Below, one piece after another: positions 1 to 64,000 of a stretch of 64,000 nucleotides of DNA. The position numbers were made by a program, and so were the translations under genes. Origin of the DNA: Schmidtea polychroa (Eukaryota); NCBI GenBank assembly GCA_044892525.1, contig CM097887.1, positions 14,446,001 through 14,510,000 on the forward strand, given 5' to 3'. The notes under the pieces were generated by a model, which saw only the letters and a program-made list of their open reading frames with translations, was not told where the DNA came from and did no database searches. Numbering within the stretch: the first letter of the stretch is position 1; the number at the start of each line of letters is the position of its first letter.

Positions 1-90
1 ATATCAGCTTTTGCTTTCTCCATTATATCTATTCTCGGGTTCTTTCACCAATTAAATTTTCAAATCCCGGCTGAGCCCCCAAATTTGTAT

Positions 91-310
91 GGTGGGTTAC
101 AGGTGGTCGAATGATTAAGTGCTGTTACCAGCGTAACCCAACATGCAACATTAGTTTCCACTTGGTACCCGTTGAGTAATCAACGTTGGTACTGTACCAA
201 GGGGTTGAATACTCGCAAAAAGTGAGCGCATCAAAGCACTATAATTGTCGAGTACTCCATGGGTTCACGGACTACCGATAGAAGGTGTGTGTCCGATTTC
301 TCAGGTCCCT
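91..310 (-). ncRNA. Conserved structured RNA motif, copy R1 (3' of orphan ORF F1)
   Basis: Minus strand reads GGAC-ACAC-ACC UUCUAUC GGU-AGUCC ... GAGUACUCG..CGAGUAUUC ... CUUGGUAC-AGUACCAA-CGUUGA UUAC UCAACG-G-GUACCAAG, then a UGGGUUAC..GUAACCCA hairpin. Aligns along its length with 63361-63591 and in core motifs with five other copies. Confidence 0.7.
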
Positions 311-494
311 TTATCAAAATTGTTCTCCCAACCTTACACATAAGCTCTCATTTCTCAGGCAATCATAAGCATCCCGGACATTATCTAACGCTACAAAATA
401 CGTATTATTGTAACAACAAAAAAAATAAATATTATTTTAGTACTACAAGGTATATCAAACACACTACAAAATTACATAATCATGGAGTAAAAGT

Positions 495-953
495 TCAACT
501 CGGTCGGTTGGTGGGGCCGGTTAGTCCCGTCGTCGTCGTTTGTGACGAACCCGCTTGTCTTTCGTACTCAGCCAGTCTGGCCTTCTTTAATTTTTCGCGG
601 ATGTTTCGTCCGAGCCGTTTTCTTTTGGGCTTATTTTCGGCGGCTGGGGGATATATCGCCGCGAGTTCCACGGTCAATGGCCGTATTAGCCTTGCCACGG
701 CCTCCTGCACCAACTGCTCATTTCGTTCGGTTTCGAACGCCCGCACCTGCACTTTCAGGGCTCGAATCTCCATTTGGTCCTGAGTGGCCTGTGTCTGCAG
801 CTGGAGGATCTGGGCAGTTTTCTTCTTCATGGCTTCGGGACTAAACCAGGTCCCTTCGAACTCTCGACATTTTCCCTTCAACTTGTCCACCCGGACCCGG
901 AGTTCGTCAGCACGTTGTTGGGCCTGCTCCCGATCCTTTCGGAGATTTTCCAT
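495..953 (-). CDS. Orphan coiled-coil/basic protein, EGTWFSP family copy F1 (about 152 aa from ATG 953)
   Basis: Open frame with heptad-like N-terminus, KCREFEGTWFSPEAMKKK and KPKRKRLG. Homologous by eye to 39103-39864, 53633-54422 and 63699-64000. TGTTGTGTTTTAG acceptor-like site 11 nt before the ATG. Confidence 0.65.
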   Translation of the reverse strand: MENLRKDREQAQQRADELRVRVDKLKGKCREFEGTWFSPEAMKKKTAQILQLQTQATQDQMEIRALKVQVRAFETERNEQLVQEAVARLIRPLTVELAAIYPPAAENKPKRKRLGRNIREKLKKARLAEYERQAGSSQTTTTGLTGPTNRPS

Positions 954-1188
954 TAATTTGTACACTAAAACACAACAGTTGTCAGTTTCCTTCATATCGA
1001 ATAAAATGAAAATGTAAATTATTAATTAACATTAGCAATTCCCGATTACGACCTTATTGCACTTATTCAATTTACTATATGAATTCTAAAACTCCAAAAA
1101 AGAAATTTCCTTTATTTAAATAATACACATTAGAAGATAGCGGTGCTATAGATATAATGACTAAAATAAGTTGTTTATAGTCTAATAA

Positions 1189-1545
1189 TCACGCTTGGCG
1201 TTTGCGGGGCCTTCCTCGTTTTCTCGGGGGTACCTCCAATTCTTCCAGGGGCACTCCCTCCCTTTCTGCCCGGATTTGCATCTCTATCTTCTTAAGCCGG
1301 ATCTGAGCGGCTTCCACATCCCAGGCCGCTTGATCTCGGGCCTCCTGTAACCGGTTATTCTCCGGCTCCACCTTCACCCATACCGGGGCATCTACTTCGG
1401 GGCCCGTCCGGATTACTCGATCTGCGCAATCCAGGTCCCGTCCCTGACCCCACCGATGTATATGGTACCAGATGTACCGGGTCCGGAGTCGGGTGATCTT
1501 CTGCTGGTCAGTACCCTCGTCACTGCTAGAGCTGGATTGAGACAT
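1189..1545 (-). CDS. Small orphan protein with C-terminal AT-hook-like motif (about 118 aa)
   Basis: GC-rich open frame in AT-rich DNA, ending in RKRGRPRKR (RGRP core) after a short helical segment. ATGTTTATGTTACAG acceptor 2 nt before ATG 1545. Confidence 0.55.
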   Translation of the reverse strand: MSQSSSSSDEGTDQQKITRLRTRYIWYHIHRWGQGRDLDCADRVIRTGPEVDAPVWVKVEPENNRLQEARDQAAWDVEAAQIRLKKIEMQIRAEREGVPLEELEVPPRKRGRPRKRQA

Positions 1546-2987
1546 GTCTGTAACATAAACATTAAGACCCATACATAACCGCTGTGACTTATAAATAGAC
1601 GTCACAACAAAACATACAAAAATTTCTTGTTTAAAATCAATAATACTTAACTACTACATTTATTATAATTAATATAAATACTTCTAACATACCCAAATTT
1701 AATTTAATTTATTGATATGCTTTTTAATTAAGTAAACTAAGGAAAAATTTACTAAAGTTAAGTGTTAACGTTAAAAAAATTCGTACCCGAACCGAAAAAT
1801 CTCCAAAAATGGTTTTGTTTAAAATTATTATTTTAATCATTCGGCATTTATTTACCACTGGTTGGTAATTTGGATTTTATAAGTTAAAATTTTTGAATTT
1901 TTTAGGTAATTTTTAGGTAAAAGTGAATATCTCCACTAAATGCGGTTACGCCAGGCGAAGGGTGCTAGTGGCGAGCTCAGTCTCTTGCTCACTTACTCTT
2001 CCCCTGGTTGTATTCGTTATAAGTGGGAAAATCATCATTTATCCGTTTGTGGTAATTTATTTCTTGATCTTATATACCTAATTTAGGGACAGTTTGATGA
2101 TTATTTTTCCCAGCTGGAGCTGTCGAGGTTCAGTTTCAGCAGTTCGTCCTATGACTCTTGATCAGGAAATCATGGCCTGTATTCATAAAGATTGTGTGAG
2201 TTGATTGATTGAAAGGGGAAAAATTAATATTGAATCTTTATTTAGTCGCAGTTGACGACTTGTAACCTTGCACGAACATTGATTAACTTGTTTGTATTCT
2301 GTGCGCTTTCAATATTCTATTGTCGTTTCAATATGAGATTTTTATTTGTCTAAATTTATTGCAATTGTCAAATTTTATTAGTCAGTTATTGTTGTAAGCA
2401 AATTTATTCGAACAAAGTGGTAATATTTAATGAATTTATAAATGTGAGCAACCGTTAAACATGATAAATATACTAAAGTCGATGAATGAAAGTACTATTA
2501 CCATAATATCTGCAAGTAATTTGCTTTTATATGAAGAAACCCAAATATTTGGTTGGTTTGTAATGTGGTTCTAATTTAGAAATTTTTCATCTAAGTCATT
2601 TGGTATTAATGAACATGAAGTAGTTATGGTTAATATACTCTTGCCTACTTTAATTGAATTTATAAAGAAGTTGTATGTTTGTTTTTTGTTCGGGATTTAA
2701 GGGTCAGATTGCATAGTTGCTCATACGTCCTCACCCATATCCCCCGGTGACTTGAATAATGGTAATATTTTTCTAGGGGGGGGGTGTTGCTAAAAATAGT
2801 CTTCAGAATTCTGATTCCTCTGATTGGCTCGGAGGGTCGTTTCTAAATTTAATTTCTTGGGGAAATCCTAAAATCAATATCAGATTGGGATATTAACTTT
2901 GACAAGTAATAATAATTGTTAATAATAATAATATATAATCAGTATAGTATTTATACACTTACTAATATATTCCACCATGACTAAGTG

Positions 2988-2989
<2 letters not shown>

Positions 2990-3068
<79 letters not shown>
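2990..3068. repeat. (TA)n microsatellite
   Basis: Uninterrupted TA dinucleotide run. Confidence 0.95.
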
Positions 3069-3072
<4 letters not shown>

Positions 3073-5544
3073 CTACAATTAAATTATATATATTAAGAAC
3101 AATATTAGTAAAAATAATAGTCAAGTCATATATAACTGATCATAATTAGTAATAATAGCAACAATAAGGATAACCATAATTACCATGGTAACAATAATAA
3201 TAATGTTAATGATAATAATAAGGGTCGTACTGATGATAATGATAATAATAAGATTAACATTGATAATANNNNNNNNNNNNNNNNNNNNNNNNNNNNNNNN
3301 NNNNNNNNNNNNNNNNNNNNNNNNNNNNNNNNNNNNNNNNNNNNNNNNNNNNNNNNNNNNNNNNNNNNNNNNNNNNNNNNNNNNNNNNNNNNNNNNNNNN
3401 NNNNNNNNNNNNNNNNNGATAATAAGAATAATGGTAATAATGATGGTAATGTTAGCAGTAACAGCAATAATATTAGGGTTAATATAATTTTACCTGATAC
3501 CATTCGAAGCTTATATTTCTCATTTTAAAGATTTCTATTCTATGATTTAGAAAGTTACTTTTGGTAACTTATAAATTTCCGTTCCTAATTTAAATTTTAT
3601 ATTTTTCAATTTACACATTTGTACGTTATAATTTCTAATTGTATATATTATAGTGTATAACTTAATAATTTATGATTTTGTACTTTATATTTTATAATTT
3701 TATATTTTATAATTTTATGTTTTACAATTCAGGGGTTTAGATTTTATAATTTATAGTTATATATTTCGTAGTTCATAATTTTATATTTAATAATTCACGA
3801 TTTTAGGTTTTATACTTTAGGATTTTATATTTCATAATTTATGATTTTATAATTTATACTTTATGAATTTCTAGTCAGCTTTACATGACTTTTTATAAGT
3901 TACTTTTGTGGGATCATCATAGTTTTCTAAAATGTTTTCAAGTTTGTCGGTAGCTATTCCCTGACTCTATTCCCGAAGTTCCACGTTTATGTATAATTAG
4001 TAAAGAAACATTTCCGATACCCAAAATCTATAGCTCCTAATCGGGATTTTCCATTAATGACTTACATCAATATAATTAGCTCTAAGATCTTACAACTATT
4101 TATACAATTATAGCTAAATATTTATACATTAATGAATGTTTAAAGTGGGAATTGGATTTAAAATCCTTACATTTACTTTGAATCAGCATAGCTAGATTAA
4201 GTTGTACCTGCACGTATGCCGAATATCTTTCTTATCTCTATTACTTTATCAAAATTTTCTATTACCAAATTTAGTTCGGCCTATGTCCAAGTATAATTGA
4301 AATTACTGTGATGAATCAACTAGCTACATTAATGTGAGTGCAGAATTGTGTAATTTTAGGTACGAGCTCTGCTCAAATTAGAACCTTAGTGTAGAGTTAT
4401 TATTCAGGATATTAAGTGTTGATTTTAAATATGTGTTGCATAGGAGGTCGGGAAGAATATTGCTTCCATGGCCCCACTGTGACCACTTCCACAAACCTTT
4501 GTGTTGAGTGTTGAGTCAACCATTTACGATCGACCTTACATAAATACAAAGAGTCAGGCGAAGGGTTTCCTCGACCTAACTCCATGGCAGGACCATGAAG
4601 TAGTTCGACCTCCGGCTGACCCGAACAAAAAGGGTTTTATAGATAATAATAATGCATGTGTGAATGAGAAATAGAATTTAAGAATCATACGCAGGACCGA
4701 TCAGAGACGTACTCGGACGCCGCTGATCCGTCGAGAATTACTAGAACATAAAATCTTAATAATATTCTTAATGAACAAAAGGTTGATATTAATATAATTA
4801 CGTAGCATAAAATTACATCAAATCAAAAGGCTTACCAATAATTTTCCAGAAAATTCTTCAGCAAAGTATTGGCACAAAGATTGATTGTGACTGAAACGTG
4901 TCAGTATATATACCTATTTAGTACACGTGTATGTATTGATGCATTAAAACAAACTCGAATTCTTTTTATTCCAGAATTGTCTATTTTGCGATTTTGATAT
5001 TTTTAATGGCAATTTTTGTGCCATAATTTTTGTTTTTATTTTTATATTTTTATTTTTTAATTATTTTTCGTTAAATTGACGTCCATGATGGATTTGGAGC
5101 GGTTCCAGAACATTCTATTTTACTTTTAATTTAATTTTTATTCTAACTGGTGTTTTTATGAATTTCTTTTTAAGATTTTTTATTTTTAATACTAATTTAT
5201 TTATTTTCCCTAACTTTTGTTGTTCTAGATGACTTTTGTGATGGTCATCGCCATTTTTATAGAATGTTCTGGGTTTTTCTGGAATGTTTTACTGTTTTTA
5301 TTGTTTTTTAAGTTACTCGAGTTTGTTTTTTGTAACTCTGTGTTTATTTGGTTATTTCCGAGTTCTATTTTACATAATTTTACTTAATTTCTATGTTTAT
5401 TATTTGTTGTTTTTTCCTTTAATTACTATTGTTTATTTGGTGTAGTTTTGATATATTTAGTTATACTTCTTGCTTTTTGCATGCTGTGTACTTACACATT
5501 TCAGTCACAATTAGAAATTTGGGTCTAGAAGTCAGTTCTAGCCC

Positions 5545-5731
5545 AACAGTATTGACTGTTGGCTGTTTGTCTATGATTAGAATTGCCTCTTTAAATTTGA
5601 AAATTTTTTTATGTTGTCTTGAGCTAAGATTTTATTTAAAATATTTTTCTTTCCTTCCTTGGTTGACATTATTGGAGAAATCTTTATACAAAGAATTTTC
5701 CAGTAGGATCTAGATGTTCTTTAACTCTTTA
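5545..5731 (-). mobile_element. Degenerate Penelope-like GIY-YIG endonuclease fragment
   Basis: Reverse strand AAAGAGTTAAAGAACATCTAGATCC... translates to LDP..CQP..FKEAILII.KQP with stops, matching 31760-31950. Confidence 0.7.
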
Positions 5732-6311
5732 ATTTTTCATAAAAATCATATTTATTAAAGGTGAAAATTTGAATTAATTTTCCGTTTAAATCCTCGAAAA
5801 ATAATTTTTATTTATTTCAGCCAATGAGAAGGTAGAAAGTTAATTTTAAAAAAGAAGATCAAAAAGTATTTGGAAATTGACACAAATAAATTCCAAGAAA
5901 TTGACAAGGATTATTTNNNNNNNNNNNNNNNNNNNNNNNNNNNNNNNNNNNNNNNNNNNNNNNNNNNNNNNNNNNNNNNNNNNNNNNNNNNNNNNNNNNN
6001 NNNNNNNNNNNNNNNNNNNNNNNNNNNNNNNNNNNNNNNNNNNNNNNNNNNNNNNNNNNNNNNNNNNNNNNNNNNNNNNNNNNTTAGCAATACAATATAT
6101 ATTACCATCTTGATTCGGATCCACCTTACATCATTCAGTACATAATTCGCACCAAATCAAATCCGTTCACAATAGATATGGATGTAAAGCGCCTAGAATT
6201 AAATCAAAGTAATTGTAATGATCCGTAATAAGTGGTTCATATAATTAGATGATCTATCACGTGAGTGTTGATATAATACTAAGATTCATTAAACATATTT
6301 TAATACAAGCG

Positions 6312-7954
6312 ATGAAAACTAAATTAGGTTCTTTTTTATTTATTCTTTCATTGCTTTCGTTGCACGCCTGTGTTGAGCCTAAAACGTCTTCATTTCGAAT
6401 AGCAGTGAACCAGAAAGGCCAATTCATTGACAATTATAATAGAATTCTAAAGTTCCATGGATTTAACTCCGTTAAAAAAGTCTTCCCATGGTATGATAGT
6501 CAAATATTGAATGAGACACGGCTGAAACTATACAAAGAATGGGGATTCAATCTCGTCAGATTAGGAACGATGTGGTCTGGAGTTGAACCGAATGAAGGCC
6601 AGTTCAATCAGACATATATTGGGATTTTACAAACAATTGTTGATAAATTGAACCAATATGGAATGTTCAGCTTCCTGGATATGCATCAAGATGTAATGTC
6701 CAGCAAATACAATGGTAATGATGGGATACCTTTATGGCTGGTTAACCAGTTTCCTGAACCGGAAGGTGATAACAAGTTTCCACACCCTCTAGACATAAAC
6801 ACCACCTATTCATGGGCAACGTACTATATAACCTATGCAGCCTCGGATGGTTTCCAAAATCTGTATAAAAATCCAATTGCAACCAACCATTGGAGTAATT
6901 TTTGGAAAGTCATAGCTCGGTCATTCGTGAATAACACGGCGGTTATGGGATATGAATTGATCAATGAGCCTTGGTTTGGTAACTTTTATGAGAATATGGA
7001 ATTACTTTTACCAGGTTTGATATTGTGACCATTATCATTTCTGATGGTCTTCATCATCTAGGTTATGCTGGTAGGGAGAACCTTTTGCCTATCTATGACA
7101 TACTCGTAGATGCAATTAGAACAATTGATAATGATACCCTGATATTTTATGAACCAGTGACTATAGGGGCTTACTATCCAAGCACCGGAAATCTCGGAAC
7201 TGGATTCAACCGAGTTCCTGGTCGACTTCAACAACGGGATAAATCAGTACTTTCCTATCATTATTATTGTTTCCTATTGAACAGTATGGATCCGACAACA
7301 AATTATACGCCATCAGATCAAATTTTTTGTCAGAACTTTTTTATGAAGAATGTATGAATATTTGCATTTGTTTTAGTGTAGCAATTTCCTATTTTTCTAT
7401 TTTATAAATATTTCTCTTTCACTTGAAATTTTAATTTCTACATTTAGGTTTTTGAATCGGCCGCGAAAAACATCAATGAAACCGGTGGAGGATCCTTGTT
7501 ATCAGAATTCGGAATATGTATTCCAGATGGCAACCCTCACTCTATCAATACTCAAGAATGTGAGGCAGTCTTGGAGAAAACCGAAGAATATTATCAAAGT
7601 TTCACATATTGGGATTCGATTTTCTTCGATTCTAACGGAGCGATTCTTCCAAATGTTGTCAAAATGTTCGCCAGGACCTACCCGAGAGCATTACAAGGTC
7701 AACCAATCAAATACTCGTTCAATATGACCTCCGGCTATTTTCAATTATCCTATGAAATAGATTTGACAATCGCAGCGCCAACTGAGATATTCATCCCAAT
7801 TACGGTTCATTACGTCCATGGATTCGTCAATGAGACCTTTCCGTTTATGCCGACTCATTTTGATAAGGATAATTTTATATTTTCTATAATGGCGGATGGC
7901 AAAACGAAACATCGGGAAAATGTTACTGTCATTATTAAACCTCTTTCTATATAA
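6312..7954 (+). CDS. Endoglycoceramidase-like GH5 glycoside hydrolase, copy A (exons 6312-7014, 7062-7351, 7448-7954; 499 aa)
   Basis: Signal-peptide-like N-terminus; motifs WGFNLVRLG, LDMHQD, GYELINEP (acid/base), SYHYY, LSEFG (nucleophile), RTYP..QG; two GT-AG introns restore one continuous frame. Confidence 0.9.
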
Positions 7955-8382
7955 AACCCACTAAAAATTATTATTATCTTGACAATCTTTTATAATTTTA
8001 TTTTTACTGCTTCTCTTTATGAATTTTTTACTCATTTAATTAAAACTTTGTTTGATCAATATTATTTTGATTTATATAACACTAATTTTCGGTACGATCT
8101 TTTTTAAGTATTTGTTAATTATTTTTAATAGTGATGGATGAATATTCCATTAATAATTGGGTTAGGGTTGGCTCTACTGTGATTGGTCCAGAAAAATAAG
8201 AAATAGATGGTTATAATAAGGAAATAATAAATAAACACAAATAAAATTTATAATTACTAAAAATACTACATAATTAATAAGAGTAATTTTAAAAGACTAA
8301 AAGTATCTCATTATTTATTTTATCTCATTATAGAAATTTTACAAGTATCAATTATTAAGGAAATATATTTATAGTAATTATC

Positions 8383-8864
8383 GGTATACATTTATATCCG
8401 CGCGCCCACAACCGCGCTGTTAAAAAAGGCGCGCAAACAATATCGCGACTTGTGAGCAGAAAGATTACATAACAACAAAATACATACAGCTAAAATACTT
8501 CCAATCTCAATCATAGTGATTTAACTATTTTAATTTATTATTATTATTAATAGTTTTGCTTAAATAATGTTAGGTTTTATTTTGTTTCGTTTTATAGTAG
8601 TTCTTTTTGATGATGTTTTATACAGTTTGGGATATAATAAGTAGATAATAATTAGTAGATAAGAAAGGTGAAGAAAGATAAGTTAAAACTGAAGTTAGGA
8701 ATTGAAAAGGTTAAAAAATAAAAAAAACGAAAAAGAAAATGAAAATGAAAGAATATAAATAATTCATTTAATACATCAATGTGACGCGCGGTTATGATTT
8801 TCGCGGTTTTGAGTGTGTGTTTTTTAACGGCGCGATATGGAGCTCGCGGTTATTAGAGTGAACC
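8383..8864. mobile_element. MULE-type MITE
   Basis: Imperfect TIRs (GGT..A...CCGCG.GC.C.A..CGCGC.GTTAAAAAA at both ends); flanks GTAATTATC / TTAATTATC give a 9-bp TSD with 8/9 match. Confidence 0.7.
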
Positions 8865-10505
8865 TTAATTATCTATTCAAGAATAGTATTACTATTACCA
8901 AATTTAATTTAACAAAAAATTATTTTATATAAATATAAGGTTGAATAGGATAGGTTGTGTTTGAAATGCATTATCATTATATTGAAATCATTACACAAAG
9001 GGTTTAGCTCTTTAACGTTAATTTACCTATATAGCTGACGTTACAAAAAGTTTGCAGAACAGTAAGCAGTTATCAATTCTATTGATTAAACTGCTTGTAA
9101 AAGTTGTGTAGATCTTACTGAAAAAGAGTGATATTGAAATAACTGTTTTCTAAGGAAACTGGTTTGTCAAGTTTTTCATTTAGATTTCCAGAGAGTAGTA
9201 TTTTAAGAAAACGTTGTTACCGATTTCTGGGTGGCAAGCAATCGCGCTAAATTTGGGTATCCTCATATTTTACATGTCACCTTAGAGCGAAATTGTAGAT
9301 AAATTAGAATCCACCTCTCGTCATTTTAGAAATATTTGAGGACGGTTGGACAAACTCGAGATCTGTCTTTAGAGAAATAGTGGCATTTTTATTTTAGTGT
9401 TTGTAATACATTGAATTTAATTGTAATTAAATAATTTTTATTTATATTTAATAAAGTTTTTAAACAATTTTTTAACCCGTATAATCTTTTGTAATCAGTT
9501 TCGATTGTGTCAGTAGTTTAACACGTATAAATGGTCTTAACAATAGAACACAAGAAATTTGCAGTTAGTGTTACAAATTCGGATTTCACATAAACGTCAG
9601 CTAAGGGTAACATGTCGAAATTCTCGGGAAAATTTAACCGAATCCATTTAAAAGAAACATCGACCTACAACGGCAGAGGTAGGTTTTGGAGCGGGGAAAA
9701 TCTAAATAAAATTATTTTTCATTATTATTAAATTCTTTCTTGTAATGAAGCAAATAACATGAAATTTGACTCATTAAGCTTTAGTTTAGATAATTAGGGG
9801 TAGGCTCTAGGAATGTCTCAGAGTCCATTGATAACATTTTTCAAAATATGCAATCTCGTGATTGATATATTTATATACATGTATGTTAAATAAATAATTC
9901 CTGATATAATAACAATGTAACTGAAACTATTTATTTTTATTAACCCACTGAATTACAAAAATGCGCAATTGAAAAGCGTCTTTAATAACATTAATTTAGA
10001 GTTCCGACAATATAAATTAAACATACTATATCTGTATTTGTGTGTGTTATAGTAAAAACTGACATTAAATTACACCTATTTCCATTGGATAACTTATAAT
10101 ACATGTTGGTGTTGGTAGTAGTACGTAAATATTAGCCCGCTGCACCCATCTGGACACTGTAGCAAGACTATCCGATGCATGTCACTGTGACACATCGGGT
10201 ACAGCAGAAATGTCAATGTGAAACACTACAGTCCATGGGCGTCCGCAGGAATTTTTCCGAAGGAGAGCAAAAATATTTTTTTACCAAGTAGACAATTTTT
10301 CTAGGAGGAAGAGAGTTGAAAAAATGCATGTGTATAATAAATATTTGGTGCGTTATACAAAATAGTACTTTTTTTCGTTTATTTACAAAATAGAATACTT
10401 TTTTTAAAACCAGAACGTCAGTTAATATTGAAAGTTTTTATACAAATAAGATGATTTGAAATCATTGATTTCCAGATATAATTAATAACATTAAAAACGA
10501 TTCCC

Positions 10506-10929
10506 GGTAAGTTTATCGAAAACGAGTTTATCGAATGATCAATTGATCGAATGACGAGTTTATCGAAAAATATTATTTTTAAGGAACTTACGAATTGTGG
10601 ATTTTATCTCAAAAAAGCATGTCTCTTTTTAAAAAATTAAAAACTTTTAAATATTTGATTTATATACAGAAATTTTAAATATTTTATTCGCTTTTGATAA
10701 ACTCGCTTTCGATAAACTCGTTTTCGATAAACTCGTCGGCTAGCATTATTTCAGTATTTTTTGCCTTAACCTTTTTTCAATATTTTTTACCTAAAACGAA
10801 TGTTTTGCAACAAATGCTATTATAAACACATTTTAAGTTTCTGCATATAAAGAAAATATTTAAAAGTTTTTAATTCCTTAAAAATAATATTTTTCGATAA
10901 ACTCGTTTTCGATAACCTCGTCGGCTACC
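10506..10929. repeat. MITE-like array of GAGTTTATCGAAAAC units in inverted arrangement
   Basis: Units at 10510-10570 face reverse-complement units at 10705-10742 and 10893-10929; the right end GTCGGCTA occurs twice; no TSD found. Confidence 0.55.
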
Positions 10930-11649
10930 TAGAAAACGTAGGAAGCCTCTTTAAATAAAATTTTCTTATTAATTTTTTTTTGTCGTGTTTTTCCAACATT
11001 GTTGGAATGAAATGGTTTGGGAAATTCATTGGGGGGCTTATAGTAACATATTTTAAAACATAATTAAAGTAATAATTATAAATTGAGTTAATTAAGGTAA
11101 ATATGGTAATAATTAGTGTAAGATTATTTCATGAAAGGACGTCTTAAGAGAAATTAAAGTAATAATTTTAAATCAAGTAAATTAGAGCATTAATTTAAAA
11201 TTAGTGTAAGATAATTTAAAGAATCGACGTCTTCTGGGAAATTTAAAATAGTAATGAAATTTAAAATGCAATAATTTACATAGATAATTTTTAGTGTAAA
11301 TTTTCAAAATTTTAATGTAATAATTTTCAAAATTAATTTTAGTGCGAATTTTAATAAAATAAATTTTTGTGAATAATAATAATGATTATGGTAACTATGA
11401 ATAACATAATTAATAACTAAAATTTATTAATTATAAAATTGCGATAAAAATATATCTGTATCCCATCTGATGATGATTTGGCTGACATGCTTGCTGAAAG
11501 GTTCTTTCTGTTTTAGTGTTTCTATTCATATTTTCTTTTAAACGTGCTTTTTTCCAGGATTTCTTGTTATTTGAAAACTTGCGTATTATTTTGTTCTGAT
11601 TATATAAACAAGCGGTTTTTCTTATATATATTCTAGTATTAATATGCAA

Positions 11650-12094
11650 ATATCTATAATAATAATAATAAAACCAAAAAAATTATATATAAAAGGAAAG
11701 CATAACAAATAATGGTAAAATCAATAAAAGTGCAAAATTAATTAAAATTTACTAAAATTCAATATTGAACAGGGGTATGGTTGAATGCTAAATTGATAGA
11801 CGAGTTCAGAAATTATATTGAAAATTTAGTAAGGTGTTCACAAGGAAAGTTTATGCGAAAAAACAAATTAATTAATCGGTAATGGAAAGCCCGAGCGCTA
11901 TAGGAAACACGTTGCGCAGTGAGACCCGAGCAATAAGATAAGAGAGGGAATATTTTGAGTTCTAATCAACGGTAAACAAATTAAAACAATTAGAAAACCC
12001 TCAAATATTGACTTAGGATTCTTGGTGAAATAATTAATTGTAACTCTTTAGATAATTGGCCTCTCAGAAACAGTATAAAAAGAGAGCACATAAA
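11650..12094 (+). mobile_element. LTR-like fragment interrupted by the Zator-type element (continues 15329-15528)
   Basis: AATTAATC..AATGGAAAGCCCGAGC matches the solo LTR at 36130-36220; TATAAAAAGAGAGCACA lies just before the insertion; the right part ends in ...TTAACA. Boundaries approximate. Confidence 0.45.
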
Positions 12095-15000
12095 GGGGCC
12101 ATCCATATATTATGTACGCAAAAAAACCACGAATTTTGACACCCCCCTCCCCCTGTTGCATCTCGTACATTTTCACCTCCCCTAATGCGTACGTTGCTCG
12201 GCGGTCCCAACCCGTGTATTAAAATGCATTAAATATAAACATTTAAAACAATTTCTTTTTAATATAAAATGTATAATATACAGATAAACCAATTTAGTTG
12301 TTACTGTAATGGTTGTAGATGCGTCTTACGGATGTAATAATTATGTGAGTCAATTAAAAACTATAAAACCCGACTAATTACCAATCTAATCATAATTGTT
12401 CATAGAAGTGTATACACAAAGATATCCTATAACCTAAACTGAATATAATTTAATACAATGAATAACATAAACTAAAAATTGCGCATTGCAGTTTATTCCT
12501 TTAACCATCCTCCGTTTCTAATCCCGTTTGCAACCACTCGAATAAATTCTGAATGACTGGCATCGCGCTGTTCTGCATTTCACTGACAAATGGCATCAGA
12601 ACCACATCATCATTAGCTTCGATAACAGGTGGTGCAATGGTATGCACATCTTCATGAATGATTCTGTGTCGCTTTAAGCTGGCCTGTGATGCATGATATA
12701 TCCCGCATTCGGGACAAATTCTTTTTTCCTGCTCGGTTTTGGAAATTGATGGACAGTATGTGTCAAACGGAGAGTCTAGAGGCACCTTAGATGATACAAA
12801 TCCCACTCTTTGTGCGAGAGAACTATAATATGGCTTACTAAGTGCAGTTATCATACTTGCTTCTGGAACACACAACCCTTCGTTCGAATGCGCTAGTACC
12901 ACCGGCCCTGGAAGAAAACGCTGTGGGAAATAAGTTTTCCATGAACTACGCCATGGTTGACAACAGTCACGTTCGTCGCATCTGATAATTTGCATGAAGT
13001 ACTGGCTCTGTCTAACATGAAATGCTACCCACTTCGGACAAATTTCATCATGTATTGCGGCTATATCAATTGGAGATATATATTCAGCGGATACTTTATG
13101 ATTGTCAATCATTAACTCCGACCATATTTCTGCAAGAGTTGTTCCGGCCCTCTCAAAATTTTGCTTCTCTTTTTCGGTATCTACTGTTTTCCCGGAGGCA
13201 TCAAGATGTGAACCGAAGTGGTCGTGAGGCAGTACCAAGCCTGCTAGTTCACGGCTAAGTGGGGCCATACGTCTTTCCACTCTATTGTATGCTGAATAGT
13301 GAGGTGCATTGGTACCTATCAAGTATGCATCAAGGTTCCATGATTTAAACCGGGCTATGGCAACTTGAAGTGGTTTGGGGAAACGTGGATTTTCATCTGG
13401 TCCCCCATCGCAGGCAATGATAAATATTGGCTTGACTTGACCTTCAGATGTGCTCATGATCGGTTTGAAACTTTCAACTGTTCTAAGACGTTCCAGGTCA
13501 TGACCATGTGTAAACGCAGTACTGCTGTCATGTTTCATGGATCTTATGGCAATGTATGTGGGGCCTGAATATGCGACGGCATTCGTAAATTTACCGGGAT
13601 TGATAACACATGCGGCATATACCGACGGAATCAGTTTGTGACGAGCAGAAACAGCAAAGTCATGGTCCGGCAGTCTGACTTTGTATTCCGGGTGCATCAA
13701 TATCGGTGCTTGTTTCGTCGCTGCCGCTAAACCCAGAGGTATCTTTGCTTTGTCATCCATGCTTATAAAACAACATGCTCTTTCCCCAAACATCCCACAT
13801 ATTTCATCCAGGTAGGCCATGGATGCGAACACGAAGGCTGCATCTTGATGACGTTCATGGGCGCTGTTTTCGGCCCGGATCAGCTTAACGGGCACAGTCG
13901 TTATATGCCGTTTTCCTTCAAGTGACGACGATTTTCTAGGCAAGAGTCTGAGATACGTTGCTGATCGGGATATGTTGTATCCTTGTGTTGCTAGTGATTT
14001 TTGTAAATCATCCAAAGTTTTGCATGATCTCAATTCTTCAGAACGACGACGATCACTGGCTGCAGCCCCGATTGAGGCGATTCTGACTATTGCATCTAAT
14101 AGATCTGACTGATCTACTGCTATTGCTGATTTACCGACCTTATCGCGTATAAACTTGCGGAGCTTTTCCCCCAAATGTGGCATTTCGACTGCTATTTCCT
14201 GTATTGTGTTTTTGATTTCTCTGCGACGCTTGCGTTGGCGATCAGCTTCATCTTCCAATCTTTTCAGTTGTTGTTTTTTCTTTTTAATATCAAACTCAAC
14301 TGTATTCATTTTCAATTTCAAATCTTCAGTCATCAATCCGGCATCTCTTATTCTAATCAAAGCTAAAATTTGTGCATTAAGTTGTGAGATGTCTATAGTT
14401 AGGCTCTTTTGTTTAGGCGCTTCTGCTGCGTGCTTATTTTTTGCCACTGTCTCAACAGTACATATTTTAGTACGTTCGTCCGCAACAAAAGTCGATGCCT
14501 TGTCTGTTGATGGGGGTACAACTGTCTCCTCAACAATTGAAGTAGAGCCTTTTTCGACTTTTCTGCTAGAATCAGTAGATACTGGCGGTTTTTGGGTACT
14601 GGGACGAGCCCAAAATGCCATTGGGGTGCTCTTCTGTCGCAACGAATTTCTCAAGATGTCATTCATTACCGAATCATAATTTTTATCACCATTTTTAATC
14701 GCCCCCCACAAACGATTTGCTTCCTTCTGCTAGGATTTTTTCGTATTCTGAGGCATGGAATTCCACACGGCAGCATACAGTCGGTTGTATCGATCAGTGT
14801 TATCCATTGGGGGAAAACTAATTGAATATATTTAATATAATTTTACGGAGCAATTGGTTAGTTTTTAATAATACGTAAATGGCACATCAAGAACATATTG
14901 GTATTATTAAAAACTAAAACTATTAAATCAAAAAACATCTCAATCTTTTAAAATTAAATTTGTACCAATAGTAAATAAATTCGCATCAATGTTGAATAAA

Positions 15001-15328
15001 ATAGGAAATCACTAAATTTCAAATAATATTGCATTTATACAAGCCTTGCTCTCGACTATATTAAAATATTAAGACTGTAATATTGAGAATTCCATGCGTA
15101 GCAGTGACAGTATACATGTCGCCTAGGGTCATGTGATAATGCACAGCCCATGCGGTAACCTATTATATATAAAGGTTTCATATGGGAGTATTATAACAAA
15201 TCATTTTATTTTATTCCTTCGCATGCCTTTGTTGGAACACCCTCCTGCATACGCACCCGTACGCAAAACATTGTCTCGGAACACACACCCCCTCCCCCTC
15301 GGTGCGTACGTAATATATGGATGGCCCC
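12095..15328 (-). mobile_element. Zator-type DNA transposon
   Basis: 26-bp TIRs GGGGCCATCCATATATTAYGTACGCA (1 mismatch) at 12095-12120 and 15303-15328; 3-bp AAA on both flanks; encloses a DDE transposase. Superfamily assigned from recalled termini and motifs, not from a search. Confidence 0.75.
12501..14807 (-). pseudogene. Transposase (Zator/TP36-like) with one in-frame stop at codon 26
   Basis: ATG 14807 MDNTDRYNRLYAAVWNSMPQNTKKS*QKEANRLWGAIK is in frame with the 736-aa ORF; motifs MDDKAKIPLG, LPDHDF, CDGGPDENPR, YNRVERRM; C-terminal CPECG..LKRHRIIH C2H2 finger. Confidence 0.8.
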
Positions 15329-16530
15329 AAAAGAGAAAAGAACAAAAAATCCGACGAACAGTAATTGAAAGAAGAAATTTAGTAATTCAAAAATGTAAGA
15401 GTCGTACAAGAAAATTGATTGCCCCTGGGTTTTCTACCTTGTCGAGAGGAAAATTGACTGGAGAGAAAGGTGCAACTTTGTGATAATTGTGCTAGGTTAT
15501 ATGATCTGGTGAATAGATTTTTCTTAACACAGATTATATCTGACTGCAAAGATATATAAAAATATGTGCGTGTATATACTAAAAGATTTATTAATTATGC
15601 ACAAATGTATACAAAATTGATTAACCCAAAATTTGCCGCTGATACTATAAAGGAAAGATTATCGGTTAAACAAACCGTCCTCGGATATAAGAAACAAATG
15701 CTGGATCTAATTGCTCTCAACACTGTATTTGAAGTTAGGGACAAGATGGAGATATTACCCGAATTTTTCGCTATCGTCTAGATCAAGATTGATCTAGCGT
15801 TTCCTAATATTTTACACTCTTGATAATTTAAATCCAACGAGAAATTCAGGCAGAAATGCTACTTCTCGTAGTCGGGCTGTGCAATTTAAAATAAGAAATT
15901 CCAATAACCTTATGACTAAGAAATTCTTTTGGTTTTCTTTGGACGAAGCAGTACAAAAAATTGTTCTGAATTTACTAGTTTACTGATACTGTTTATATAC
16001 TCTTTTCTGTGACAACAGCTGTTTTGACTTTTCCACAATTCGTTTTAAATTTCTCCACCAATGTAATTACAAATTAACTACTTTACTCTCGTTGAATTGC
16101 TTATTTGTATAATCAATATTGATTTTCAGCTCTGAAAAATTGTCTTTCTCCCTATTTTTGAAAGTCATGACATATATTATTATTATTATTGTGATTATTA
16201 TTGTAAAACGTGCAGAACTAAAGCGGTCACAACGAGACTTATCGAATAGTCAAAACAGACATTTTATTGCAATGTTCGGAGTTTTGACAATAGTAGGTTT
16301 TGTGAATTCGAATACAAATATACCTCGAGTATTGTTTTTTTTAATTGTTTTTATAGAACACGTGGAGTCAAAAACACCGACTTTATTATTTATTTATTTG
16401 AAAACTCAACAGATATATGATGAAAATTATATATTTATATAATGAGGAAATTTTATTCCACAAAATACATATTACGTAATCTCTCATATATAAACGACAG
16501 AAAGCATTATCTTTGTCATTCCATTTCACA

Positions 16531-17789
16531 ATGAATAAAGACAAGAAGCCATCTTTGATTGAACTTGCAAGTTCATTTTATAAATCCAATAATGTTTTTT
16601 CTAAATCAACAATTTTCGATTTCGCCGAACGACTGAATAGCAGATATACGATATTTTTCCTATCAATTGCCATTGCAGTCGTCGCTCCAAATAATTATAT
16701 AGATTCAAGAATAACTTGTTTCCCAATAACAACGCCCAATCAAAAAGCCTCATTTTATGAACTCTTTGAAAGTTATTGTTATACAAATGGAACAATTGTT
16801 CTGCTACCGGAAGACAAAACTCCAACTACAAAAACTGAATGGGACCAAGTGAGTAATCAAAGGAAAATAAGTAAGTACGATTTAATAACTGTTTCATTGA
16901 ATTAATATATCATTTTCTAGACTATTATCAATGGTTTCCATTGATTTTACTTTTTCAACTCGCTCTATTCAAAATCCCCAGCAGAATTTGGAATTATTTT
17001 TCACTTATTCAATTAAACTGCAATATTGATAAATTGATTGAAAATTCTGAGAAAAATAAACAACAAATCGATCCATCTGATTATACAAAATCCATAAATG
17101 ATATTGCAATGGAAATTCATCAAACAATTCATGATTCCAAAAATCGATTCAGTAAGTCGACTTGGTTTTCTCGATGCAAAAAACGCGTTGCAAATATTTT
17201 TTCAATATCGAGTAGAAAATTATGTTTGCTTTACACATTTGTGAAAATCTTATTTACAGTCAACGTAATTGGACAACTATTTGCAATGACTATTTTCATG
17301 TTCAATTCAAATTTGTTTCCATCATTTCCATTTTTTAATCGACCTGGTGAAGTAGATTTGATCTTTCCAAGAAATGTCATGTGCCATTTACCAGATGTTA
17401 TTGGAAGTCGAGATACAAATAGTTATACAGGTCAATGTATTCTCCATTTGAATATGTTCAATCAATTTGTATATATTCTCATTCATTATTGGTTCATCAT
17501 TGTATCAATTATCCAATTATTATCAATTCCTTATTTTATTCAACAAACATTCACATTCAGATCACAATTCGATTTGATCAAACATTTGTTGAGAATATCG
17601 AAATCATACAACAAGGATGATAAAAAGATTGTTAAAGATTTTACCAGAGCTCATCTCGGTTGCGATGGATTATTTGTCATAAGGAAATTGAATGATAATG
17701 TTAATCATTGGATAACCAGTGATATTGTAACTGTTATGTTCAACAATTACAGAAATACCCTTGTTTCAGCAACTATTGAAAGTTCATAA
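16531..17789 (+). CDS. Innexin (gap-junction/hemichannel protein); exons 16531-16870 and 16921-17789
   Basis: A 50-nt GT-AG intron joins RKI-N-YYQWFP. Four hydrophobic segments and conserved extracellular Cys (RITC, ESYCY, FPRNVMC, GQCILHLNMFNQFVY.LIHYWF). Confidence 0.92.
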
Positions 17790-18337
17790 TAAAATATGGA
17801 GAGAAAATATCCCTTTACGCTTGCTTGTAAATTTATTCTGATGCAATCTATAAGCAACGAAATAATGATTATTCAGTCGAAGTAACTTAAAATGAGTTAG
17901 TTCAAATGTTGGCCATAACAGCGAGACATTTCAAATAAAATTCCTAAATGTACATGCAAAAATGAAATTATGGATAAATATTTTAAAATAAAATTTATTT
18001 ATCCACAATAATACATTGTTGTTGTTAATTAATGATTCATTTAAACACCACAGTATTTAATATTGATAATTGATAAAATGATTTAATTTATAATATTAAT
18101 TAATAAAATGATAATTTATATTTTAAAATGATAATTTATATTTTAAAATGATAATTTATAATAATAAAATTATAATCAGATTATAAAATTCAGTCTAGTG
18201 TTACTTATACCGATTATTTACGATATAATATAATAATTCAATTTAATATTTACTTAGTTTCATAAATGAAATATTGAATTTGTTTTAAATCTTTATTACG
18301 TTGGTAACACAGAAATATTTTCAAATAATTAATTTCA

Positions 18338-18980
18338 ATGGAGAAACCCATACACGGGTGGAGTATAACGAAGGATTATAAACCAAAGGTTCTTATAAAC
18401 AATTGGTTTGAAGAAAGATTAAATGTTTGCTTATCTTAGTAACATCAAATTTTTGTAAACGTAATAAATAGTATAGCAAAGACAATTTCAAACACAATAC
18501 TACTTATCGAACAAATTATTCAGCCACTTCGCTACCGTTTCCTGATGTGATAATGAGAAGGAAAAATTGGTTGCGAGGAGATGGAATCGGAACTCATTTT
18601 ATGTTGCGACATCACGGTCATGTATATGATGACAGCCTCATAACATTATATGATCAAGAAATCAATCATCGTGAGAGAAAGGGCCGAAATGTTTTACCGC
18701 CACTGAGAAAATGGGATAGTACGACAATTAGTTGGATACCAGAGAAATCCGATTTCCCTATATACGGTTATTATATATTTTATTCAAATATTTATTATCA
18801 GGATTGCCGTCAGGTGAGCCGACAAATTGGGGATTGTTCGATGAGAAAAAGCTTCGATGGAATAATCAAATGAAAGAAATGACAAAGCCGGATTTACTAA
18901 CAACTTACAATGATAGTTTCCACAAGCCTTCAATTGATTCGTATTCACGATTGAGATTTTCCAAGCCCTTGAAGGCGTAG
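18338..18980 (+). CDS. CFAP107: CFAP107/C1orf158-like ciliary microtubule protein (exons 18338-18424, 18472-18766, 18814-18980)
   Basis: GW.I.KDY.PKVLINNWFEER, LPPLRKW...WIPEKSDFP and PTNWGL match the recalled C1orf158 family pattern; two 47-nt GT-AG introns. Confidence 0.8.
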
Positions 18981-19275
18981 AGAATTATTATTCTGTTGTT
19001 TTAATTTTGACATTTTTATAATACATTTTCATCGTTTTTCATTTTAAGGATTTTTTTAAAAAATATTTCATAAATAAAAATTTCACATAATTATTAATCA
19101 ATAATTTCATCGAATTTGATAATTCTATTTTTGATTTCTTCGAGTGCTTTCAGGCCTTGTAATTTCAAATCTTTCACCGTTTCAATATTTTCAATGACAT
19201 TTTGAATTAAAATATAGTTTTAGATCATCTTCTGTCAGATTGTGTTCAGGAGCGATCGCCGGATGGGCCGATAGC

Positions 19276-20101
19276 CAGTGGCGTAGCTAGAAATTTTGGG
19301 CCCCTATGCAATGAGTCATAGATGGGCCCCCCTATACTGTATACACAAGTGAAATAGGTGCGGAGCACCATAGCGCCGCATGAAAAAAAATTTTTGGCCC
19401 CCTTTGGAAGCACAATTGAATTAGACCAGGGTTTCCCAAACTTTTCCTGCGACGGAACACTTCGTAACTCTCGAAATTTTGATGGAACACCTTGTTTATT
19501 TTGTACGGTATGAGACCAGTGGCGTAGGCCTACCCAAATATTTTTTTAAGGGGAAGGGGAGAGTGTTAATTGAAAGAAGGGCTTATAGTTACAGAGGAGT
19601 TTTGCGCCGCAGGCAAAACATTTGTTTGGGTCCTCTTTGGAAAGACGAATTAATTAAATAATTAGAGCTCAATATACAATATAACAGTATAAATCGTTAT
19701 AAAATGATAGTAATGTATCTGGGACAAATGTGTATAGTCGACTAGTGAAACAATTTTTTCGACCCCTATATGAGTGGGCGATTTACTTAGAATCTAAGTC
19801 TAAGATAACTAAAGTTGCTTGCTTATACAATATATTATTAGCGAGGGAGAGCAGAGGGGATTGCATAAATATGTAAAATGCAGGTAAATAATCTACTTAA
19901 TGCAATAAGTAAACAAAACAGTGGAGCTTTATTAAATAAACCACAAATCGATCATTTGGAGGTCCCTGTTGACTGGTGCCGACCGTGGCGTTGTTTGACA
20001 TTGTTTTCTGAAGAAAATTAAGGAAACTTGGAAAAGAGGCCCCTCTGTCTTGTGGGTTCCTATGCATTGCTTACTCTTGCTATATGGTAGCTACGCCACT
20101 G
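19276..20101. mobile_element. hAT-type non-autonomous element with nested MITE ends
   Basis: 12-bp TIR CAGTGGCGTAGC at both ends and a perfect 8-bp TSD CCGATAGC (19268-19275, 20102-20109). Internal CAGGGTTTCCCAAACT (about 19428) and CAGTGGCGTAGG (about 19517) are further hAT-like termini. Confidence 0.9.
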
Positions 20102-20399
20102 CCGATAGCGCTTTTTGGTCCAATGCGACAGCAGCTATTCATTACGTTTTTTCCCTCATTATCTACATTACAACAATTCAATCTATAATCTACATCCATA
20201 ATCTTAGCCAATAGAAGGTGATCATTATAGCCGAATGGTTCGGTTCGGCTATAGTGTGGCCTCTTTGGTTTCGCTACCCTTGATAGTGTGCGTGAGAAGT
20301 TGTATTATTGAAATAAGTTTAATAAAACATACTTTGGCCTTATTGATTATATTTACGGTTTAGACCTAAGACCTCTTTCAACCATGCCCATTTTCCCCG

Positions 20400-21110
20400 G
20401 TCAATTTTAATTGTCACATTTTATAAATTTGTAATTAATTTTTGCACTTGTTATTTTGGTGTTTTTATTGATTTTTATTATGCTTCCGTTTTATTTTGTG
20501 CCTTTATACATTAGCCCAATAACTTGTTTGTTGTCGATTTGGAGATCTCTGAGATTTATATTTCGGTTGTCTAGCATAAAATTTTTGTTCATTTCTTCCA
20601 TTCATTTGACGTTGCTTTGTCCGTTCTCTGTGGATTCCATGTTTGACCTTCATTTAACATTGCATCTTTTCCATAACTTTTCTGCACATGCTGAATGACA
20701 GCAATACTTGCATTTTCTATATCTTTTCATCGCATTTTATTTCATTGAATTTGATAATTCTATCTTTCATTTCTTCAAAGGTTTTCAGGTCTTGTAACTT
20801 CAAATTTTTCTTCATTTCAATATCTTCAATTAGATTTTGAATTAAAATTACTTTCAGATCATCTTCTGTCAGGTTGTGTTGAAGATTCGATTTTCTTCAA
20901 AAATTCCAAAATCGAATCATCTCCTCTTCGATGAGATAAAGCAACATTTTGATCACTTGCCAAATTTCATGTTTCTATAAAAGCTTTTTGAATTCTCGTT
21001 TTACAGTCTAATTCAGCATCTGTTTGGTCAAATTTCAAAGTTGCTTCTATTGATAAAATAAGTCTTGAAAATAGTCCTCTGTGATCTTCTGATGTATACA
21101 AGACAAATAA
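20400..21110 (-). mobile_element. Decayed gag-like retroelement relic, partly duplicated at 19110-19246
   Basis: Frameshifted helical segments (DSILEFLKKIE; HNLTEDDLKVILIQNLIEDIEMKKNLKLQDLKTFEEMKDRIIKF) and a degenerate CKYC. 20735-20880 is a diverged direct repeat of 19110-19246. Confidence 0.5.
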
Positions 21111-21569
21111 GCATTCAGAATAATTATTACATGTAGGCATTATAACCGCATTTCATTGTAATTAATTAGTTTGTATTCTTTTAATAACTTTATTAAGGGG
21201 CCCATATTGATTTCAAATTACTAAATTCGTGTTTCATCATCATTTGTCATCCGCTCATATTAATTTTTAACTGTTTTCGATTTTAATTCATTTTTTCACT
21301 TCAATTATTTTTTCTGAATTTTTTAATTAATTGTACTTTATACTATTTTCCACACAGATTTCTGTTGATTTAGAGTCTAAATTTTAGACTTTATTTTACA
21401 CTAGCTTATACAACCCCAACAATTAATATATTAAATTTGTAATAACAATATATTATTAATTATAATATACTATTTACAATAATAAGTAACAAATAAAGAT
21501 GTTTTGTATGAATATATAATCATGATTATTATAGAATTATTAATTATCTTTCAAATTTAATTATTTTAA

Positions 21570-22265
21570 ACCATTTCTCATCTAAAGGTTGATGAAATTA
21601 AATCTTGTCAGTCGGAATTTTTCCAAAATATTTTATGCAAGTGCGTAGCTAAATCGGTTCTTTTTGACATTTTTGGAGCTTGAACAAGGTTGGATCTTTC
21701 GTATCAAAAATCATATATTCGTATCATATATTTACATAGATCTATATATCAAATAGCCAATAATATATACTTGTCTTGATTTGACAAAATATAGTTGAAC
21801 TTCCAATGAACCTTGACTTATATCCAAGGGTGCCCCATTGCGTTGTATTTTCTGTAAGAAACACATCCTTTGTACAACACATTTCTTCTAAATCTATTAG
21901 TTTTATATTTAATATATTTTTATTAACTGTTATGTTTTCCAATTTTATGTCCAAATGGTACAGATTTTGTTTGCAAATTTGTGCAATATCACAATTATGT
22001 TTTTCACAATAATTTTAACTTTGCCTTCTGTTGAACGGTGCTTTTCACTGTCGAGTAAGTCTTCCCATTAAAATGACAGCACTTTTCATTTTTTAATGGA
22101 AATCTAGCAGTTTTGGACAAAGATTTGTGGTTGACATAAAAATAATGAACTTCTTTAGGTTCTCCAGGCTTCTTAATCTTACTTTCAATATCTTTAACAA
22201 ATGTTTTTAAAATTACAAACTGTTAAGATTTATCTTCTGCCCTTTTTGTAGAACCTTTTGGTGAG
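21570..22265 (-). pseudogene. Protein kinase pseudogene
   Basis: LYHLDIKLENITVN (catalytic loop), IKLIDL (DFG position altered) and WGTLGY (activation segment) are present; stops and frameshifts up- and downstream. Confidence 0.7.
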
Positions 22266-24472
22266 CATTGAAAAATTTAAAAATTTTTAATTTAATGAGA
22301 AAAATATATTTAAAAAATATTTTAACAATAAATTTATGTCTATTACATTCTCTATAAATATTGAAAAAAAGAAAGTAAAAGCTAGTAAATGAAAAGCGAA
22401 AATTAGAGAATAGACATTCAGAGATGTATTTTTAGAGGTTAAATCAGATTCGTTCAGTTTGAGGTGTGATGAATGAAAAAATTTAAAAAAATTTATTTTT
22501 TTATAAAATTATTTTTATGCTTCTTTTAATAAGTTTATTTAAACATTTCTAAGTGATTTGCTTGTTAGTAAAAATTAGACCAGTTGTGATTTTGAAGTAA
22601 AAATAAAGTTTATGTTTTTGAGTTTCTTGTTCTGATCGAGAGCACTTGTAGTTCAATTATAAGCTTCGTCTACCAAATAGCAATTGAAAGATAACTTTAA
22701 ATAATGCCTATTTGAAATAATATTTATGCGTGTTGAATTTGTATGACTGAATATTGTTGGGCTAAGAAGTAAGATAAAAATAAAACATGAAAATGTGTAT
22801 AAGTAAAAATTGAAAACAATAGGAAACGACAAAAATATACCTCAAAAATCAAATTAAAATAAATATAAAATAAGTATAGTAATTAAAATGAAATCTAGGA
22901 AAAATAAAACATAGGATTAAAACAAGAAATTAAAAGAATTAAAAAATACAAAATATCGATAAAAGAAGCAAAATAACATACAGTTAATAGAAAGAATTTT
23001 GAAAATTAATATAAGTACAAGAAAAAATAAAGAAAACTTAATAAAAGTAATAAATTATATAAATTCTAATTAAATTAATTAATTTTGCGGTACCTCGATT
23101 TTGATTGGTCCGCAAAGTTCTATATAAGCAGGTTACACAAATCAAAAATTTAATGTTCAACTTATAAGTTTTTAGGTAAGGTACAATAAAAATGGAATGT
23201 TCAACTTATAAGTTATTAGGTAAGCTATAGGACAATCCACATTCAGTAACCGTTCTATCAACACTACAATAGAGACTACAGCTCACAATCAGCCAGCCAA
23301 CAAATCCACTCGCTATTTAATTAACTCATCAAGCTATTTTTGGGATTAAATCATATTGCTTTCTGAAATTCAGATTTGTGAATTGGTAAATTTTATTTTG
23401 TTGATAATCATGATTTTGTAAACTTTGTAGTACGAATTAAAATTTAATTGACAAACCAAATTTTACTTTTTCCCTTTTCACGTAATGAATTTAATAATTA
23501 TTTTTATCATAATGTTTTGGAAAATATGCATTCGAATAGTTGATTTTGATAGAGTTTTAATTTTATATGTTATTATTGATGTTGTTGAGTAACGTGGAGC
23601 TGAAATGCCACACACCATGGTGCGATGGGCCTTCGGGTGCTCAGCCGGTGAGTATGAGGTCATCTTCAGTCACACAGTTGATTTCGGGCCGGAATGTGGG
23701 GGCTTCACCACGGGTCTGTCACTGAAGATTTTAGTAAAGTTTTGGCGAATTTTTTTCGAAAATAAAGATTAAAATGATCATAGGAGATATTTGGAAGCGA
23801 AATTTTTATCGCGATGAGATGGGTATGAGGTGCCACTGGTATGTCTGCACAGTGATTGAGGTCTCTACGTACTATCTTGGTTAAAAGTTCCCTAACGGAT
23901 TATGACCAGTTTTTAACACGGAGGGTTTACTTGATTTCGTCGATTTACACTATTTCTCTTACAATACGTTTTTGGAAACAAAATTCAATCATGAGTAGTT
24001 ACGCCAAGAACCACATCTTAATTCGAAACTTGGATTTCTGCCAGCGGGGCAATCGATCCGAAAATATCTTCATGAATTATAGGGATATTTCGAAACACAA
24101 CTTTATTTAACCATTAAACAAATGCAAAACATGCCAAGTTGGATCCACGTCAATATTCTAAAATTACTAAATATCTGTATTTCTATTTTATCATTTGGAT
24201 TTCCACCTTATTACTTAAATTAAATTAACACGATTTTATTTCTAATTATTATATCATGAAAATTAGTGAAAAAACAAGAAAATTGATTAAAGACACTTTA
24301 TGATAAAAATTTATTAATTAGGATAAGATGTTATTCAAATTTACCGTCTGGGACGATTGTTTCTCTTCAAATTTTCATGATACTTAGTGCGCCCATAAGA
24401 TAGCAAGATCAACATAGATTCTAAGCAAGTTCTGTGAATTTAGGGACATCATCCGATAACATTTCCATTCAG

Positions 24473-24993
24473 ATGCGATACCCCCATGAGAGACGGCGTC
24501 GATAACTCAGAAAATCGTGAACATTCCAATAGCTGAGGAAGATAATGTGTTTCCTACCCATCATGATCAGCCCCCGAATAAACCTCGAACCTCGGAGAAA
24601 TCTTGTCAAGGGTATGTAGAGGCAGAACTCTCGCCTAATTCCAATGAAGTCGTTTTCACGGGCACCAGCAGAGTGAAGCCCAAAGCTGTGAAAACACCTG
24701 GTGTACCCTGTACTACAAATCCATCATCGAAGCCCAAGTGTCGACAGCTGTCTCGAGCAGAGCGCAAGAAAAAACAGAAGGAACGAGCTATCGAAAAGGA
24801 ACCAAAGCGCGCCGCATCCATTAGGCAGGCGAATATTAGCTCTGCTCCCGCGTCAACTTCGAGTACCGGTGTGCAGTGTCGAGTCATCTCAGCTGCTGGC
24901 ACAACTTGGGAAGAGAACGCTTGTGAAATTTTTGATTTAGAAGCTTTGTTCGAGGAAGCCGACAAGGAAAAACAAAATGCTACCCTTGAGTAG
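24473..24993 (+). pseudogene. Divergent orphan ORF F2 (Pro/Ser-rich plus basic RAERKKKQK), upstream of RNA motif R2
   Basis: TTTCCATTCAG|ATG at 24473 is out of frame with the 158-aa ORF. QLSRAERKKKQKE resembles PTRAEKNQKRR of F3; acidic tail IFDLEALF resembles VDIDEML. No EGTW segment. Confidence 0.45.
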
Positions 24994-25223
24994 AACAACC
25001 ACTGAATAGGCATTTGATCAACATTGTATAGTCTGATTTGTTTTCTTTTCTGTGTCGTTGTTTAAATATGTAGTATCTGAACAATAAATAATTTTTGTTT
25101 TTTCTTCTGTTATCGTGAAGAATTTGTCTTGGTTACAATAATTTCTGAATTTGATATTTTCGGACAACGAACTGCAGTTAGTTCAGAGAGTGATGATGGG
25201 TTGAGATAATATGTGGAGTAGTG

Positions 25224-25395
25224 GAGACGTAAGACCTTCTATCGGCCGTCAGAGAAGAAGAAGTCGAGTCTTCGGGAAAGAGTAGTCCTAAAGCAGGGCT
25301 CACCTGTTTTCTGACGTCTCGCCGACATAATACAGTAGCAACATGGAGCAATCCATAGGTATTATGTCATGAGAGCAATCATTTGGAGTACTGCT
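25224..25395 (+). ncRNA. Conserved structured RNA motif, copy R2
   Basis: GAC-GUAAG-ACC UUCUAUC GGC-CGUC; AGUAGUCCUAAAGCAGGGCUCACCUG; perfect 10-bp stem GACAUAAUAC/GUAUUAUGUC enclosing AGUAGCAA and a GCAA-capped hairpin. CAATCATTTGGAGTA is shared with R3. Confidence 0.75.
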
Positions 25396-25671
25396 TGAGG
25401 TTGGCCGAAATGCGAAAGATGTTAGTGAAAGAGACCACCATCCTCTAGACATGGATCGAAAAGTTTTATCGAAGTCAACCAAGCAGCGCTCCAACAATAT
25501 TATGAATACAATATATGTGATATTGAATTATATATGCATGGGTGAATCACTTTCAAGATACTTACAATATAATTTTTTTATCCGAATGGATAATCAGCTT
25601 TTATCAATAATAAATATTATGTTTCCAAATTCTTTTAACATATCACACACCCCAGGACCATTGACAATTAA

Positions 25672-27971
25672 CCCTTTGACGCTCATAAGCGTTGCCGGCA
25701 TTTTTATCGCTTGAAATATTAATCAATCGACAGATTTTAGTCCATTAGTGAGTATTATTTTCAAAAAATAATTTATTCTTTATTTTTTAGACACTACCTG
25801 GGGTGGTACATAAATACACCACTAAGCGATAATATGCAAAATATAGAATCAGTCTATTATATGATAAAGTGAATAACACTGACGTTGAGCATTCAGACAG
25901 AGGTGAACATCACATGAACTGCATTTAATGTTGCTGCGGCAATCATGTCTTCGGGTGCTGCAGTATGCTGCAGCATCGCTTTCTGTCTTCTGTGAATACT
26001 GGTAAATGTTGTGGTGTAGGACAAGCAGCATTACTCGGTCGAATTTTCTTTGAAGGAGGATTGGCGGATGTCGCTCTCTGACGACTACTGTAACGACCAG
26101 TGAGAGATAGCGCCACAGGTATGCGAAAGTCAAGAACCTTCATTAGGTTGCCCTCATTTAGTTTCTTAAAAATGACATAGGAATTACACACACCAATATC
26201 CAGTAGGTCAAAGAAAATGCGTAAGTAGAACTTCACTTTTGACCTTTAAGTAAAAAAATCAAAACAAACAATGTATGTAGAGTTATAATGTGCACAGAGG
26301 CTGTAAATTTTTGCTTACCTTCGGTCGATTCCATATGCCTCTTTTTGTTGATCTGCAATGTCAACACCTCCCATAATTGAATTATACGTCGAAACCATTT
26401 TTGGAACAGTTTTAGGCATTTTACCAGCCGTACCTCTTCTTCTTCTCATAACGGTCGTGGTTTCAAAAGGAGTCTCATAATTGGATAGAATAGTGACAGG
26501 ACGTTTGTCCATCCACTTTATTGATGAGATACTGCCATTAGTGCTAACGTAAGAGTAAATATCACCCTCTTTCATACGCTTGTTAGCACGTACATCATCT
26601 GGCAAGTGTTTTCCTGATGTTCTGATAGTACCAATAGCTTGAACACCGTTTTCACGTAAATAGAAAAACAGCTCTACCGAGGAGAAGAAATTATCCATTG
26701 CCAGGATACAGTTTGTGTTGTGAAGACTCTTTGCCAAATGCATTACCACACTTCCACCTAGACCAAATTGGCGACCTTCATTATAAACTTTGCCTTGATA
26801 CATGTCAAGTTCATGAACATATCCAGAGTGTGATGATGCTCGGACCCACATTTTGAATCCCCAGGGTATGGGTTTTCCTTTGACGTACTGTTTCATTGCA
26901 CTTTTCCCAGTGAACTTAATCATGTGTTCATCAATTGACATTTCATTTTCCATTTCCATTGCAGCTTGAAACGCTTTGTTGAAATGGTTTATTAGTGGAC
27001 GTACTTTGTACGCTCTGTCGTATTCCTGATTGTCTTTATGTGGCTGAAGAGCATTATCACTAAAGTGCAAATTCTTTAGGATAAATTCAAATCTTTTCAC
27101 TGTCATCACATCGGCAATTGCATCTACATGGAGATCTCTGTCAGTTGACCAATAGTCACGGAGATTTGGTAATCTGTTATAGCCCATAATTATGCATATA
27201 CCCAGAAATGCTTTTATCTCTTCACTTGTTACATCGAATATAATTCCCTGTTGTTGAGCATACAATTTAATTGTTCAATAATGAGTGTTACAAGATCTTC
27301 AAAATTTGTTGTGATTTCAAATGAAGAGTAGGCAGTTGCAGGTTCAATATCCACTTTCACTTTTCCGAAATCTACTAGTTTTGTAGGTGTAGGGAATTCC
27401 AACAATCTCCGTTTTTTCTTTTGCCATTTTATATTTAAAGCCGTCTGAATATAAAACATCTGAATCACGTTCTGAAATGGCAACAGAAACAAATATACGA
27501 ATTCGATTGAAATATATTAGGAAATCGAAATAATGTACCTGACTCATCAGATAAGTCTTTAGATTCCTCATCAACATCTATGTCTAAAAACATAAAAATA
27601 AAACTTTGGTCACCATAAATGCTGATTTTAATTTGTAGCTAGCTTATATACCTTCTATTATTGTTTCGTCGATACCCATTTCAATGTCATTTTCAATCAG
27701 GGTAACATCTTCCTCATCAAGGTTTTCCATTTCGTCCTCAGAATTATCCGCCCATAAAAGTGAAATTGCTTTTTGAGCACAGGCTCTTCTTGAGTGAACA
27801 ATTCTTTTTTCTTTTGACATATCCTATAATAAAAATCATAAAAAATAAATAGCAAGTGTTAAAATATGTATTTTCATTTTAATTATATTTCTGTGCTATC
27901 ACTAAGTACTATCAGTTTAGTAATTTAATAATGAACTATATAATACGCTAAATTTATGTTTACCGTTCTGT

Positions 27972-28054
<83 letters not shown>

Positions 28055-28410
28055 CACCAAGTTATTTCAGTTCTCTGAAGTACAAAAAAATAGTATTTAA
28101 GTTATTTTAATAGTCATTATGTTAGTTAAATCATTGTGAAATAATATAATATGAAAAACGTTTTCAAAAACAAAAGATTACCTAAAATAATCTGAGTAGA
28201 AGATAATGTCTCAAAATTCTGAAAATTTCAAATATTTAACGAGATCGTATTAACTAAAACAATGTTTTTATAGACACCAAAGATTCCAATGATAATCATT
28301 AGGCATATGAGAGTATTTTTATCAAAGGGCGAAACCAAATTATGTTTATTTATTGGTGAACTATTTTGTTGAAGACGTGGTACATATATATACTACAGAA
28401 CGTCAAAGGG
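25672..28410 (-). mobile_element. piggyBac DNA transposon
   Basis: TTAA at 25668-25671 and 28411-28414; TIRs CCCTTTGACG(C/T)TC; encloses a DDE_Tnp_1_7-type transposase. Confidence 0.92.
25849..27820 (-). pseudogene. Intron-containing piggyBac transposase (frameshifted)
   Basis: SIDEHMIKFTG, KPIPWGFKMW, MDNFFSS, YNSIMGGVDIADQ and C-terminal RCAYC..CSSCDVHLC..CY..YH. GT-AG introns after 27651, after 27538 and between 26319 and 26240; a 4-nt TGCA duplication near 25968 shifts the Cys-rich domain. Confidence 0.85.
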
Positions 28411-28414
28411 TTAA

Positions 28415-28790
28415 CCTATTAAATGAGTTTATTCCAACGCTGAAAATCTTTACCATTGGAGACAGTCTAGAAATTTTCTTAGAAGAAATTATAAGATTTT
28501 ATGATTAAAGTCAAACTCCAATTCAATTGCTAAAACGTTCATTAGAACATTCATATCAACAGAAGTGGCAAAATTATATGAAGTCGATTAAAAAATTGAC
28601 AGTTATAAAGAAAAATTCAGAAAAGCTTTCGAATATCTCTTAAATTTAGGAAGAGATTTAAATGAAGCTCTCCGTTACAAAAAGTTAATGAATCAATTCA
28701 AGACGCATTTAGGACCATTGATCCATAGGCAAAAAAATGTTTTAGGACACGAATTATTGAAAGAGAAATTAGCTTATTTTTATTGCAAAA
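28415..28790 (+). mobile_element. gag-like relic split by the piggyBac insertion
   Basis: Removing the element rejoins PGPLTIN-LLNEFIPTLKIFTIGDSLEIFLEEIIRFYD in frame; the later RTFISTEVAKLY..KFRKAF resembles the 21000-21100 relic. Confidence 0.45.
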
Positions 28791-29614
28791 TGCAATAGAG
28801 GATAAAAATATAAAAATGATAAATCAAGATGAAAATTATTTCAAGTGTAAAGGAGATTAAGGAGATCATTAGAGAGATAGAAGAGATTAAGAAATGAAAA
28901 ACGAATAAATTGCGGCTATGAGGCCATTAAAAAGAAGTTATACAAATGTGGTCCAAAATCGGAGACAATATTTAGCTCAACAATATCAACAATCACAACC
29001 AGGACAACAACAGAGTAAACTATTAGTAATTAATAATCGGCATTATACGTTCTAGGAACCACTCGGAACGCACTGAAGTATTAGAAATGAAGTCAGAATG
29101 ATGTAAAAAAACACAATAAATAAATATGATTTCTAAATTACATCTGCTATGGACAGGAAAATATGAACAGTACTCGATGCATACATAGATATACATTGGT
29201 ATCACGAGGTCAGCAGTAAATAAATAGTCAAAGTAAAATGTAATTATCTAAACGGTTATATCTAAATCGGTGAAATATAGATTAATTACAAACAAATTAA
29301 TCACTAAAACAATTGTCAGCTGATAATAGATTCAATCTGGAAATAGAGAATTTGGATACCGAATTTTATCACACGATCCAATGGCTCACAATTGAAATCT
29401 ATTTCTATACAATATCATTTCTTAGAATTTCGACTGACTTTATATATATATCTGCATTCAGAGATAACCCCATCTCTTCTCTAAACTTTAGCAGCTTAAT
29501 ATTCAAATATATTCTCTTACCACGTCACAAAGTAAATGATATATAAAAGACAAACATTAATAAACTATAAAAGTAACTAGTCTATAAGATATATATTGCA
29601 AATATTTGAGAAAA

Positions 29615-31257
29615 CTACATAGAAAGAGGTCTAATAATGACAGTAACATTTTCCAGATGTTTCGTTTTGCCATCCGCCATTATAGAAAATATAAAATTAT
29701 CCTTATCAAAATGAGTCGGCATAAACGGAAAGGTCTCATTGACGAATCCATGAACGTAATGAACCGTAATTGGGATGAATATCTCAGTTGGCGCTGCGAT
29801 TGTCAAATCTATTTCATAGGATAATTGAAAATAGCCGGAGGTCATATTGAACGAGTATTTGATTGGTTGACCTTGTAATGCTCTCGGGTAGGTCCTGGCG
29901 AACATTTTGACAACATTTGGAAGAATCGCTCCGTTAGAATCGAAGAAAATCGAATCCCAATATGTGAAACTTTGATAATATTCTTCGGTTTTCTCCAAGA
30001 CTGCCTCACATTCTTGAGTATTGATAGAGTGAGGGTTGCCATCTGGAATACATATTCCGAATTCTGATAACAAGGATCCTCCACCGGTTTCATTGATGTT
30101 TTTCGCGGCCGATTCAAAAACCTAAATGTAGAAATTAAAATTTCAAGTGAAAGAGAAATATTTATAAAATAGAAAAATAGGAAATTGCTACACTAAAACA
30201 AATGCAAATATTCATACATTCTTCATAAAAAAGTTCTGACAAAAAATTTGATCTGATGGCGTATAATTTGTTGTCGGATCCATACTGTTCAATAGGAAAC
30301 AATAATAATGATAGGAAAGTACTGATTTATCCCGTTGTTGAAGTCGACCAGGAACTCGGTTGAATCCAGTTCCGAGATTTCCGGTGCTTGGATAGTAAGC
30401 CCCTATAGTCACTGGTTCATAAAATATTAGGGTATCATTATCAATTGTTCTAATTGCATCTACGAGTATGTCATAGATAGGCAAAAGGTTCTCCCTACCA
30501 GCATAACCTAAATGATGAAGACCATCAGAAATGATAATGGTCACAATATCAAACCTGGTAAAAGTAATTCCATATTCTCATAAAAGTTACCAAACCAAGG
30601 CTCATTGATCAATTCATATCCCATAACCGCCGTGTTATTCACGAATGACCGAGCTATGACTTTCCAAAAATTACTCCAATGGTTGGTTGCAATTGGATTT
30701 TTATACAGATTTTGGAAACCATCCGAGGCTGCATAGGTTATATAGTACGTTGCCCATGAATAGGTGGTGTTTATGTCTAGAGGGTGTGGAAACTTGTTAT
30801 CACCTTCCGGTTCAGGAAACTGGTTAACCAGCCATAACGGTATGCCGTCATAGAGGCTGTATTTGCTGGACATTACATCTTGATGCATATCCAGGAAGCT
30901 GAACATTCCATATTGGTTCAATTTACCAACAATCGTTTGTAAAATCCCAATATATGTCTGATTGAACTGGCCTTCATTCGGTTCAACTCCAGACCACATC
31001 GTTCCTAATCTGACGAGATTGAATCCCCATTCTTTGTATAGTTTCAGCCGCGTATCATTCAATATTTGGCTGTCATACCACGGGATACTTTTCTGAACGG
31101 AGTTAAATCCATGGAACTTTAGAATTCTATTATAATTGTCAACGAATTGGCCTTTCTGGTTTACTGCTATTCGAAATGAAGACGTTTTAGGCTCAACACG
31201 GGCGTGCAACGAAAGCAATGAAAGAATAAATAAAAAAGAACCTAATTTAGTTTCCAT
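29615..31257 (-). CDS. Endoglycoceramidase-like GH5 glycoside hydrolase, copy B (3 exons, same structure as copy A)
   Basis: Near-identical reverse complement of 6312-7951 with the same introns; intact NEP and SEFG motifs. Confidence 0.9.
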
Positions 31258-31659
31258 CGCTTGTATTAAAATATGTTTAATGAATCTTAGTATTATATCA
31301 ACACTCACGTGATAGATCATCTAATTATATGAACCACTTATTACGGATCATTACAATTACTTTGATTTAATCCTAGGCGCTATTTATCAAGGTCAGGTAT
31401 TTGATATTTCGTGAATTATGCAATGAGTGATGTAAAGTGACATATAGTAAGTANNNNNNNNNNNNNNNNNNNNNNNNNNNNNNNNNNNNNNNNNNNNNNN
31501 NNNNNNNNNNNNNNNNNNNNNNNNNNNNNNNNNNNNNNNNNNNNNNNNNNNNNNNNNNNNNNNNNNNNNNNNNNNNNNNNNNNNNNNNNNNNNNNNNNNN
31601 NNNNNNNNNNNNNNNNNNNNNNNNNNNNNNNNNNNNNNNNNNNNNNNNNNNNNNNNNNN

Positions 31660-31993
31660 GACACCGAAAGATATGTGCTTTAGAAAAAACGTCGTCTATT
31701 GCATCACATGCAATGTATGCAAAGAAATCTACATTGGAAGTACACTCAGGACCTTGCACCAAAGAGTTAAAGAATATCTAGATCCTGGTAGAAAATCCTC
31801 GATAAACAGACATCTCCAACAATGTCAACCAACAGAGGAAAGAAAAAATATTTCAATCGAAATCATAGCTAATGGAAACATCCAAAATAAAAATGTCAGA
31901 TTCAAAGAAGCAATTCTCATCATAAACAGACAGCCAAAAATCAACACTAAAGAAGAAATCAATGAAATTATCAATTTTATCTGTTGTCATTGA
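31660..31993 (+). mobile_element. Penelope-like element GIY-YIG endonuclease (3' fragment after a gap)
   Basis: KNVVYCITCNVCKEIYIGSTLRTLHQRVKEY...SSINRHL...RFKEAILI...PKIN, typical of PLE endonuclease domains. Confidence 0.85.
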
Positions 31994-33481
31994 CCTTGAG
32001 AATAACTGATAATATATAAAAAATATAATTAATTAAAAAAGTAATAATTAAAATAATATAGAAAATTTTAGGAAATATACTTTCAAAAGATAGGATTTAA
32101 AAATCGAAATTGACACATTAATTGAAACATTTAAATCGCGTATATAAATAGTTATTGGAGGCTTTATTTTATATTTTAAAATATTTTGAAATATTTTATT
32201 AGGCTTCTAGGGGCTAATTATAGAAGCTTTAAAAATTTTAAATTTTAGTTGGTATCATTTTAAATTTTAAATGATATTTATTTTACTTTTATTTTAATTT
32301 TAAATAAAATTTTTAAAAATTCAAAGAATGTATATCATTATATTATATTAATAATCAATGAGAATTAAGAAAAAGGAAATAAAAGAAAGATTGAAATGTA
32401 TGTTCGGGAAGGAGATTGCTAAATTCCAGGAGATTGACAAGGACTATTTTATAGGCGAAATTTTTTTCATTAAATACATTATTCGCAGCAAAAGGCTTAA
32501 ATTATCACTTTATTGTTTTAAATAATAAATGCTGCNNNNNNNNNNNNNNNNNNNNNNNNNNNNNNNNNNNNNNNNNNNNNNNNNNNNNNNNNNNNNNNNN
32601 NNNNNNNNNNNNNNNNNNNNNNNNNNNNNNNNNNNNNNNNNNNNNNNNNNNNNNNNNNNNNNNNNNNNNNNNNNNNNNNNNNNNNNNNNNNNNNNNNNNN
32701 NNNNNNNNNNNNNNNNNNNNNNNNNNNNNNNNNNNNNNNNNNNNNNNNNNNNNNNNNNNNNNNNNNNNNNNNNNNNNNNNNNNNNNNNNNNNNNNNNNNN
32801 TTGAACTTCGAAATTTTGTCTGATAATTATAATGTCGTATCATTTAAAACATAATCAGCAGATATTTAATAATTAAATTATTATTCTCTCACATGATGCG
32901 CTGGGTAATTTCAATTATAAATATTGGTTTTGCAAAAATATAAAAAATTTTTGATGAAGACGACTTTGTCGTTTCCCTTGGAGTTTGCGGTTAAAAATAT
33001 TTGAAATTTTTCAAGTAGAGAAATTTTTCTAGAAGATTCTTTGAGATTATTTCAAAATATATAAATGTTTAAGACCTTTAATTTTGTAGGCAGCGACTTT
33101 TTCGAACTTTCTATTGGAAGTTGATCCAAAATAAAATAATGTGATTTTTCGTCGCACTATGGTGCAAGGGTCTCTTTTTATCGCGCAGTTGTGTAAATGA
33201 CGAGAAAATGACGAGAACTTTCATCAATTACTCCTTCATATTGAAGTACGTTGGCGGTCGAGAAGCCTTGTTTGACAAGATTTTTTGTACTTTGCGAGAT
33301 TATTTGAGAGTTTATGAATGCTAAAGACCAAATTATAAAAGAAAGTTTATTGAAGTTCAAAACAGATATTACCTATTTAACAGATTTAACAAGGTGACAA
33401 TCTAAATTTGATAAAATCAGAGTCAATCATTACAGTAGTAGGATATAGTGAGCTTTCTAGGTCAGTCCATATTCTGTAATA

Positions 33482-35084
33482 CCGTGTTTTGCCGAATAAA
33501 AGTCATGACTTGTATTTATTTTTTTGCGTAAAATTGTTTAAAAATACAAAAAAGACTTGTTATTGGGAGTAGTTTTTTTATTCAAAAATAGCCGTTTCGT
33601 CGTCCATATCATCTTCAATAATCTGACTGGATGCACTGATATCCTGATTACGTAAATTATTAAGTGCAGCTCTGATTTTTTCGCCGTATATTTCATGATT
33701 GTAAATTAAAGTTTCACTAAAATTCTGATTGTATAATAGATATGATGCGCGTAGCCCATTATTGATAATATTCGTATTAATTTTTCCCCAAGAATGCCGA
33801 ATTCAACTCTCTACTTCAACCAAAGGCGGTTTTATGGCATTTCCCTTTGCATTTTTGATCAATATAATTTTTTGTTCAATATAATCGTTTATTTTATCTC
33901 TCAATCCCAATTTAAACGGACTATTTACTGCCACATCCATAAGTTGCAAAAAACCAGTCATCCCCGACGGAATCATTACTTGATCAATGTTTCTGGTCTG
34001 CAAAAATGATTTCATCTGGGTAGCCCGATGCGTAAAGGCCGAATCCCAAATTAGCAAACCTCTTTTTTGTCCCCTAAGCACCAATGGGAAATTGATGTGA
34101 ATCCATTTTTTGAGAATGTCCTGGGTGGACCATGCTTTCTCCGACTCCATTATATTCAAACCATACCTAACTATAACAGTATCCTTTTTCCCCTTAATAA
34201 TGGCTGTGGGAGATATCTTGGTTCCATTTAATCGTACACCCAGTATACAAGTTAGCCGGCAACTTTCATAACCTGTGGATGGAACTCTTATTGATGAAGC
34301 TCCTCGCATTTCAATGGTTGTCTGCGAACTTTCACCATAGAAAATGGCCGTTTCATCCATTGAAATACAAAATTCGGGATCATATTTTGATATATCCAAG
34401 CTATCAATAAAAGCTTTATAAGACAGAGTACGCTCGACTATATCATCATCGGACAGTTTGAATAGCGTCGTTGATCGTCTCAATGAAAGGTCATATCGTT
34501 TCATAAAGCCAGACAACCACTTCCCAGAGGCGGAGAAACTCGATTCGGGATTACTAGAATTTTGTTGTGCCAATCTAAGTGCATATTCTTGGATGTCAGA
34601 ACGCTTTACGACTAAACTTCTAGATCTGCGCTCGATAATCCAGTCAAATATGTGTTCCTCAATGTCAGAAATTACCAATTTTCTTCCTCCGCCTTGAGCT
34701 CTGGTCTGTCTCCCCGCATTCTTTAGCGATTGGAGATTCTCTTCCTCTGCTTTCCAACGACGAACAACTCGCAGATCAAGATTTACTTTTGCACAAAACT
34801 TTGCAAGGGTCATGCCGGATGTACGGGATTCACTGAGGATTCTAAGCTTATAATCTATTGTATAAGCCTTTCTGGAACTCTTCTGTGCGTTCATGGGTTA
34901 AAAAATGTCTACTAAATGAATATTGAATCAACGACATTTAAAAATCATTATAAAAAACAATAATACAATAGTGTATGAATTAAAATAGGACTTGTAATAG
35001 GAGTAGGGCTTGTAATTATTTATTTTTTAAAAAATGAACAATGGGCTTGTATTGGGAGTATGACTTTTATTAGGCAAAACACGG
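33482..35084 (-). mobile_element. pogo-like (Tc1/mariner superfamily) DNA transposon
   Basis: 25-bp TIRs CCGTGTTTTGCC(G/T)AATAAAAGTCAT with TA on both flanks (33480-81, 35085-86). Confidence 0.92.
33578..34894 (-). pseudogene. pogo transposase, 438 codons with a single TGA (probably W) at 33803-33805
   Basis: RKAYTIDYKL and FSASGKWLSGFMKRY (CENP-B-type HTH), MDETA, LLIWDSAFTH, LQLMDVAVNSPFK; reading continues VES*IRHSWGKIN...IFE to TAA at 33578. Confidence 0.85.
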
Positions 35085-35280
35085 TATGTTAAGGTATTAT
35101 TATATAAGAGGTCAAGGTATTTTAAGGTAAATTGAGAGATGTTTAAGAATAAGAAGGGTAAGTTAGGGGTTTGTGTAAATGTTATGAGTAAATGAGTATG
35201 TCACCGTTTGATCTTGCCACCGCTAGCTGGTATTGCTCACAAGGGTACTGGTCACACTCAACAATTCAAAAGGGTATTAT

Positions 35281-35281
35281 G

Positions 35282-35338
<57 letters not shown>
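35281..35338. repeat. (ATT)n microsatellite
   Basis: Pure trinucleotide run. Confidence 0.95.
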
Positions 35339-35759
35339 TTCAAAGTTTTATTTTTATTTTTTCAATCCGATATATAGTTGCGTGCTTACTGCAACATAAA
35401 GTAAATATGAAAACTTTATTATCATTTTAAATAAAAATAAGAAAACTACAACAAGTTCTCATTATAAAAATTTTTATTCTTTCAATGGCTCAACATATTC
35501 TTTAAACCCATATTATTTTTCTTCAGAGTTAATTATTATAATACCTGTAAGGTGTTTTGTAATTTGTATTAAAATAATGGTATGATGTCCATGTTTGATT
35601 GTATGCTGAAATCCTTACTTATACATTAATTATTATTTTTTAGAAACTCCTCAAACAAATTAACGTTATAATTTGTTTTAATAATATTTGTATTTGAATA
35701 TTAAACGTGTTAATATAGTTTTAGTTATGGATTTTATTAATACCCGTAGCTCTGTGGCT

Positions 35760-35790
<31 letters not shown>

Positions 35791-35795
<5 letters not shown>

Positions 35796-36766
35796 AGGTC
35801 CGTAAATTAAAATAAAATTTAAATGAAATTTAGGTTAATAGTTTAAATAGAAAGTAAGTGAAGCAAAAAGACAAATAAAAGCGGGATCATGCACAGAATC
35901 AATAGTAAAGGAAAGTGTGATGGAAGCAGTATTAGAAAATGCCAAAAGCAATTACGAAAGGCAAGAATCCGGAAATCCGAGAAAAATCAATAAATGGTAA
36001 AATCATCGAAATCGAATGGGGAAAACGGGACAGGTATAGATTAGCTAATGGTCAACAAGATGATGATTAGGGATTTATCAGAAAATGGTTAGGAAGGGTC
36101 GAAAAGCATTCAAATGTATGAAAACAGAAAACGTTAATTAATTAATTGGCAAATGGAAAACCCGAGCTAATGGGAAACCCGAGCCAATGGAGAACCCGAG
36201 AGATAAAGGAAACCCGAGCTGGGTAAACAAGAAGAAAAGCAAACAGAAGGAAGATTTGGGCCCATTAGCTTGACACAATGATTAATTGGAAAAGAGCAAG
36301 GAGAAGATAGCGCGTGTAGGAAGACCGGAAGGGCCATTAATTATCTGGATTCGTTGGACCATTATGGGTGACAGCCAAAGCAGATACGTGGAAGCAAATG
36401 TCAAGTGAAAGATTGGCTCGGCAATAACCATTTGTCATCCCGATTTCGAGGAGTATGTAAGGAAAGGGAAAATCAGAAAAAATCGGCATTTTGCCTCAGC
36501 TAAGGTTAGAAGAAACTGAGTTAGGAATAGGCAAAACGAATCAAGGAAATTAGGGAAAAGAAGACATAGAATTAGGAATACGGAAAGGTGAAAAAGGAAT
36601 CAAATCAAGCAGAAACCGAGGAAAACGTGGGTTAAGAGAATCTAAAGGAATAAAAGGTGAATATTATCTATTTGCAAAGCATCAACGCCGAGCGGAGAAT
36701 CGTTCAAACGGAACTTTGATTATTAATTATAGAGTGGTGATAAAGAATTGTGAATCTTTTATTTCA
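35791..36766 (+). mobile_element. Solo LTR
   Basis: TGTTGAGG...ATTTCA termini with ATATA on both flanks (weak as a TSD because the left flank is a TA run); internal tandem GGAAACCCGAGC units. Confidence 0.65.
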
Positions 36767-37193
36767 ATATACGTTGGGTCGTTTATTGTTTTGATTTAAA
36801 GGACACGAGGAGTCAGAGGGAACCGACTTAAGNNNNNNNNNNNNNNNNNNNNNNNNNNNNNNNNNNNNNNNNNNNNNNNNNNNNNNNNNNNNNNNNNNNN
36901 NNNNNNNNNNNNNNNNNNNNNNNNNNNNNNNNNNNNNNNNNNNNNNNNNNNNNNNNNNNNNNNNNNNNTGATACAATCTAGCTCTGTTTCTTGTAGCATC
37001 ATCAAGTTTTGATTCATCTTTCCTCAACTTTCGTCTCGTCATCACGTGAGCATCTGTTTCTTCATCATATTCAAATTTTGCTATTAATTAATTTATTTTT
37101 TGATTCAATTGTTTCGTTTTCGATTCAATCGTTCTCGATTTTCTCTCTAAATTTATCTTTCTGAACATAAGCAATGTTATTCTTTGATTGGCT

Positions 37194-37660
37194 TTAATCC
37201 TGAAATCTAATTGTTCGTTTCAAAATTGGTCTTTGAAATTTATCGGAATTCCTGGGCCAGGATCTTGCAATATGCCCGTAATTTTTGCACAAATTACATT
37301 GAACTTGTCCATTTAGATTCATATTGTCCCTCTGTAGTGATGGTGATGTTGATGGATCTGCTGTTTTGTTCTCTGTCTCCTTAATCATTCAATATCGTCT
37401 CTCAAATGGTTTTTATTGAACAACTAAATTTTTGTCTGTATCTCACACCATATTTCTATGCGTACATCTCATTCCACTGCCATCGACTTATTCTCGTCAT
37501 TGTCTAGAAATTTTCACTCATAACTTCAAACTTTGCATCGCATTCTGGATCAAACTTCACTTCATGTACGAATCAATGTTACCCTATTTATACTCAATCT
37601 CTCCTTCTATCGCACTCTTCTATTGTGATTTTCAATTCCCTACTTCAGGAATTTGACTCA
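37194..37660 (-). mobile_element. gag relic with CCHC zinc knuckle
   Basis: QCNLCKNYGHIARSWP (last Cys mutated to W); the upstream region is riddled with stops. Confidence 0.6.
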
Positions 37661-38654
37661 GGCGGCCTCTATGAGCACTTCACTCAATCCAGCTGACAAG
37701 TGACTGAAGTATTACGTAGTCCATTAGGTAAGAAAACATGTAGGCCCCTTTGCCTTTGACTTGGTAATCTTCAGTTCACTCAAAATCATAAATAAAAAAT
37801 CATAATAGCATAAAAGTTATGATACGATATTTACTATGATTTCACTCGCTATTTTTTGAGATAGTTCCCGATCAAAATATGAGATGAAGGCAGACAACTT
37901 TGAATGATGAACTAGTTGTAAGGCTAAAGTACGCCTTACATTTGGTCACGAGTCAAGTTACCTGTTCTGATTTTTCTGAATCAGGTCAAAGTTAACGAGA
38001 GGGAATTCGTGTGGACTCAGGTAATGTAAAAATATTGCGGTCAAATTAGTTAACAAAATATCTGGTCACTGGGTGCTAGACAGTAACTTAAAATATGAAA
38101 AGTCGCTGTCAATGTATAGTAATCGCATTTCTACCATTTTCCCCCATATGCTCAAAACGAAAACCATACTCAGTTAATAACAATCACTTGGAGATCCATA
38201 AAGAAATTGTCAAAACAAGAAATAAAGGTAGATCCCTGCTCAAATTTTTGAAAGATAAAAATATTGATTAGCATCAAAAAATTGAGACCATAGTTAAATG
38301 AATAAAAAATACCAATAAGCTCAGAAATGAAAGTATATACAAAGCGATGTTCTATAGATAGTCATGAATCCGTAAGTGAAAATGCAATGAGGAGGAGATC
38401 TAGTAACGGAACTCACCTTGATATTGAGTTTCAGTGACGGTGTACTTGATGGAGACTGTTGGGTCCTATATTTGTTCTTTCGACATAATTTCGGTAAACA
38501 ACAAAGATATGATTAAATTTTAATACATAACCCTAATAAACGGTTATCAGATTATGTATTTATTGTTGGCGTATGTGGAGAAGAAAGAAAAATATGCATG
38601 CCTTTCCATCACACCTATCAAGCATCATCGCTCCGTTATACATTTTCTACACAT

Positions 38655-38858
38655 ACTCCAAATGATTGATTGCATATTCCCACATATGAGCCCATGGTGA
38701 TGTTCCATGTTGGTGCTGCTCACACGGGTCGGAAAAAGGTTAGCAGGTGAGCCCCTGCCTTAGGACTACTCCTAACCCTTTCTCGGTTCGGGTCCTACGG
38801 TGCCTTAGAAGGACTTACCCACATACATGCGTATCACTCGGTCTGATCCTGGTCCAAA
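38655..38858 (-). ncRNA. Conserved structured RNA motif, copy R3
   Basis: UUGGACCAG...GUAAGUCC UUCUAA GG; GGUUAG-GGAGUAGUCCUAAGGCAGGGGCUCACCUG-CUAACC; GUGUGAGC-AGCACCAA-CAUGG..CCAUG-G-GCUCAUAU. Confidence 0.75.
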
Positions 38859-39102
38859 GGAACAACCTTCAACCCTAATTACCTTCATTCCGCAGCATTA
38901 TCTCATCTACTCTAATTGCACAAACAAATATATGAAAGCTCGACAAAACTGAAATCAAACAGAAAATTTTATTGACACTGAAACGATAAAAATATCATTA
39001 CCACTAACAGATCAACAGCAGTCAAAAATATATAACATTAGCAGAATTCACAGGTAATTTACAACTCGATGAAGAGAAAATCAAGCTCAATTGTACGTCG
39101 CA

Positions 39103-39864
39103 TTAGACCAAGTCATCCCCACCGGCAAGCATCTCATCTATGTCGACCGGTAATCGGCTATCTACAATATATTTGATGCCCTCGGCCGGAACAATGCGGA
39201 AGACTTCTTTCGAGGGGATTGAATGGGTGGACGATATTTCTTGGATTTTCGATTGCGCCGCCGATAAGGACGCCTCGAGTGCTGTCATCGCATCTCGGCG
39301 TTTTTGATTCTTCTCGGCTCGAGTTGGCCGTTTCCGTTTGCGGGTAGTCGGGGGGTTTTCTGTGTTCGTGGTGCCGATTGGTGCTACCAAGATTGGAGCT
39401 AAGATGGGATCGGTAGGTCCACCTGTCTTTGGCTGGTGACTTGACAACACTGGGGCTGGAATGGGCGGCAGTCGTGAACCGTGCCCCTGACAGTTCGAGC
39501 TGGAAGATGTAGAAGACTGGTGGTGAAGGGGAAAGACATTCATCCCATCCAGAACGGGAAATTCTCGCACCCGCTTAGCCAATTCTGCCTCCGTATATAC
39601 CTTATGGAGGGCTTCTGATTGTGCTTTGATAGTGAGCCGCTGGCAACGGCTTTCCTCTAGCAGGCTGTCCCTGCAATGCTCTAATCGGAGAATTTTCTTG
39701 CGTTCCTCTTTCATTTGTGGCGGGGAGAACCACGTTCCTTCATAGAGATCAATTCTCTTTTTGAGAGCCCCGATATATAAGTGAAGTTGGGCGATATCCG
39801 CGTTCTTGTCCGCACAAGAAAAACACGGGCGAAGTTCTTTGGCGTTGTTGGACGATGTAGCCAT
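39103..39864 (-). CDS. Orphan EGTWFSP-family protein F3 (253 aa, intact)
   Basis: PCFSCADKN, LKKRIDLYEGTWFSPPQMKEERKKILRLEHCRDSLLEESRCQRLTIKAQSEAL, Pro/Ser linker, RKRKRPTRAEK, ALEASL, VDIDEM; TTTTCTAG acceptor directly before the ATG. Confidence 0.75.
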   Translation of the reverse strand: MATSSNNAKELRPCFSCADKNADIAQLHLYIGALKKRIDLYEGTWFSPPQMKEERKKILRLEHCRDSLLEESRCQRLTIKAQSEALHKVYTEAELAKRVREFPVLDGMNVFPLHHQSSTSSSSNCQGHGSRLPPIPAPVLSSHQPKTGGPTDPILAPILVAPIGTTNTENPPTTRKRKRPTRAEKNQKRRDAMTALEASLSAAQSKIQEISSTHSIPSKEVFRIVPAEGIKYIVDSRLPVDIDEMLAGGDDLV

Positions 39865-42800
39865 CTAGAAAATCAATCATTGTTTATGTTTACTCGAAAA
39901 AACCTCTATCAGAGCGATAAAATCAAAGTTTTGGGGCATGGTTTTGGAGTTTTATCAAACATACCACCCAACGATGACCCACACACCTCTTCATCCATCC
40001 CTATTCGCAGTCATTCAGTTGCAAGCATTCAAATCTCTTCACCTGATTCGTGTAAATTAAGAAAAGGAAACGGGGATTTCATACACAAAATTCTCTCTAC
40101 ATAAACCTCGCCCTTTGGGTTTGCTTTCGGATGGGACAATTCCCAGGTAAAACTCGTCTTTTACTTTATTCCCTTCAACCTTGTTCCCCTTAGTATATTT
40201 TTATTTAAAAATTTGCCGATATCATTATAGCAATCCGTCGACGTAGGCGGGCGTAAAGATTACCGAAAGTTAATTCATGGCGACTGATAATTATTACTAA
40301 TTTTGGCTCGCTCAAAATTATAGAATTAATCATGTAATCAGGTAAAAATTTAGTTCTAAATTTAAATCTAATTGATTTAAATAACGCGTCGAAAGCGTCA
40401 CCACGGAGACATCTACTTGTAATTATGCAATACCATTGAATGTTTAGGTGTGTCGATACTATTAGTGGCATCTGTGCCTGTGTGTTGGCTATCACCGCTA
40501 ATGAGTGTTTTATGCTGTTATGAGAGGGTATTAGATGTTGAATGCGTGGGGAAAATCCCTTCCTATACACCAGCCTACTGTCTCGCTGCTCTAGAAAAGT
40601 TCATATTATCATGCCGCTATTACATCACCAAAAATCGTGGATTTACTTTTACACTGCCCTATGTAGACTTGACTGTGGTGTGCGTGTGTATGTGCATTCT
40701 CAAGTCGGAATAATAGGGGTTGCGTAATAGGTTCCTCAAGCAGCCGTAGACGAATCGGAAAGTCAGATTAATCAATCTGAGTAGGCGACAAATTAGTAGA
40801 TTATTGAGTAAGCTCGATGTTATTATCTAATTCTCTTTCACGATATTAATTCAGGCCAATGACTATCAGCTTATCCATTTGACATTTCCCCAGAAAACCG
40901 ACACGTTATCTCTTTCTCTAGGACATTATCAGCTATCTCCTGTCGACTAACTCTACGCTGGCTAATGTAAATCAACTGATTTTGTTATCGTTGGCAACTA
41001 TTGCCTGCGAGCTCGAAGTGAGGATTTTGATAATTTCACTGCAAGATGTTTACTTCCCTGTCAGCGAGAGATTTTTTATCACTGGCATTGGCGATTCAAG
41101 GACGACAGTTCAATCGTAAGAGTACATCGATAATGGATGTAGCCGCTAACGTCCTGACGGCACAAATCAGACAGAGCCTTGCAAATGCAGTACGTTACCG
41201 AAAAATCGTTGGATTTACTCGCAATCTATGGTCAACACTGTTCTTTCCTAACTACGTCGATCGACAGGCTGAATATCACGAAAAATTTTCTCCTAGCTAT
41301 GTGGATTATTATCGAATCAGTACGAACGTCACTGCCTATCTCGATCTGAATTGCCTGCATTCGGAATTTAAATCATCTCTACAACTATTGGAAATCTCGG
41401 TGTGACTAAATGAACCGATGGTACGCTCTATGGACGATCGCGCTTGATGAAGGAAATTTCACTTCTCAACTGGATTTTCCACCTACTGAGTTTCTTCACC
41501 ACTCATGACACACCCAAGAAGGCATTCATTGCTGCCACCTTCTCGCACCGTCATGAGGGACCAATCAACTCGTTTCCATTCAATTAAATCAACAATAAAA
41601 TAATCAAACTGAATGATAGGTAAATGCATAAATAAAATTTACCCGGCGACCATATCATTTGGACTCCAAGTATGATGTTGCTCATCCTACGTAATCGAAA
41701 CCTCATCGTCTCCTTGGTGGATCTCTAATATGACAAATATCACTCTCTACAAATATCACATTCTCCTTTCAGCATGTTCGTGATTTCTTATGCATACCAA
41801 CCTTTCCACGGTGGTGTCCTCTACTGCAGTACAATTCCAACTCGTCCACATCATACTGGGAGCTCTCAGATGGTACAGTCGCCGGTACCATGAAGAAAGG
41901 CAGCTTTTCATTTAAATAAATTTATTGTATGAAATTGTTTTTATTATATTTATAACAATTAACGAAATTAAACTAACAACCATAAATAAAGCAACTGTCG
42001 AGACATACCTTGAGTTTCGAAAACTGGAGTTAAATCGGTTGAATTTAAATTCTTTCCTGAATGGATTTGTGGTTTGGCCTCTATATATTCCTTCCTCGGT
42101 TTGGTTTGGTAGTCTCTGAACTAGTTCGCTGTAGGATAATTTAGTTAAAGGTTCCGAAATCTGTAAAGTCTGTAGAATATTTTTTAAAAGTGGTCATAAC
42201 GAACCAAAGTTTACCTGTAGAATATTTTTTAAAAGTGGTACTCTACAGATATTTTCCGTTCCTTATATATTATTTTTCGTCCAATCAGGACACGACTTGT
42301 TTGTATTTTTACTATTTATTATTATTTTTATGTTTTTTATTATAATATATTAGATTTTAATGACTTAACTTATTTCTTATTATTATTTTATTTATTTTCT
42401 TATTTTTATTATTTTCCTCCTATTTTTCCTGTGGATTTATTGCTACTTTATTGTAATATAATTTTTTGTTTTAATTAGACTTAAAGATAGTTTTATTTTT
42501 ATTTATTTCTTAAATTTCTCGTTTATTTGTTGTCACTTTTTTACTTATTCTATTCTATTTCATCTGCTGGGTCCTAAATCGCTTTATTTCTAAATCTTAC
42601 GGGGTTTATTGGGTTTTATTTAGTTTGTTTTACTTATTCTTATTCTCTTATTGATATTTTATTGTTCCTTTTTGATTTATTAGTGAGAATTTGATGGTAC
42701 TTTATATTTTTATTTTATTTCGTTTATTTTTCAAGGATTACTTTTCTATTCGCTCCAGTTTTCGAAACTCCGCGTTTTAGCCCAACATTATATTTCACTA

Positions 42801-43182
42801 ATTGTATTTGACTAAATGGCTTGAATCCAACATTTGCATTCGCTTTATAGCACAAATGGTTATATGAATTTTTATTTTTATATTATGCTGTATTTTTCCG
42901 GTTACATTTTTAAATTAATTATTTTTATATTCCATGAAATTTTCATATCAATATTTCACGTTATAAAAATATCCTATTTGCTCTTTTCAATTACAATTAT
43001 TTATAAGTTAAATTATTATGATACTTAAAATAAAATATTTTTATTATTTATAAAATATTAATTAATTTATATTCAGAAATCTGTTTAAATCTAGTAAGAT
43101 TTTTTAAGAAAAATTATCTCGTATGACCTTTAATAATTGTTTATATATATTATTTATATTTATTCATACTGTTTTTATCAAA

Positions 43183-43714
43183 ATGATGAAAATTGCTAAT
43201 TTTACTTTATGTCTGAAGAACAGTATGACAAATCCATGTAAAATTTTTCTCATCAACCGATTATCATTCAGTAGTAATATTAAAATAGAACCTCCATTGC
43301 CAGTCTATAAGTTTAAAGAAAATGAAAGCATTGAAACTCGTAAAAGTCGACTTTTATATCAGAGTAGAAAAAGAGGGATGCTTGAAAATGATCTCCTTTT
43401 GAGGTACAACACATTATATTTTTGTGACTATAAATAAAATTAAAGCACATTCATTGATGAGCATCTTGATAAAATGACTCCGGAACAAATCGAACAATAT
43501 GATTTATTGATAAATATTCCCAGTAATGATTGGGATATTTATTATTGGGCTACTGGTAGTTTAAATGCTAAATATTTGATTGTTGAATTTGTTTATAGGC
43601 GTGGAGGCGATTCCTGAGCATTTCAATAACGATGTCATGAAGCTATTGCAAGTTCATGCCAGGAATTTGGACAAAAAATCAAGATTAAGGCAGCCTGATT
43701 TGAAATTGAAATAA
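43183..43714 (+). CDS. SDHAF2: Succinate dehydrogenase assembly factor 2 (exons 43183-43403, 43446-43555, 43599-43714)
   Basis: [22 protein letters not shown]...[18 protein letters not shown]...[11 protein letters not shown]....R.RQPDL; 42- and 43-nt GT-AG introns. Confidence 0.95.
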
Positions 43715-46146
43715 ATTATTTATTTAGTCTTGTTTTTCATTAATTCTTATAGTTAAAATTTTGTTTAACTCATTTTGGAATGTCAACAATTTTAGAGTGG
43801 CAGCCAAATTAGATGAATGAATAATAATTATGACGTGACATTTTAGGTATGACCCCGATCCGTTCTCTATTTGATTTTGGAATTCCGTTTAACACCAGCA
43901 AAATTCAGCCTCTTCACTGGCGTAGAATTTCAACTCAAAACTTATTGACGACTTTACGCAGGCCGTAAGCAATATTATTGCTATTATAATAAGTAAGAAC
44001 TGAAAAATAGCAAAGTATATATAAAATCAGTAGTTAGTGTCAATGTGTATCCCAGCCCGGCAGCCTACCTCAGGATGGGGACACTTTAGTACAAGGGCTG
44101 CATGGTATGAAGTGAATTAATTAATATTGAGGATAGCTATACAATAAAAGGATTTTGGAGGAGAAGCACGATGTTTCCCATTTACTAGTTTAATTATACA
44201 TATTTGTTTACAAAAATCAACGATAAAATACATGGTTTTTGAAACTCTTAATTTCAACATATTTTAGATACAGTACTTTTTTCTGGAAAAAGGTTCCTGA
44301 ACGTATCTGTACTATCCTTTATATGCAAAAAAGTGACGCTGAAATTAGCTAACAAATAAAATAATTATGCAGGACACAAAATATACACTTATTACCTACG
44401 ATAAGAAACGATTTTAATAACGTAGTATATTAATGGCGTATATTTACCGTGAGTGTGTTTTATATAATAGTAATAACACATAGGAATCACGGAGTTATGA
44501 TTCACTCGCTTTGGCGTACGACTACTACTTTTAATTTGATTGTAATTGACTTTATAATTGACTTTTCATTGTAATTGAAATAAGGAAATAATATAAGAAC
44601 TTTTTTCCAATTTCATCACTGATTATTTTTTTCCATTGAATTTATTAAAAAAAAGCTTGAAGACTATAAATCAGTAATATTACTTGAAGCTCTCTTTTTA
44701 ATAAATTAGGAAATAACACTAGATTTGATATCAATATTTTTTTAATTAACCCACTGTTGGGCTAAAACCGAGGATTGAGAGTTTGTTTTAATGGATCGAA
44801 AATACCTAACACAAAAACCGCACAAAGTTGAAAAAATGTATGATCAAGGTTTAAACTAAAATAAATTGCATAACACATTAAGAATCAATAAAACCCGTAT
44901 AATAGAATAAAGAGATAAATAAATTTTTTAAAAAATTGAAACTAAAAATTTCGAAGGAAAAATAATAAAATGTAAAAAAAGAATTAGTAGAAAATTATTT
45001 AAACTATAATATTTATAAAATTAAATCGTTGAAATAATAAAATTAATTAACATTATGTAATTTGTAAAGTTTATAGAATTAAATGGTTAGAATTATGTAA
45101 CTTATGAAATTTATAGAATCAAAGTGTTTAAATTAATAAAAATTAAAATAAAATTAACCAAAATTATTTAAATTATAAAACTTATAAAATTAAATTATTA
45201 AAATTAATAAAAAATTAAATAATTAATTAATTAAATCAGTTAAATTAAAGAATAAATAATTGCACACACTCATGCTACTACAATCTAATTGGGTATAGTA
45301 GCAGAGAATGCGTAGGCGTATAATCAAAATCGGTATAAATACCTATGAAAAATTTAGTTAATTTAATCAAAATCAAAACTAGTTTCAACATCACAACTTA
45401 TTTAGACAGTTACAAATTCAATTTTCTGACATTTAGCAAAAATTCGCGGTTAACTCTCAGTTCTGCGGTCTATGCCATCGGGTAAGATTGAATTAAATTT
45501 GGCAATTTTATGTATTGTATATTTATGTAATGTTATAAGCTAATAAAATTTTATATACAATTTCGTTTAGTTAATTATTAATTTTTGTTTGTTTTTTTAT
45601 CGTTTACTTCTAAGTTTTAATATTTATAATTTATATGAATGTTATGTGATTCAATTTTATGGATAATTTTCTGATTTATGGATGCCCTCCAGCTAGGGAT
45701 ACATCTGTGAACCATTGGCCAAAAGACTGATGGACAGCGAACGGTTGACCAGTTTGAAACATCGTTTTATAGGATATAGTTAGAGATAGGGCCGATGGGA
45801 GAACATATATTCGTTTTGGATAGTTTGAAGCATTGTTTTGACTAGAAATAACATAGGACGGGTTCGTTTTAGTAGAACATAGGTTGGAATCGGAAATACA
45901 GGCAGATCCCTGCTAAACTCTTTTGAAGAAAAAGTTGAATTTTTACAAGTACGGCAGAGCATATGGGGTGACATTTATTAACTGGGAAATAAATTATCTA
46001 CAAATATTACAGACAACACATAATAACTTATAAATAGAAAAATAAGGGCGGATCCCTGCGCAAAATTTTGGAAAATAATAATAGAAGACATCTAGAAATC
46101 AGGACCATAATTAAATGAAGACATGTCAATAATCCAACAATAGAAA

Positions 46147-46304
46147 TGGACAATGAATAATGACGTAAGACCTCCTATCGGCAGTCTAGAACTCGAAAAG
46201 AAAATACAATGAGGAGTAGTTTTAGCAATAGACCTCACCTGCTCATTGATTTTCGACCATTGTGTACAGTGCCAACATGGTCGTCGCCATGGGTACACAG
46301 ATGG
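46147..46304 (+). ncRNA. Conserved structured RNA motif, copy R4 (no recognisable upstream ORF)
   Basis: GAC-GUAAG-ACC UCCUAUC GGC-AGUC; AAUGAG..GAGUAG..CUCACCUG-CUCAUU; UGUGUAC-AGUGCCAA-CAUGG..CCAUG-G-GUACACA. Confidence 0.7.
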
Positions 46305-48864
46305 CTCCGGAACTAAAACGATGGATGATGGTACAGGATGACGATTTCTATTCATAGGTGGCAGTAGAATTTCGCGATAAGTCAGAAGATGCTTTAGGTT
46401 CATAGTAATAATGTTGAAAATCAATAACTAAGATCATTGTTTCGACTTTTATTTATAAATATTTTATTATTCTCCTTTTTATGCTTGGATGTGATGAGAC
46501 TAGATTGTATAGATGTTTGTGTACCGTTGGCACTCATCCTGGCACATCAGGGTGGTGATTGGGTATTCGATAGAATGGGTTGAGCATGAAGCTTTTGTTT
46601 GAATAAATGACAGTTGTGTTGAGGTCTCGATATTCGGGAACACTCAACTTAACTGGTTCTTTTATATATATATATATATATAACTAAAAAATATATATCA
46701 AAATAAGTCGATAGATAAATATTTATTGAAACTAAAAATTACCCAAATTGAACAATCGTAATAACACTATCAATTTCGTGCAAAATTTCTGAATTATACT
46801 TTTATAGAATACCTTCGAATCTTCTGAAATGCTTGCAATATGTGTTTTTGTTTATATGTTGTATCGTGCGTTCGTATGAAGATTTTACTGTAGTTTATTT
46901 AAATATTTGTGAGACTTTTCTGTTCTGTCTCGGGTATTGAATATTTCGCGGGATTTACCTTTGAAATTACTAGAGCGCTAATTTTTGGTCGACTAAGACT
47001 AATTTTTTGTCGCTATTTATACAAATTTTTAGGGCAGCTGTTATTGTAAAAAATAATTTAATATTTTATTTTCATATTTTAAGAATACTTATAATTTAAA
47101 TAATTATTATTTTTAAGTCTTATATTTCATTTCAAAAATGTTTTTAAGAACACTTATAAATTAATTATTATTTTCAAGTCTTTACGAATTAAGAAATATT
47201 TTCTTTGAGAGTACTTATAACTTTAAGGAAATATTTTGTTTTTAAAATGTTCTAACTGTTTTTATTAAATTAATATTCTCTTAATTAATAAACGTTAATA
47301 ATTAAATTTTTTTTAAATCCCTCCCCTGATTATATGATTGAAGTTTTATGTGAAACAAAAACACGAAAAACAAATAATAAATAGATTAAAACAGAAACCC
47401 AATTATTTACAACCAATAAAACATAGATAAAATAGGCTTTTAGATATATACACCCGATAAAATATACATCATTAATCATACACAAATAATCAGACAGAAA
47501 TTAATCAGAATAATAATAAAGGATAAAATATGCACAGATTGTTAGCTAGTTCGAGGATAATATTTGATCAATAATATTTACACAAATTGTCAATTGAAAG
47601 ATTTTTCTGGATTGTTTTTGGATTGAATTGGGTTGCATGGACTTGGATTGTTGATTGTTGGGAAATTCGACCGTCTATCTACGCTCTTCGGCGTATACAT
47701 TGATTCTGTATCTCTTTGGCCCTGTTCTATAGTACCTGTTGAGATTAAATGTGGTGATGTGCCTACCTTCATTATCCAAAAGTTGGAATAAACCGAGCAG
47801 CTTTTAATTGACATGCAGACGAATCGAAACAAGCCTAATGTTAGGACACCAGTTTCAGAATATCAATGCCGGGAATTGCATAAAATATAAATAACTAGAA
47901 TTAAGATTGTTACATGAAGTTGAATTGTCTGATCGTAATCTTGCAAATAGGCTAATAGAGTTATTCCGAATAAGATGCACCTAGTGGAGATGTGGTGGAA
48001 AACGCGAATTTCCACAAATAAAACACTCGCGCACGAATTACACTATCTGAGTAGTTTATCATGAATCCAACCAAGCTTCGAAGAGGGTGCAGAATCGTCG
48101 AACAATAGCGTGTCGAAAAACTTTTCCACGGTAACTCGATCAAGACACCGGAAACGTCACTCATATTCTCGCGTGTAAATGATAACGTACAATCTCCATC
48201 CGGTTAAATTAAGCCACTCTCCGGCTATCCGTCGAAATTTCAGTTTTCATCTTTATCGTAGTAAACAGGATGTAGACAAGACCGATGAATTTTGGCATAA
48301 ATAACTTCAATCCGATTTCTACATGATACTGTGATCGACAGGATGAACACAATTAAATAATGATTTTTCGCAAAATAAATAATTCCACCACCGACAAGTA
48401 CAGAATAATAACAATGCAAGTAAGTAATACTGAAAGTCACAAAATCGACAGAAATCTCATAATTTACTATTAGTCGTTTCATTTTTTGAATCTTCCATAT
48501 GATGCCAAGGTATAAGGTAGAATACCAGTAATATTCCTTACACAATTCATAGACGAAACCATTTGATTTCCAGTAATACTACTCCCAGACTGATTTTTTT
48601 TAATTAAATTGAAAACATTTCATGAATATCATAAGTCTTCTGTCATTCACCGCTCAAATTTTATCCTCGATACCCAAAAGTTTTCCATGAAACACAGGAA
48701 GACGTTGTCAAGAGAGTAGTGGACAGGGATCAATACTAATCTAAAGAACAGGAAAAGCAGTGCTTAGGATATGAGCTTATCTCCTTGTCCCATCTAATAA
48801 GGCTCTGAGTGACCACCTATCTCTATACTATCAAAATTCATTCCTTGAATAATCTTTGTTTTTT

Positions 48865-49596
48865 GAACCAAATTTGCCAAGGACTGGCCCGAAGCCGTGC
48901 TTTTCTTGCGCGGACAAAAATACAACTATACGCCAGCTGTCAAGATTGGCAGACTTAAGAAACGTATTGATCTACTAAAAGGAACGTGGTTCTCCCCACC
49001 ACTGATGAAGGAGGCCAACCAGAAGATACTACGCCTGGAGCACTGTCGAGAAGTTTGCTAGAAAAAAGTCTTTGCCAAAGTCTCACAATTAAAGCTCAGT
49101 CAGAGACCCTTCATCGCATTTATTCTGAAGCAGAATTGAAAACAATGGGTCACCGATTTTCCTGTCATCGATAAAGATAATATTTTTCCGGTCCACCATA
49201 TGACCAACGAAGCTCGTACCCGTTCTACATCGACTTGTCGCAAACATGGACCCCAAGTGTCATCTTCGCCTATTTCAGATGTTGTCTTCGTTGAAACTAG
49301 TGTGCTCCCGGCCAAGGCGTCGAGTGCAATCTCTTCTCTACCCACTCCGGCATTTCCGCCGACAACTTTGAATCCGCTGAATTCTAGAAAGCGTAAGCGT
49401 ATCACCTGTACAAAGCGCTCAAAGAAGAGACTCGACAAACTAGCCATTGCTGAAGCAACATTGTTTGCAGTTCCTGCTACCGTAAGAGCTGGTAGTGTCT
49501 GATCCTCCTCAGTATAGAGTCGTACCCGCAACTGGTACTCCACTGATCATCGACCCACCGTTGGGGATCTTGAGAAAAGCCGAAGATGCCATGTAA
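48865..49596 (+). pseudogene. EGTWFSP-family pseudogene F5
   Basis: Fragments EPNLPRTGPKPCFSCADKN / LKKRIDLLKGTWFSPPLMKEANQKILRLEHCR / SLLEKSLCQSLTIKAQSETLHRIYSEAELK / RKRKRIT..AEATL / YRVVPATG..IIDPP; several frameshifts and no ATG. Confidence 0.8.
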
Positions 49597-49840
49597 CAGC
49601 TAGAGCGTTTCTAGCCATCTACAAAGCCGTATATAGTCCTGGGCTGGTGGATTATCTCAATGATCCCGACTTCTCATATATCGTGATTTGATGATTTGAG
49701 GCATTGTAGCGTCTCGTATGTTGTGATTTCAATATAACTCGGTGTCGTTTACCCCGCCTTATTTGTCTTCTGAAATTGTAAGAGATTTGGTCTGGCGGTG
49801 AAGTAGAAAGGAAAGACAGAGTAGTTAGAGATAACCTCTA

Positions 49841-50007
49841 CTGGACCAGAGGTCTTGTCAGTGTGTCAGTATAGAAAGATAATGCGGGTGTAAGTCCTTC
49901 TATTAGTATTCCAGGACCCGAAAGGCGAATGTCATGAGAGTAGTACTAACACAGGGGCTCATCTGCTCATCTATAGCACCAACATCACCATTGTCATGGG
50001 TACACAG
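49841..50007 (+). ncRNA. Conserved structured RNA motif, copy R5 (partly decayed)
   Basis: CUGGACCAGAG, GUAAGUCCUUCUA..AGGACCCGAA, AUGAG-AGUAG..GGGGCUCAUCUG-CUCAU, AGCACCAACAU..CAUGGGUACAC; 5' strand of the last stem lost. Confidence 0.65.
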
Positions 50008-50741
50008 TTGGTATAGAAATAACAATCATAATGGGACTCTGATTAATTTTATTACCTGTTGATTTAATGCAAATCTATTGTTAATTAATTTTAATTAAAT
50101 TACAATAAATAAAATATTCTTAAATTAGCTAAATATTCTAGAAAAACATCTCAGGTGACATTTCAAGAAATAATAGTTTGGCTAGAGAGTAACGGTTTCA
50201 CTAAAACTTATCTTATTGAGAATTAGATTCGTGATGAGTTTGATTATGCTTCAGCCATGCTGGAACGTCATGCAGAAGTTTTTATAAATATTGTTTCGAA
50301 TAACGGCATTTAATTATAAATCGATAATTATGTAGGGTAGTGAAAGGGAAATTTTTGGAAGTGTGACATACGATTTTTGCAAAGAGAAACGAATGAATAC
50401 GAGAATAGAACGTTTTTCCCCACTTGTAACCCACCATTTTTATAAATATTGTTAAACAATTTTCATTCCCAAAAAATTTGATTTTAGAGTTATATTGTAA
50501 AGTATTTTTATTTTCCAGCACTTCTTTCTCACTCTTATACAAACTTTTAAAGATTACTTGAATTAATTTATAAAAATCTTTTAATTAAAAATTTTAAAAT
50601 AATTAATAAATTAGAAAACAAATTATAAACTAAATTGATTATAAAAATAAATCATACGTCAAATTTCATTTTAATTGTTTTGTTTGAATTTTTAGATTAT
50701 AGTATATAACTAAATAATAACTGGAAATAATAATAATAAAA

Positions 50742-51105
50742 ATGGTTCGAGAACTAGCAACTGTTAATGAATTTGACGAACTTTTGGGTTCTACCGATAA
50801 GTTAATTGTTGTTGACTTTACTGCTACATGGTGTGGTCCTTGCCAAAAGATCGCACCGATTTTCAACAATTTATGCCAGGAATTTCCTGATGTCGTTTTC
50901 GTTAAAGTTGACGTGGACAAGAACAACGTATTTATTATTATTTAAAATTAATTATGTTTAGTGAATATTTTTTTAGGAAACGGCAGAGAAATGCAAGGTG
51001 ACATCAATGCCAACATTCCATTTCTACAAGGATAACAATTTGAAACACCAATTTAGTGGAGCATCTGAAGATAAGCTGCGAAAAGCTATTACTGAGAACA
51101 AATAA
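50742..51105 (+). CDS. TXN: Thioredoxin (exons 50742-50927, 50977-51105; 104 aa)
   Basis: VVDFTATWCGPCQKIAP, VFVKVDVD, then ETAEKCKVTSMPTFHFYK after a 49-nt intron. Confidence 0.95.
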
Positions 51106-53632
51106 AGATGTTTAAATTGAACACTGTTTTTTAGAAGTGTTAATTAATAAAAATTGTGTCTTATTAATGTAGTGTATTTTAATTATATTTTTCCTGCAAT
51201 TGTTTACAAAATTCTTTTTGACTACTTTATTTACATAATTAAATTCGAGTAATTGCCGTAGGTTAGAAATAATGCTTTCAATTTCCAGTCAAAAATACAG
51301 TTTATAGGATGATAAATATATAGATAATGTTATTACTGTAATTATGCAATTGATTTAACTAAAAATTTACAATAGTTAAATTATAAATTTTTTCATTTAC
51401 TCTTATGACAGAAAATGTTCTAGTTTTAGTGACAACAATCGATATGTAAACTAATAAAATTCTACAAATGCCTCATAAATCAAAAGTAGTCATTTTGTTG
51501 ATATGTAAATTATCTAAAAATAGATTTGTTTGTAATGCCTTTTTGAAATTTGTATTTAAACTTTATTTGGATTAAATTTCAATTATTTTCAAACTAAAAT
51601 AGTTAAACAATTGAAATTTTTTTTAAATATTTTATTTTTACAAATTAATTTATTTCAGTTATTTTATTTAACAATCATAATTTTTCTTGTAATTTCAACT
51701 CAGATTTGGGACAAATTTATTATATAATATTATAATTAGGGTTGCTTAGTTCATAAAACAAATAAATTTTTATTTATTTTTCTACATAATGAAAGATTAA
51801 ATTGTAATAAATCTAAGCTAAAACTAAGGCCAATGATATAAATGTGTAGGAGCAATTAGACTCCGTCGGAGAGAGAAAATGTTGAAACGGGAATGATGAA
51901 TGGAGACTCGGAATAATGTTGGACTATGCGTCAATTTTACTGAATCAAGCACTCAAATTTGACCAGAGCTAGGAACATGAGGAATTAGTCCCGGGAATAG
52001 ACAAATGGGAATGGGTTGTAACGAGCCAGGTCGAATAAAGTTCCGTAGAAACTACATCTGAAGAGGAGGATAAATTGAGGATGTGAGGTAAGGGGTGTGA
52101 TCATTTAGAATAAGATTACTTAAGAAAGTTAGGTATTGGACATGCAGCCATTTAGAATAGAATTGCTGAAGAAGAGGAGACTCTAATAGTTATCGAGGCA
52201 TGAGACACTGTCAAACGAAATTAGAGTCCTGCAGATTATGTGATCACTATAATCATAATTTTGTTTATTTTATTTTTAATTTATTTATCCGTAATATGTA
52301 TGGCCAGACCCGTTTGGGCGAACTTTTGGGTATTGCTGGCACTTGTGCCGATGGTAATCAGATGATTCTCGCAGATCGGCACACCGGAGGTACAGGTCTG
52401 ACACGAGAGATTTTGAAGTTCGTGTGTTTTGAAGCCAATGGATAGAGAGCAGAGGTTCTCCACATAATGAACCCAGATCTACGAATACATAAACGAAAGC
52501 CTTCCATCAATCAGCCATGATCGTAAAGATAGAATTCCACTAGCATAGAAGCCATAATTCCAACGGTCGTACTTGATTTCACCGAAACCTTTATCCAGAC
52601 GCGTATTTCCTGAAAGGGATTCGACTCAGTCATCGTCGTATGTCACCTTCTAACAAATTGACCTGTTCCGTCCAGAAAACTCGATTTTCCACGGCTAATT
52701 GATATAACCATTAGTTATTTAGTTATGAGATTCTGGAGAATTAGAGAACGCAGAATGAACATTAGAATCTCTATTTATGATGATCATCTTGCATCACCTT
52801 CTTGATAAGTAAATTGACATAACACCCGGTCTATGCTAGAACCGTTCACAGATTGTTGATATGTTCCATCCTGCCAGTTCAGAATAATCGCCGCTTTCCA
52901 TTATCATAAGGGAATGTAAACAGGAAGTCATCAACGATTCGTTGTAGATCTATCCAGATTGTTTATTTTAAAGCACTAATGACACGACGTAATCTAATCT
53001 TAAAATCAACTACATGATATCGTGATATGTACGAATAAATTTGCCTGTTAACTGAGAAAGGATATGGTCAAAGCTGTAGGTTAGATTCAATAATGATGTC
53101 GAATAATAAAATGAACCGTGGTCTTAAAAATGCACTACTATAAAGCTAAAGGTTTTTAAGGTAACAAAACGGGTTGAGGTGCGAAGGTCGTCCCTGTAAC
53201 ATTTGTGTCTATTTTCTTTTATTTATTTTTTATACTAATTATTTTCAGGTCCAAAAGTTGTTAATTGCGTACAACAAATTTCACGATTAAGAAAATTAAG
53301 GGTACTCTAGAGTGGTTTGCTCGGGATGTTGTTTATATCTTATGCTGTTTGGTATGATCACATAAAATCAGGCCCATTATGAAATGATTTATAAACCTTT
53401 GTAAAACCCACCGAACTGTCGAAAAGTAAAATAAATGCCCACGACCTGCGATCAAATCTCACTCCCAAATAAACGTAATTATATAATTGAGTTCGATAAA
53501 ATGCGACGGAAAGGGGTCACATTATCCAGTAGCGATAATATTTAAGGAGGATTGATTAAGTATATGCGTATGAGGAATGATGTAAAAATTTATTTGGTAA
53601 AGATCTTGATTTCTTTTTTAAATTTCCAGCTT

Positions 53633-54422
53633 ATGTCGGAACCGAATCTACCAGCACGCGCCCCGAAACCCTATTTTTTGAGCGCCGACAAAATCGCGAA
53701 CTTGCGACAATTGAATGAATATATAAGGGTCCTGAAGAAGCGTATCGATAAGCTAGAAGGCACGTGGTTCTCCCAGCCACTTATGAAAAAAGCAAACAAG
53801 AAGATCTTGCGACTTGAGCACTGCCGTGACAGCCTGCTCGAGGAGAGCCGATGTCAGCGGCTCACCATCAAGGTCCAGTCCGAGGCCCTTCACCGAGTCT
53901 ACTCAGAAGCGGAATTAAAACGTCGCACCAATGAATACCCGCTAGCGGACAAATTAAAAACTTTTCCAATCCATCACCAAACAGACGAGACTAGTGTCCA
54001 GTCCACCTCCAAATGCCACGGTCATGGCCCAGAGACACCTCCTATCGTCGCTCTGTCATAGTTAGTATAGGACCTACGGGAATGCAGTCGGTCCACACTA
54101 ATGTCGCGACATCACCAGTCTTACCAACAAAGCAGCAAGGCATTCCGTTGCAGTATAATTCCCGGAAAAGGAAACATCTGACCCGAGTGGAACGGTTAAA
54201 AAGCGTGGAGACGAGATCGCCGCATTAGAAGCCACTCTGTTTGCCGTCAAGGAGGCTAGCAAAAATCCGCCCCCGCGTAATCTCATCGCATCACACACAA
54301 CGACTCCTTATCGAATAATTCCGTCATCTGTACCTATACTCTTTTGTGACCCACACTTGCAGACAGACATCGACACCATGGTGGAGGAGTATGAAATGCC
54401 ATCGATAAATCCAGATTCGTAG
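53633..54422 (+). pseudogene. EGTWFSP-family copy F6 (two frameshifts in the 3' half)
   Basis: MSEPNLPARAPKP..ADK..LKKRIDKLEGTWFSQPLMKKANKKILRLEHCRDSLLEESRCQRLTIK; later frames give NSRKRKHLTRVER and KRGDEIAALEATL..YRIIP..DPHLQTDIDTM; TTTTTTAAATTTCCAG acceptor 3 nt before the ATG. Confidence 0.8.
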
Positions 54423-54672
54423 CCAGACGAAAACCTATGCTCGAAATAGAGGCAGCTGTAAGCATCTGAATTGATGTGTGTTGAGTAACAAAATAGTGTG
54501 AGCCAATTAGTTGATATCCTTGATGATTGTGTGTATATTTTGTATTGGATTTAATATAATTTGTTGGAAAATGACTTGTGTTATCACGTTTTTGTCATGT
54601 GAGTTCCTACCGGAAGGTGTTTTTCTCCAAATAAGCGGTCATACTGGAACGAGAACTTGAAAACAGTCTTAC

Positions 54673-54854
54673 TTGGACCAGAGGCATGTTATAACTGACA
54701 GAGGCGAGTAAAATGGATGTAAATCCTTCTACGGCATTCACGAACCCGAATGGTGAATACTGTGAGGAGTAGTCCTAACACAGCGTCTCACCTGCTCACA
54801 GATTCCAACCCATGTGTACAGTACCAACATGATTCGTCGTCATGGGTACACATG
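54673..54854 (+). ncRNA. Conserved structured RNA motif, copy R6
   Basis: UUGGACCAGAG; CC UUCUAC GG; UGUGAG-GAGUAGUCCUAACACAGCGUCUCACCUG-CUCACA; CAUGUGUAC-AGUACCAA-CAUGA..UCAUG-G-GUACACAUG. Confidence 0.75.
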
Positions 54855-55509
54855 AGGGAGAATACTGTCGAATCATAATTCGGCGTTTAGGAAGGAGTCC
54901 CCTACGAAATGACTATCATCACCACTAAATGACCATCCTCGTGACACATCCTTAAGCGCCCAACAGGCGAATAAACGAATTACTATTGTAAACAATTTAG
55001 AGAAAAAGTGGTGAAAAGAGGATAATTAAAAGAGAACTATTTATTCGCTATGTATTTTTTACTAAACGCTATGCATTTTATAAACACTTTCTATGTAGAT
55101 AAATACACAGTATCAGTAGAGTAAAACACTTTTATATTAATTAATTAATTCTAGATATTTAATACATTCACTAAGTAACTAATTAAAAACTATGTAAAAT
55201 AAATAAATGTCAAGTCAAGAAAATAAGTTATAAGTAAAAACAAAAAAAAGATATGTAAATTAATAAAATCCATCAATAAATCTTAATTTTTTCTAAGATG
55301 TTCTTAGATCTTATTTTTTTTCGACAATTATTACAAACTTTCAATAAAGCGGTATGTTTTTCTACGTAAAGTCTTAGAACTCTAATCATTTTGTTTAAGT
55401 CTTTTTTTTTCATGTGATCTGATTTAATTTATTATCCAAGTTTCTGAATATTTATTAGCCCAAATATTTATTTATTATAAACAAAATTTAAACAAATACT
55501 GAACTTATA

Positions 55510-57200
55510 ATGGCTAATAATTTTGCAGAAGTTGAAGATTATCAGTCTGATCTTGAGTTTGATGTTGAAGTTACAAGTTTAAAGAAACCACGAGCCAAAA
55601 AAAGTGTCCAAAGTTTGGACTCATGAAAAAGTATTTAAAAGTGCTGAAGAAGCAAAAAATGCAATTAAAGAAGAGAAGATATGGAGTTACTCTTATTCCA
55701 ACAAAGCTGAAGATGGTAAAAACGTTTACTATCGATGCAATCAAGTTAAATTTAAAGGCAAGCAATGTGATTCTGCATTACATTTACTTTACGACTCAAG
55801 ATCAGACGAAGTTATTCTCTTTAGGGCAGAAGCTGAGCATAAGCATGAAGAAAACATGTCTAAATCTGCAATATCTAACTAAGCTAATGAACTAATTAAA
55901 GAGTTGTTTAAGCTTAAAATAAAACCTAAGAGAATGTTAGAAATCTTTCATGAACGAGGTATAAAGCCTGTACATAATTATACTATACAATTAAGAAATC
56001 AATTAAACAAGATTAGAAATGAAGTTTACGGGCCATCAGTAATAAGTTTAGGTGAGCTTGAAAATTGACTTCAATCATCATCTTCTATACCAGAGTTAGA
56101 AGATGAAGCCTTTGTAGTCAATTATAAAATAACTTATGCCGATGAATATGAGTGTGAAGAGAGTAATGAAGAAAGCGATGAAGATGAAGAAAACCACGGC
56201 TCTAAATTTAGATTTTTTATAAGTACAATAAGATTACTTAAGCTCTAGCCTCAGCATCAACAATTTTAAATGCTGATGCAACTTATAAACTGGTTTGGCA
56301 GGGCTATCCAATTTTAATCATTGGTACAACCGATTTAGATAGGCATTTTCATTCGTTTGGCCTAGGTATATGTACCAATGAAAAAACTGCTGATTTTAAT
56401 TTTATTTTTTCAAGTATCAATATTGGCTTGAAAAAAATAAATGCATAATTATTCAATCCTCGTGTATTGATTTCTGATGCTTCTAACGCTATACGTAAAG
56501 CTTATTCACAAGTTTTTAATAAAAATGAAATTGTGATATGTTCGGCACATATGCGTAGAAATTCTGTCAAAAAAATAGAGTCTTTAGTAGCTAAAGAAGA
56601 CCAAAACGAATTAATTGAAGATGTAGATCAACTTCAATTGTCACAAAGCCAAGTCATTTTTGAAAAAGCAAGTTCTCTATTTGTTAAAAAATAGAGACAA
56701 AAAAAAGCGACTGAGTTTTTAGACTATATGAATATGATGTGGCTTACGACACACAATACTTGGTATGAAGGATACATGCCCCTCACGCCAAGTACTAACA
56801 ATAATCTAGAGTCTAATAATCGAGTTCTTAAAGACGAAGAAACTATTAGAGAGCGCACACCATGATCTAGATTTAGCAAACAAGCTTTAGATATTGTTAA
56901 AAAGTGGTCTGAAGGAGTTTATTACAAAACAATCAATCGACACAGAATTATGGACACAGTCTTATTAATGGGCTAAAGAAAGCAAAGCAATTCTTTCGGT
57001 GCCCCAAGAACAGTCGACAACTACTATGTTTCAGCTAGTGACGCAACTATAACTCAAGAAGACATTGACAAAGTTGAAAAAATGCGCTGGACAACATTCG
57101 ATCAATTTACGAAGCGAGTTTTTACTGCCTGGCGCATTAATTTACCAAACGATAAAGCCAATTGGGCCGACGGTCAGTGCAATTGTCCAGCAAAACAAAA
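55510..57200 (+). mobile_element. Decayed MULE transposase
   Basis: YYRC...C..........H.H finger, NADATYKL..QGYP...GTTD..RHFH..G, LISDAS.AI..A...V....C.AHM.RN, STNNNLESNN.VLKD and SWIM-like CNCP; many stops and frameshifts; TIRs not identified. Confidence 0.85.
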
Positions 57201-58229
57201 ACAACCAAAAATGCAAAAAAATAACAATTAACAAACTAGAAACTCAACACAAATACCACACAGAAAGAAATTCTNNNNNNNNNNNNNNNNNNNNNNNNNN
57301 NNNNNNNNNNNNNNNNNNNNNNNNNNNNNNNNNNNNNNNNNNNNNNNNNNNNNNNNNNNNNNNNNNNNNNNNNNNNNNNNNNNNNNNNNNNNNNNNNNNN
57401 NNNNNNNNNNNNNNNACAACAAGTTCCACAAACCACCAAACTACAATAACTACAAAAAATTCAAATAGAAGAAGTCACAACAACCGATCCCTAAAGTCAA
57501 TTTAAATGAAATATCAGCAGAAGAAACGAGAAATAAACGAGGAGGAATTTTTGAAAAAACAAATTAGGATTAGTTGTAATAGATTGTTGTATTCTAACCG
57601 TCATTGTGGTTTTCAGTGATATTTCAATTAAGCTTTGTTTCCTTAGGAGTCATTGTTATTCCCGTAGCGCCGGACGAAGTATATTTTAAAAAAACTATAT
57701 AGCGATAATTGACTATAGTAAATTTATAGTAATTTACACTGTAATAAAAAAATAAAAAAATTATTAAAAAAATAGAATTAAAATTATTACTAATCACGGT
57801 CGAAAATTAATCTGTCGTGTGGAATAAAAGAAATACAAAAACCTGATTATCTGGAAACAAGAAAGTTCTAAATTATCAAAAGTTATTAAAGGAAGGAATT
57901 AACCCTTTCGAATATAATCAAGTTCCAAAAGCAATTTTCGCTTAATTCAATTAATCGGAGAAAAACAGAAGTCCGAAAAAAATATATAAACCCAGTTGGA
58001 CTAAAGACAAAACAAAGTGGAAAATAATCGAAAACTATTAACAAAGAAATTTTATCTAATTCAAGTATCATTTTCTCTATTAATAAATTTGAAAAATTTT
58101 ATTTTATTATTATCTGTATTATTACACGCACCATGATTGTCACGCTACATATTTTATAGGTGACTCTATCAAGCTCTACAAATCTTCTTAACATAAATTG
58201 GCAACTGAAAATAATAATCGACATAATAC

Positions 58230-58659
58230 CAGGGACGACTCTACCATATAGGCGAATTAGGTGGCCGCCTAGGGTGCAAAATATTTTTCTAAATTATTTC
58301 TCGAATATAAAAAAAAATCTCGGATTTAGTGAAAGATTTTGCAAAAATGAAGGCAAGAAAAGTGGATTTTTAATGAAAATTATTATGATATCTTTAATTT
58401 TTCTCTTTCACAATTGTCACTCCTATATTATTTTGTACTATTATTTATGTATTTTGAAACTGCATATATTATTATATTTTGAAATGGACAAATGTTTTAT
58501 TTCACTCAATAAAAAATTTATTATGGAATACCTACTCGTTGAATTAAGAAATTTAAATTATTAAAACATAATGTTTCAGTTGGCATTCTTTAAGGTAGGC
58601 GCTTCATAAAAACTCGCCTAGGGAGCTAGGCTTGGACAAAATTTCTTGAGCCGCCCCTG
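58230..58659. mobile_element. hAT-type MITE
   Basis: CAGGGACGACTC / GAGCCGCCCCTG imperfect TIRs; flanks CATAATAC / CATAATTT (6/8); internal AGGCGAAT..CGCCTAGG motifs. Confidence 0.7.
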
Positions 58660-59639
58660 CATAATTTATAAAAAATAACTATAAATAGGGTAAATAAATA
58701 AGATAAAATCACCAGAAAACTCATAACAGTAGTCAACAGAATTCAAAAGTAAAATTCCACTATTTATTGTGAATAAATATGTTGAGGTAAAATTAATTTG
58801 TTAGCATGTTCTTGTCTCAAGGCCAATAAATTTTTACTTTTCATTCGACTCATTTTTAGGAAATTATAGGTAGAATATTTAGGTACCGGATCGAAGGATC
58901 ACTCGTTCAAAGATTCCGACTTTATTTTTTTAGTTAATTAAATGAATTTAACAATATTTCAATTTCAGAGAGCTTTTATGGCTTTAATGCGATGTGTAGG
59001 AAGAATGATGAAAGGGGAATCTAAAATGTTTTTGAGCCAGACGAGGGGACTGGAATTCAAATATTATAAATGACATTTTGGAAAAGCAGAAGTGATGATG
59101 TTTGGAAGGTTTCAATTAATTTTTTCATTTCTCGTTTTCTTTTGTTTAAATTTTATATAATTTTTTTAATATTTAACTCTTAAACAATTTTTTGCTATTG
59201 AAATAATTTATGGCAATTTTTTTCAATTAATGACATGTACAATACACACCAAGTAATCACGAACGGACGGATACCCGAAAGTGGTCAGACCTACTCCTGG
59301 TCGTCATGCGAAAAAGGTTCGAGTGAGACCGGTAGGCAAGACTCGAAACCTTGTTTCCCGGCTGAATCTCTTAAATTGACAACTAAAGTGGAGCGAGAGT
59401 ACACAAATTAAACTGTAGAACACAAAATTTGAGCAGACAAGTGGAAAGAGCAGTTGAATAAATTCCGCAAGGCAAGAGAAATGACAATAAGAAGGAAAGG
59501 AAAACTGAGCCAAAATCACGATTAGAAAAGATGGATGCCCCCATGAGTTATTAAATGTTCATTATTGATAATTACGTTATATTGCTATTATGGATGGGGT
59601 AGTATTAATACCATCAACGCTTTTAATTTAAACTTAATA

Positions 59640-60020
59640 AGCATATTTGCAGTGGATCTGATAGCGAAATTCCGTATAGAAGTAGGAAACACTATAAGTT
59701 GGAAGCAGTTTGCGAAGCCGAGATGGCCGAATCTATGGGACTGGAAATGCAGCAGAATTGAAGCGACATGGTTACGACCCGAAAATGTGCGCAAATTGAA
59801 CCAAAGGATCAAAGCAGTCGAGAATCAAGGGATCGTTCGAGATTTCAAGATCACGATTCGAAAACAGGCACAGAAGATCATCGAGCTTTGTGTCGGGATC
59901 CACACGAATTATACGGAGACCAAATTATTTCCGGCGATTGCAGCGTTAATTTCAAAAATTCCTGCAGTTGCTTCAAGTGATAAAAGGCCATGTACACCAA
60001 GGCCAGTAAGGTTTGAGTGA
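59640..60020 (+). pseudogene. Distant EGTWFSP-family relative F7
   Basis: RIEATWLRPENVRKLNQRIKAVE...KITIRKQAQKI aligns with EGTWFSPPQMKEERKKILRLE...RLTIKAQSEAL; 5' part appears frameshifted; no downstream RNA motif seen (an LTR starts 90 nt later). Confidence 0.5.
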
Positions 60021-60109
60021 AGGAGATTCTGGGAACTGAAAATGAATCGGAACACTGATCAGAAAAAATGAGAAAACATTATTTTTACTGTGCTTTGTTT
60101 TATTGCTTG

Positions 60110-60837
60110 TGTTGAGGATACCTAAAAATAACAAATTTATAAATAAATAAATAAAATTACCTAGGGGAAGATCGTCATGACAAGCGGGACGATCTATGGG
60201 AACTCAGAAAAGAAAACAGAAGAAAAAAGAAATGAGAAATGAGAAATAGGAATGAAACAAAAGACATCAGATATGAAAACAAAAACAAAGGTCAGTACTA
60301 ATTAATTAGTACAAAAAGGAAAAGGAATTTCGAAATCGGGAAAATAGAAAAACAAAACAAAAAACAGGGCGGAGCCGCAACAGGGAAAATAAGAAAGTAT
60401 GTCGACAGCTATCAAATATAACTCGGTCGCAGGAAAAATTGGGAAATCACGTTGAAGAAAAAAATTGGGAAATTAAAGATAAACTGAAGTGCCACAAAGT
60501 AACGAGGTATAAAAGAGGAAGCACAGCAGAAGCAAGCAGAACAATTTAGAGAACAATTTGTAGGAACAATTTTATCACCAATCTAATAACCCAACAAAAT
60601 TTGGTGAGCCAGACGTGATCAAAGATTAGTGAAAAGAGTATAGAAAAGAAAAATTGTGAAAATAAAGTGTGATAAATTGAAATTATTAAAGTGATTGTGA
60701 AAGGTAAATTATTTATTGTAATAATAATTTGAGATTTGGATTTTGTGCAATTTGAGAAAATAATTTACTAAAGTGAATCGATATAATTTCCGAAGCAAGA
60801 AAAAAAAGAAACCTCTAATGAAGATTTGCCAGTTTCA
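60110..60837 (+). mobile_element. Probable solo LTR
   Basis: TGTTGAGG...GTTTCA termini like 35791-36766; internal TATAAAAGAGG and AATAAA; TSD only 3/4 (CTTG/GTTG). Confidence 0.45.
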
Positions 60838-61008
60838 GTTGTTAAAGAAAATAATAATTTTACCAGTTGTCAAAGATTGCCAGTAGAGCAATATGGAGGC
60901 GATCCAGTTATTTTTGTTGATTTTATGAGCGATTACTATATGTATGCAACGGCTTATGGATGGTCTCAAGCAATCATGATTCAGAGATAGTAGAATGAAG
61001 TGTGCTCC

Positions 61009-62362
61009 ATGAGTCATCGTTTCTTTGTCATTTTTGCACAACCCCGATGACTCATCGAAATGACTCATCAATGACTGATCAAGGGCATTCTATTTTTAGT
61101 AACTAGGTCAAGGTCAATCTATTTTAGTAACTAGGTTACGTGATCAAGGTCATTCTATTTTTAGTAACAAATACCTCTATTTTAGTAAAATTTTGGATCC
61201 GATCATTAATCTGATCACTGATCCTAAGACTCATCAAGGTCATTCAAGGCATATGACTCATCCTTTTTAAACAAAGACATATAGACAAAGACATTTAACA
61301 AACAATTAAACAAAGACATTTAAACGAGGACATTTAAACAAAGACATTTGAACAAAGACAATGACTCATCGATGACTAAAATTAGCTGACTAAAATTAAA
61401 TTGGAGCGAGCCGTCAAAGGAGACGGGCAATTTCCTCAAAGCGAATTAGAGCTACAAGAGGAAGCCCGCGGGAAAGTTGGATTCAGACTAATTGGATAAA
61501 ATAAAATCAATTACAAAATAGGTATAAAAAGCGACCGGCAAGAAAACAGAATTGCCAGTTGGTTGAAGAAAAAGAAAACAAGAAGTTTAGCGAGAGCGAC
61601 AAAGAAAACGTTAAAGTTAGTAGCAATTGAATAATTTTGAACGTACCAGAAAGGTTTTTTTAATTTTGAACGTATCCCAGCGTGAAATTTGTAGTTGTAT
61701 TGAAAAGCGCAGACCAAAAAAAGGGTTGTATCAAGTGTGGTTGAATTAATAAAAAGTGTAACCAAAGTGTAAAAGATTTTTGTGTTGGGTTGATTACTAA
61801 TTTCGAAAAGAACACAAAAGAGTCAGACAGTGATACCGACTTGTACAAAATACCCAACAGACATTTAAACAAAAACAATGACTCATCACACGACTCATCA
61901 TCTATTTTTTAGAACAAAGACAATGCATAATTTATTTTTAGAACAAAAACAATGACTCATGAAAACAGGACTCCACTAGAACAAAGATGTTATTATTATT
62001 ATTAATATCGTTATTACTATTATTATTTTCAAAGTTAATCCATAAAACATAGTAATTTCATAAAAAACATAACCAAATCTGATATTGGTTTTATAATTTT
62101 CTTCATAAAAACATATTCATTTTCTTCATAATTCATAACAATATTGGTTTCATAACAAAATTTATTTCATAATTCATACAAATTGGTTTCATAATTCCTA
62201 AAAAAACATAATAATTAAAATTTACCTATCGATCTACTAGCGTTTTGAATAAATGAATTACATAGCATAGAGTATATGTAACGTCTATACAATCAGAATA
62301 CCAATAGAATAGGGAAATATACGCACACATACTCTATGCTTTGTTTTAAAATGATGAGTCAT
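61009..62362. repeat. Array of ATGA(C/G)TCAT palindromes with AAACAAAGACATTT and TATTTTAGTAAC tandem units
   Basis: ATGASTCAT at about 61009, 61047, 61060, 61253, 61361, 61878, 61952 and 62354, plus near variants. Confidence 0.8.
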
Positions 62363-63139
62363 CGACTACTCACATAGTAACAAATAATATCTTTGTTACT
62401 CACATAAAGATATCCTTGTGTCTTTGTTTAATTTACACGTGTCATGTCTTTATATGAATAATAAAATTAATAATATTTATGCCAATAATAATAATTATAA
62501 TAATAATAATAAGATATCAAACAAAAGGTAATTCAAGGGTGAGTATGATGGTTGTTGAAAAGTTCGATGATGTATATTTATGTATTTATGTTTGTAGATG
62601 TGTGTATGTCAGGGAGATTTGAAGAGCCCAGCCAAGTCTCCTTTAAAAAGAACTGTCTCGTGACAGTTGGGGTGAATGTATGTATGGTGAAAGACAAATA
62701 TTTATTAAGAAAACAAACAATAACAATTTTAGGATTTAAAAAATTTTATTTACAAAACAATAAAAGAAAAACCTCACTGTACTCTTTGTTAGTTTTCGAC
62801 TTTTTTCTTCTCTAACATTTTTCGTTAATGTCTGTTAAATACAAATTCGAATAAAAGAAATACAAGTTACAAACAATATTTCTAGGAAAATTTATCAAAA
62901 GGAATAAATTTTGTTAATTTTAGGGTATTTGATTTACTTCCTCCTTTATTAATTTCGTTAAGATTTGTTATATACAAATATAATTATTTCGTTCCAAAAA
63001 ATATTTCTGAGAAATATTTACCAAAACGAATAGATTTAGGACATGAATTCAGTTTTTAAATAGAACCGTACTTAGACGAATTTTCTTAGAGATACAAAAA
63101 TAAATTTTTTATTGGCTTTTTATTTTGTGTCAATTTTTC

Positions 63140-63175
63140 TATAGCGATAATTTACTATAGTAAATTATCGCTATA
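63140..63175. repeat. Perfect 36-bp palindrome
   Basis: TATAGCGATAATTTACTATAGTAAATTATCGCTATA equals its own reverse complement; a partial copy is at 57697-57726. Confidence 0.95.
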
Positions 63176-63360
63176 TTGTTTTTTTATTTTTTAAATTTTT
63201 TCTACACGCAACAAGCGACTATTAGAACTACAATCCATATTAAACAATAAAAAAATATAGTATAACAGTATATTACAATGGTCATACCCTCGAAGGTGTA
63301 TGGTGGGACCTCGACCTTCAAAGGGCCAAAAACCTTCGAATTTTTTAAAAGCTTATAATT

Positions 63361-63591
63361 GGTGGGTTACAGGTGACCAACATTTTACCTTGTCGTGCTG
63401 TTTCCAGCGTAACCCAGAATACAATAGTGTGTTACCATTTGATAGCCGTTGAGTGATCAACTTTGGTGATGTATCAAGGGTTTGAGTACCAGCAAAAAGT
63501 GAACATACCGCCGTATACTATAGTTGTCAGGTACTCATGGTGGTTCGCGAACTGCCGATAGAAGGCGTGTGTCCGACTTCCTTTAGGTCCC
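63361..63591 (-). ncRNA. Conserved structured RNA motif, copy R8 (same subfamily as R1)
   Basis: GGAC-ACAC-GCC UUCUAUC GGC-AGUUC; GAGUACC..GGUACUC; UUGAUA..AUCACCAA..GUUGA/UCAAC..UAUCAA; UGGGUUAC..GUAACCCA. Confidence 0.7.
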
Positions 63592-63698
63592 TACCTCATC
63601 AATTTCATCTCTATGGTGATGGTTAATTGATCCTAAGATTTGCTTAATTATCAGACTAGAGATATTTTTTTGACAATTATTACACTATTATATAAAGT

Positions 63699-64000
63699 TT
63701 ATGATATATGGTTCGGGCCCGTAATTGGCTTGATCTGCATTTTGAGCTGGGCACGTTAGGCTTTTCCCAGACGCTTTTATTTAGGCACGGCGTTCCGTCG
63801 TTTGGCGATCTCCGTCATCTCGACCACCACAGGTCTGACTCGGTTGATCACAACTCGATCTATGATTGCTTGATTCTCTTAAGTTTCCAGCTGCCGTACT
63901 CGCAATCGAAGTGCTTTCATTTCCACATGATCTTGGGCAGCCTGGAGTTGCCACTGTTGCATCAGATTCATGCGCTTGTTCATTTCTGTAGGGCTGAACC
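63699..64000 (-). pseudogene. EGTWFSP-family copy F8 (5' part outside window; three in-frame stops)
   Basis: FSPTEMNKRMNLMQQWQLQAAQDHVEMKALRLRVRQLET*ENQAIIDRVVINRVRPVVVEM..PK*KRLGK aligns with F1 FSPEAMKKKTAQILQLQTQATQDQMEIRALKVQVRAFETE..LIRPLTVEL..KRKRLGR. Confidence 0.75.

Follow-up and report, generated by a model that had tools for sequence, protein, structure and literature searches.

What eight related islands, spread over both strands of a 64,000-nt stretch of Schmidtea polychroa DNA (hereafter the window), belong to is the question raised by this locus. A sequence-only reading took them for a stand-alone unit of unknown class, consisting of an orphan coiled-coil ORF and a conserved structured 3' RNA, with no LTR or target-site duplication (TSD). 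All eight islands were recovered where that reading had placed them, are mutually related through ORF and/or RNA homology, and are joined by a ninth fragment. The mixture of copy states was also confirmed, with F1 and F3 intact, F5 and F6 broken, F8 interrupted by stops, R4 devoid of the ORF, and F7 devoid of the RNA. The class of the DNA is another matter: the islands are very probably the 3' parts of LTRs, mostly solo, of giant Ty3/gypsy (Burro-type) elements, and carry a selected, likely spliced gene and a covarying RNA that is likely cis-acting beside the primer site.

LTR ends and parent elements

The copies and the primer site in the window are:

59..81, minus strand: primer-binding site, 23 nt complementary to host tRNA-Pro(TGG) plus CCA, 8 nt past the F1 LTR end
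90..5548, minus strand: F1, 5' LTR (type B, 5,459 bp); its giant gypsy element extends leftward out of the window
22755..25496, plus strand: F2, deleted solo LTR, TSD ATAT; a 1.87-kb deletion at ~24495 has removed the first half of the ORF; RNA motif 25226-25368
38220..38432, plus strand: ninth copy, partial and R4-like, with the 5' half of the RNA motif (38350-38431); missing from the sequence-only reading
38564..42787, minus strand: F3, complete solo LTR (4,224 bp, type A), TGTTGGG...CCAACA, TSD ATAA
44755..46304, plus strand: R4, member of a short ORF-less LTR subfamily, 3' end lost; RNA motif 46162-46300
48227..50035, plus strand: F5, LTR fragment, 3' end lost; frameshifted ORF from ~48865, RNA motif 49881-50011 internally deleted
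51917..54965, plus strand: F6, old LTR ending in CCCAACA at 54965; broken ORF from 53633, RNA motif 54716-54854
58900..60109, plus strand: F7, piece of a third, distant type, LTR status putative; ORF homolog at 59547-60020; from 60110 another repeat takes the place of the downstream part
63360..64000, minus strand: F8, 3'-terminal portion of an old LTR of type B, terminating in CCCACCA at 63360; RNA motif ~63395-63565, ORF with stops, its start ~100 nt beyond the right edge of the window

The F1, F2, F3, and R4 types have direct terminal repeats bounded by TG...CA, and the 3' ends of F5- and F6-type copies fit this pattern. The F1 LTR starts with TGTTGGG, ends with CCCACCA, and is 93-94% identical to paired and solo LTRs, while F3 shares 91-99% identity with LTRs from three full-length elements. 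Wherever the 3' end of a type A copy is intact, it is CC(C)AACA-like and lies 100-150 nt past the RNA motif. Matching 4-bp TSDs flank eight of eight F3-type insertions checked, F2, two of two F1-type insertions, and two of two R4-type insertions with both ends visible (in total F3, F2, and 11 other insertions). None matches for F6 of the window, whose 5' end is uncertain (the TSD is mismatched at the candidate, 51917), and F5, R4, F7, and F8 lack one or both ends. The claim that LTRs and TSDs are absent is thus contradicted by F3 and F2, and by F1, which is followed by a primer-binding site and gag-type ORFs. Primer sites match host tRNA-Pro over 18-23 nt and lie 7-8 nt beyond the LTR end; such a site follows 8 of 30 F3-type LTR ends.

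Elsewhere in the genome, LTRs of this kind bound gypsy elements of 30-39 kb. Paired copies about 26.3 kb apart are LTRs, 99.9-100% identical, that bracket a 4,732-codon ORF (counted stop to stop, from coordinates), and full-length elements measure 30.7 kb and ~38.7 kb. The polyprotein contains gag, CCHC, Monjiviricetes fusion, PR, RT, RH, IN, and ankyrin domains, with the fusion domain preceding PR and pol in the order PR-RT-RH-IN; RING and TRAF ORFs are present besides. The best solved-structure match of the RT is Ty3 (E 8.5e-118). An F1-type LTR brackets a pol 74-76% identical to the type A pol, along with MATH, BIR, and fusion domains, and RING, zf-CCHC (gag-knuckle), MATH, and fusion-protein ORFs lie left of the window beyond F1, where no 3' LTR of the window's F1 element was found within 40 kb. 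The stretch before the 3' LTR, at the position of the polypurine tract, is conserved, GC-rich, and hairpin-like, with no plain purine run. No full-length parent was found for the F5, F6, R4, and F7 types, and two close F6-type pairs examined as possible full elements have no pol inside. The Burro-type assignment is by element architecture, compared with Burro1-4/GYPSM1 by description.

These elements bear directly on the proposal of an independent, non-autonomous ORF-plus-RNA unit that would owe its mobility to a Penelope-like RT or its origin to an RNA replicon. A GIY-YIG relic at 31670-31990 and the many copies that are fragments without visible ends are consistent with it; the TG...CA ends, 4-bp TSDs, primer site, and gypsy pol argue against it and make it extremely improbable overall. 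For F1, F2, F3, and their subfamilies, the LTR ends, TSDs, and gypsy pol rule it out. The linked enzyme is the element's own gypsy RT, not a Penelope-like RT acting in trans, and a replicon origin is at odds with this linkage and with the lack of matches to the RNA in Rfam and in viral contigs. The proposal of mobile DNA undergoing birth and death of copies stands, with the pieces being LTR parts unable to replicate alone. Solo LTRs are the product of recombination between an element's two LTRs; formation in this way followed by decay would yield the mixture of intact and broken copies. The window is locally enriched for a very common repeat: the hairpin core of the RNA occurs 5,239 times in the genome, and the window contains three exact matches versus 0.43 expected from that number (Poisson P 0.01).

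A selected ORF within the LTR

Coding sequences and associated signals in the intact LTRs are:

495..953, minus strand: F1 LTR ORF, 152 aa, intact; coiled coil-EGTWF-coiled coil, basic patch
1189..1545, minus strand: second ORF of the F1-type LTR, 118 aa, acidic start and RGRPRK end; CAG 2 nt upstream of the ATG
38968..38973, minus strand: candidate poly(A) signal of F3, between the ORF stop and the RNA motif
39103..39864, minus strand: F3 LTR ORF, 253 aa, intact; CxxC, two helices, linker, RKRKR basic patch, acidic-hydrophobic tail
42209..42286, minus strand: predicted promoter and first splice donor of F3; reverse CCAAT and TATA at LTR position 502-526, donor CAG|GTAAAC (motifs only)

Searches by tblastn with the natural ORFs of the window connect F1, F3, F5, F6, F2, and F7 (E 1e-50 to 2e-3), with zero matches in a reversed-window control. 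A core protein profile recovers F3, F6, F1, F5, and F8 (iE 1e-5) and the C-terminal half of F2. F7 reaches iE 0.09 against this profile, compared with 0.3 for the best control, and hhalign gives P 62% for F7 and 93% for an F7 relative. The F1-type protein has the core in common with the F3 type and is without the acidic tail. Both types have a basic patch with 10 R+K in 17 residues, 5-6 of them R, and a structure model of the monomer consists of two long helices (pTM 0.39).

The LTR ORF is under strong purifying selection, as judged from sequence comparisons. The dN/dS ratio is 0.03 in the core and 0.10 over the whole F3-type ORF (a set picked by protein similarity, which lowers dN, and compared in non-independent pairs), 0.12 for the F1 type, and 0.28 for the second F1-type ORF; shifted frames, where computable, give ratios of means of at least 1.3. 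The claim of a real protein with a coiled coil and a basic patch is borne out by the intact ORFs (dN/dS 0.03-0.12). Selection and the thousands of copies with a predicted promoter would also suit a host gene family with fast turnover, or host domestication of solo LTRs. However, the intact copies F1 and F3 are young (97-99% identity to the nearest relative), while F2 (89%), F5 (80%), and F6 (73-77%) are broken. Intactness is thus limited to young copies, which places selection in replicating lineages rather than after insertion; a host family or domestication is highly improbable.

No homolog of known function and no fold or family match was found for the LTR ORF in Pfam, PDB, Foldseek, ESM Atlas, and profile searches. 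Pfam gave no match at E 0.01 and chance-level matches at E up to 1; the best match of a PDB profile search was a generic coiled coil (E 0.003); Foldseek against viral models found none at E <= 0.001; and the best ESM Atlas score, 0.88, is under the lead threshold. A word-indexed protein search, confined to lengths of 139-443 aa, returned 0 of 464 candidates, and none of 121 pattern matches in a metagenome scan for related loci was confirmed. A profile search of 1.84 billion representatives identified a single match, an F1-like protein of 157 aa (36% identical) on two short ENA contigs.

Several signals suggest that the LTR ORF is likely a spliced gene. It lies ~2.4 kb downstream of the predicted TATA, and the promoter layout of F2 (23103-23128) matches that of F3. 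Acceptor-like signals occur upstream of six of the eight LTR-ORF starts tested, compared with 2 among 76 ATGs of one LTR and 3 among 87 of the other; F1 has TTTTAG 11 nt upstream of the ATG, and F3 has TTTTCTAG immediately upstream. Transcription would start at the TATA ~500 nt into the LTR, and a short first exon would join the acceptor upstream of the ORF ATG; the product would be a small coiled-coil protein, nuclear and with a basic patch. The predicted intron is retained in progeny LTRs, so the unspliced RNA must be the copied template. Assembled contigs from three presumed-RNA runs and one unlabelled run were compared with most of the F3 LTR and partially cover the ORF and motif; they do not fix transcript starts, ends, or levels and were left out of the evidence. 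None of the 15 contig joints among the matches listed (24 joints; F3 LTR) has splice-site ends. One contig has an A-run end just past the predicted start, which would place poly(A) there and not at 38968.

A covarying RNA beside the primer site

The RNA motif is present in F1, F2, F3, R4, F5, F6, and F8, in two related types, with cores in the intact LTRs at:

158..285, minus strand: F1 RNA core, type B; CCUUCUA, UAGU/GCUCAC stem, and AGUACCAA-loop stem as in type A, fold z -4.2
38680..38820, minus strand: F3 RNA core, type A; stops ~115 nt short of the LTR terminus

This RNA of ~140 nt has two covarying stems and near-invariant loops (CCUUCUA, GCUCAC, and AGYACCAA), common to LTR types that are otherwise hard to align, and lies at a fixed distance from the primer site. 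In the alignment, from which the structure was also derived, 95.5% of cells are paired, and double-change cells number 167 versus 51 in shuffled data. On a tree, 28 switches are distributed over 11 pairs (1-4 per pair), with copies falling in few subfamilies. The outer stem has a G-U:A-C ratio of 39:2, indicating the sense strand, and this covariation upholds the earlier claim of a conserved structured RNA. Single-copy folds are weak in five of seven copies (z -1.7 to +0.3). Rfam yielded only sub-threshold miRNA and snoRNA noise for the motif, and the hairpin pattern gave three matches in metagenomes, judged to be chance from profile and context, and zero in viral contigs. A pairing of GUAAG with the motif's own GCUCAC was dropped, showing no covariation by eye. 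The sequence GCUCACCUG shows a tentative likeness to the 5' end of host U1.

The RNA is accounted for as part of an LTR, adjoining the primer site of a gypsy element, an outcome that the sequence-only reading had named as counting against it, while the ORF matched no known family. The proposed linkage of ORF and RNA is not obligate: R4-type LTRs are ORF-less as a subfamily and keep the RNA. Of ten F7 relatives examined, two have a degenerate version of the motif 300-600 nt downstream, at weak E values (0.08-0.33). Because an ORF-less LTR subfamily keeps the RNA, the RNA likely acts in cis and the protein likely in trans. The folded leader would serve priming, packaging, or export of the unspliced genome, and the protein would most likely regulate, in an accessory role, either the RNA of its own element or the promoter.

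Candidate roles and known systems

A specific version of this explanation, possible if somewhat unlikely, is a Rev/Rex-like pair: the LTR RNA would be recognised by the basic patch, multimers would form through the coiled coil, and the resulting complex would export the unspliced genome or spare it. The basic patch in both protein types, the helical core, the splice signals at the LTR ORF together with the intron-containing RNA that must be copied, and the retention of the RNA where the ORF is lost are consistent with such a pair. However, the basic patch fits a plain NLS equally well, the motif lies beside the primer site, where any LTR leader structure is expected, and ORF type and RNA type co-vary via linkage alone. 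No clear export signal was seen, as leucine-rich CRM1-type patterns are confined to coiled-coil heptads save one further match in 18 of 48 F3-type proteins.

The protein may instead be a Tas/Tax-like activator of the LTR promoter, with the RNA unrelated to it and serving as a leader for priming or packaging, to which Gag and tRNA-Pro bind, a possible though rather unlikely arrangement. In the F3-type protein the tail combines acidic and hydrophobic character (median charge -5 over the last 20 aa; DIDEML, DLEALF, and DISALL tails), a short heptad helix comes after the basic patch, the RGRPRK that closes the second F1-type ORF is AT-hook-like, and the fixed spacing of RNA and primer site fits a leader. 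Against this, the F1-type protein lacks the acidic tail despite the common core, no DNA-binding family matched, and the likeness to activators is an analogy.

Action on the host (silencing, apoptosis, or ubiquitin pathways), touching neither element RNA nor promoter, is unlikely but possible. It would accord with the RING, TRAF/MATH, BIR, and ankyrin cargo of the same elements, with an ORF dispensable in cis, and with BURRO1 being a PIWI target (PMC8532177), but protein searches revealed no host-domain likeness and the LTR position is unlike that of other cargo. It is doubtful, though conceivable, that a gypsy-class element independently evolved the control circuit of complex retroviruses in its LTR, with a spliced gene whose basic coiled-coil protein, by binding the leader RNA, would determine what becomes of the unspliced genome, and with thousands of solo LTRs as self-contained transcription units able to supply the regulator in trans throughout the host genome.

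LTRs are usually regarded as non-coding and, when solo, as inert promoters. In this genome, a solo LTR retains a whole predicted gene under strong selection and an RNA fold common to very diverged LTR types, at no fewer than 5,000 genomic places. Should the protein regulate RNA or promoter, a system resembling Rev or Tas would exist outside the retroviruses. Such LTR ORFs can also mimic an orphan host gene family in annotation.

The parent family is published and is not a new element class; an LTR-internal selected ORF with a covarying RNA was not found in print. Burro/GYPSM1 elements of planarians likewise exceed 30 kb, with multi-kb LTRs, thousands of copies, and one giant ORF (polyprotein ~4,900-5,100 aa) encoding gag, CCHC knuckles, a mononegavirus-like fusion protein between gag and PR, RT, RH, IN, and ankyrin, and carry RING, MATH/TRAF, and BIR cargo (PMC6431247), BIR being confined here to the F1-type element. 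The BCL2-, SUMO-, and dUTPase-like domains found there by HHpred (PMC6431247) were not detected here by Pfam, phmmer, or PDB searches, and the available text of that paper is silent on ORFs, splice signals, or conserved RNA inside the LTR.

As in Rev/RRE, Rex/RxRE, Rem, and Rej, a small basic helical protein, here predicted from spliced RNA, accompanies a structured cis RNA, and the element carries env and, like complex retroviruses, must export unspliced RNA (PMC3856414). In contrast to those systems, there is no sequence or fold likeness and no clear export signal in the LTR protein, binding is putative, and the gene lies wholly within the LTR, downstream of the predicted promoter. RxRE and the HERV-K RcRE are located in the LTR. 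Retroviruses and LTR retrotransposons have leader stem-loops at U5 and the primer site, and the present RNA is similarly a sense-strand structure at the LTR end before a tRNA primer site, kept in ORF-less LTRs; it differs in its length, two covarying stems, and near-invariant loops across diverged LTR types, without a match in Rfam. MMTV sag, lentiviral nef, and foamy virus bel/tas lie in or overlap U3 of the 3' LTR and are reached by splicing, as predicted here for the LTR ORF. Unlike these genes, the ORF lies well past its own predicted TATA, so that a solo LTR could hold the whole transcription unit.

Related islands, long terminal repeats and parent elements

The sequence-only reading had placed eight islands carrying a related ORF, a structured RNA motif, or both in the window (F1, F2, F3, R4, F5, F6, F7, and F8); all are present and mutually related by self-BLAST, tblastn, a core profile, and an RNA profile. 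In the window self-BLAST, 90-310 matches 63360-63592, F3 matches F5 and F6, and R4 matches F6. Natural window ORFs joined F1, F2, F3, F5, F6, and F7 by tblastn and gave no matches in the reversed-window control, and the core profile added F8 to the ORF family. F7, where another repeat replaces the DNA downstream from 60110, is the weakest member of this family (iE 0.09 with the core profile; hhalign P 62%, and 93% for an F7 relative). The RNA motif occurs as two related types, A in F2, F3, R4, F5, and F6 and B in F1 and F8. Type B is recovered by the type A profile at E about 1e-5, as is a ninth, incomplete copy at 38350-38431. Across the genome there are 5,239 matches to an 18-base hairpin pattern, against none in the control; the window holds three of them, compared with 0.43 expected.

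The F3 protein has 7,066 candidate matches across the 781-Mb genome, and among the 150 that were scored many form same-strand pairs about 26.3 kb apart. Three such pairs are 4.23-kb direct repeats (99.9% to 100% identical) with the termini TGTTGGG...CCAACA, and this repeat is covered end to end by window 38564-42787 (F3). A matching 4-bp target site duplication (TSD) is present in all eight F3-type insertions checked (three elements with both LTRs and five solo LTRs, F3 among them). The reported absence of LTRs and TSDs is therefore contradicted by F3, a TG...CA repeat with a 4-bp TSD, and by the solo LTR F2. F6 itself and the relatives of F5 terminate in CCCAACA.

Repeat boundaries of other islands
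90-5548, F1, 5,459-bp 5' LTR, primer site at 59-81
22755-25496, F2, solo LTR with TSD ATAT and a 1.87-kb deletion
44755, R4, start of the repeat with TGTTGGG, relatives collinear

Both ends of the short R4 type are visible at 2 of 12 loci (1,156 and 1,690 bp), with TSDs and the RNA motif present and the ORF absent; the two ORF matches among the 12 loci lie, by position, in adjacent LTRs of other types.

Between its repeats, a 30.7-kb F3-type element has a RING ORF, a 4,732-codon ORF, and a TRAF ORF. The 4,732-codon ORF encodes gag, CCHC, a Monjiviricetes-type fusion glycoprotein, PR, RT, RH, IN, and ankyrin repeats, and the closest solved structure to the RT is that of Ty3. Left of the window, RING, knuckle, MATH, and fusion ORFs adjoin F1, and the pol of a 38.7-kb F1-type element, which has BIR in addition, is 74% to 76% identical to that of the F3-like type A. 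A stretch of 18 to 23 nt complementary to host tRNA-Pro plus CCA lies 7 to 8 nt past the 5' LTR end, a larger gap than usual, and this primer site is present after 8 of 30 F3-type ends (loci L001-L030). The tRNA-Pro(TGG) pattern has 2,212 genome-wide matches, some of them primer sites. From G000:C1:130901009 onward (L064), tRNA-Pro(TGG) genes follow one another in a long tandem series at 475-bp spacing, and their tRNA serves these elements as primer. No purine run was found before the 3' LTR at two loci (L034 and L176), which have a GC-rich hairpin-like stretch instead; this conserved motif (L034:3230-3270, L176:7640-7684) is common to both element types.

Other features of the window and genome
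6122-7953 (+) and 29616-31439 (-), two inverted copies, 97% identical, of an endoglycoceramidase-like gene of glycoside hydrolase family 5
12501-14729 (-), unclassified 742-aa ORF, intact, whose C-terminal C2H2 finger is its sole Pfam match; by eye it resembles a DDE transposase
16480-17789 (+), innexin gene
26315-27274 (-), piggyBac-like DDE_Tnp_1_7 transposase, outside the ORF and RNA unit
31670-31990 (+), GIY-YIG relic, outside the unit
33803-34897 (-), Tc5/pogo-type transposase with 28-bp inverted repeats at 33479 and 35087, outside the unit
50742-51105 (+), small thioredoxin-like gene between F5 and F6, WCGPC by eye, one short intron
L036-L040, cyclin-dependent-kinase-like ORF (by eye), two copies in an inverted duplication adjoining a full-length element

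An ORF under selection and an RNA motif with covariation in the LTR

The LTRs of these elements carry an ORF under selection and a covarying RNA at a constant position before the primer site, and one subfamily lacks the ORF and has kept the RNA. The ORF and the RNA motif of the sequence-only reading are confirmed, and its interpretation holds in part: both lie in LTRs of a known, Burro-type family and not in a separate unit.

In sets filtered for open frames, whose pairs are non-independent, dN/dS is 0.10 overall for 48 distinct intact F3-like ORFs chosen by protein similarity (876 of 1,128 pairs, after removal of near-identical and saturated ones), 0.03 for their residues 12-115 (551 pairs, dS 1.17), 0.12 for the F1-type ORF (17 ORFs, 121 of 136 pairs), and 0.28 for another ORF of the F1-type LTR (34 of 36 pairs, with frameshifts in two members). 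Shifted-frame controls of the F3-like ORFs gave ratios of means of 1.4 to 2.8 where computable (linker excepted). Intact copies are young, being 97% to 99% identical to their nearest relative, and older copies are broken, indicating that selection acts in replicating lineages. The second F1-type ORF, at 1189-1545 (-), encodes 118 aa with an acidic start, a WYHIHRWGQG core, and an RGRPRK end; it has an acceptor-like CAG of its own and no Pfam match.

The core of the LTR ORF protein is modelled as helices 15-41 and 48-101, interrupted at EGTWFSP (pTM 0.39). A basic patch (10 R+K per 17 residues) follows the core in both protein types, and an acidic tail is present in type A proteins only. Pfam, structure, and profile searches found no family, fold, or named homolog; the sole homolog beyond this genome is a 157-aa F1-type protein, 36% identical, on two short ENA contigs (P0001 and P0002).

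For the type A RNA, 112 matches were reduced to 54 at 93% identity and 47 were aligned, with 7 shorter copies omitted. A 21-pair structure, obtained with RNAalifold plus one helix set by hand from the same alignment as was tested, has 95.5% of cells paired (36% to 49% in slid controls) and 167 double changes versus 51 in shuffles. Counted on a tree, there are 28 pair switches over 11 pairs (1 to 4 each). Nine pairs of the outer 3' stem are kept in 44 to 47 of the 47 copies (gaps uncounted), and the G-U:A-C ratio of 39:2 in this stem favours an RNA on the sense strand. Type B copies have the same two stems and the same loops. Single-copy fold z-scores are strong in only two of seven copies, F1 (-4.2) and R4 (-2.4), and an Rfam search gave no match. 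The motif opens with a conserved, donor-like GTAAG at 38811-38820 (-) and in 44 of the 47 aligned type A copies, a start absent from type B; type A also holds a near-invariant GCTCACCTG, resembling the host U1 5' end.

Splice signals and candidate functions

Signals along the F3 LTR (positions within the LTR)
502-526, reverse CCAAT and TATA, predicted promoter
574, donor-like CAG|GTAAAC
2,924, ATG of the LTR ORF, directly preceded by TTTTCTAG
3,815, AATAAA
from 3,968, 140-nt RNA motif

The promoter layout of F2 matches that of F3. A strict acceptor test was passed by six of eight LTR-ORF starts, compared with 2 of 76 ATGs in one LTR and 3 of 87 in the other, and the two failing starts have CAG 2 to 3 nt ahead of the ATG. 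From these signals we infer that the LTR ORF transcript is spliced, with a predicted donor near window position 42214 and a predicted acceptor at 39865. Three internal ORF starts failed the test; in these RING and TRAF ORFs (L032:1444-1938, L049:8883-9362, L033:8772-9998) a TAG lies no more than 2 nt from the ATG, suggesting that the cargo genes may also be spliced to. Inside the predicted LTR intron, contig coverage at 41413-41674 and 41806-41936 (-) is above that of the flanks, which suggests further conserved elements.

The motif RNA may act in cis on genomic RNA, in priming, packaging, or export, and the LTR ORF protein would act in trans. The predicted 2.3-kb intron is retained in each of the two LTRs of young elements, so the RNA that is copied must be unspliced, and a spliced form would make the LTR protein. 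Copying unspliced alongside spliced RNA is a problem solved by Rev-like proteins (PMC3856414). A Rev-like pair of LTR protein and motif RNA, with putative binding, would suit a predicted intron-bearing RNA that is to be copied and a spliced RNA for the protein, and is a tentative possibility of low probability. That the protein is instead a transcriptional activator, with the leader RNA unrelated to it, is about equally probable, and a host-directed protein is slightly less so.

Comparison with known elements

Retroviral genes and elements linked to LTRs include MMTV sag, nef, bel/tas, and LTR response elements. The coding and structured content of the LTRs described here is apparently undescribed, within a known parent family. 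In the literature covered, short of the primary Burro paper and Repbase, no account was found of Burro LTRs that contain an ORF or an RNA, and the available portions of PMC11410931, bioRxiv 10.64898/2025.12.11.693146, and PMC13524379 hold nothing on the LTR content of Burro-type elements. BURRO1 transcripts increase on PIWI loss (PMC8532177). BCL2, SUMO, and dUTPase, which belong to the Burro/GYPSM1 comparison, were not detected in the present elements by Pfam or PDB searches. The features given for planarian Burro/GYPSM1 in PMC6431247, namely a length above 30 kb, copy numbers in the thousands, an env placed between gag and PR, and RING, MATH, BIR, and ankyrin, are all found here. By these described features, the parent family is the known Burro type.

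Follow-up and report, generated by a model that had tools for sequence, protein, structure and literature searches.

A conserved three-hairpin RNA at the LTR 3' ends of Burro-type giant Gypsy retrotransposons in Schmidtea polychroa, a candidate replication signal

The window, which is the whole stretch of DNA that was analysed, comprises 64,000 nt of Schmidtea polychroa (GCA_044892525.1, CM097887.1:14,446,001-14,510,000, forward strand). In a covariance model search, it contains eight copies of a three-domain RNA at E<=4e-5. The nine matches at E<=1 are these eight copies and one chance match. On the plus strand lie R2 (25219..25373, family E, without the GRACCC box), R4 (46155..46307, in a family-D LTR), R5 (49880..50014, internally deleted and preceded by an LTR-ORF remnant at about 48895-49502), R6 (54709..54860, family G, in a decayed LTR, 146.7 bits) and R7 (38329..38465), a degenerate copy of 23.2 bits that likely belongs to family D and whose upstream sequence resembles the R4 LTR. 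On the minus strand lie R1 (154..300, family A, 107.6 bits), R3 (38677..38828, family B, 140.2 bits) and R8 (63431..63580), a family-A-like copy with an LTR end at 63360. R1 and R8 fall outside positions 25224..54854, the range given in the first-pass annotation.

All copies traced are part of LTRs of Burro-type giant Gypsy retrotransposons. R1 lies in the 5' LTR (about 5.4 kb; 90..5548, minus strand) of a family-A element. The primer-binding site of this element, complementary to the 3' end of tRNA-Pro, is found 8 nt past the LTR end (64..81, minus strand), and its gag, MATH and fusion ORFs run past the left edge of the window. R2 and R3 are in solo LTRs flanked by target duplications. The R2 solo LTR (22755..25496, plus strand, duplication ATAT) contains an ORF remnant at 24490-24993 and an AATAAA about 414 nt ahead of the LTR end. 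The R3 solo LTR (38564..42787, minus strand, duplication ATAA) shares 92% identity with the LTR of a gag-env-pol element that has both LTRs. The family-D LTR of R4 starts at 44755; a search for its 3' end did not find one. The decayed LTR of R6 ends at 54965 (...GCCCAACA); neither a 5' end to match it nor a target duplication was found.

The fold occurs in solo, 5' and 3' LTRs and is located at the LTR 3' end. In six families, the distance from fold end to LTR end is 60-130 nt despite LTR lengths of 1.6-5.6 kb. An LTR-end word is present 50-150 nt downstream of the fold in 114 of 153 copies, compared with 1 of 153 upstream. The primer site, 8 nt after the LTR end, is the complement of genomic tRNA-Pro(UGG). 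The first search pattern for LTR end plus primer site gave no matches. Exact LTR-end/primer-site junctions number 609 genome-wide versus 0 for a control pattern, and the fold is present in 30 of 30 fetched junctions. In all five fetched two-LTR elements, the direct LTRs have TG...CA termini and a 4-bp target duplication is present (ATAG, AAAA, CTAG, ATAA, TTTA). Families A, B, C and D each include two-LTR elements in which the target duplication measures 4 bp and the primer site lies 8 nt past the 5' LTR. LTR-to-LTR spacing is approximately 26, 33 and 37 kb.

Families A and B contain gag and env-pol domains (Pfam), and family C contains env-pol by Pfam and gag by tblastn. The pol order is protease-RT-RNase H-integrase in families B and C (Pfam) and RT-RNase H-integrase in family A. 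A Monjiviricetes fusion glycoprotein lies between gag and pol, and there are MATH, BIR and Ank matches. The Burro-type assignment is based on giant size, the env between gag and pol, and the MATH/BIR/ankyrin cargo. Gag identity between families A and B is 34-36%, and the fold is kept in both. The two LTRs of family D match at 1643 of 1644 nt; the family has a gag-like ORF and a fold that scores 145 bits, and it lacks env-pol and the LTR ORF. Family D is gag-only and non-autonomous, yet it retains the fold. The finding of two-LTR elements that carry both a primer site and gag-pol led to the rejection of retrozyme, deltavirus-like and DNA-transposon readings.

In R6, domain I (54716..54739, plus strand) consists of two short helices with a 4x1 internal loop and a UUCUA(U)C terminal loop. 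Domain II (54761..54800, plus strand) has a covarying outer stem, a G.G mismatch, a U/CAC 1x3 loop and an inner AGUYY/RRGCU helix. Domain III (54811..54854, plus strand) has a covarying outer stem and an 8x1 loop, A(G/U)YACCAA opposite G, below an inner hairpin. Domain I is larger than the 2-3 bp stem initially described, as a second covarying 3-bp helix (columns 8-10/30-32, 84% paired) closes it. Covariation of the domain II stem holds, but GAGUAGUCCUAA, which had been taken as its fixed core, is exact in just three of the eight copies. The core is an A-G-U-Y-Y helix, covarying C-G/U-A/G-C, with the U/CAC 1x3 loop, and the mismatch is generally G.G but U.U in family A. The outer stems of domain III differ between copies and still pair, as had been claimed; every stem named was located in the window and pairs (R1, 201-194/168-161, and R3, 38725/38691, on the minus strand; R2, 25324/25359, R4, 46261/46293, and R6, 54811/54846, on the plus strand). 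The primer site resembles the 3' strand of domain II.

In the alignment of copies, 90.3% of 1346 cells are paired, under a structure model derived from the same sequences. Double changes are present in 27 of 34 pairs; 0 of 500 shuffles match the observed pairing, and slid controls reach 35-42%. Pairing is 90-92% observed versus 69% in a tree-aware null whose simulations begin from complementary pairs, and 0 of 300 simulations reach the observed value for 40 copies and likewise for 155. Variants preserve pairing in 20 of 24 cases when common to at least three copies but in 49 of 132 when private (p=3e-5). G-U cells outnumber A-C cells 509 to 140, which fixes the sense strand. Single-sequence folding z-scores on this strand range from -3.9 to +0.7 in the eight copies. 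In an all-against-all G-test with a tree null (about 27 effective sequences), 0 of 34 single pairs are significant, and the top 30 column pairs give no clear signal of tertiary covariation or a pseudoknot. Covariation, proposed in the first-pass annotation, is upheld in aggregate, as pairing beyond the tree null, and not in individually significant pairs. The accompanying claim of selection on RNA structure is borne out by the tree-null pairing and the sharing of variants, and the loops are fixed as stated there; what that reading missed is the element context, at LTR 3' ends beside the primer site. Purifying selection on the three-hairpin RNA for sense-strand pairing is well supported.

Five of six families have homologous LTR ORFs, whose products contain a long coiled coil and a helix rich in Arg/Lys. 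In the window, they are represented by an open 166-aa ORF in family A (495..995, minus strand), an open 253-aa ORF in the R3 solo LTR of family B (39103-39864, minus strand) and a broken ORF upstream of R6 (53633..54400, plus strand, end approximate) with CxxC, coiled coil, EGTWFSP and basic helix. The basic helix of the LTR-ORF protein is predicted at 182-213, and the family G ORF sits after an acceptor-like site. The ORF has no Pfam family at cut-off, no homologue at E<=0.001 among 464 candidate proteins of similar length, atlas matches all under 0.9, and no viral fold match at E<=0.001. Families C, D and E and one additional LTR share a second conserved block upstream of the ORF, at LTR positions of about 865-1000.

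In five families, a promoter block (CCAAT, TATA-like box and splice donor) is predicted near the LTR 5' end, and the fold is downstream of the predicted splice donor. An AATAAA lies 100-150 nt upstream of the fold in families B (15/22), C (5/5) and E (12/20), where a U/GU-rich tract accompanies it. Few copies of families A (1/32) and G (6/40) and none of family D (0/18) have it, which leaves the R/U5 boundary unfixed in those families. The gag frame is downstream by about 2.9 kb in family B, 3.5 kb in A and 8.6 kb in D, and the start of a RING ORF in family B is no more than about 450 nt from the primer site.

In the linker of R6, the box GAACCCG (54742..54748, plus strand) is complementary to the 5' side of the T-arm of tRNA-Pro(UGG). 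A G[AG]ACCC box is found at the linker in families A (31/33), B (27/27), D (18/20) and G (31/40). It is present in 4 of 6 family C copies, shifted 70 nt upstream, and is almost missing from family E (1/20). When shuffling is restricted to the T-arm, a restriction chosen after the match had been seen, 4 of 400 shuffles match the box; without it, 343 of 3000 shuffled tRNAs do (11%), and with one G-U allowed the count is 26 of 400. Duplex energies are mixed, with shuffles performing equally well in 8-102 of 300, and the best tRNA duplex lies off the box in families C and D. The GRACCC(G) box is a weak lead as a candidate primer-activation-like signal. Precedents are the retroviral primer activation signal with U5/T-arm pairing (PMC3185550, PMC11251516) and the Ty1 boxes (PMC3592414); the HIV signal is itself disputed (PMC3185550).

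With moderate confidence, we favour the fold as a cis-element on the genomic RNA, a replication signal for packaging and tRNA primer docking. The first-pass annotation had offered a replication signal or protein-binding site beside a ribozyme; the former is the best of its readings, and the latter is without support. The fold would recruit Gag or nucleocapsid for packaging of genomic RNA and would help to dock the tRNA-Pro primer at the adjoining primer-binding site. Transcription probably starts near the LTR 5' end, judging from the CCAAT, TATA-like box and splice donor, which would put the fold beyond the first splice donor, within the 5' leader. Because an AATAAA lies ahead of it in families B, C and E, the fold would there fall within U5, occurring once in each genomic RNA and missing from the short LTR-ORF mRNA. 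Protein or tertiary contacts may be made by the invariant loops UUCU, U/CAC and ACCAA. More speculatively, the linker box could pair with the primer T-arm after the primer site opens the T-stem, as proposed for the HIV primer activation signal. The LTR location, the fixed distance to the LTR end and retention in family D are counted for the replication signal. Retroviral packaging signals are usually downstream of the primer site, not upstream, which counts against it.

The fold could instead be the response element of the basic protein encoded in the LTR, in the manner of Rev/RRE, Rex or Tat/TAR, acting in unspliced-RNA export or poly(A) read-through. This is the chief alternative, though an unlikely one. 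The homologous ORFs in five of six families, the lack of a Pfam family, database homologue or viral fold match for their protein, the acceptor-like site before the family G ORF and the purine mismatch and asymmetric loops of domain II are consistent with it, and family D might be supplied with the protein in trans. However, the fold keeps its position relative to the LTR end and the primer site rather than to the ORF, its G.G mismatch becomes U.U in family A, the second conserved block is an alternative target, and a coiled coil with a basic helix equally suits a DNA-binding transactivator. Control of 3'-end formation at the LTR, by a downstream element, a pause or termination structure or a stability element, is improbable. 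The fold does begin 100-150 nt past the conserved AATAAA and U/GU-rich tract in families B, C and E, but families A and D retain it without that AATAAA, and domain II folds nearly alike in 5' and 3' LTR contexts in four of five elements, which leaves no obvious switch; in one family-A element the two values are 0.58 and 0.92. A 5'/3' LTR switch through the primer site is likewise unsupported by folding.

Translation of the ORFs beyond the primer site from an IRES would suit a fold preceded by an upstream ORF within a very long leader, and the family B RING ORF is close by. The distances to gag, the lack of an Rfam IRES match and the lack of a fixed start codon after the fold make it quite improbable. 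A self-cleaving ribozyme of a new class is very improbable. Invariant loop nucleotides inside covarying stems and the lack of AATAAA in families A and D point towards one, and domain I on its face resembles an HDV-like P3/L3. There is, however, no Rfam ribozyme match in the window, a hand-written HDV-like descriptor, run without a positive control, has 0 matches on either strand of seven representatives, and the CUGANGA hammerhead core is absent from the sense strand of all seven, with one antisense chance match. Tertiary covariation is not clear, and cleavage would presumably sever the genomic RNA at a point between its cap and the primer site. It is just as doubtful that the three invariant loops form the active site of a new catalytic class that processes the transcript at the LTR end; such activity could, for example, make 3' ends in families without AATAAA and be held off in the 5' leader. 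Action as single-stranded DNA during reverse transcription or integration is the most improbable reading. The fold is one of the earliest sequences to be copied from the primer and is near the integrase end, but given the G-U excess on the sense strand a minus-strand DNA copy would bear A-C mismatches at those pairs.

In a scan of the window with Rfam 15, nothing falls on the motif and the only matches at E<=1 are two TA-repeat matches to mir-297, in agreement with the earlier statement that the RNA fits none of a series of known consensus motifs, hammerhead and HDV-like among them. Viral contigs have 0 pattern matches, metagenome contigs have two that do not score as the motif (best 9 bits), and a look-alike search in the other scanned genomes is empty. 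Literature listings and the opening parts of abstracts, together with passages of PMC8532177, PMC11410931 and PMC13524379, gave no account of the fold. Having neither an Rfam model nor, in these searches, a published account, the fold probably represents a replication or packaging signal not described before. As a kind it is familiar, since retroelements are expected to have structured leaders next to the primer site. This one is common to six families or more, two of which have Gag proteins with only about 35% identity, and its host elements constitute much of a planarian genome. It offers a defined 150-nt target for studying RNA and primer selection by giant env-bearing Gypsy elements and, for thousands of solo LTRs, an annotation marker. 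Should the basic protein encoded in the LTR bind the fold, for which the chances are low, Rev-like regulation would extend to Ty3/gypsy.

In the Rev/RRE, Rex/RxRE and Rec/RcRE systems, as here, a small basic accessory protein is encoded close to a multi-stem RNA with asymmetric loops. No sequence or fold likeness to these systems was found, and the protein here is encoded inside the LTR. The HDV-like and hammerhead ribozymes of retroelements are also repeated structured RNAs, and they share the likeness of a 3-bp stem with a 7-nt pyrimidine loop; the planarian fold differs in having no double pseudoknot or catalytic core motif. The planarian giant Gypsy-like Burro/GYPSM1, as far as the available part of its account goes (PMC6431247), is described without an LTR RNA structure, LTR ORF or primer site. 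It is of the same length class as families A-C (about 30-42 kb) and shares gag zinc knuckles, MATH/TRAF, BIR, ankyrin and a fusion glycoprotein between gag and pol, followed by protease-RT-RNase H-integrase. Boxes 0, 1 and 2.1 of Ty1 (PMC3592414) are also structured cis-elements with extended primer pairing near the primer site, but they belong to Ty1/copia, lie within GAG downstream of the primer site and use tRNA-iMet, whereas the planarian elements are Ty3/gypsy, with the fold within the LTR and tRNA-Pro. Among retroviral U5/primer-site leaders are those with the HIV-1 signal, U5/T-arm pairing in HIV-2 and RSV, and a primer activation signal predicted for tRNA-Pro in HTLV-1 (PMC3185550, PMC11251516). 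The planarian fold has no match to any Rfam retroviral family, its box is 190-350 nt upstream, compared with about 10-50 nt in these leaders, and family E is without it. Both have a structured leader beside an 18-nt primer site and a short box complementary to the 5' side of the primer T-arm.

In the window, a covariance model trained on 40 copies detects the three-domain fold eight times. Every stem named in the first-pass annotation is present, and two of the eight copies lie beyond the range given there. R1 lies in a 5' LTR (5548-90 (-)) whose element extends beyond the left side of the window. The LTRs around R2 and R3 are solo LTRs flanked by target duplications, and those of R4-R8 are decayed or truncated. 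Domain I consists of a 4x1 loop flanked by two short helices and a UUCUA(U)C terminal loop, and the linker to domain II reads GRACCC(G) in most copies. The outer stems of domains II and III both covary. Domain II also has a mismatch (G.G or U.U), a U/CAC loop and a helix of the form AGUYY/RRGCU, and domain III an inner hairpin and an 8x1 loop in which ACCAA is almost invariant. In LTR families B, E and G, the domain II 3' strand carries GGGGCUCA (e.g. window 38756-38749(-)), a repeat of the start of the primer site; folding reveals no switch via this sequence. A GGACC word, complementary to the tRNA-Pro variable region, is conserved 20-60 nt upstream of the fold in R1, R3, R4 and R6 and, by eye, sits in the loop of a small hairpin in families B and G.

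The fold is a real, selected RNA fold. The structure was itself drawn from the 40-copy alignment. Of the 1346 cells in that alignment, 90.3% are paired, and double-sided changes occur at 27 of the 34 pairs. Pairing in shuffled and slid controls is far below that observed. These controls are blind to relatedness, so three further tests were added. In simulations along a tree from complementary root pairs, pairing falls to 69%, and none of 300 simulations attains the real value, which is 90% for the 40 copies and 92% for 155 distinct ones (from 180 full-length sequences among 196 profile matches). For copies assigned to families A, B, D, E or G, with unassigned copies and family C set aside, variants common to at least three copies keep the pair in 20/24 cases versus 49/132 for private variants (Fisher p=3e-5); two-copy variants, excluded from this comparison, keep it in 12/28. 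The excess of G-U cells (509) over A-C cells (140) points to the sense strand as RNA. The three tests agree with the selection on RNA structure proposed in the first-pass annotation. A per-pair covariation test finds 0/34 pairs significant, which reflects either no power or no signal.

The host elements belong to the Ty3/gypsy LTR class, with every class feature tested present, and have the Burro layout as given in PMC6431247; this assignment is set by layout and not by Burro reference sequences. The genome is AT-rich, and its Burro-type elements suggest that it is planarian. Genome-wide, family queries return 881, 2372, 435 and 1555 first-look candidates. Homology between copies ends sharply at ...CAACA or ...CACCA, and in 3/20 extended loci a TGTT(G/T)GGCT start is accompanied by a 4-bp target duplication. 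Young copies pair on the same strand at a spacing of ~26 kb (family B) or 33-37 kb (family A). Each of the five two-LTR elements, read piecewise, is bounded by a 4-bp duplication, and 8 nt past its 5' LTR lies a primer site that is the complement of genomic tRNA-Pro(UGG). Four of the five are autonomous-type. Pfam matches in three of these form varying sets of zinc-knuckle gag or env-pol domains, MATH, fusion glycoprotein, RT, RNase H, integrase, ankyrin and BIR. There are 609 exact LTR/primer-site junctions, and all 30 fetched contain the fold. The LTR-end word lies 50-150 nt downstream of the fold in 114/153 copies and upstream in 1/153. Pattern matches to tRNA-Pro(UGG) genes number 2190 in the whole genome, including a large tandem array with a 475-bp period from G000:C1:130901009 onward.

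The first 330-690 nt of five LTR types contain a donor-like site as well as CCAAT and TATA-like boxes. On that basis, the predicted place of the fold is the 5' leader. In families B, C and E, the 25-28 nt preceding the first splice-donor-like site recur directly after it (fetched stretches L206 and L214; window ~23100-23300), in the LTR 5' region. In five families the LTR codes for an orphan protein that has a coiled coil and a basic helix. Its family (window 39103-39864(-) and 495-995(-)) has a CxxC motif, a long coiled coil with EGTWFSP, an Arg/Lys-rich helix and an acidic tail; the same genome holds ~5950 first-look candidates, and no homologue was found. A second, hairpin-rich conserved block lies upstream of this ORF in families C, D and E and one further LTR (LTR ~865-1000 in L214, L210 and L212; window 23587-23729). 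A second family-A LTR ORF (window 1189-1650(-)) ends in an AT-hook-like motif, RKRGRPRK. The non-autonomous element of family D is young (LTR identity 1643/1644) and has a gag-like ORF and an intact fold, lacking env-pol and the LTR ORF; one such element, with the gag-like ORF only, spans 15.6 kb (L210:3807 to L211:9373).

Other genes in the window include a GH5 glycoside-hydrolase gene in inverted duplicate (6122-7953 and 29616-31439; 97% identical), a 742-aa ORF with a C2H2 finger (12501-14729), an innexin (16480-17789), and piggyBac-type (26315-27274) and Tc5/pogo (33803-34897) transposases. The fragment at 31451-31993 we take to be GIY-YIG-like from its motif.

The distance from the fold to the LTR end is almost constant while LTR length spans a threefold range, and the fold is retained where the LTR ORF and pol have been lost. 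These two facts argue for a function in cis: the fold would act on genomic RNA, in connection with the region of the primer site. We favor, with some reserve, a role in packaging and primer docking. A Rev-like response element is possible but doubtful. In families B, C and E an AATAAA separates the fold from the LTR ORF, and at this position it is mostly missing from A, D and G; control of the 3' end by the fold is improbable, and an IRES slightly more so. As the first-pass annotation noted, the fold matches neither the hammerhead nor the HDV-like consensus. The Rfam scan proposed there gives no match over any of the eight copies, and the fold is not a member of an Rfam family. A new ribozyme is very unlikely, and a DNA-level structure is the least credible of these readings.

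The fold is apparently uncatalogued: no description was found in a literature search that lay outside the original Burro description. A structured leader at the end of a retrotransposon LTR is, as a kind, expected; this analysis adds the tests for selection, the non-autonomous family and the T-arm box.

For packaging and primer docking, the GRACCC(G) linker box offers a weak candidate lead, a possible contact with the primer T-arm. No other 7-mer complementary to the part of tRNA-Pro left unbound is carried by half of the copies in at least two families. A shuffle test gives 4/400 under a restriction chosen after the fact and 343/3000 unrestricted. The box is almost missing from family E, and energies of its duplex with the tRNA are mixed. 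Separately, the U5 ends of 18/20 family D and 13/40 family G copies carry an ACCCCUA box that is a complement of the tRNA-Pro D-loop. By complementarity, the linker box would pair with the 5' side of the T-arm, the same tRNA region on which the HIV primer activation signal and the U5 contacts of RSV and HIV-2 rely (PMC3185550, PMC11251516).
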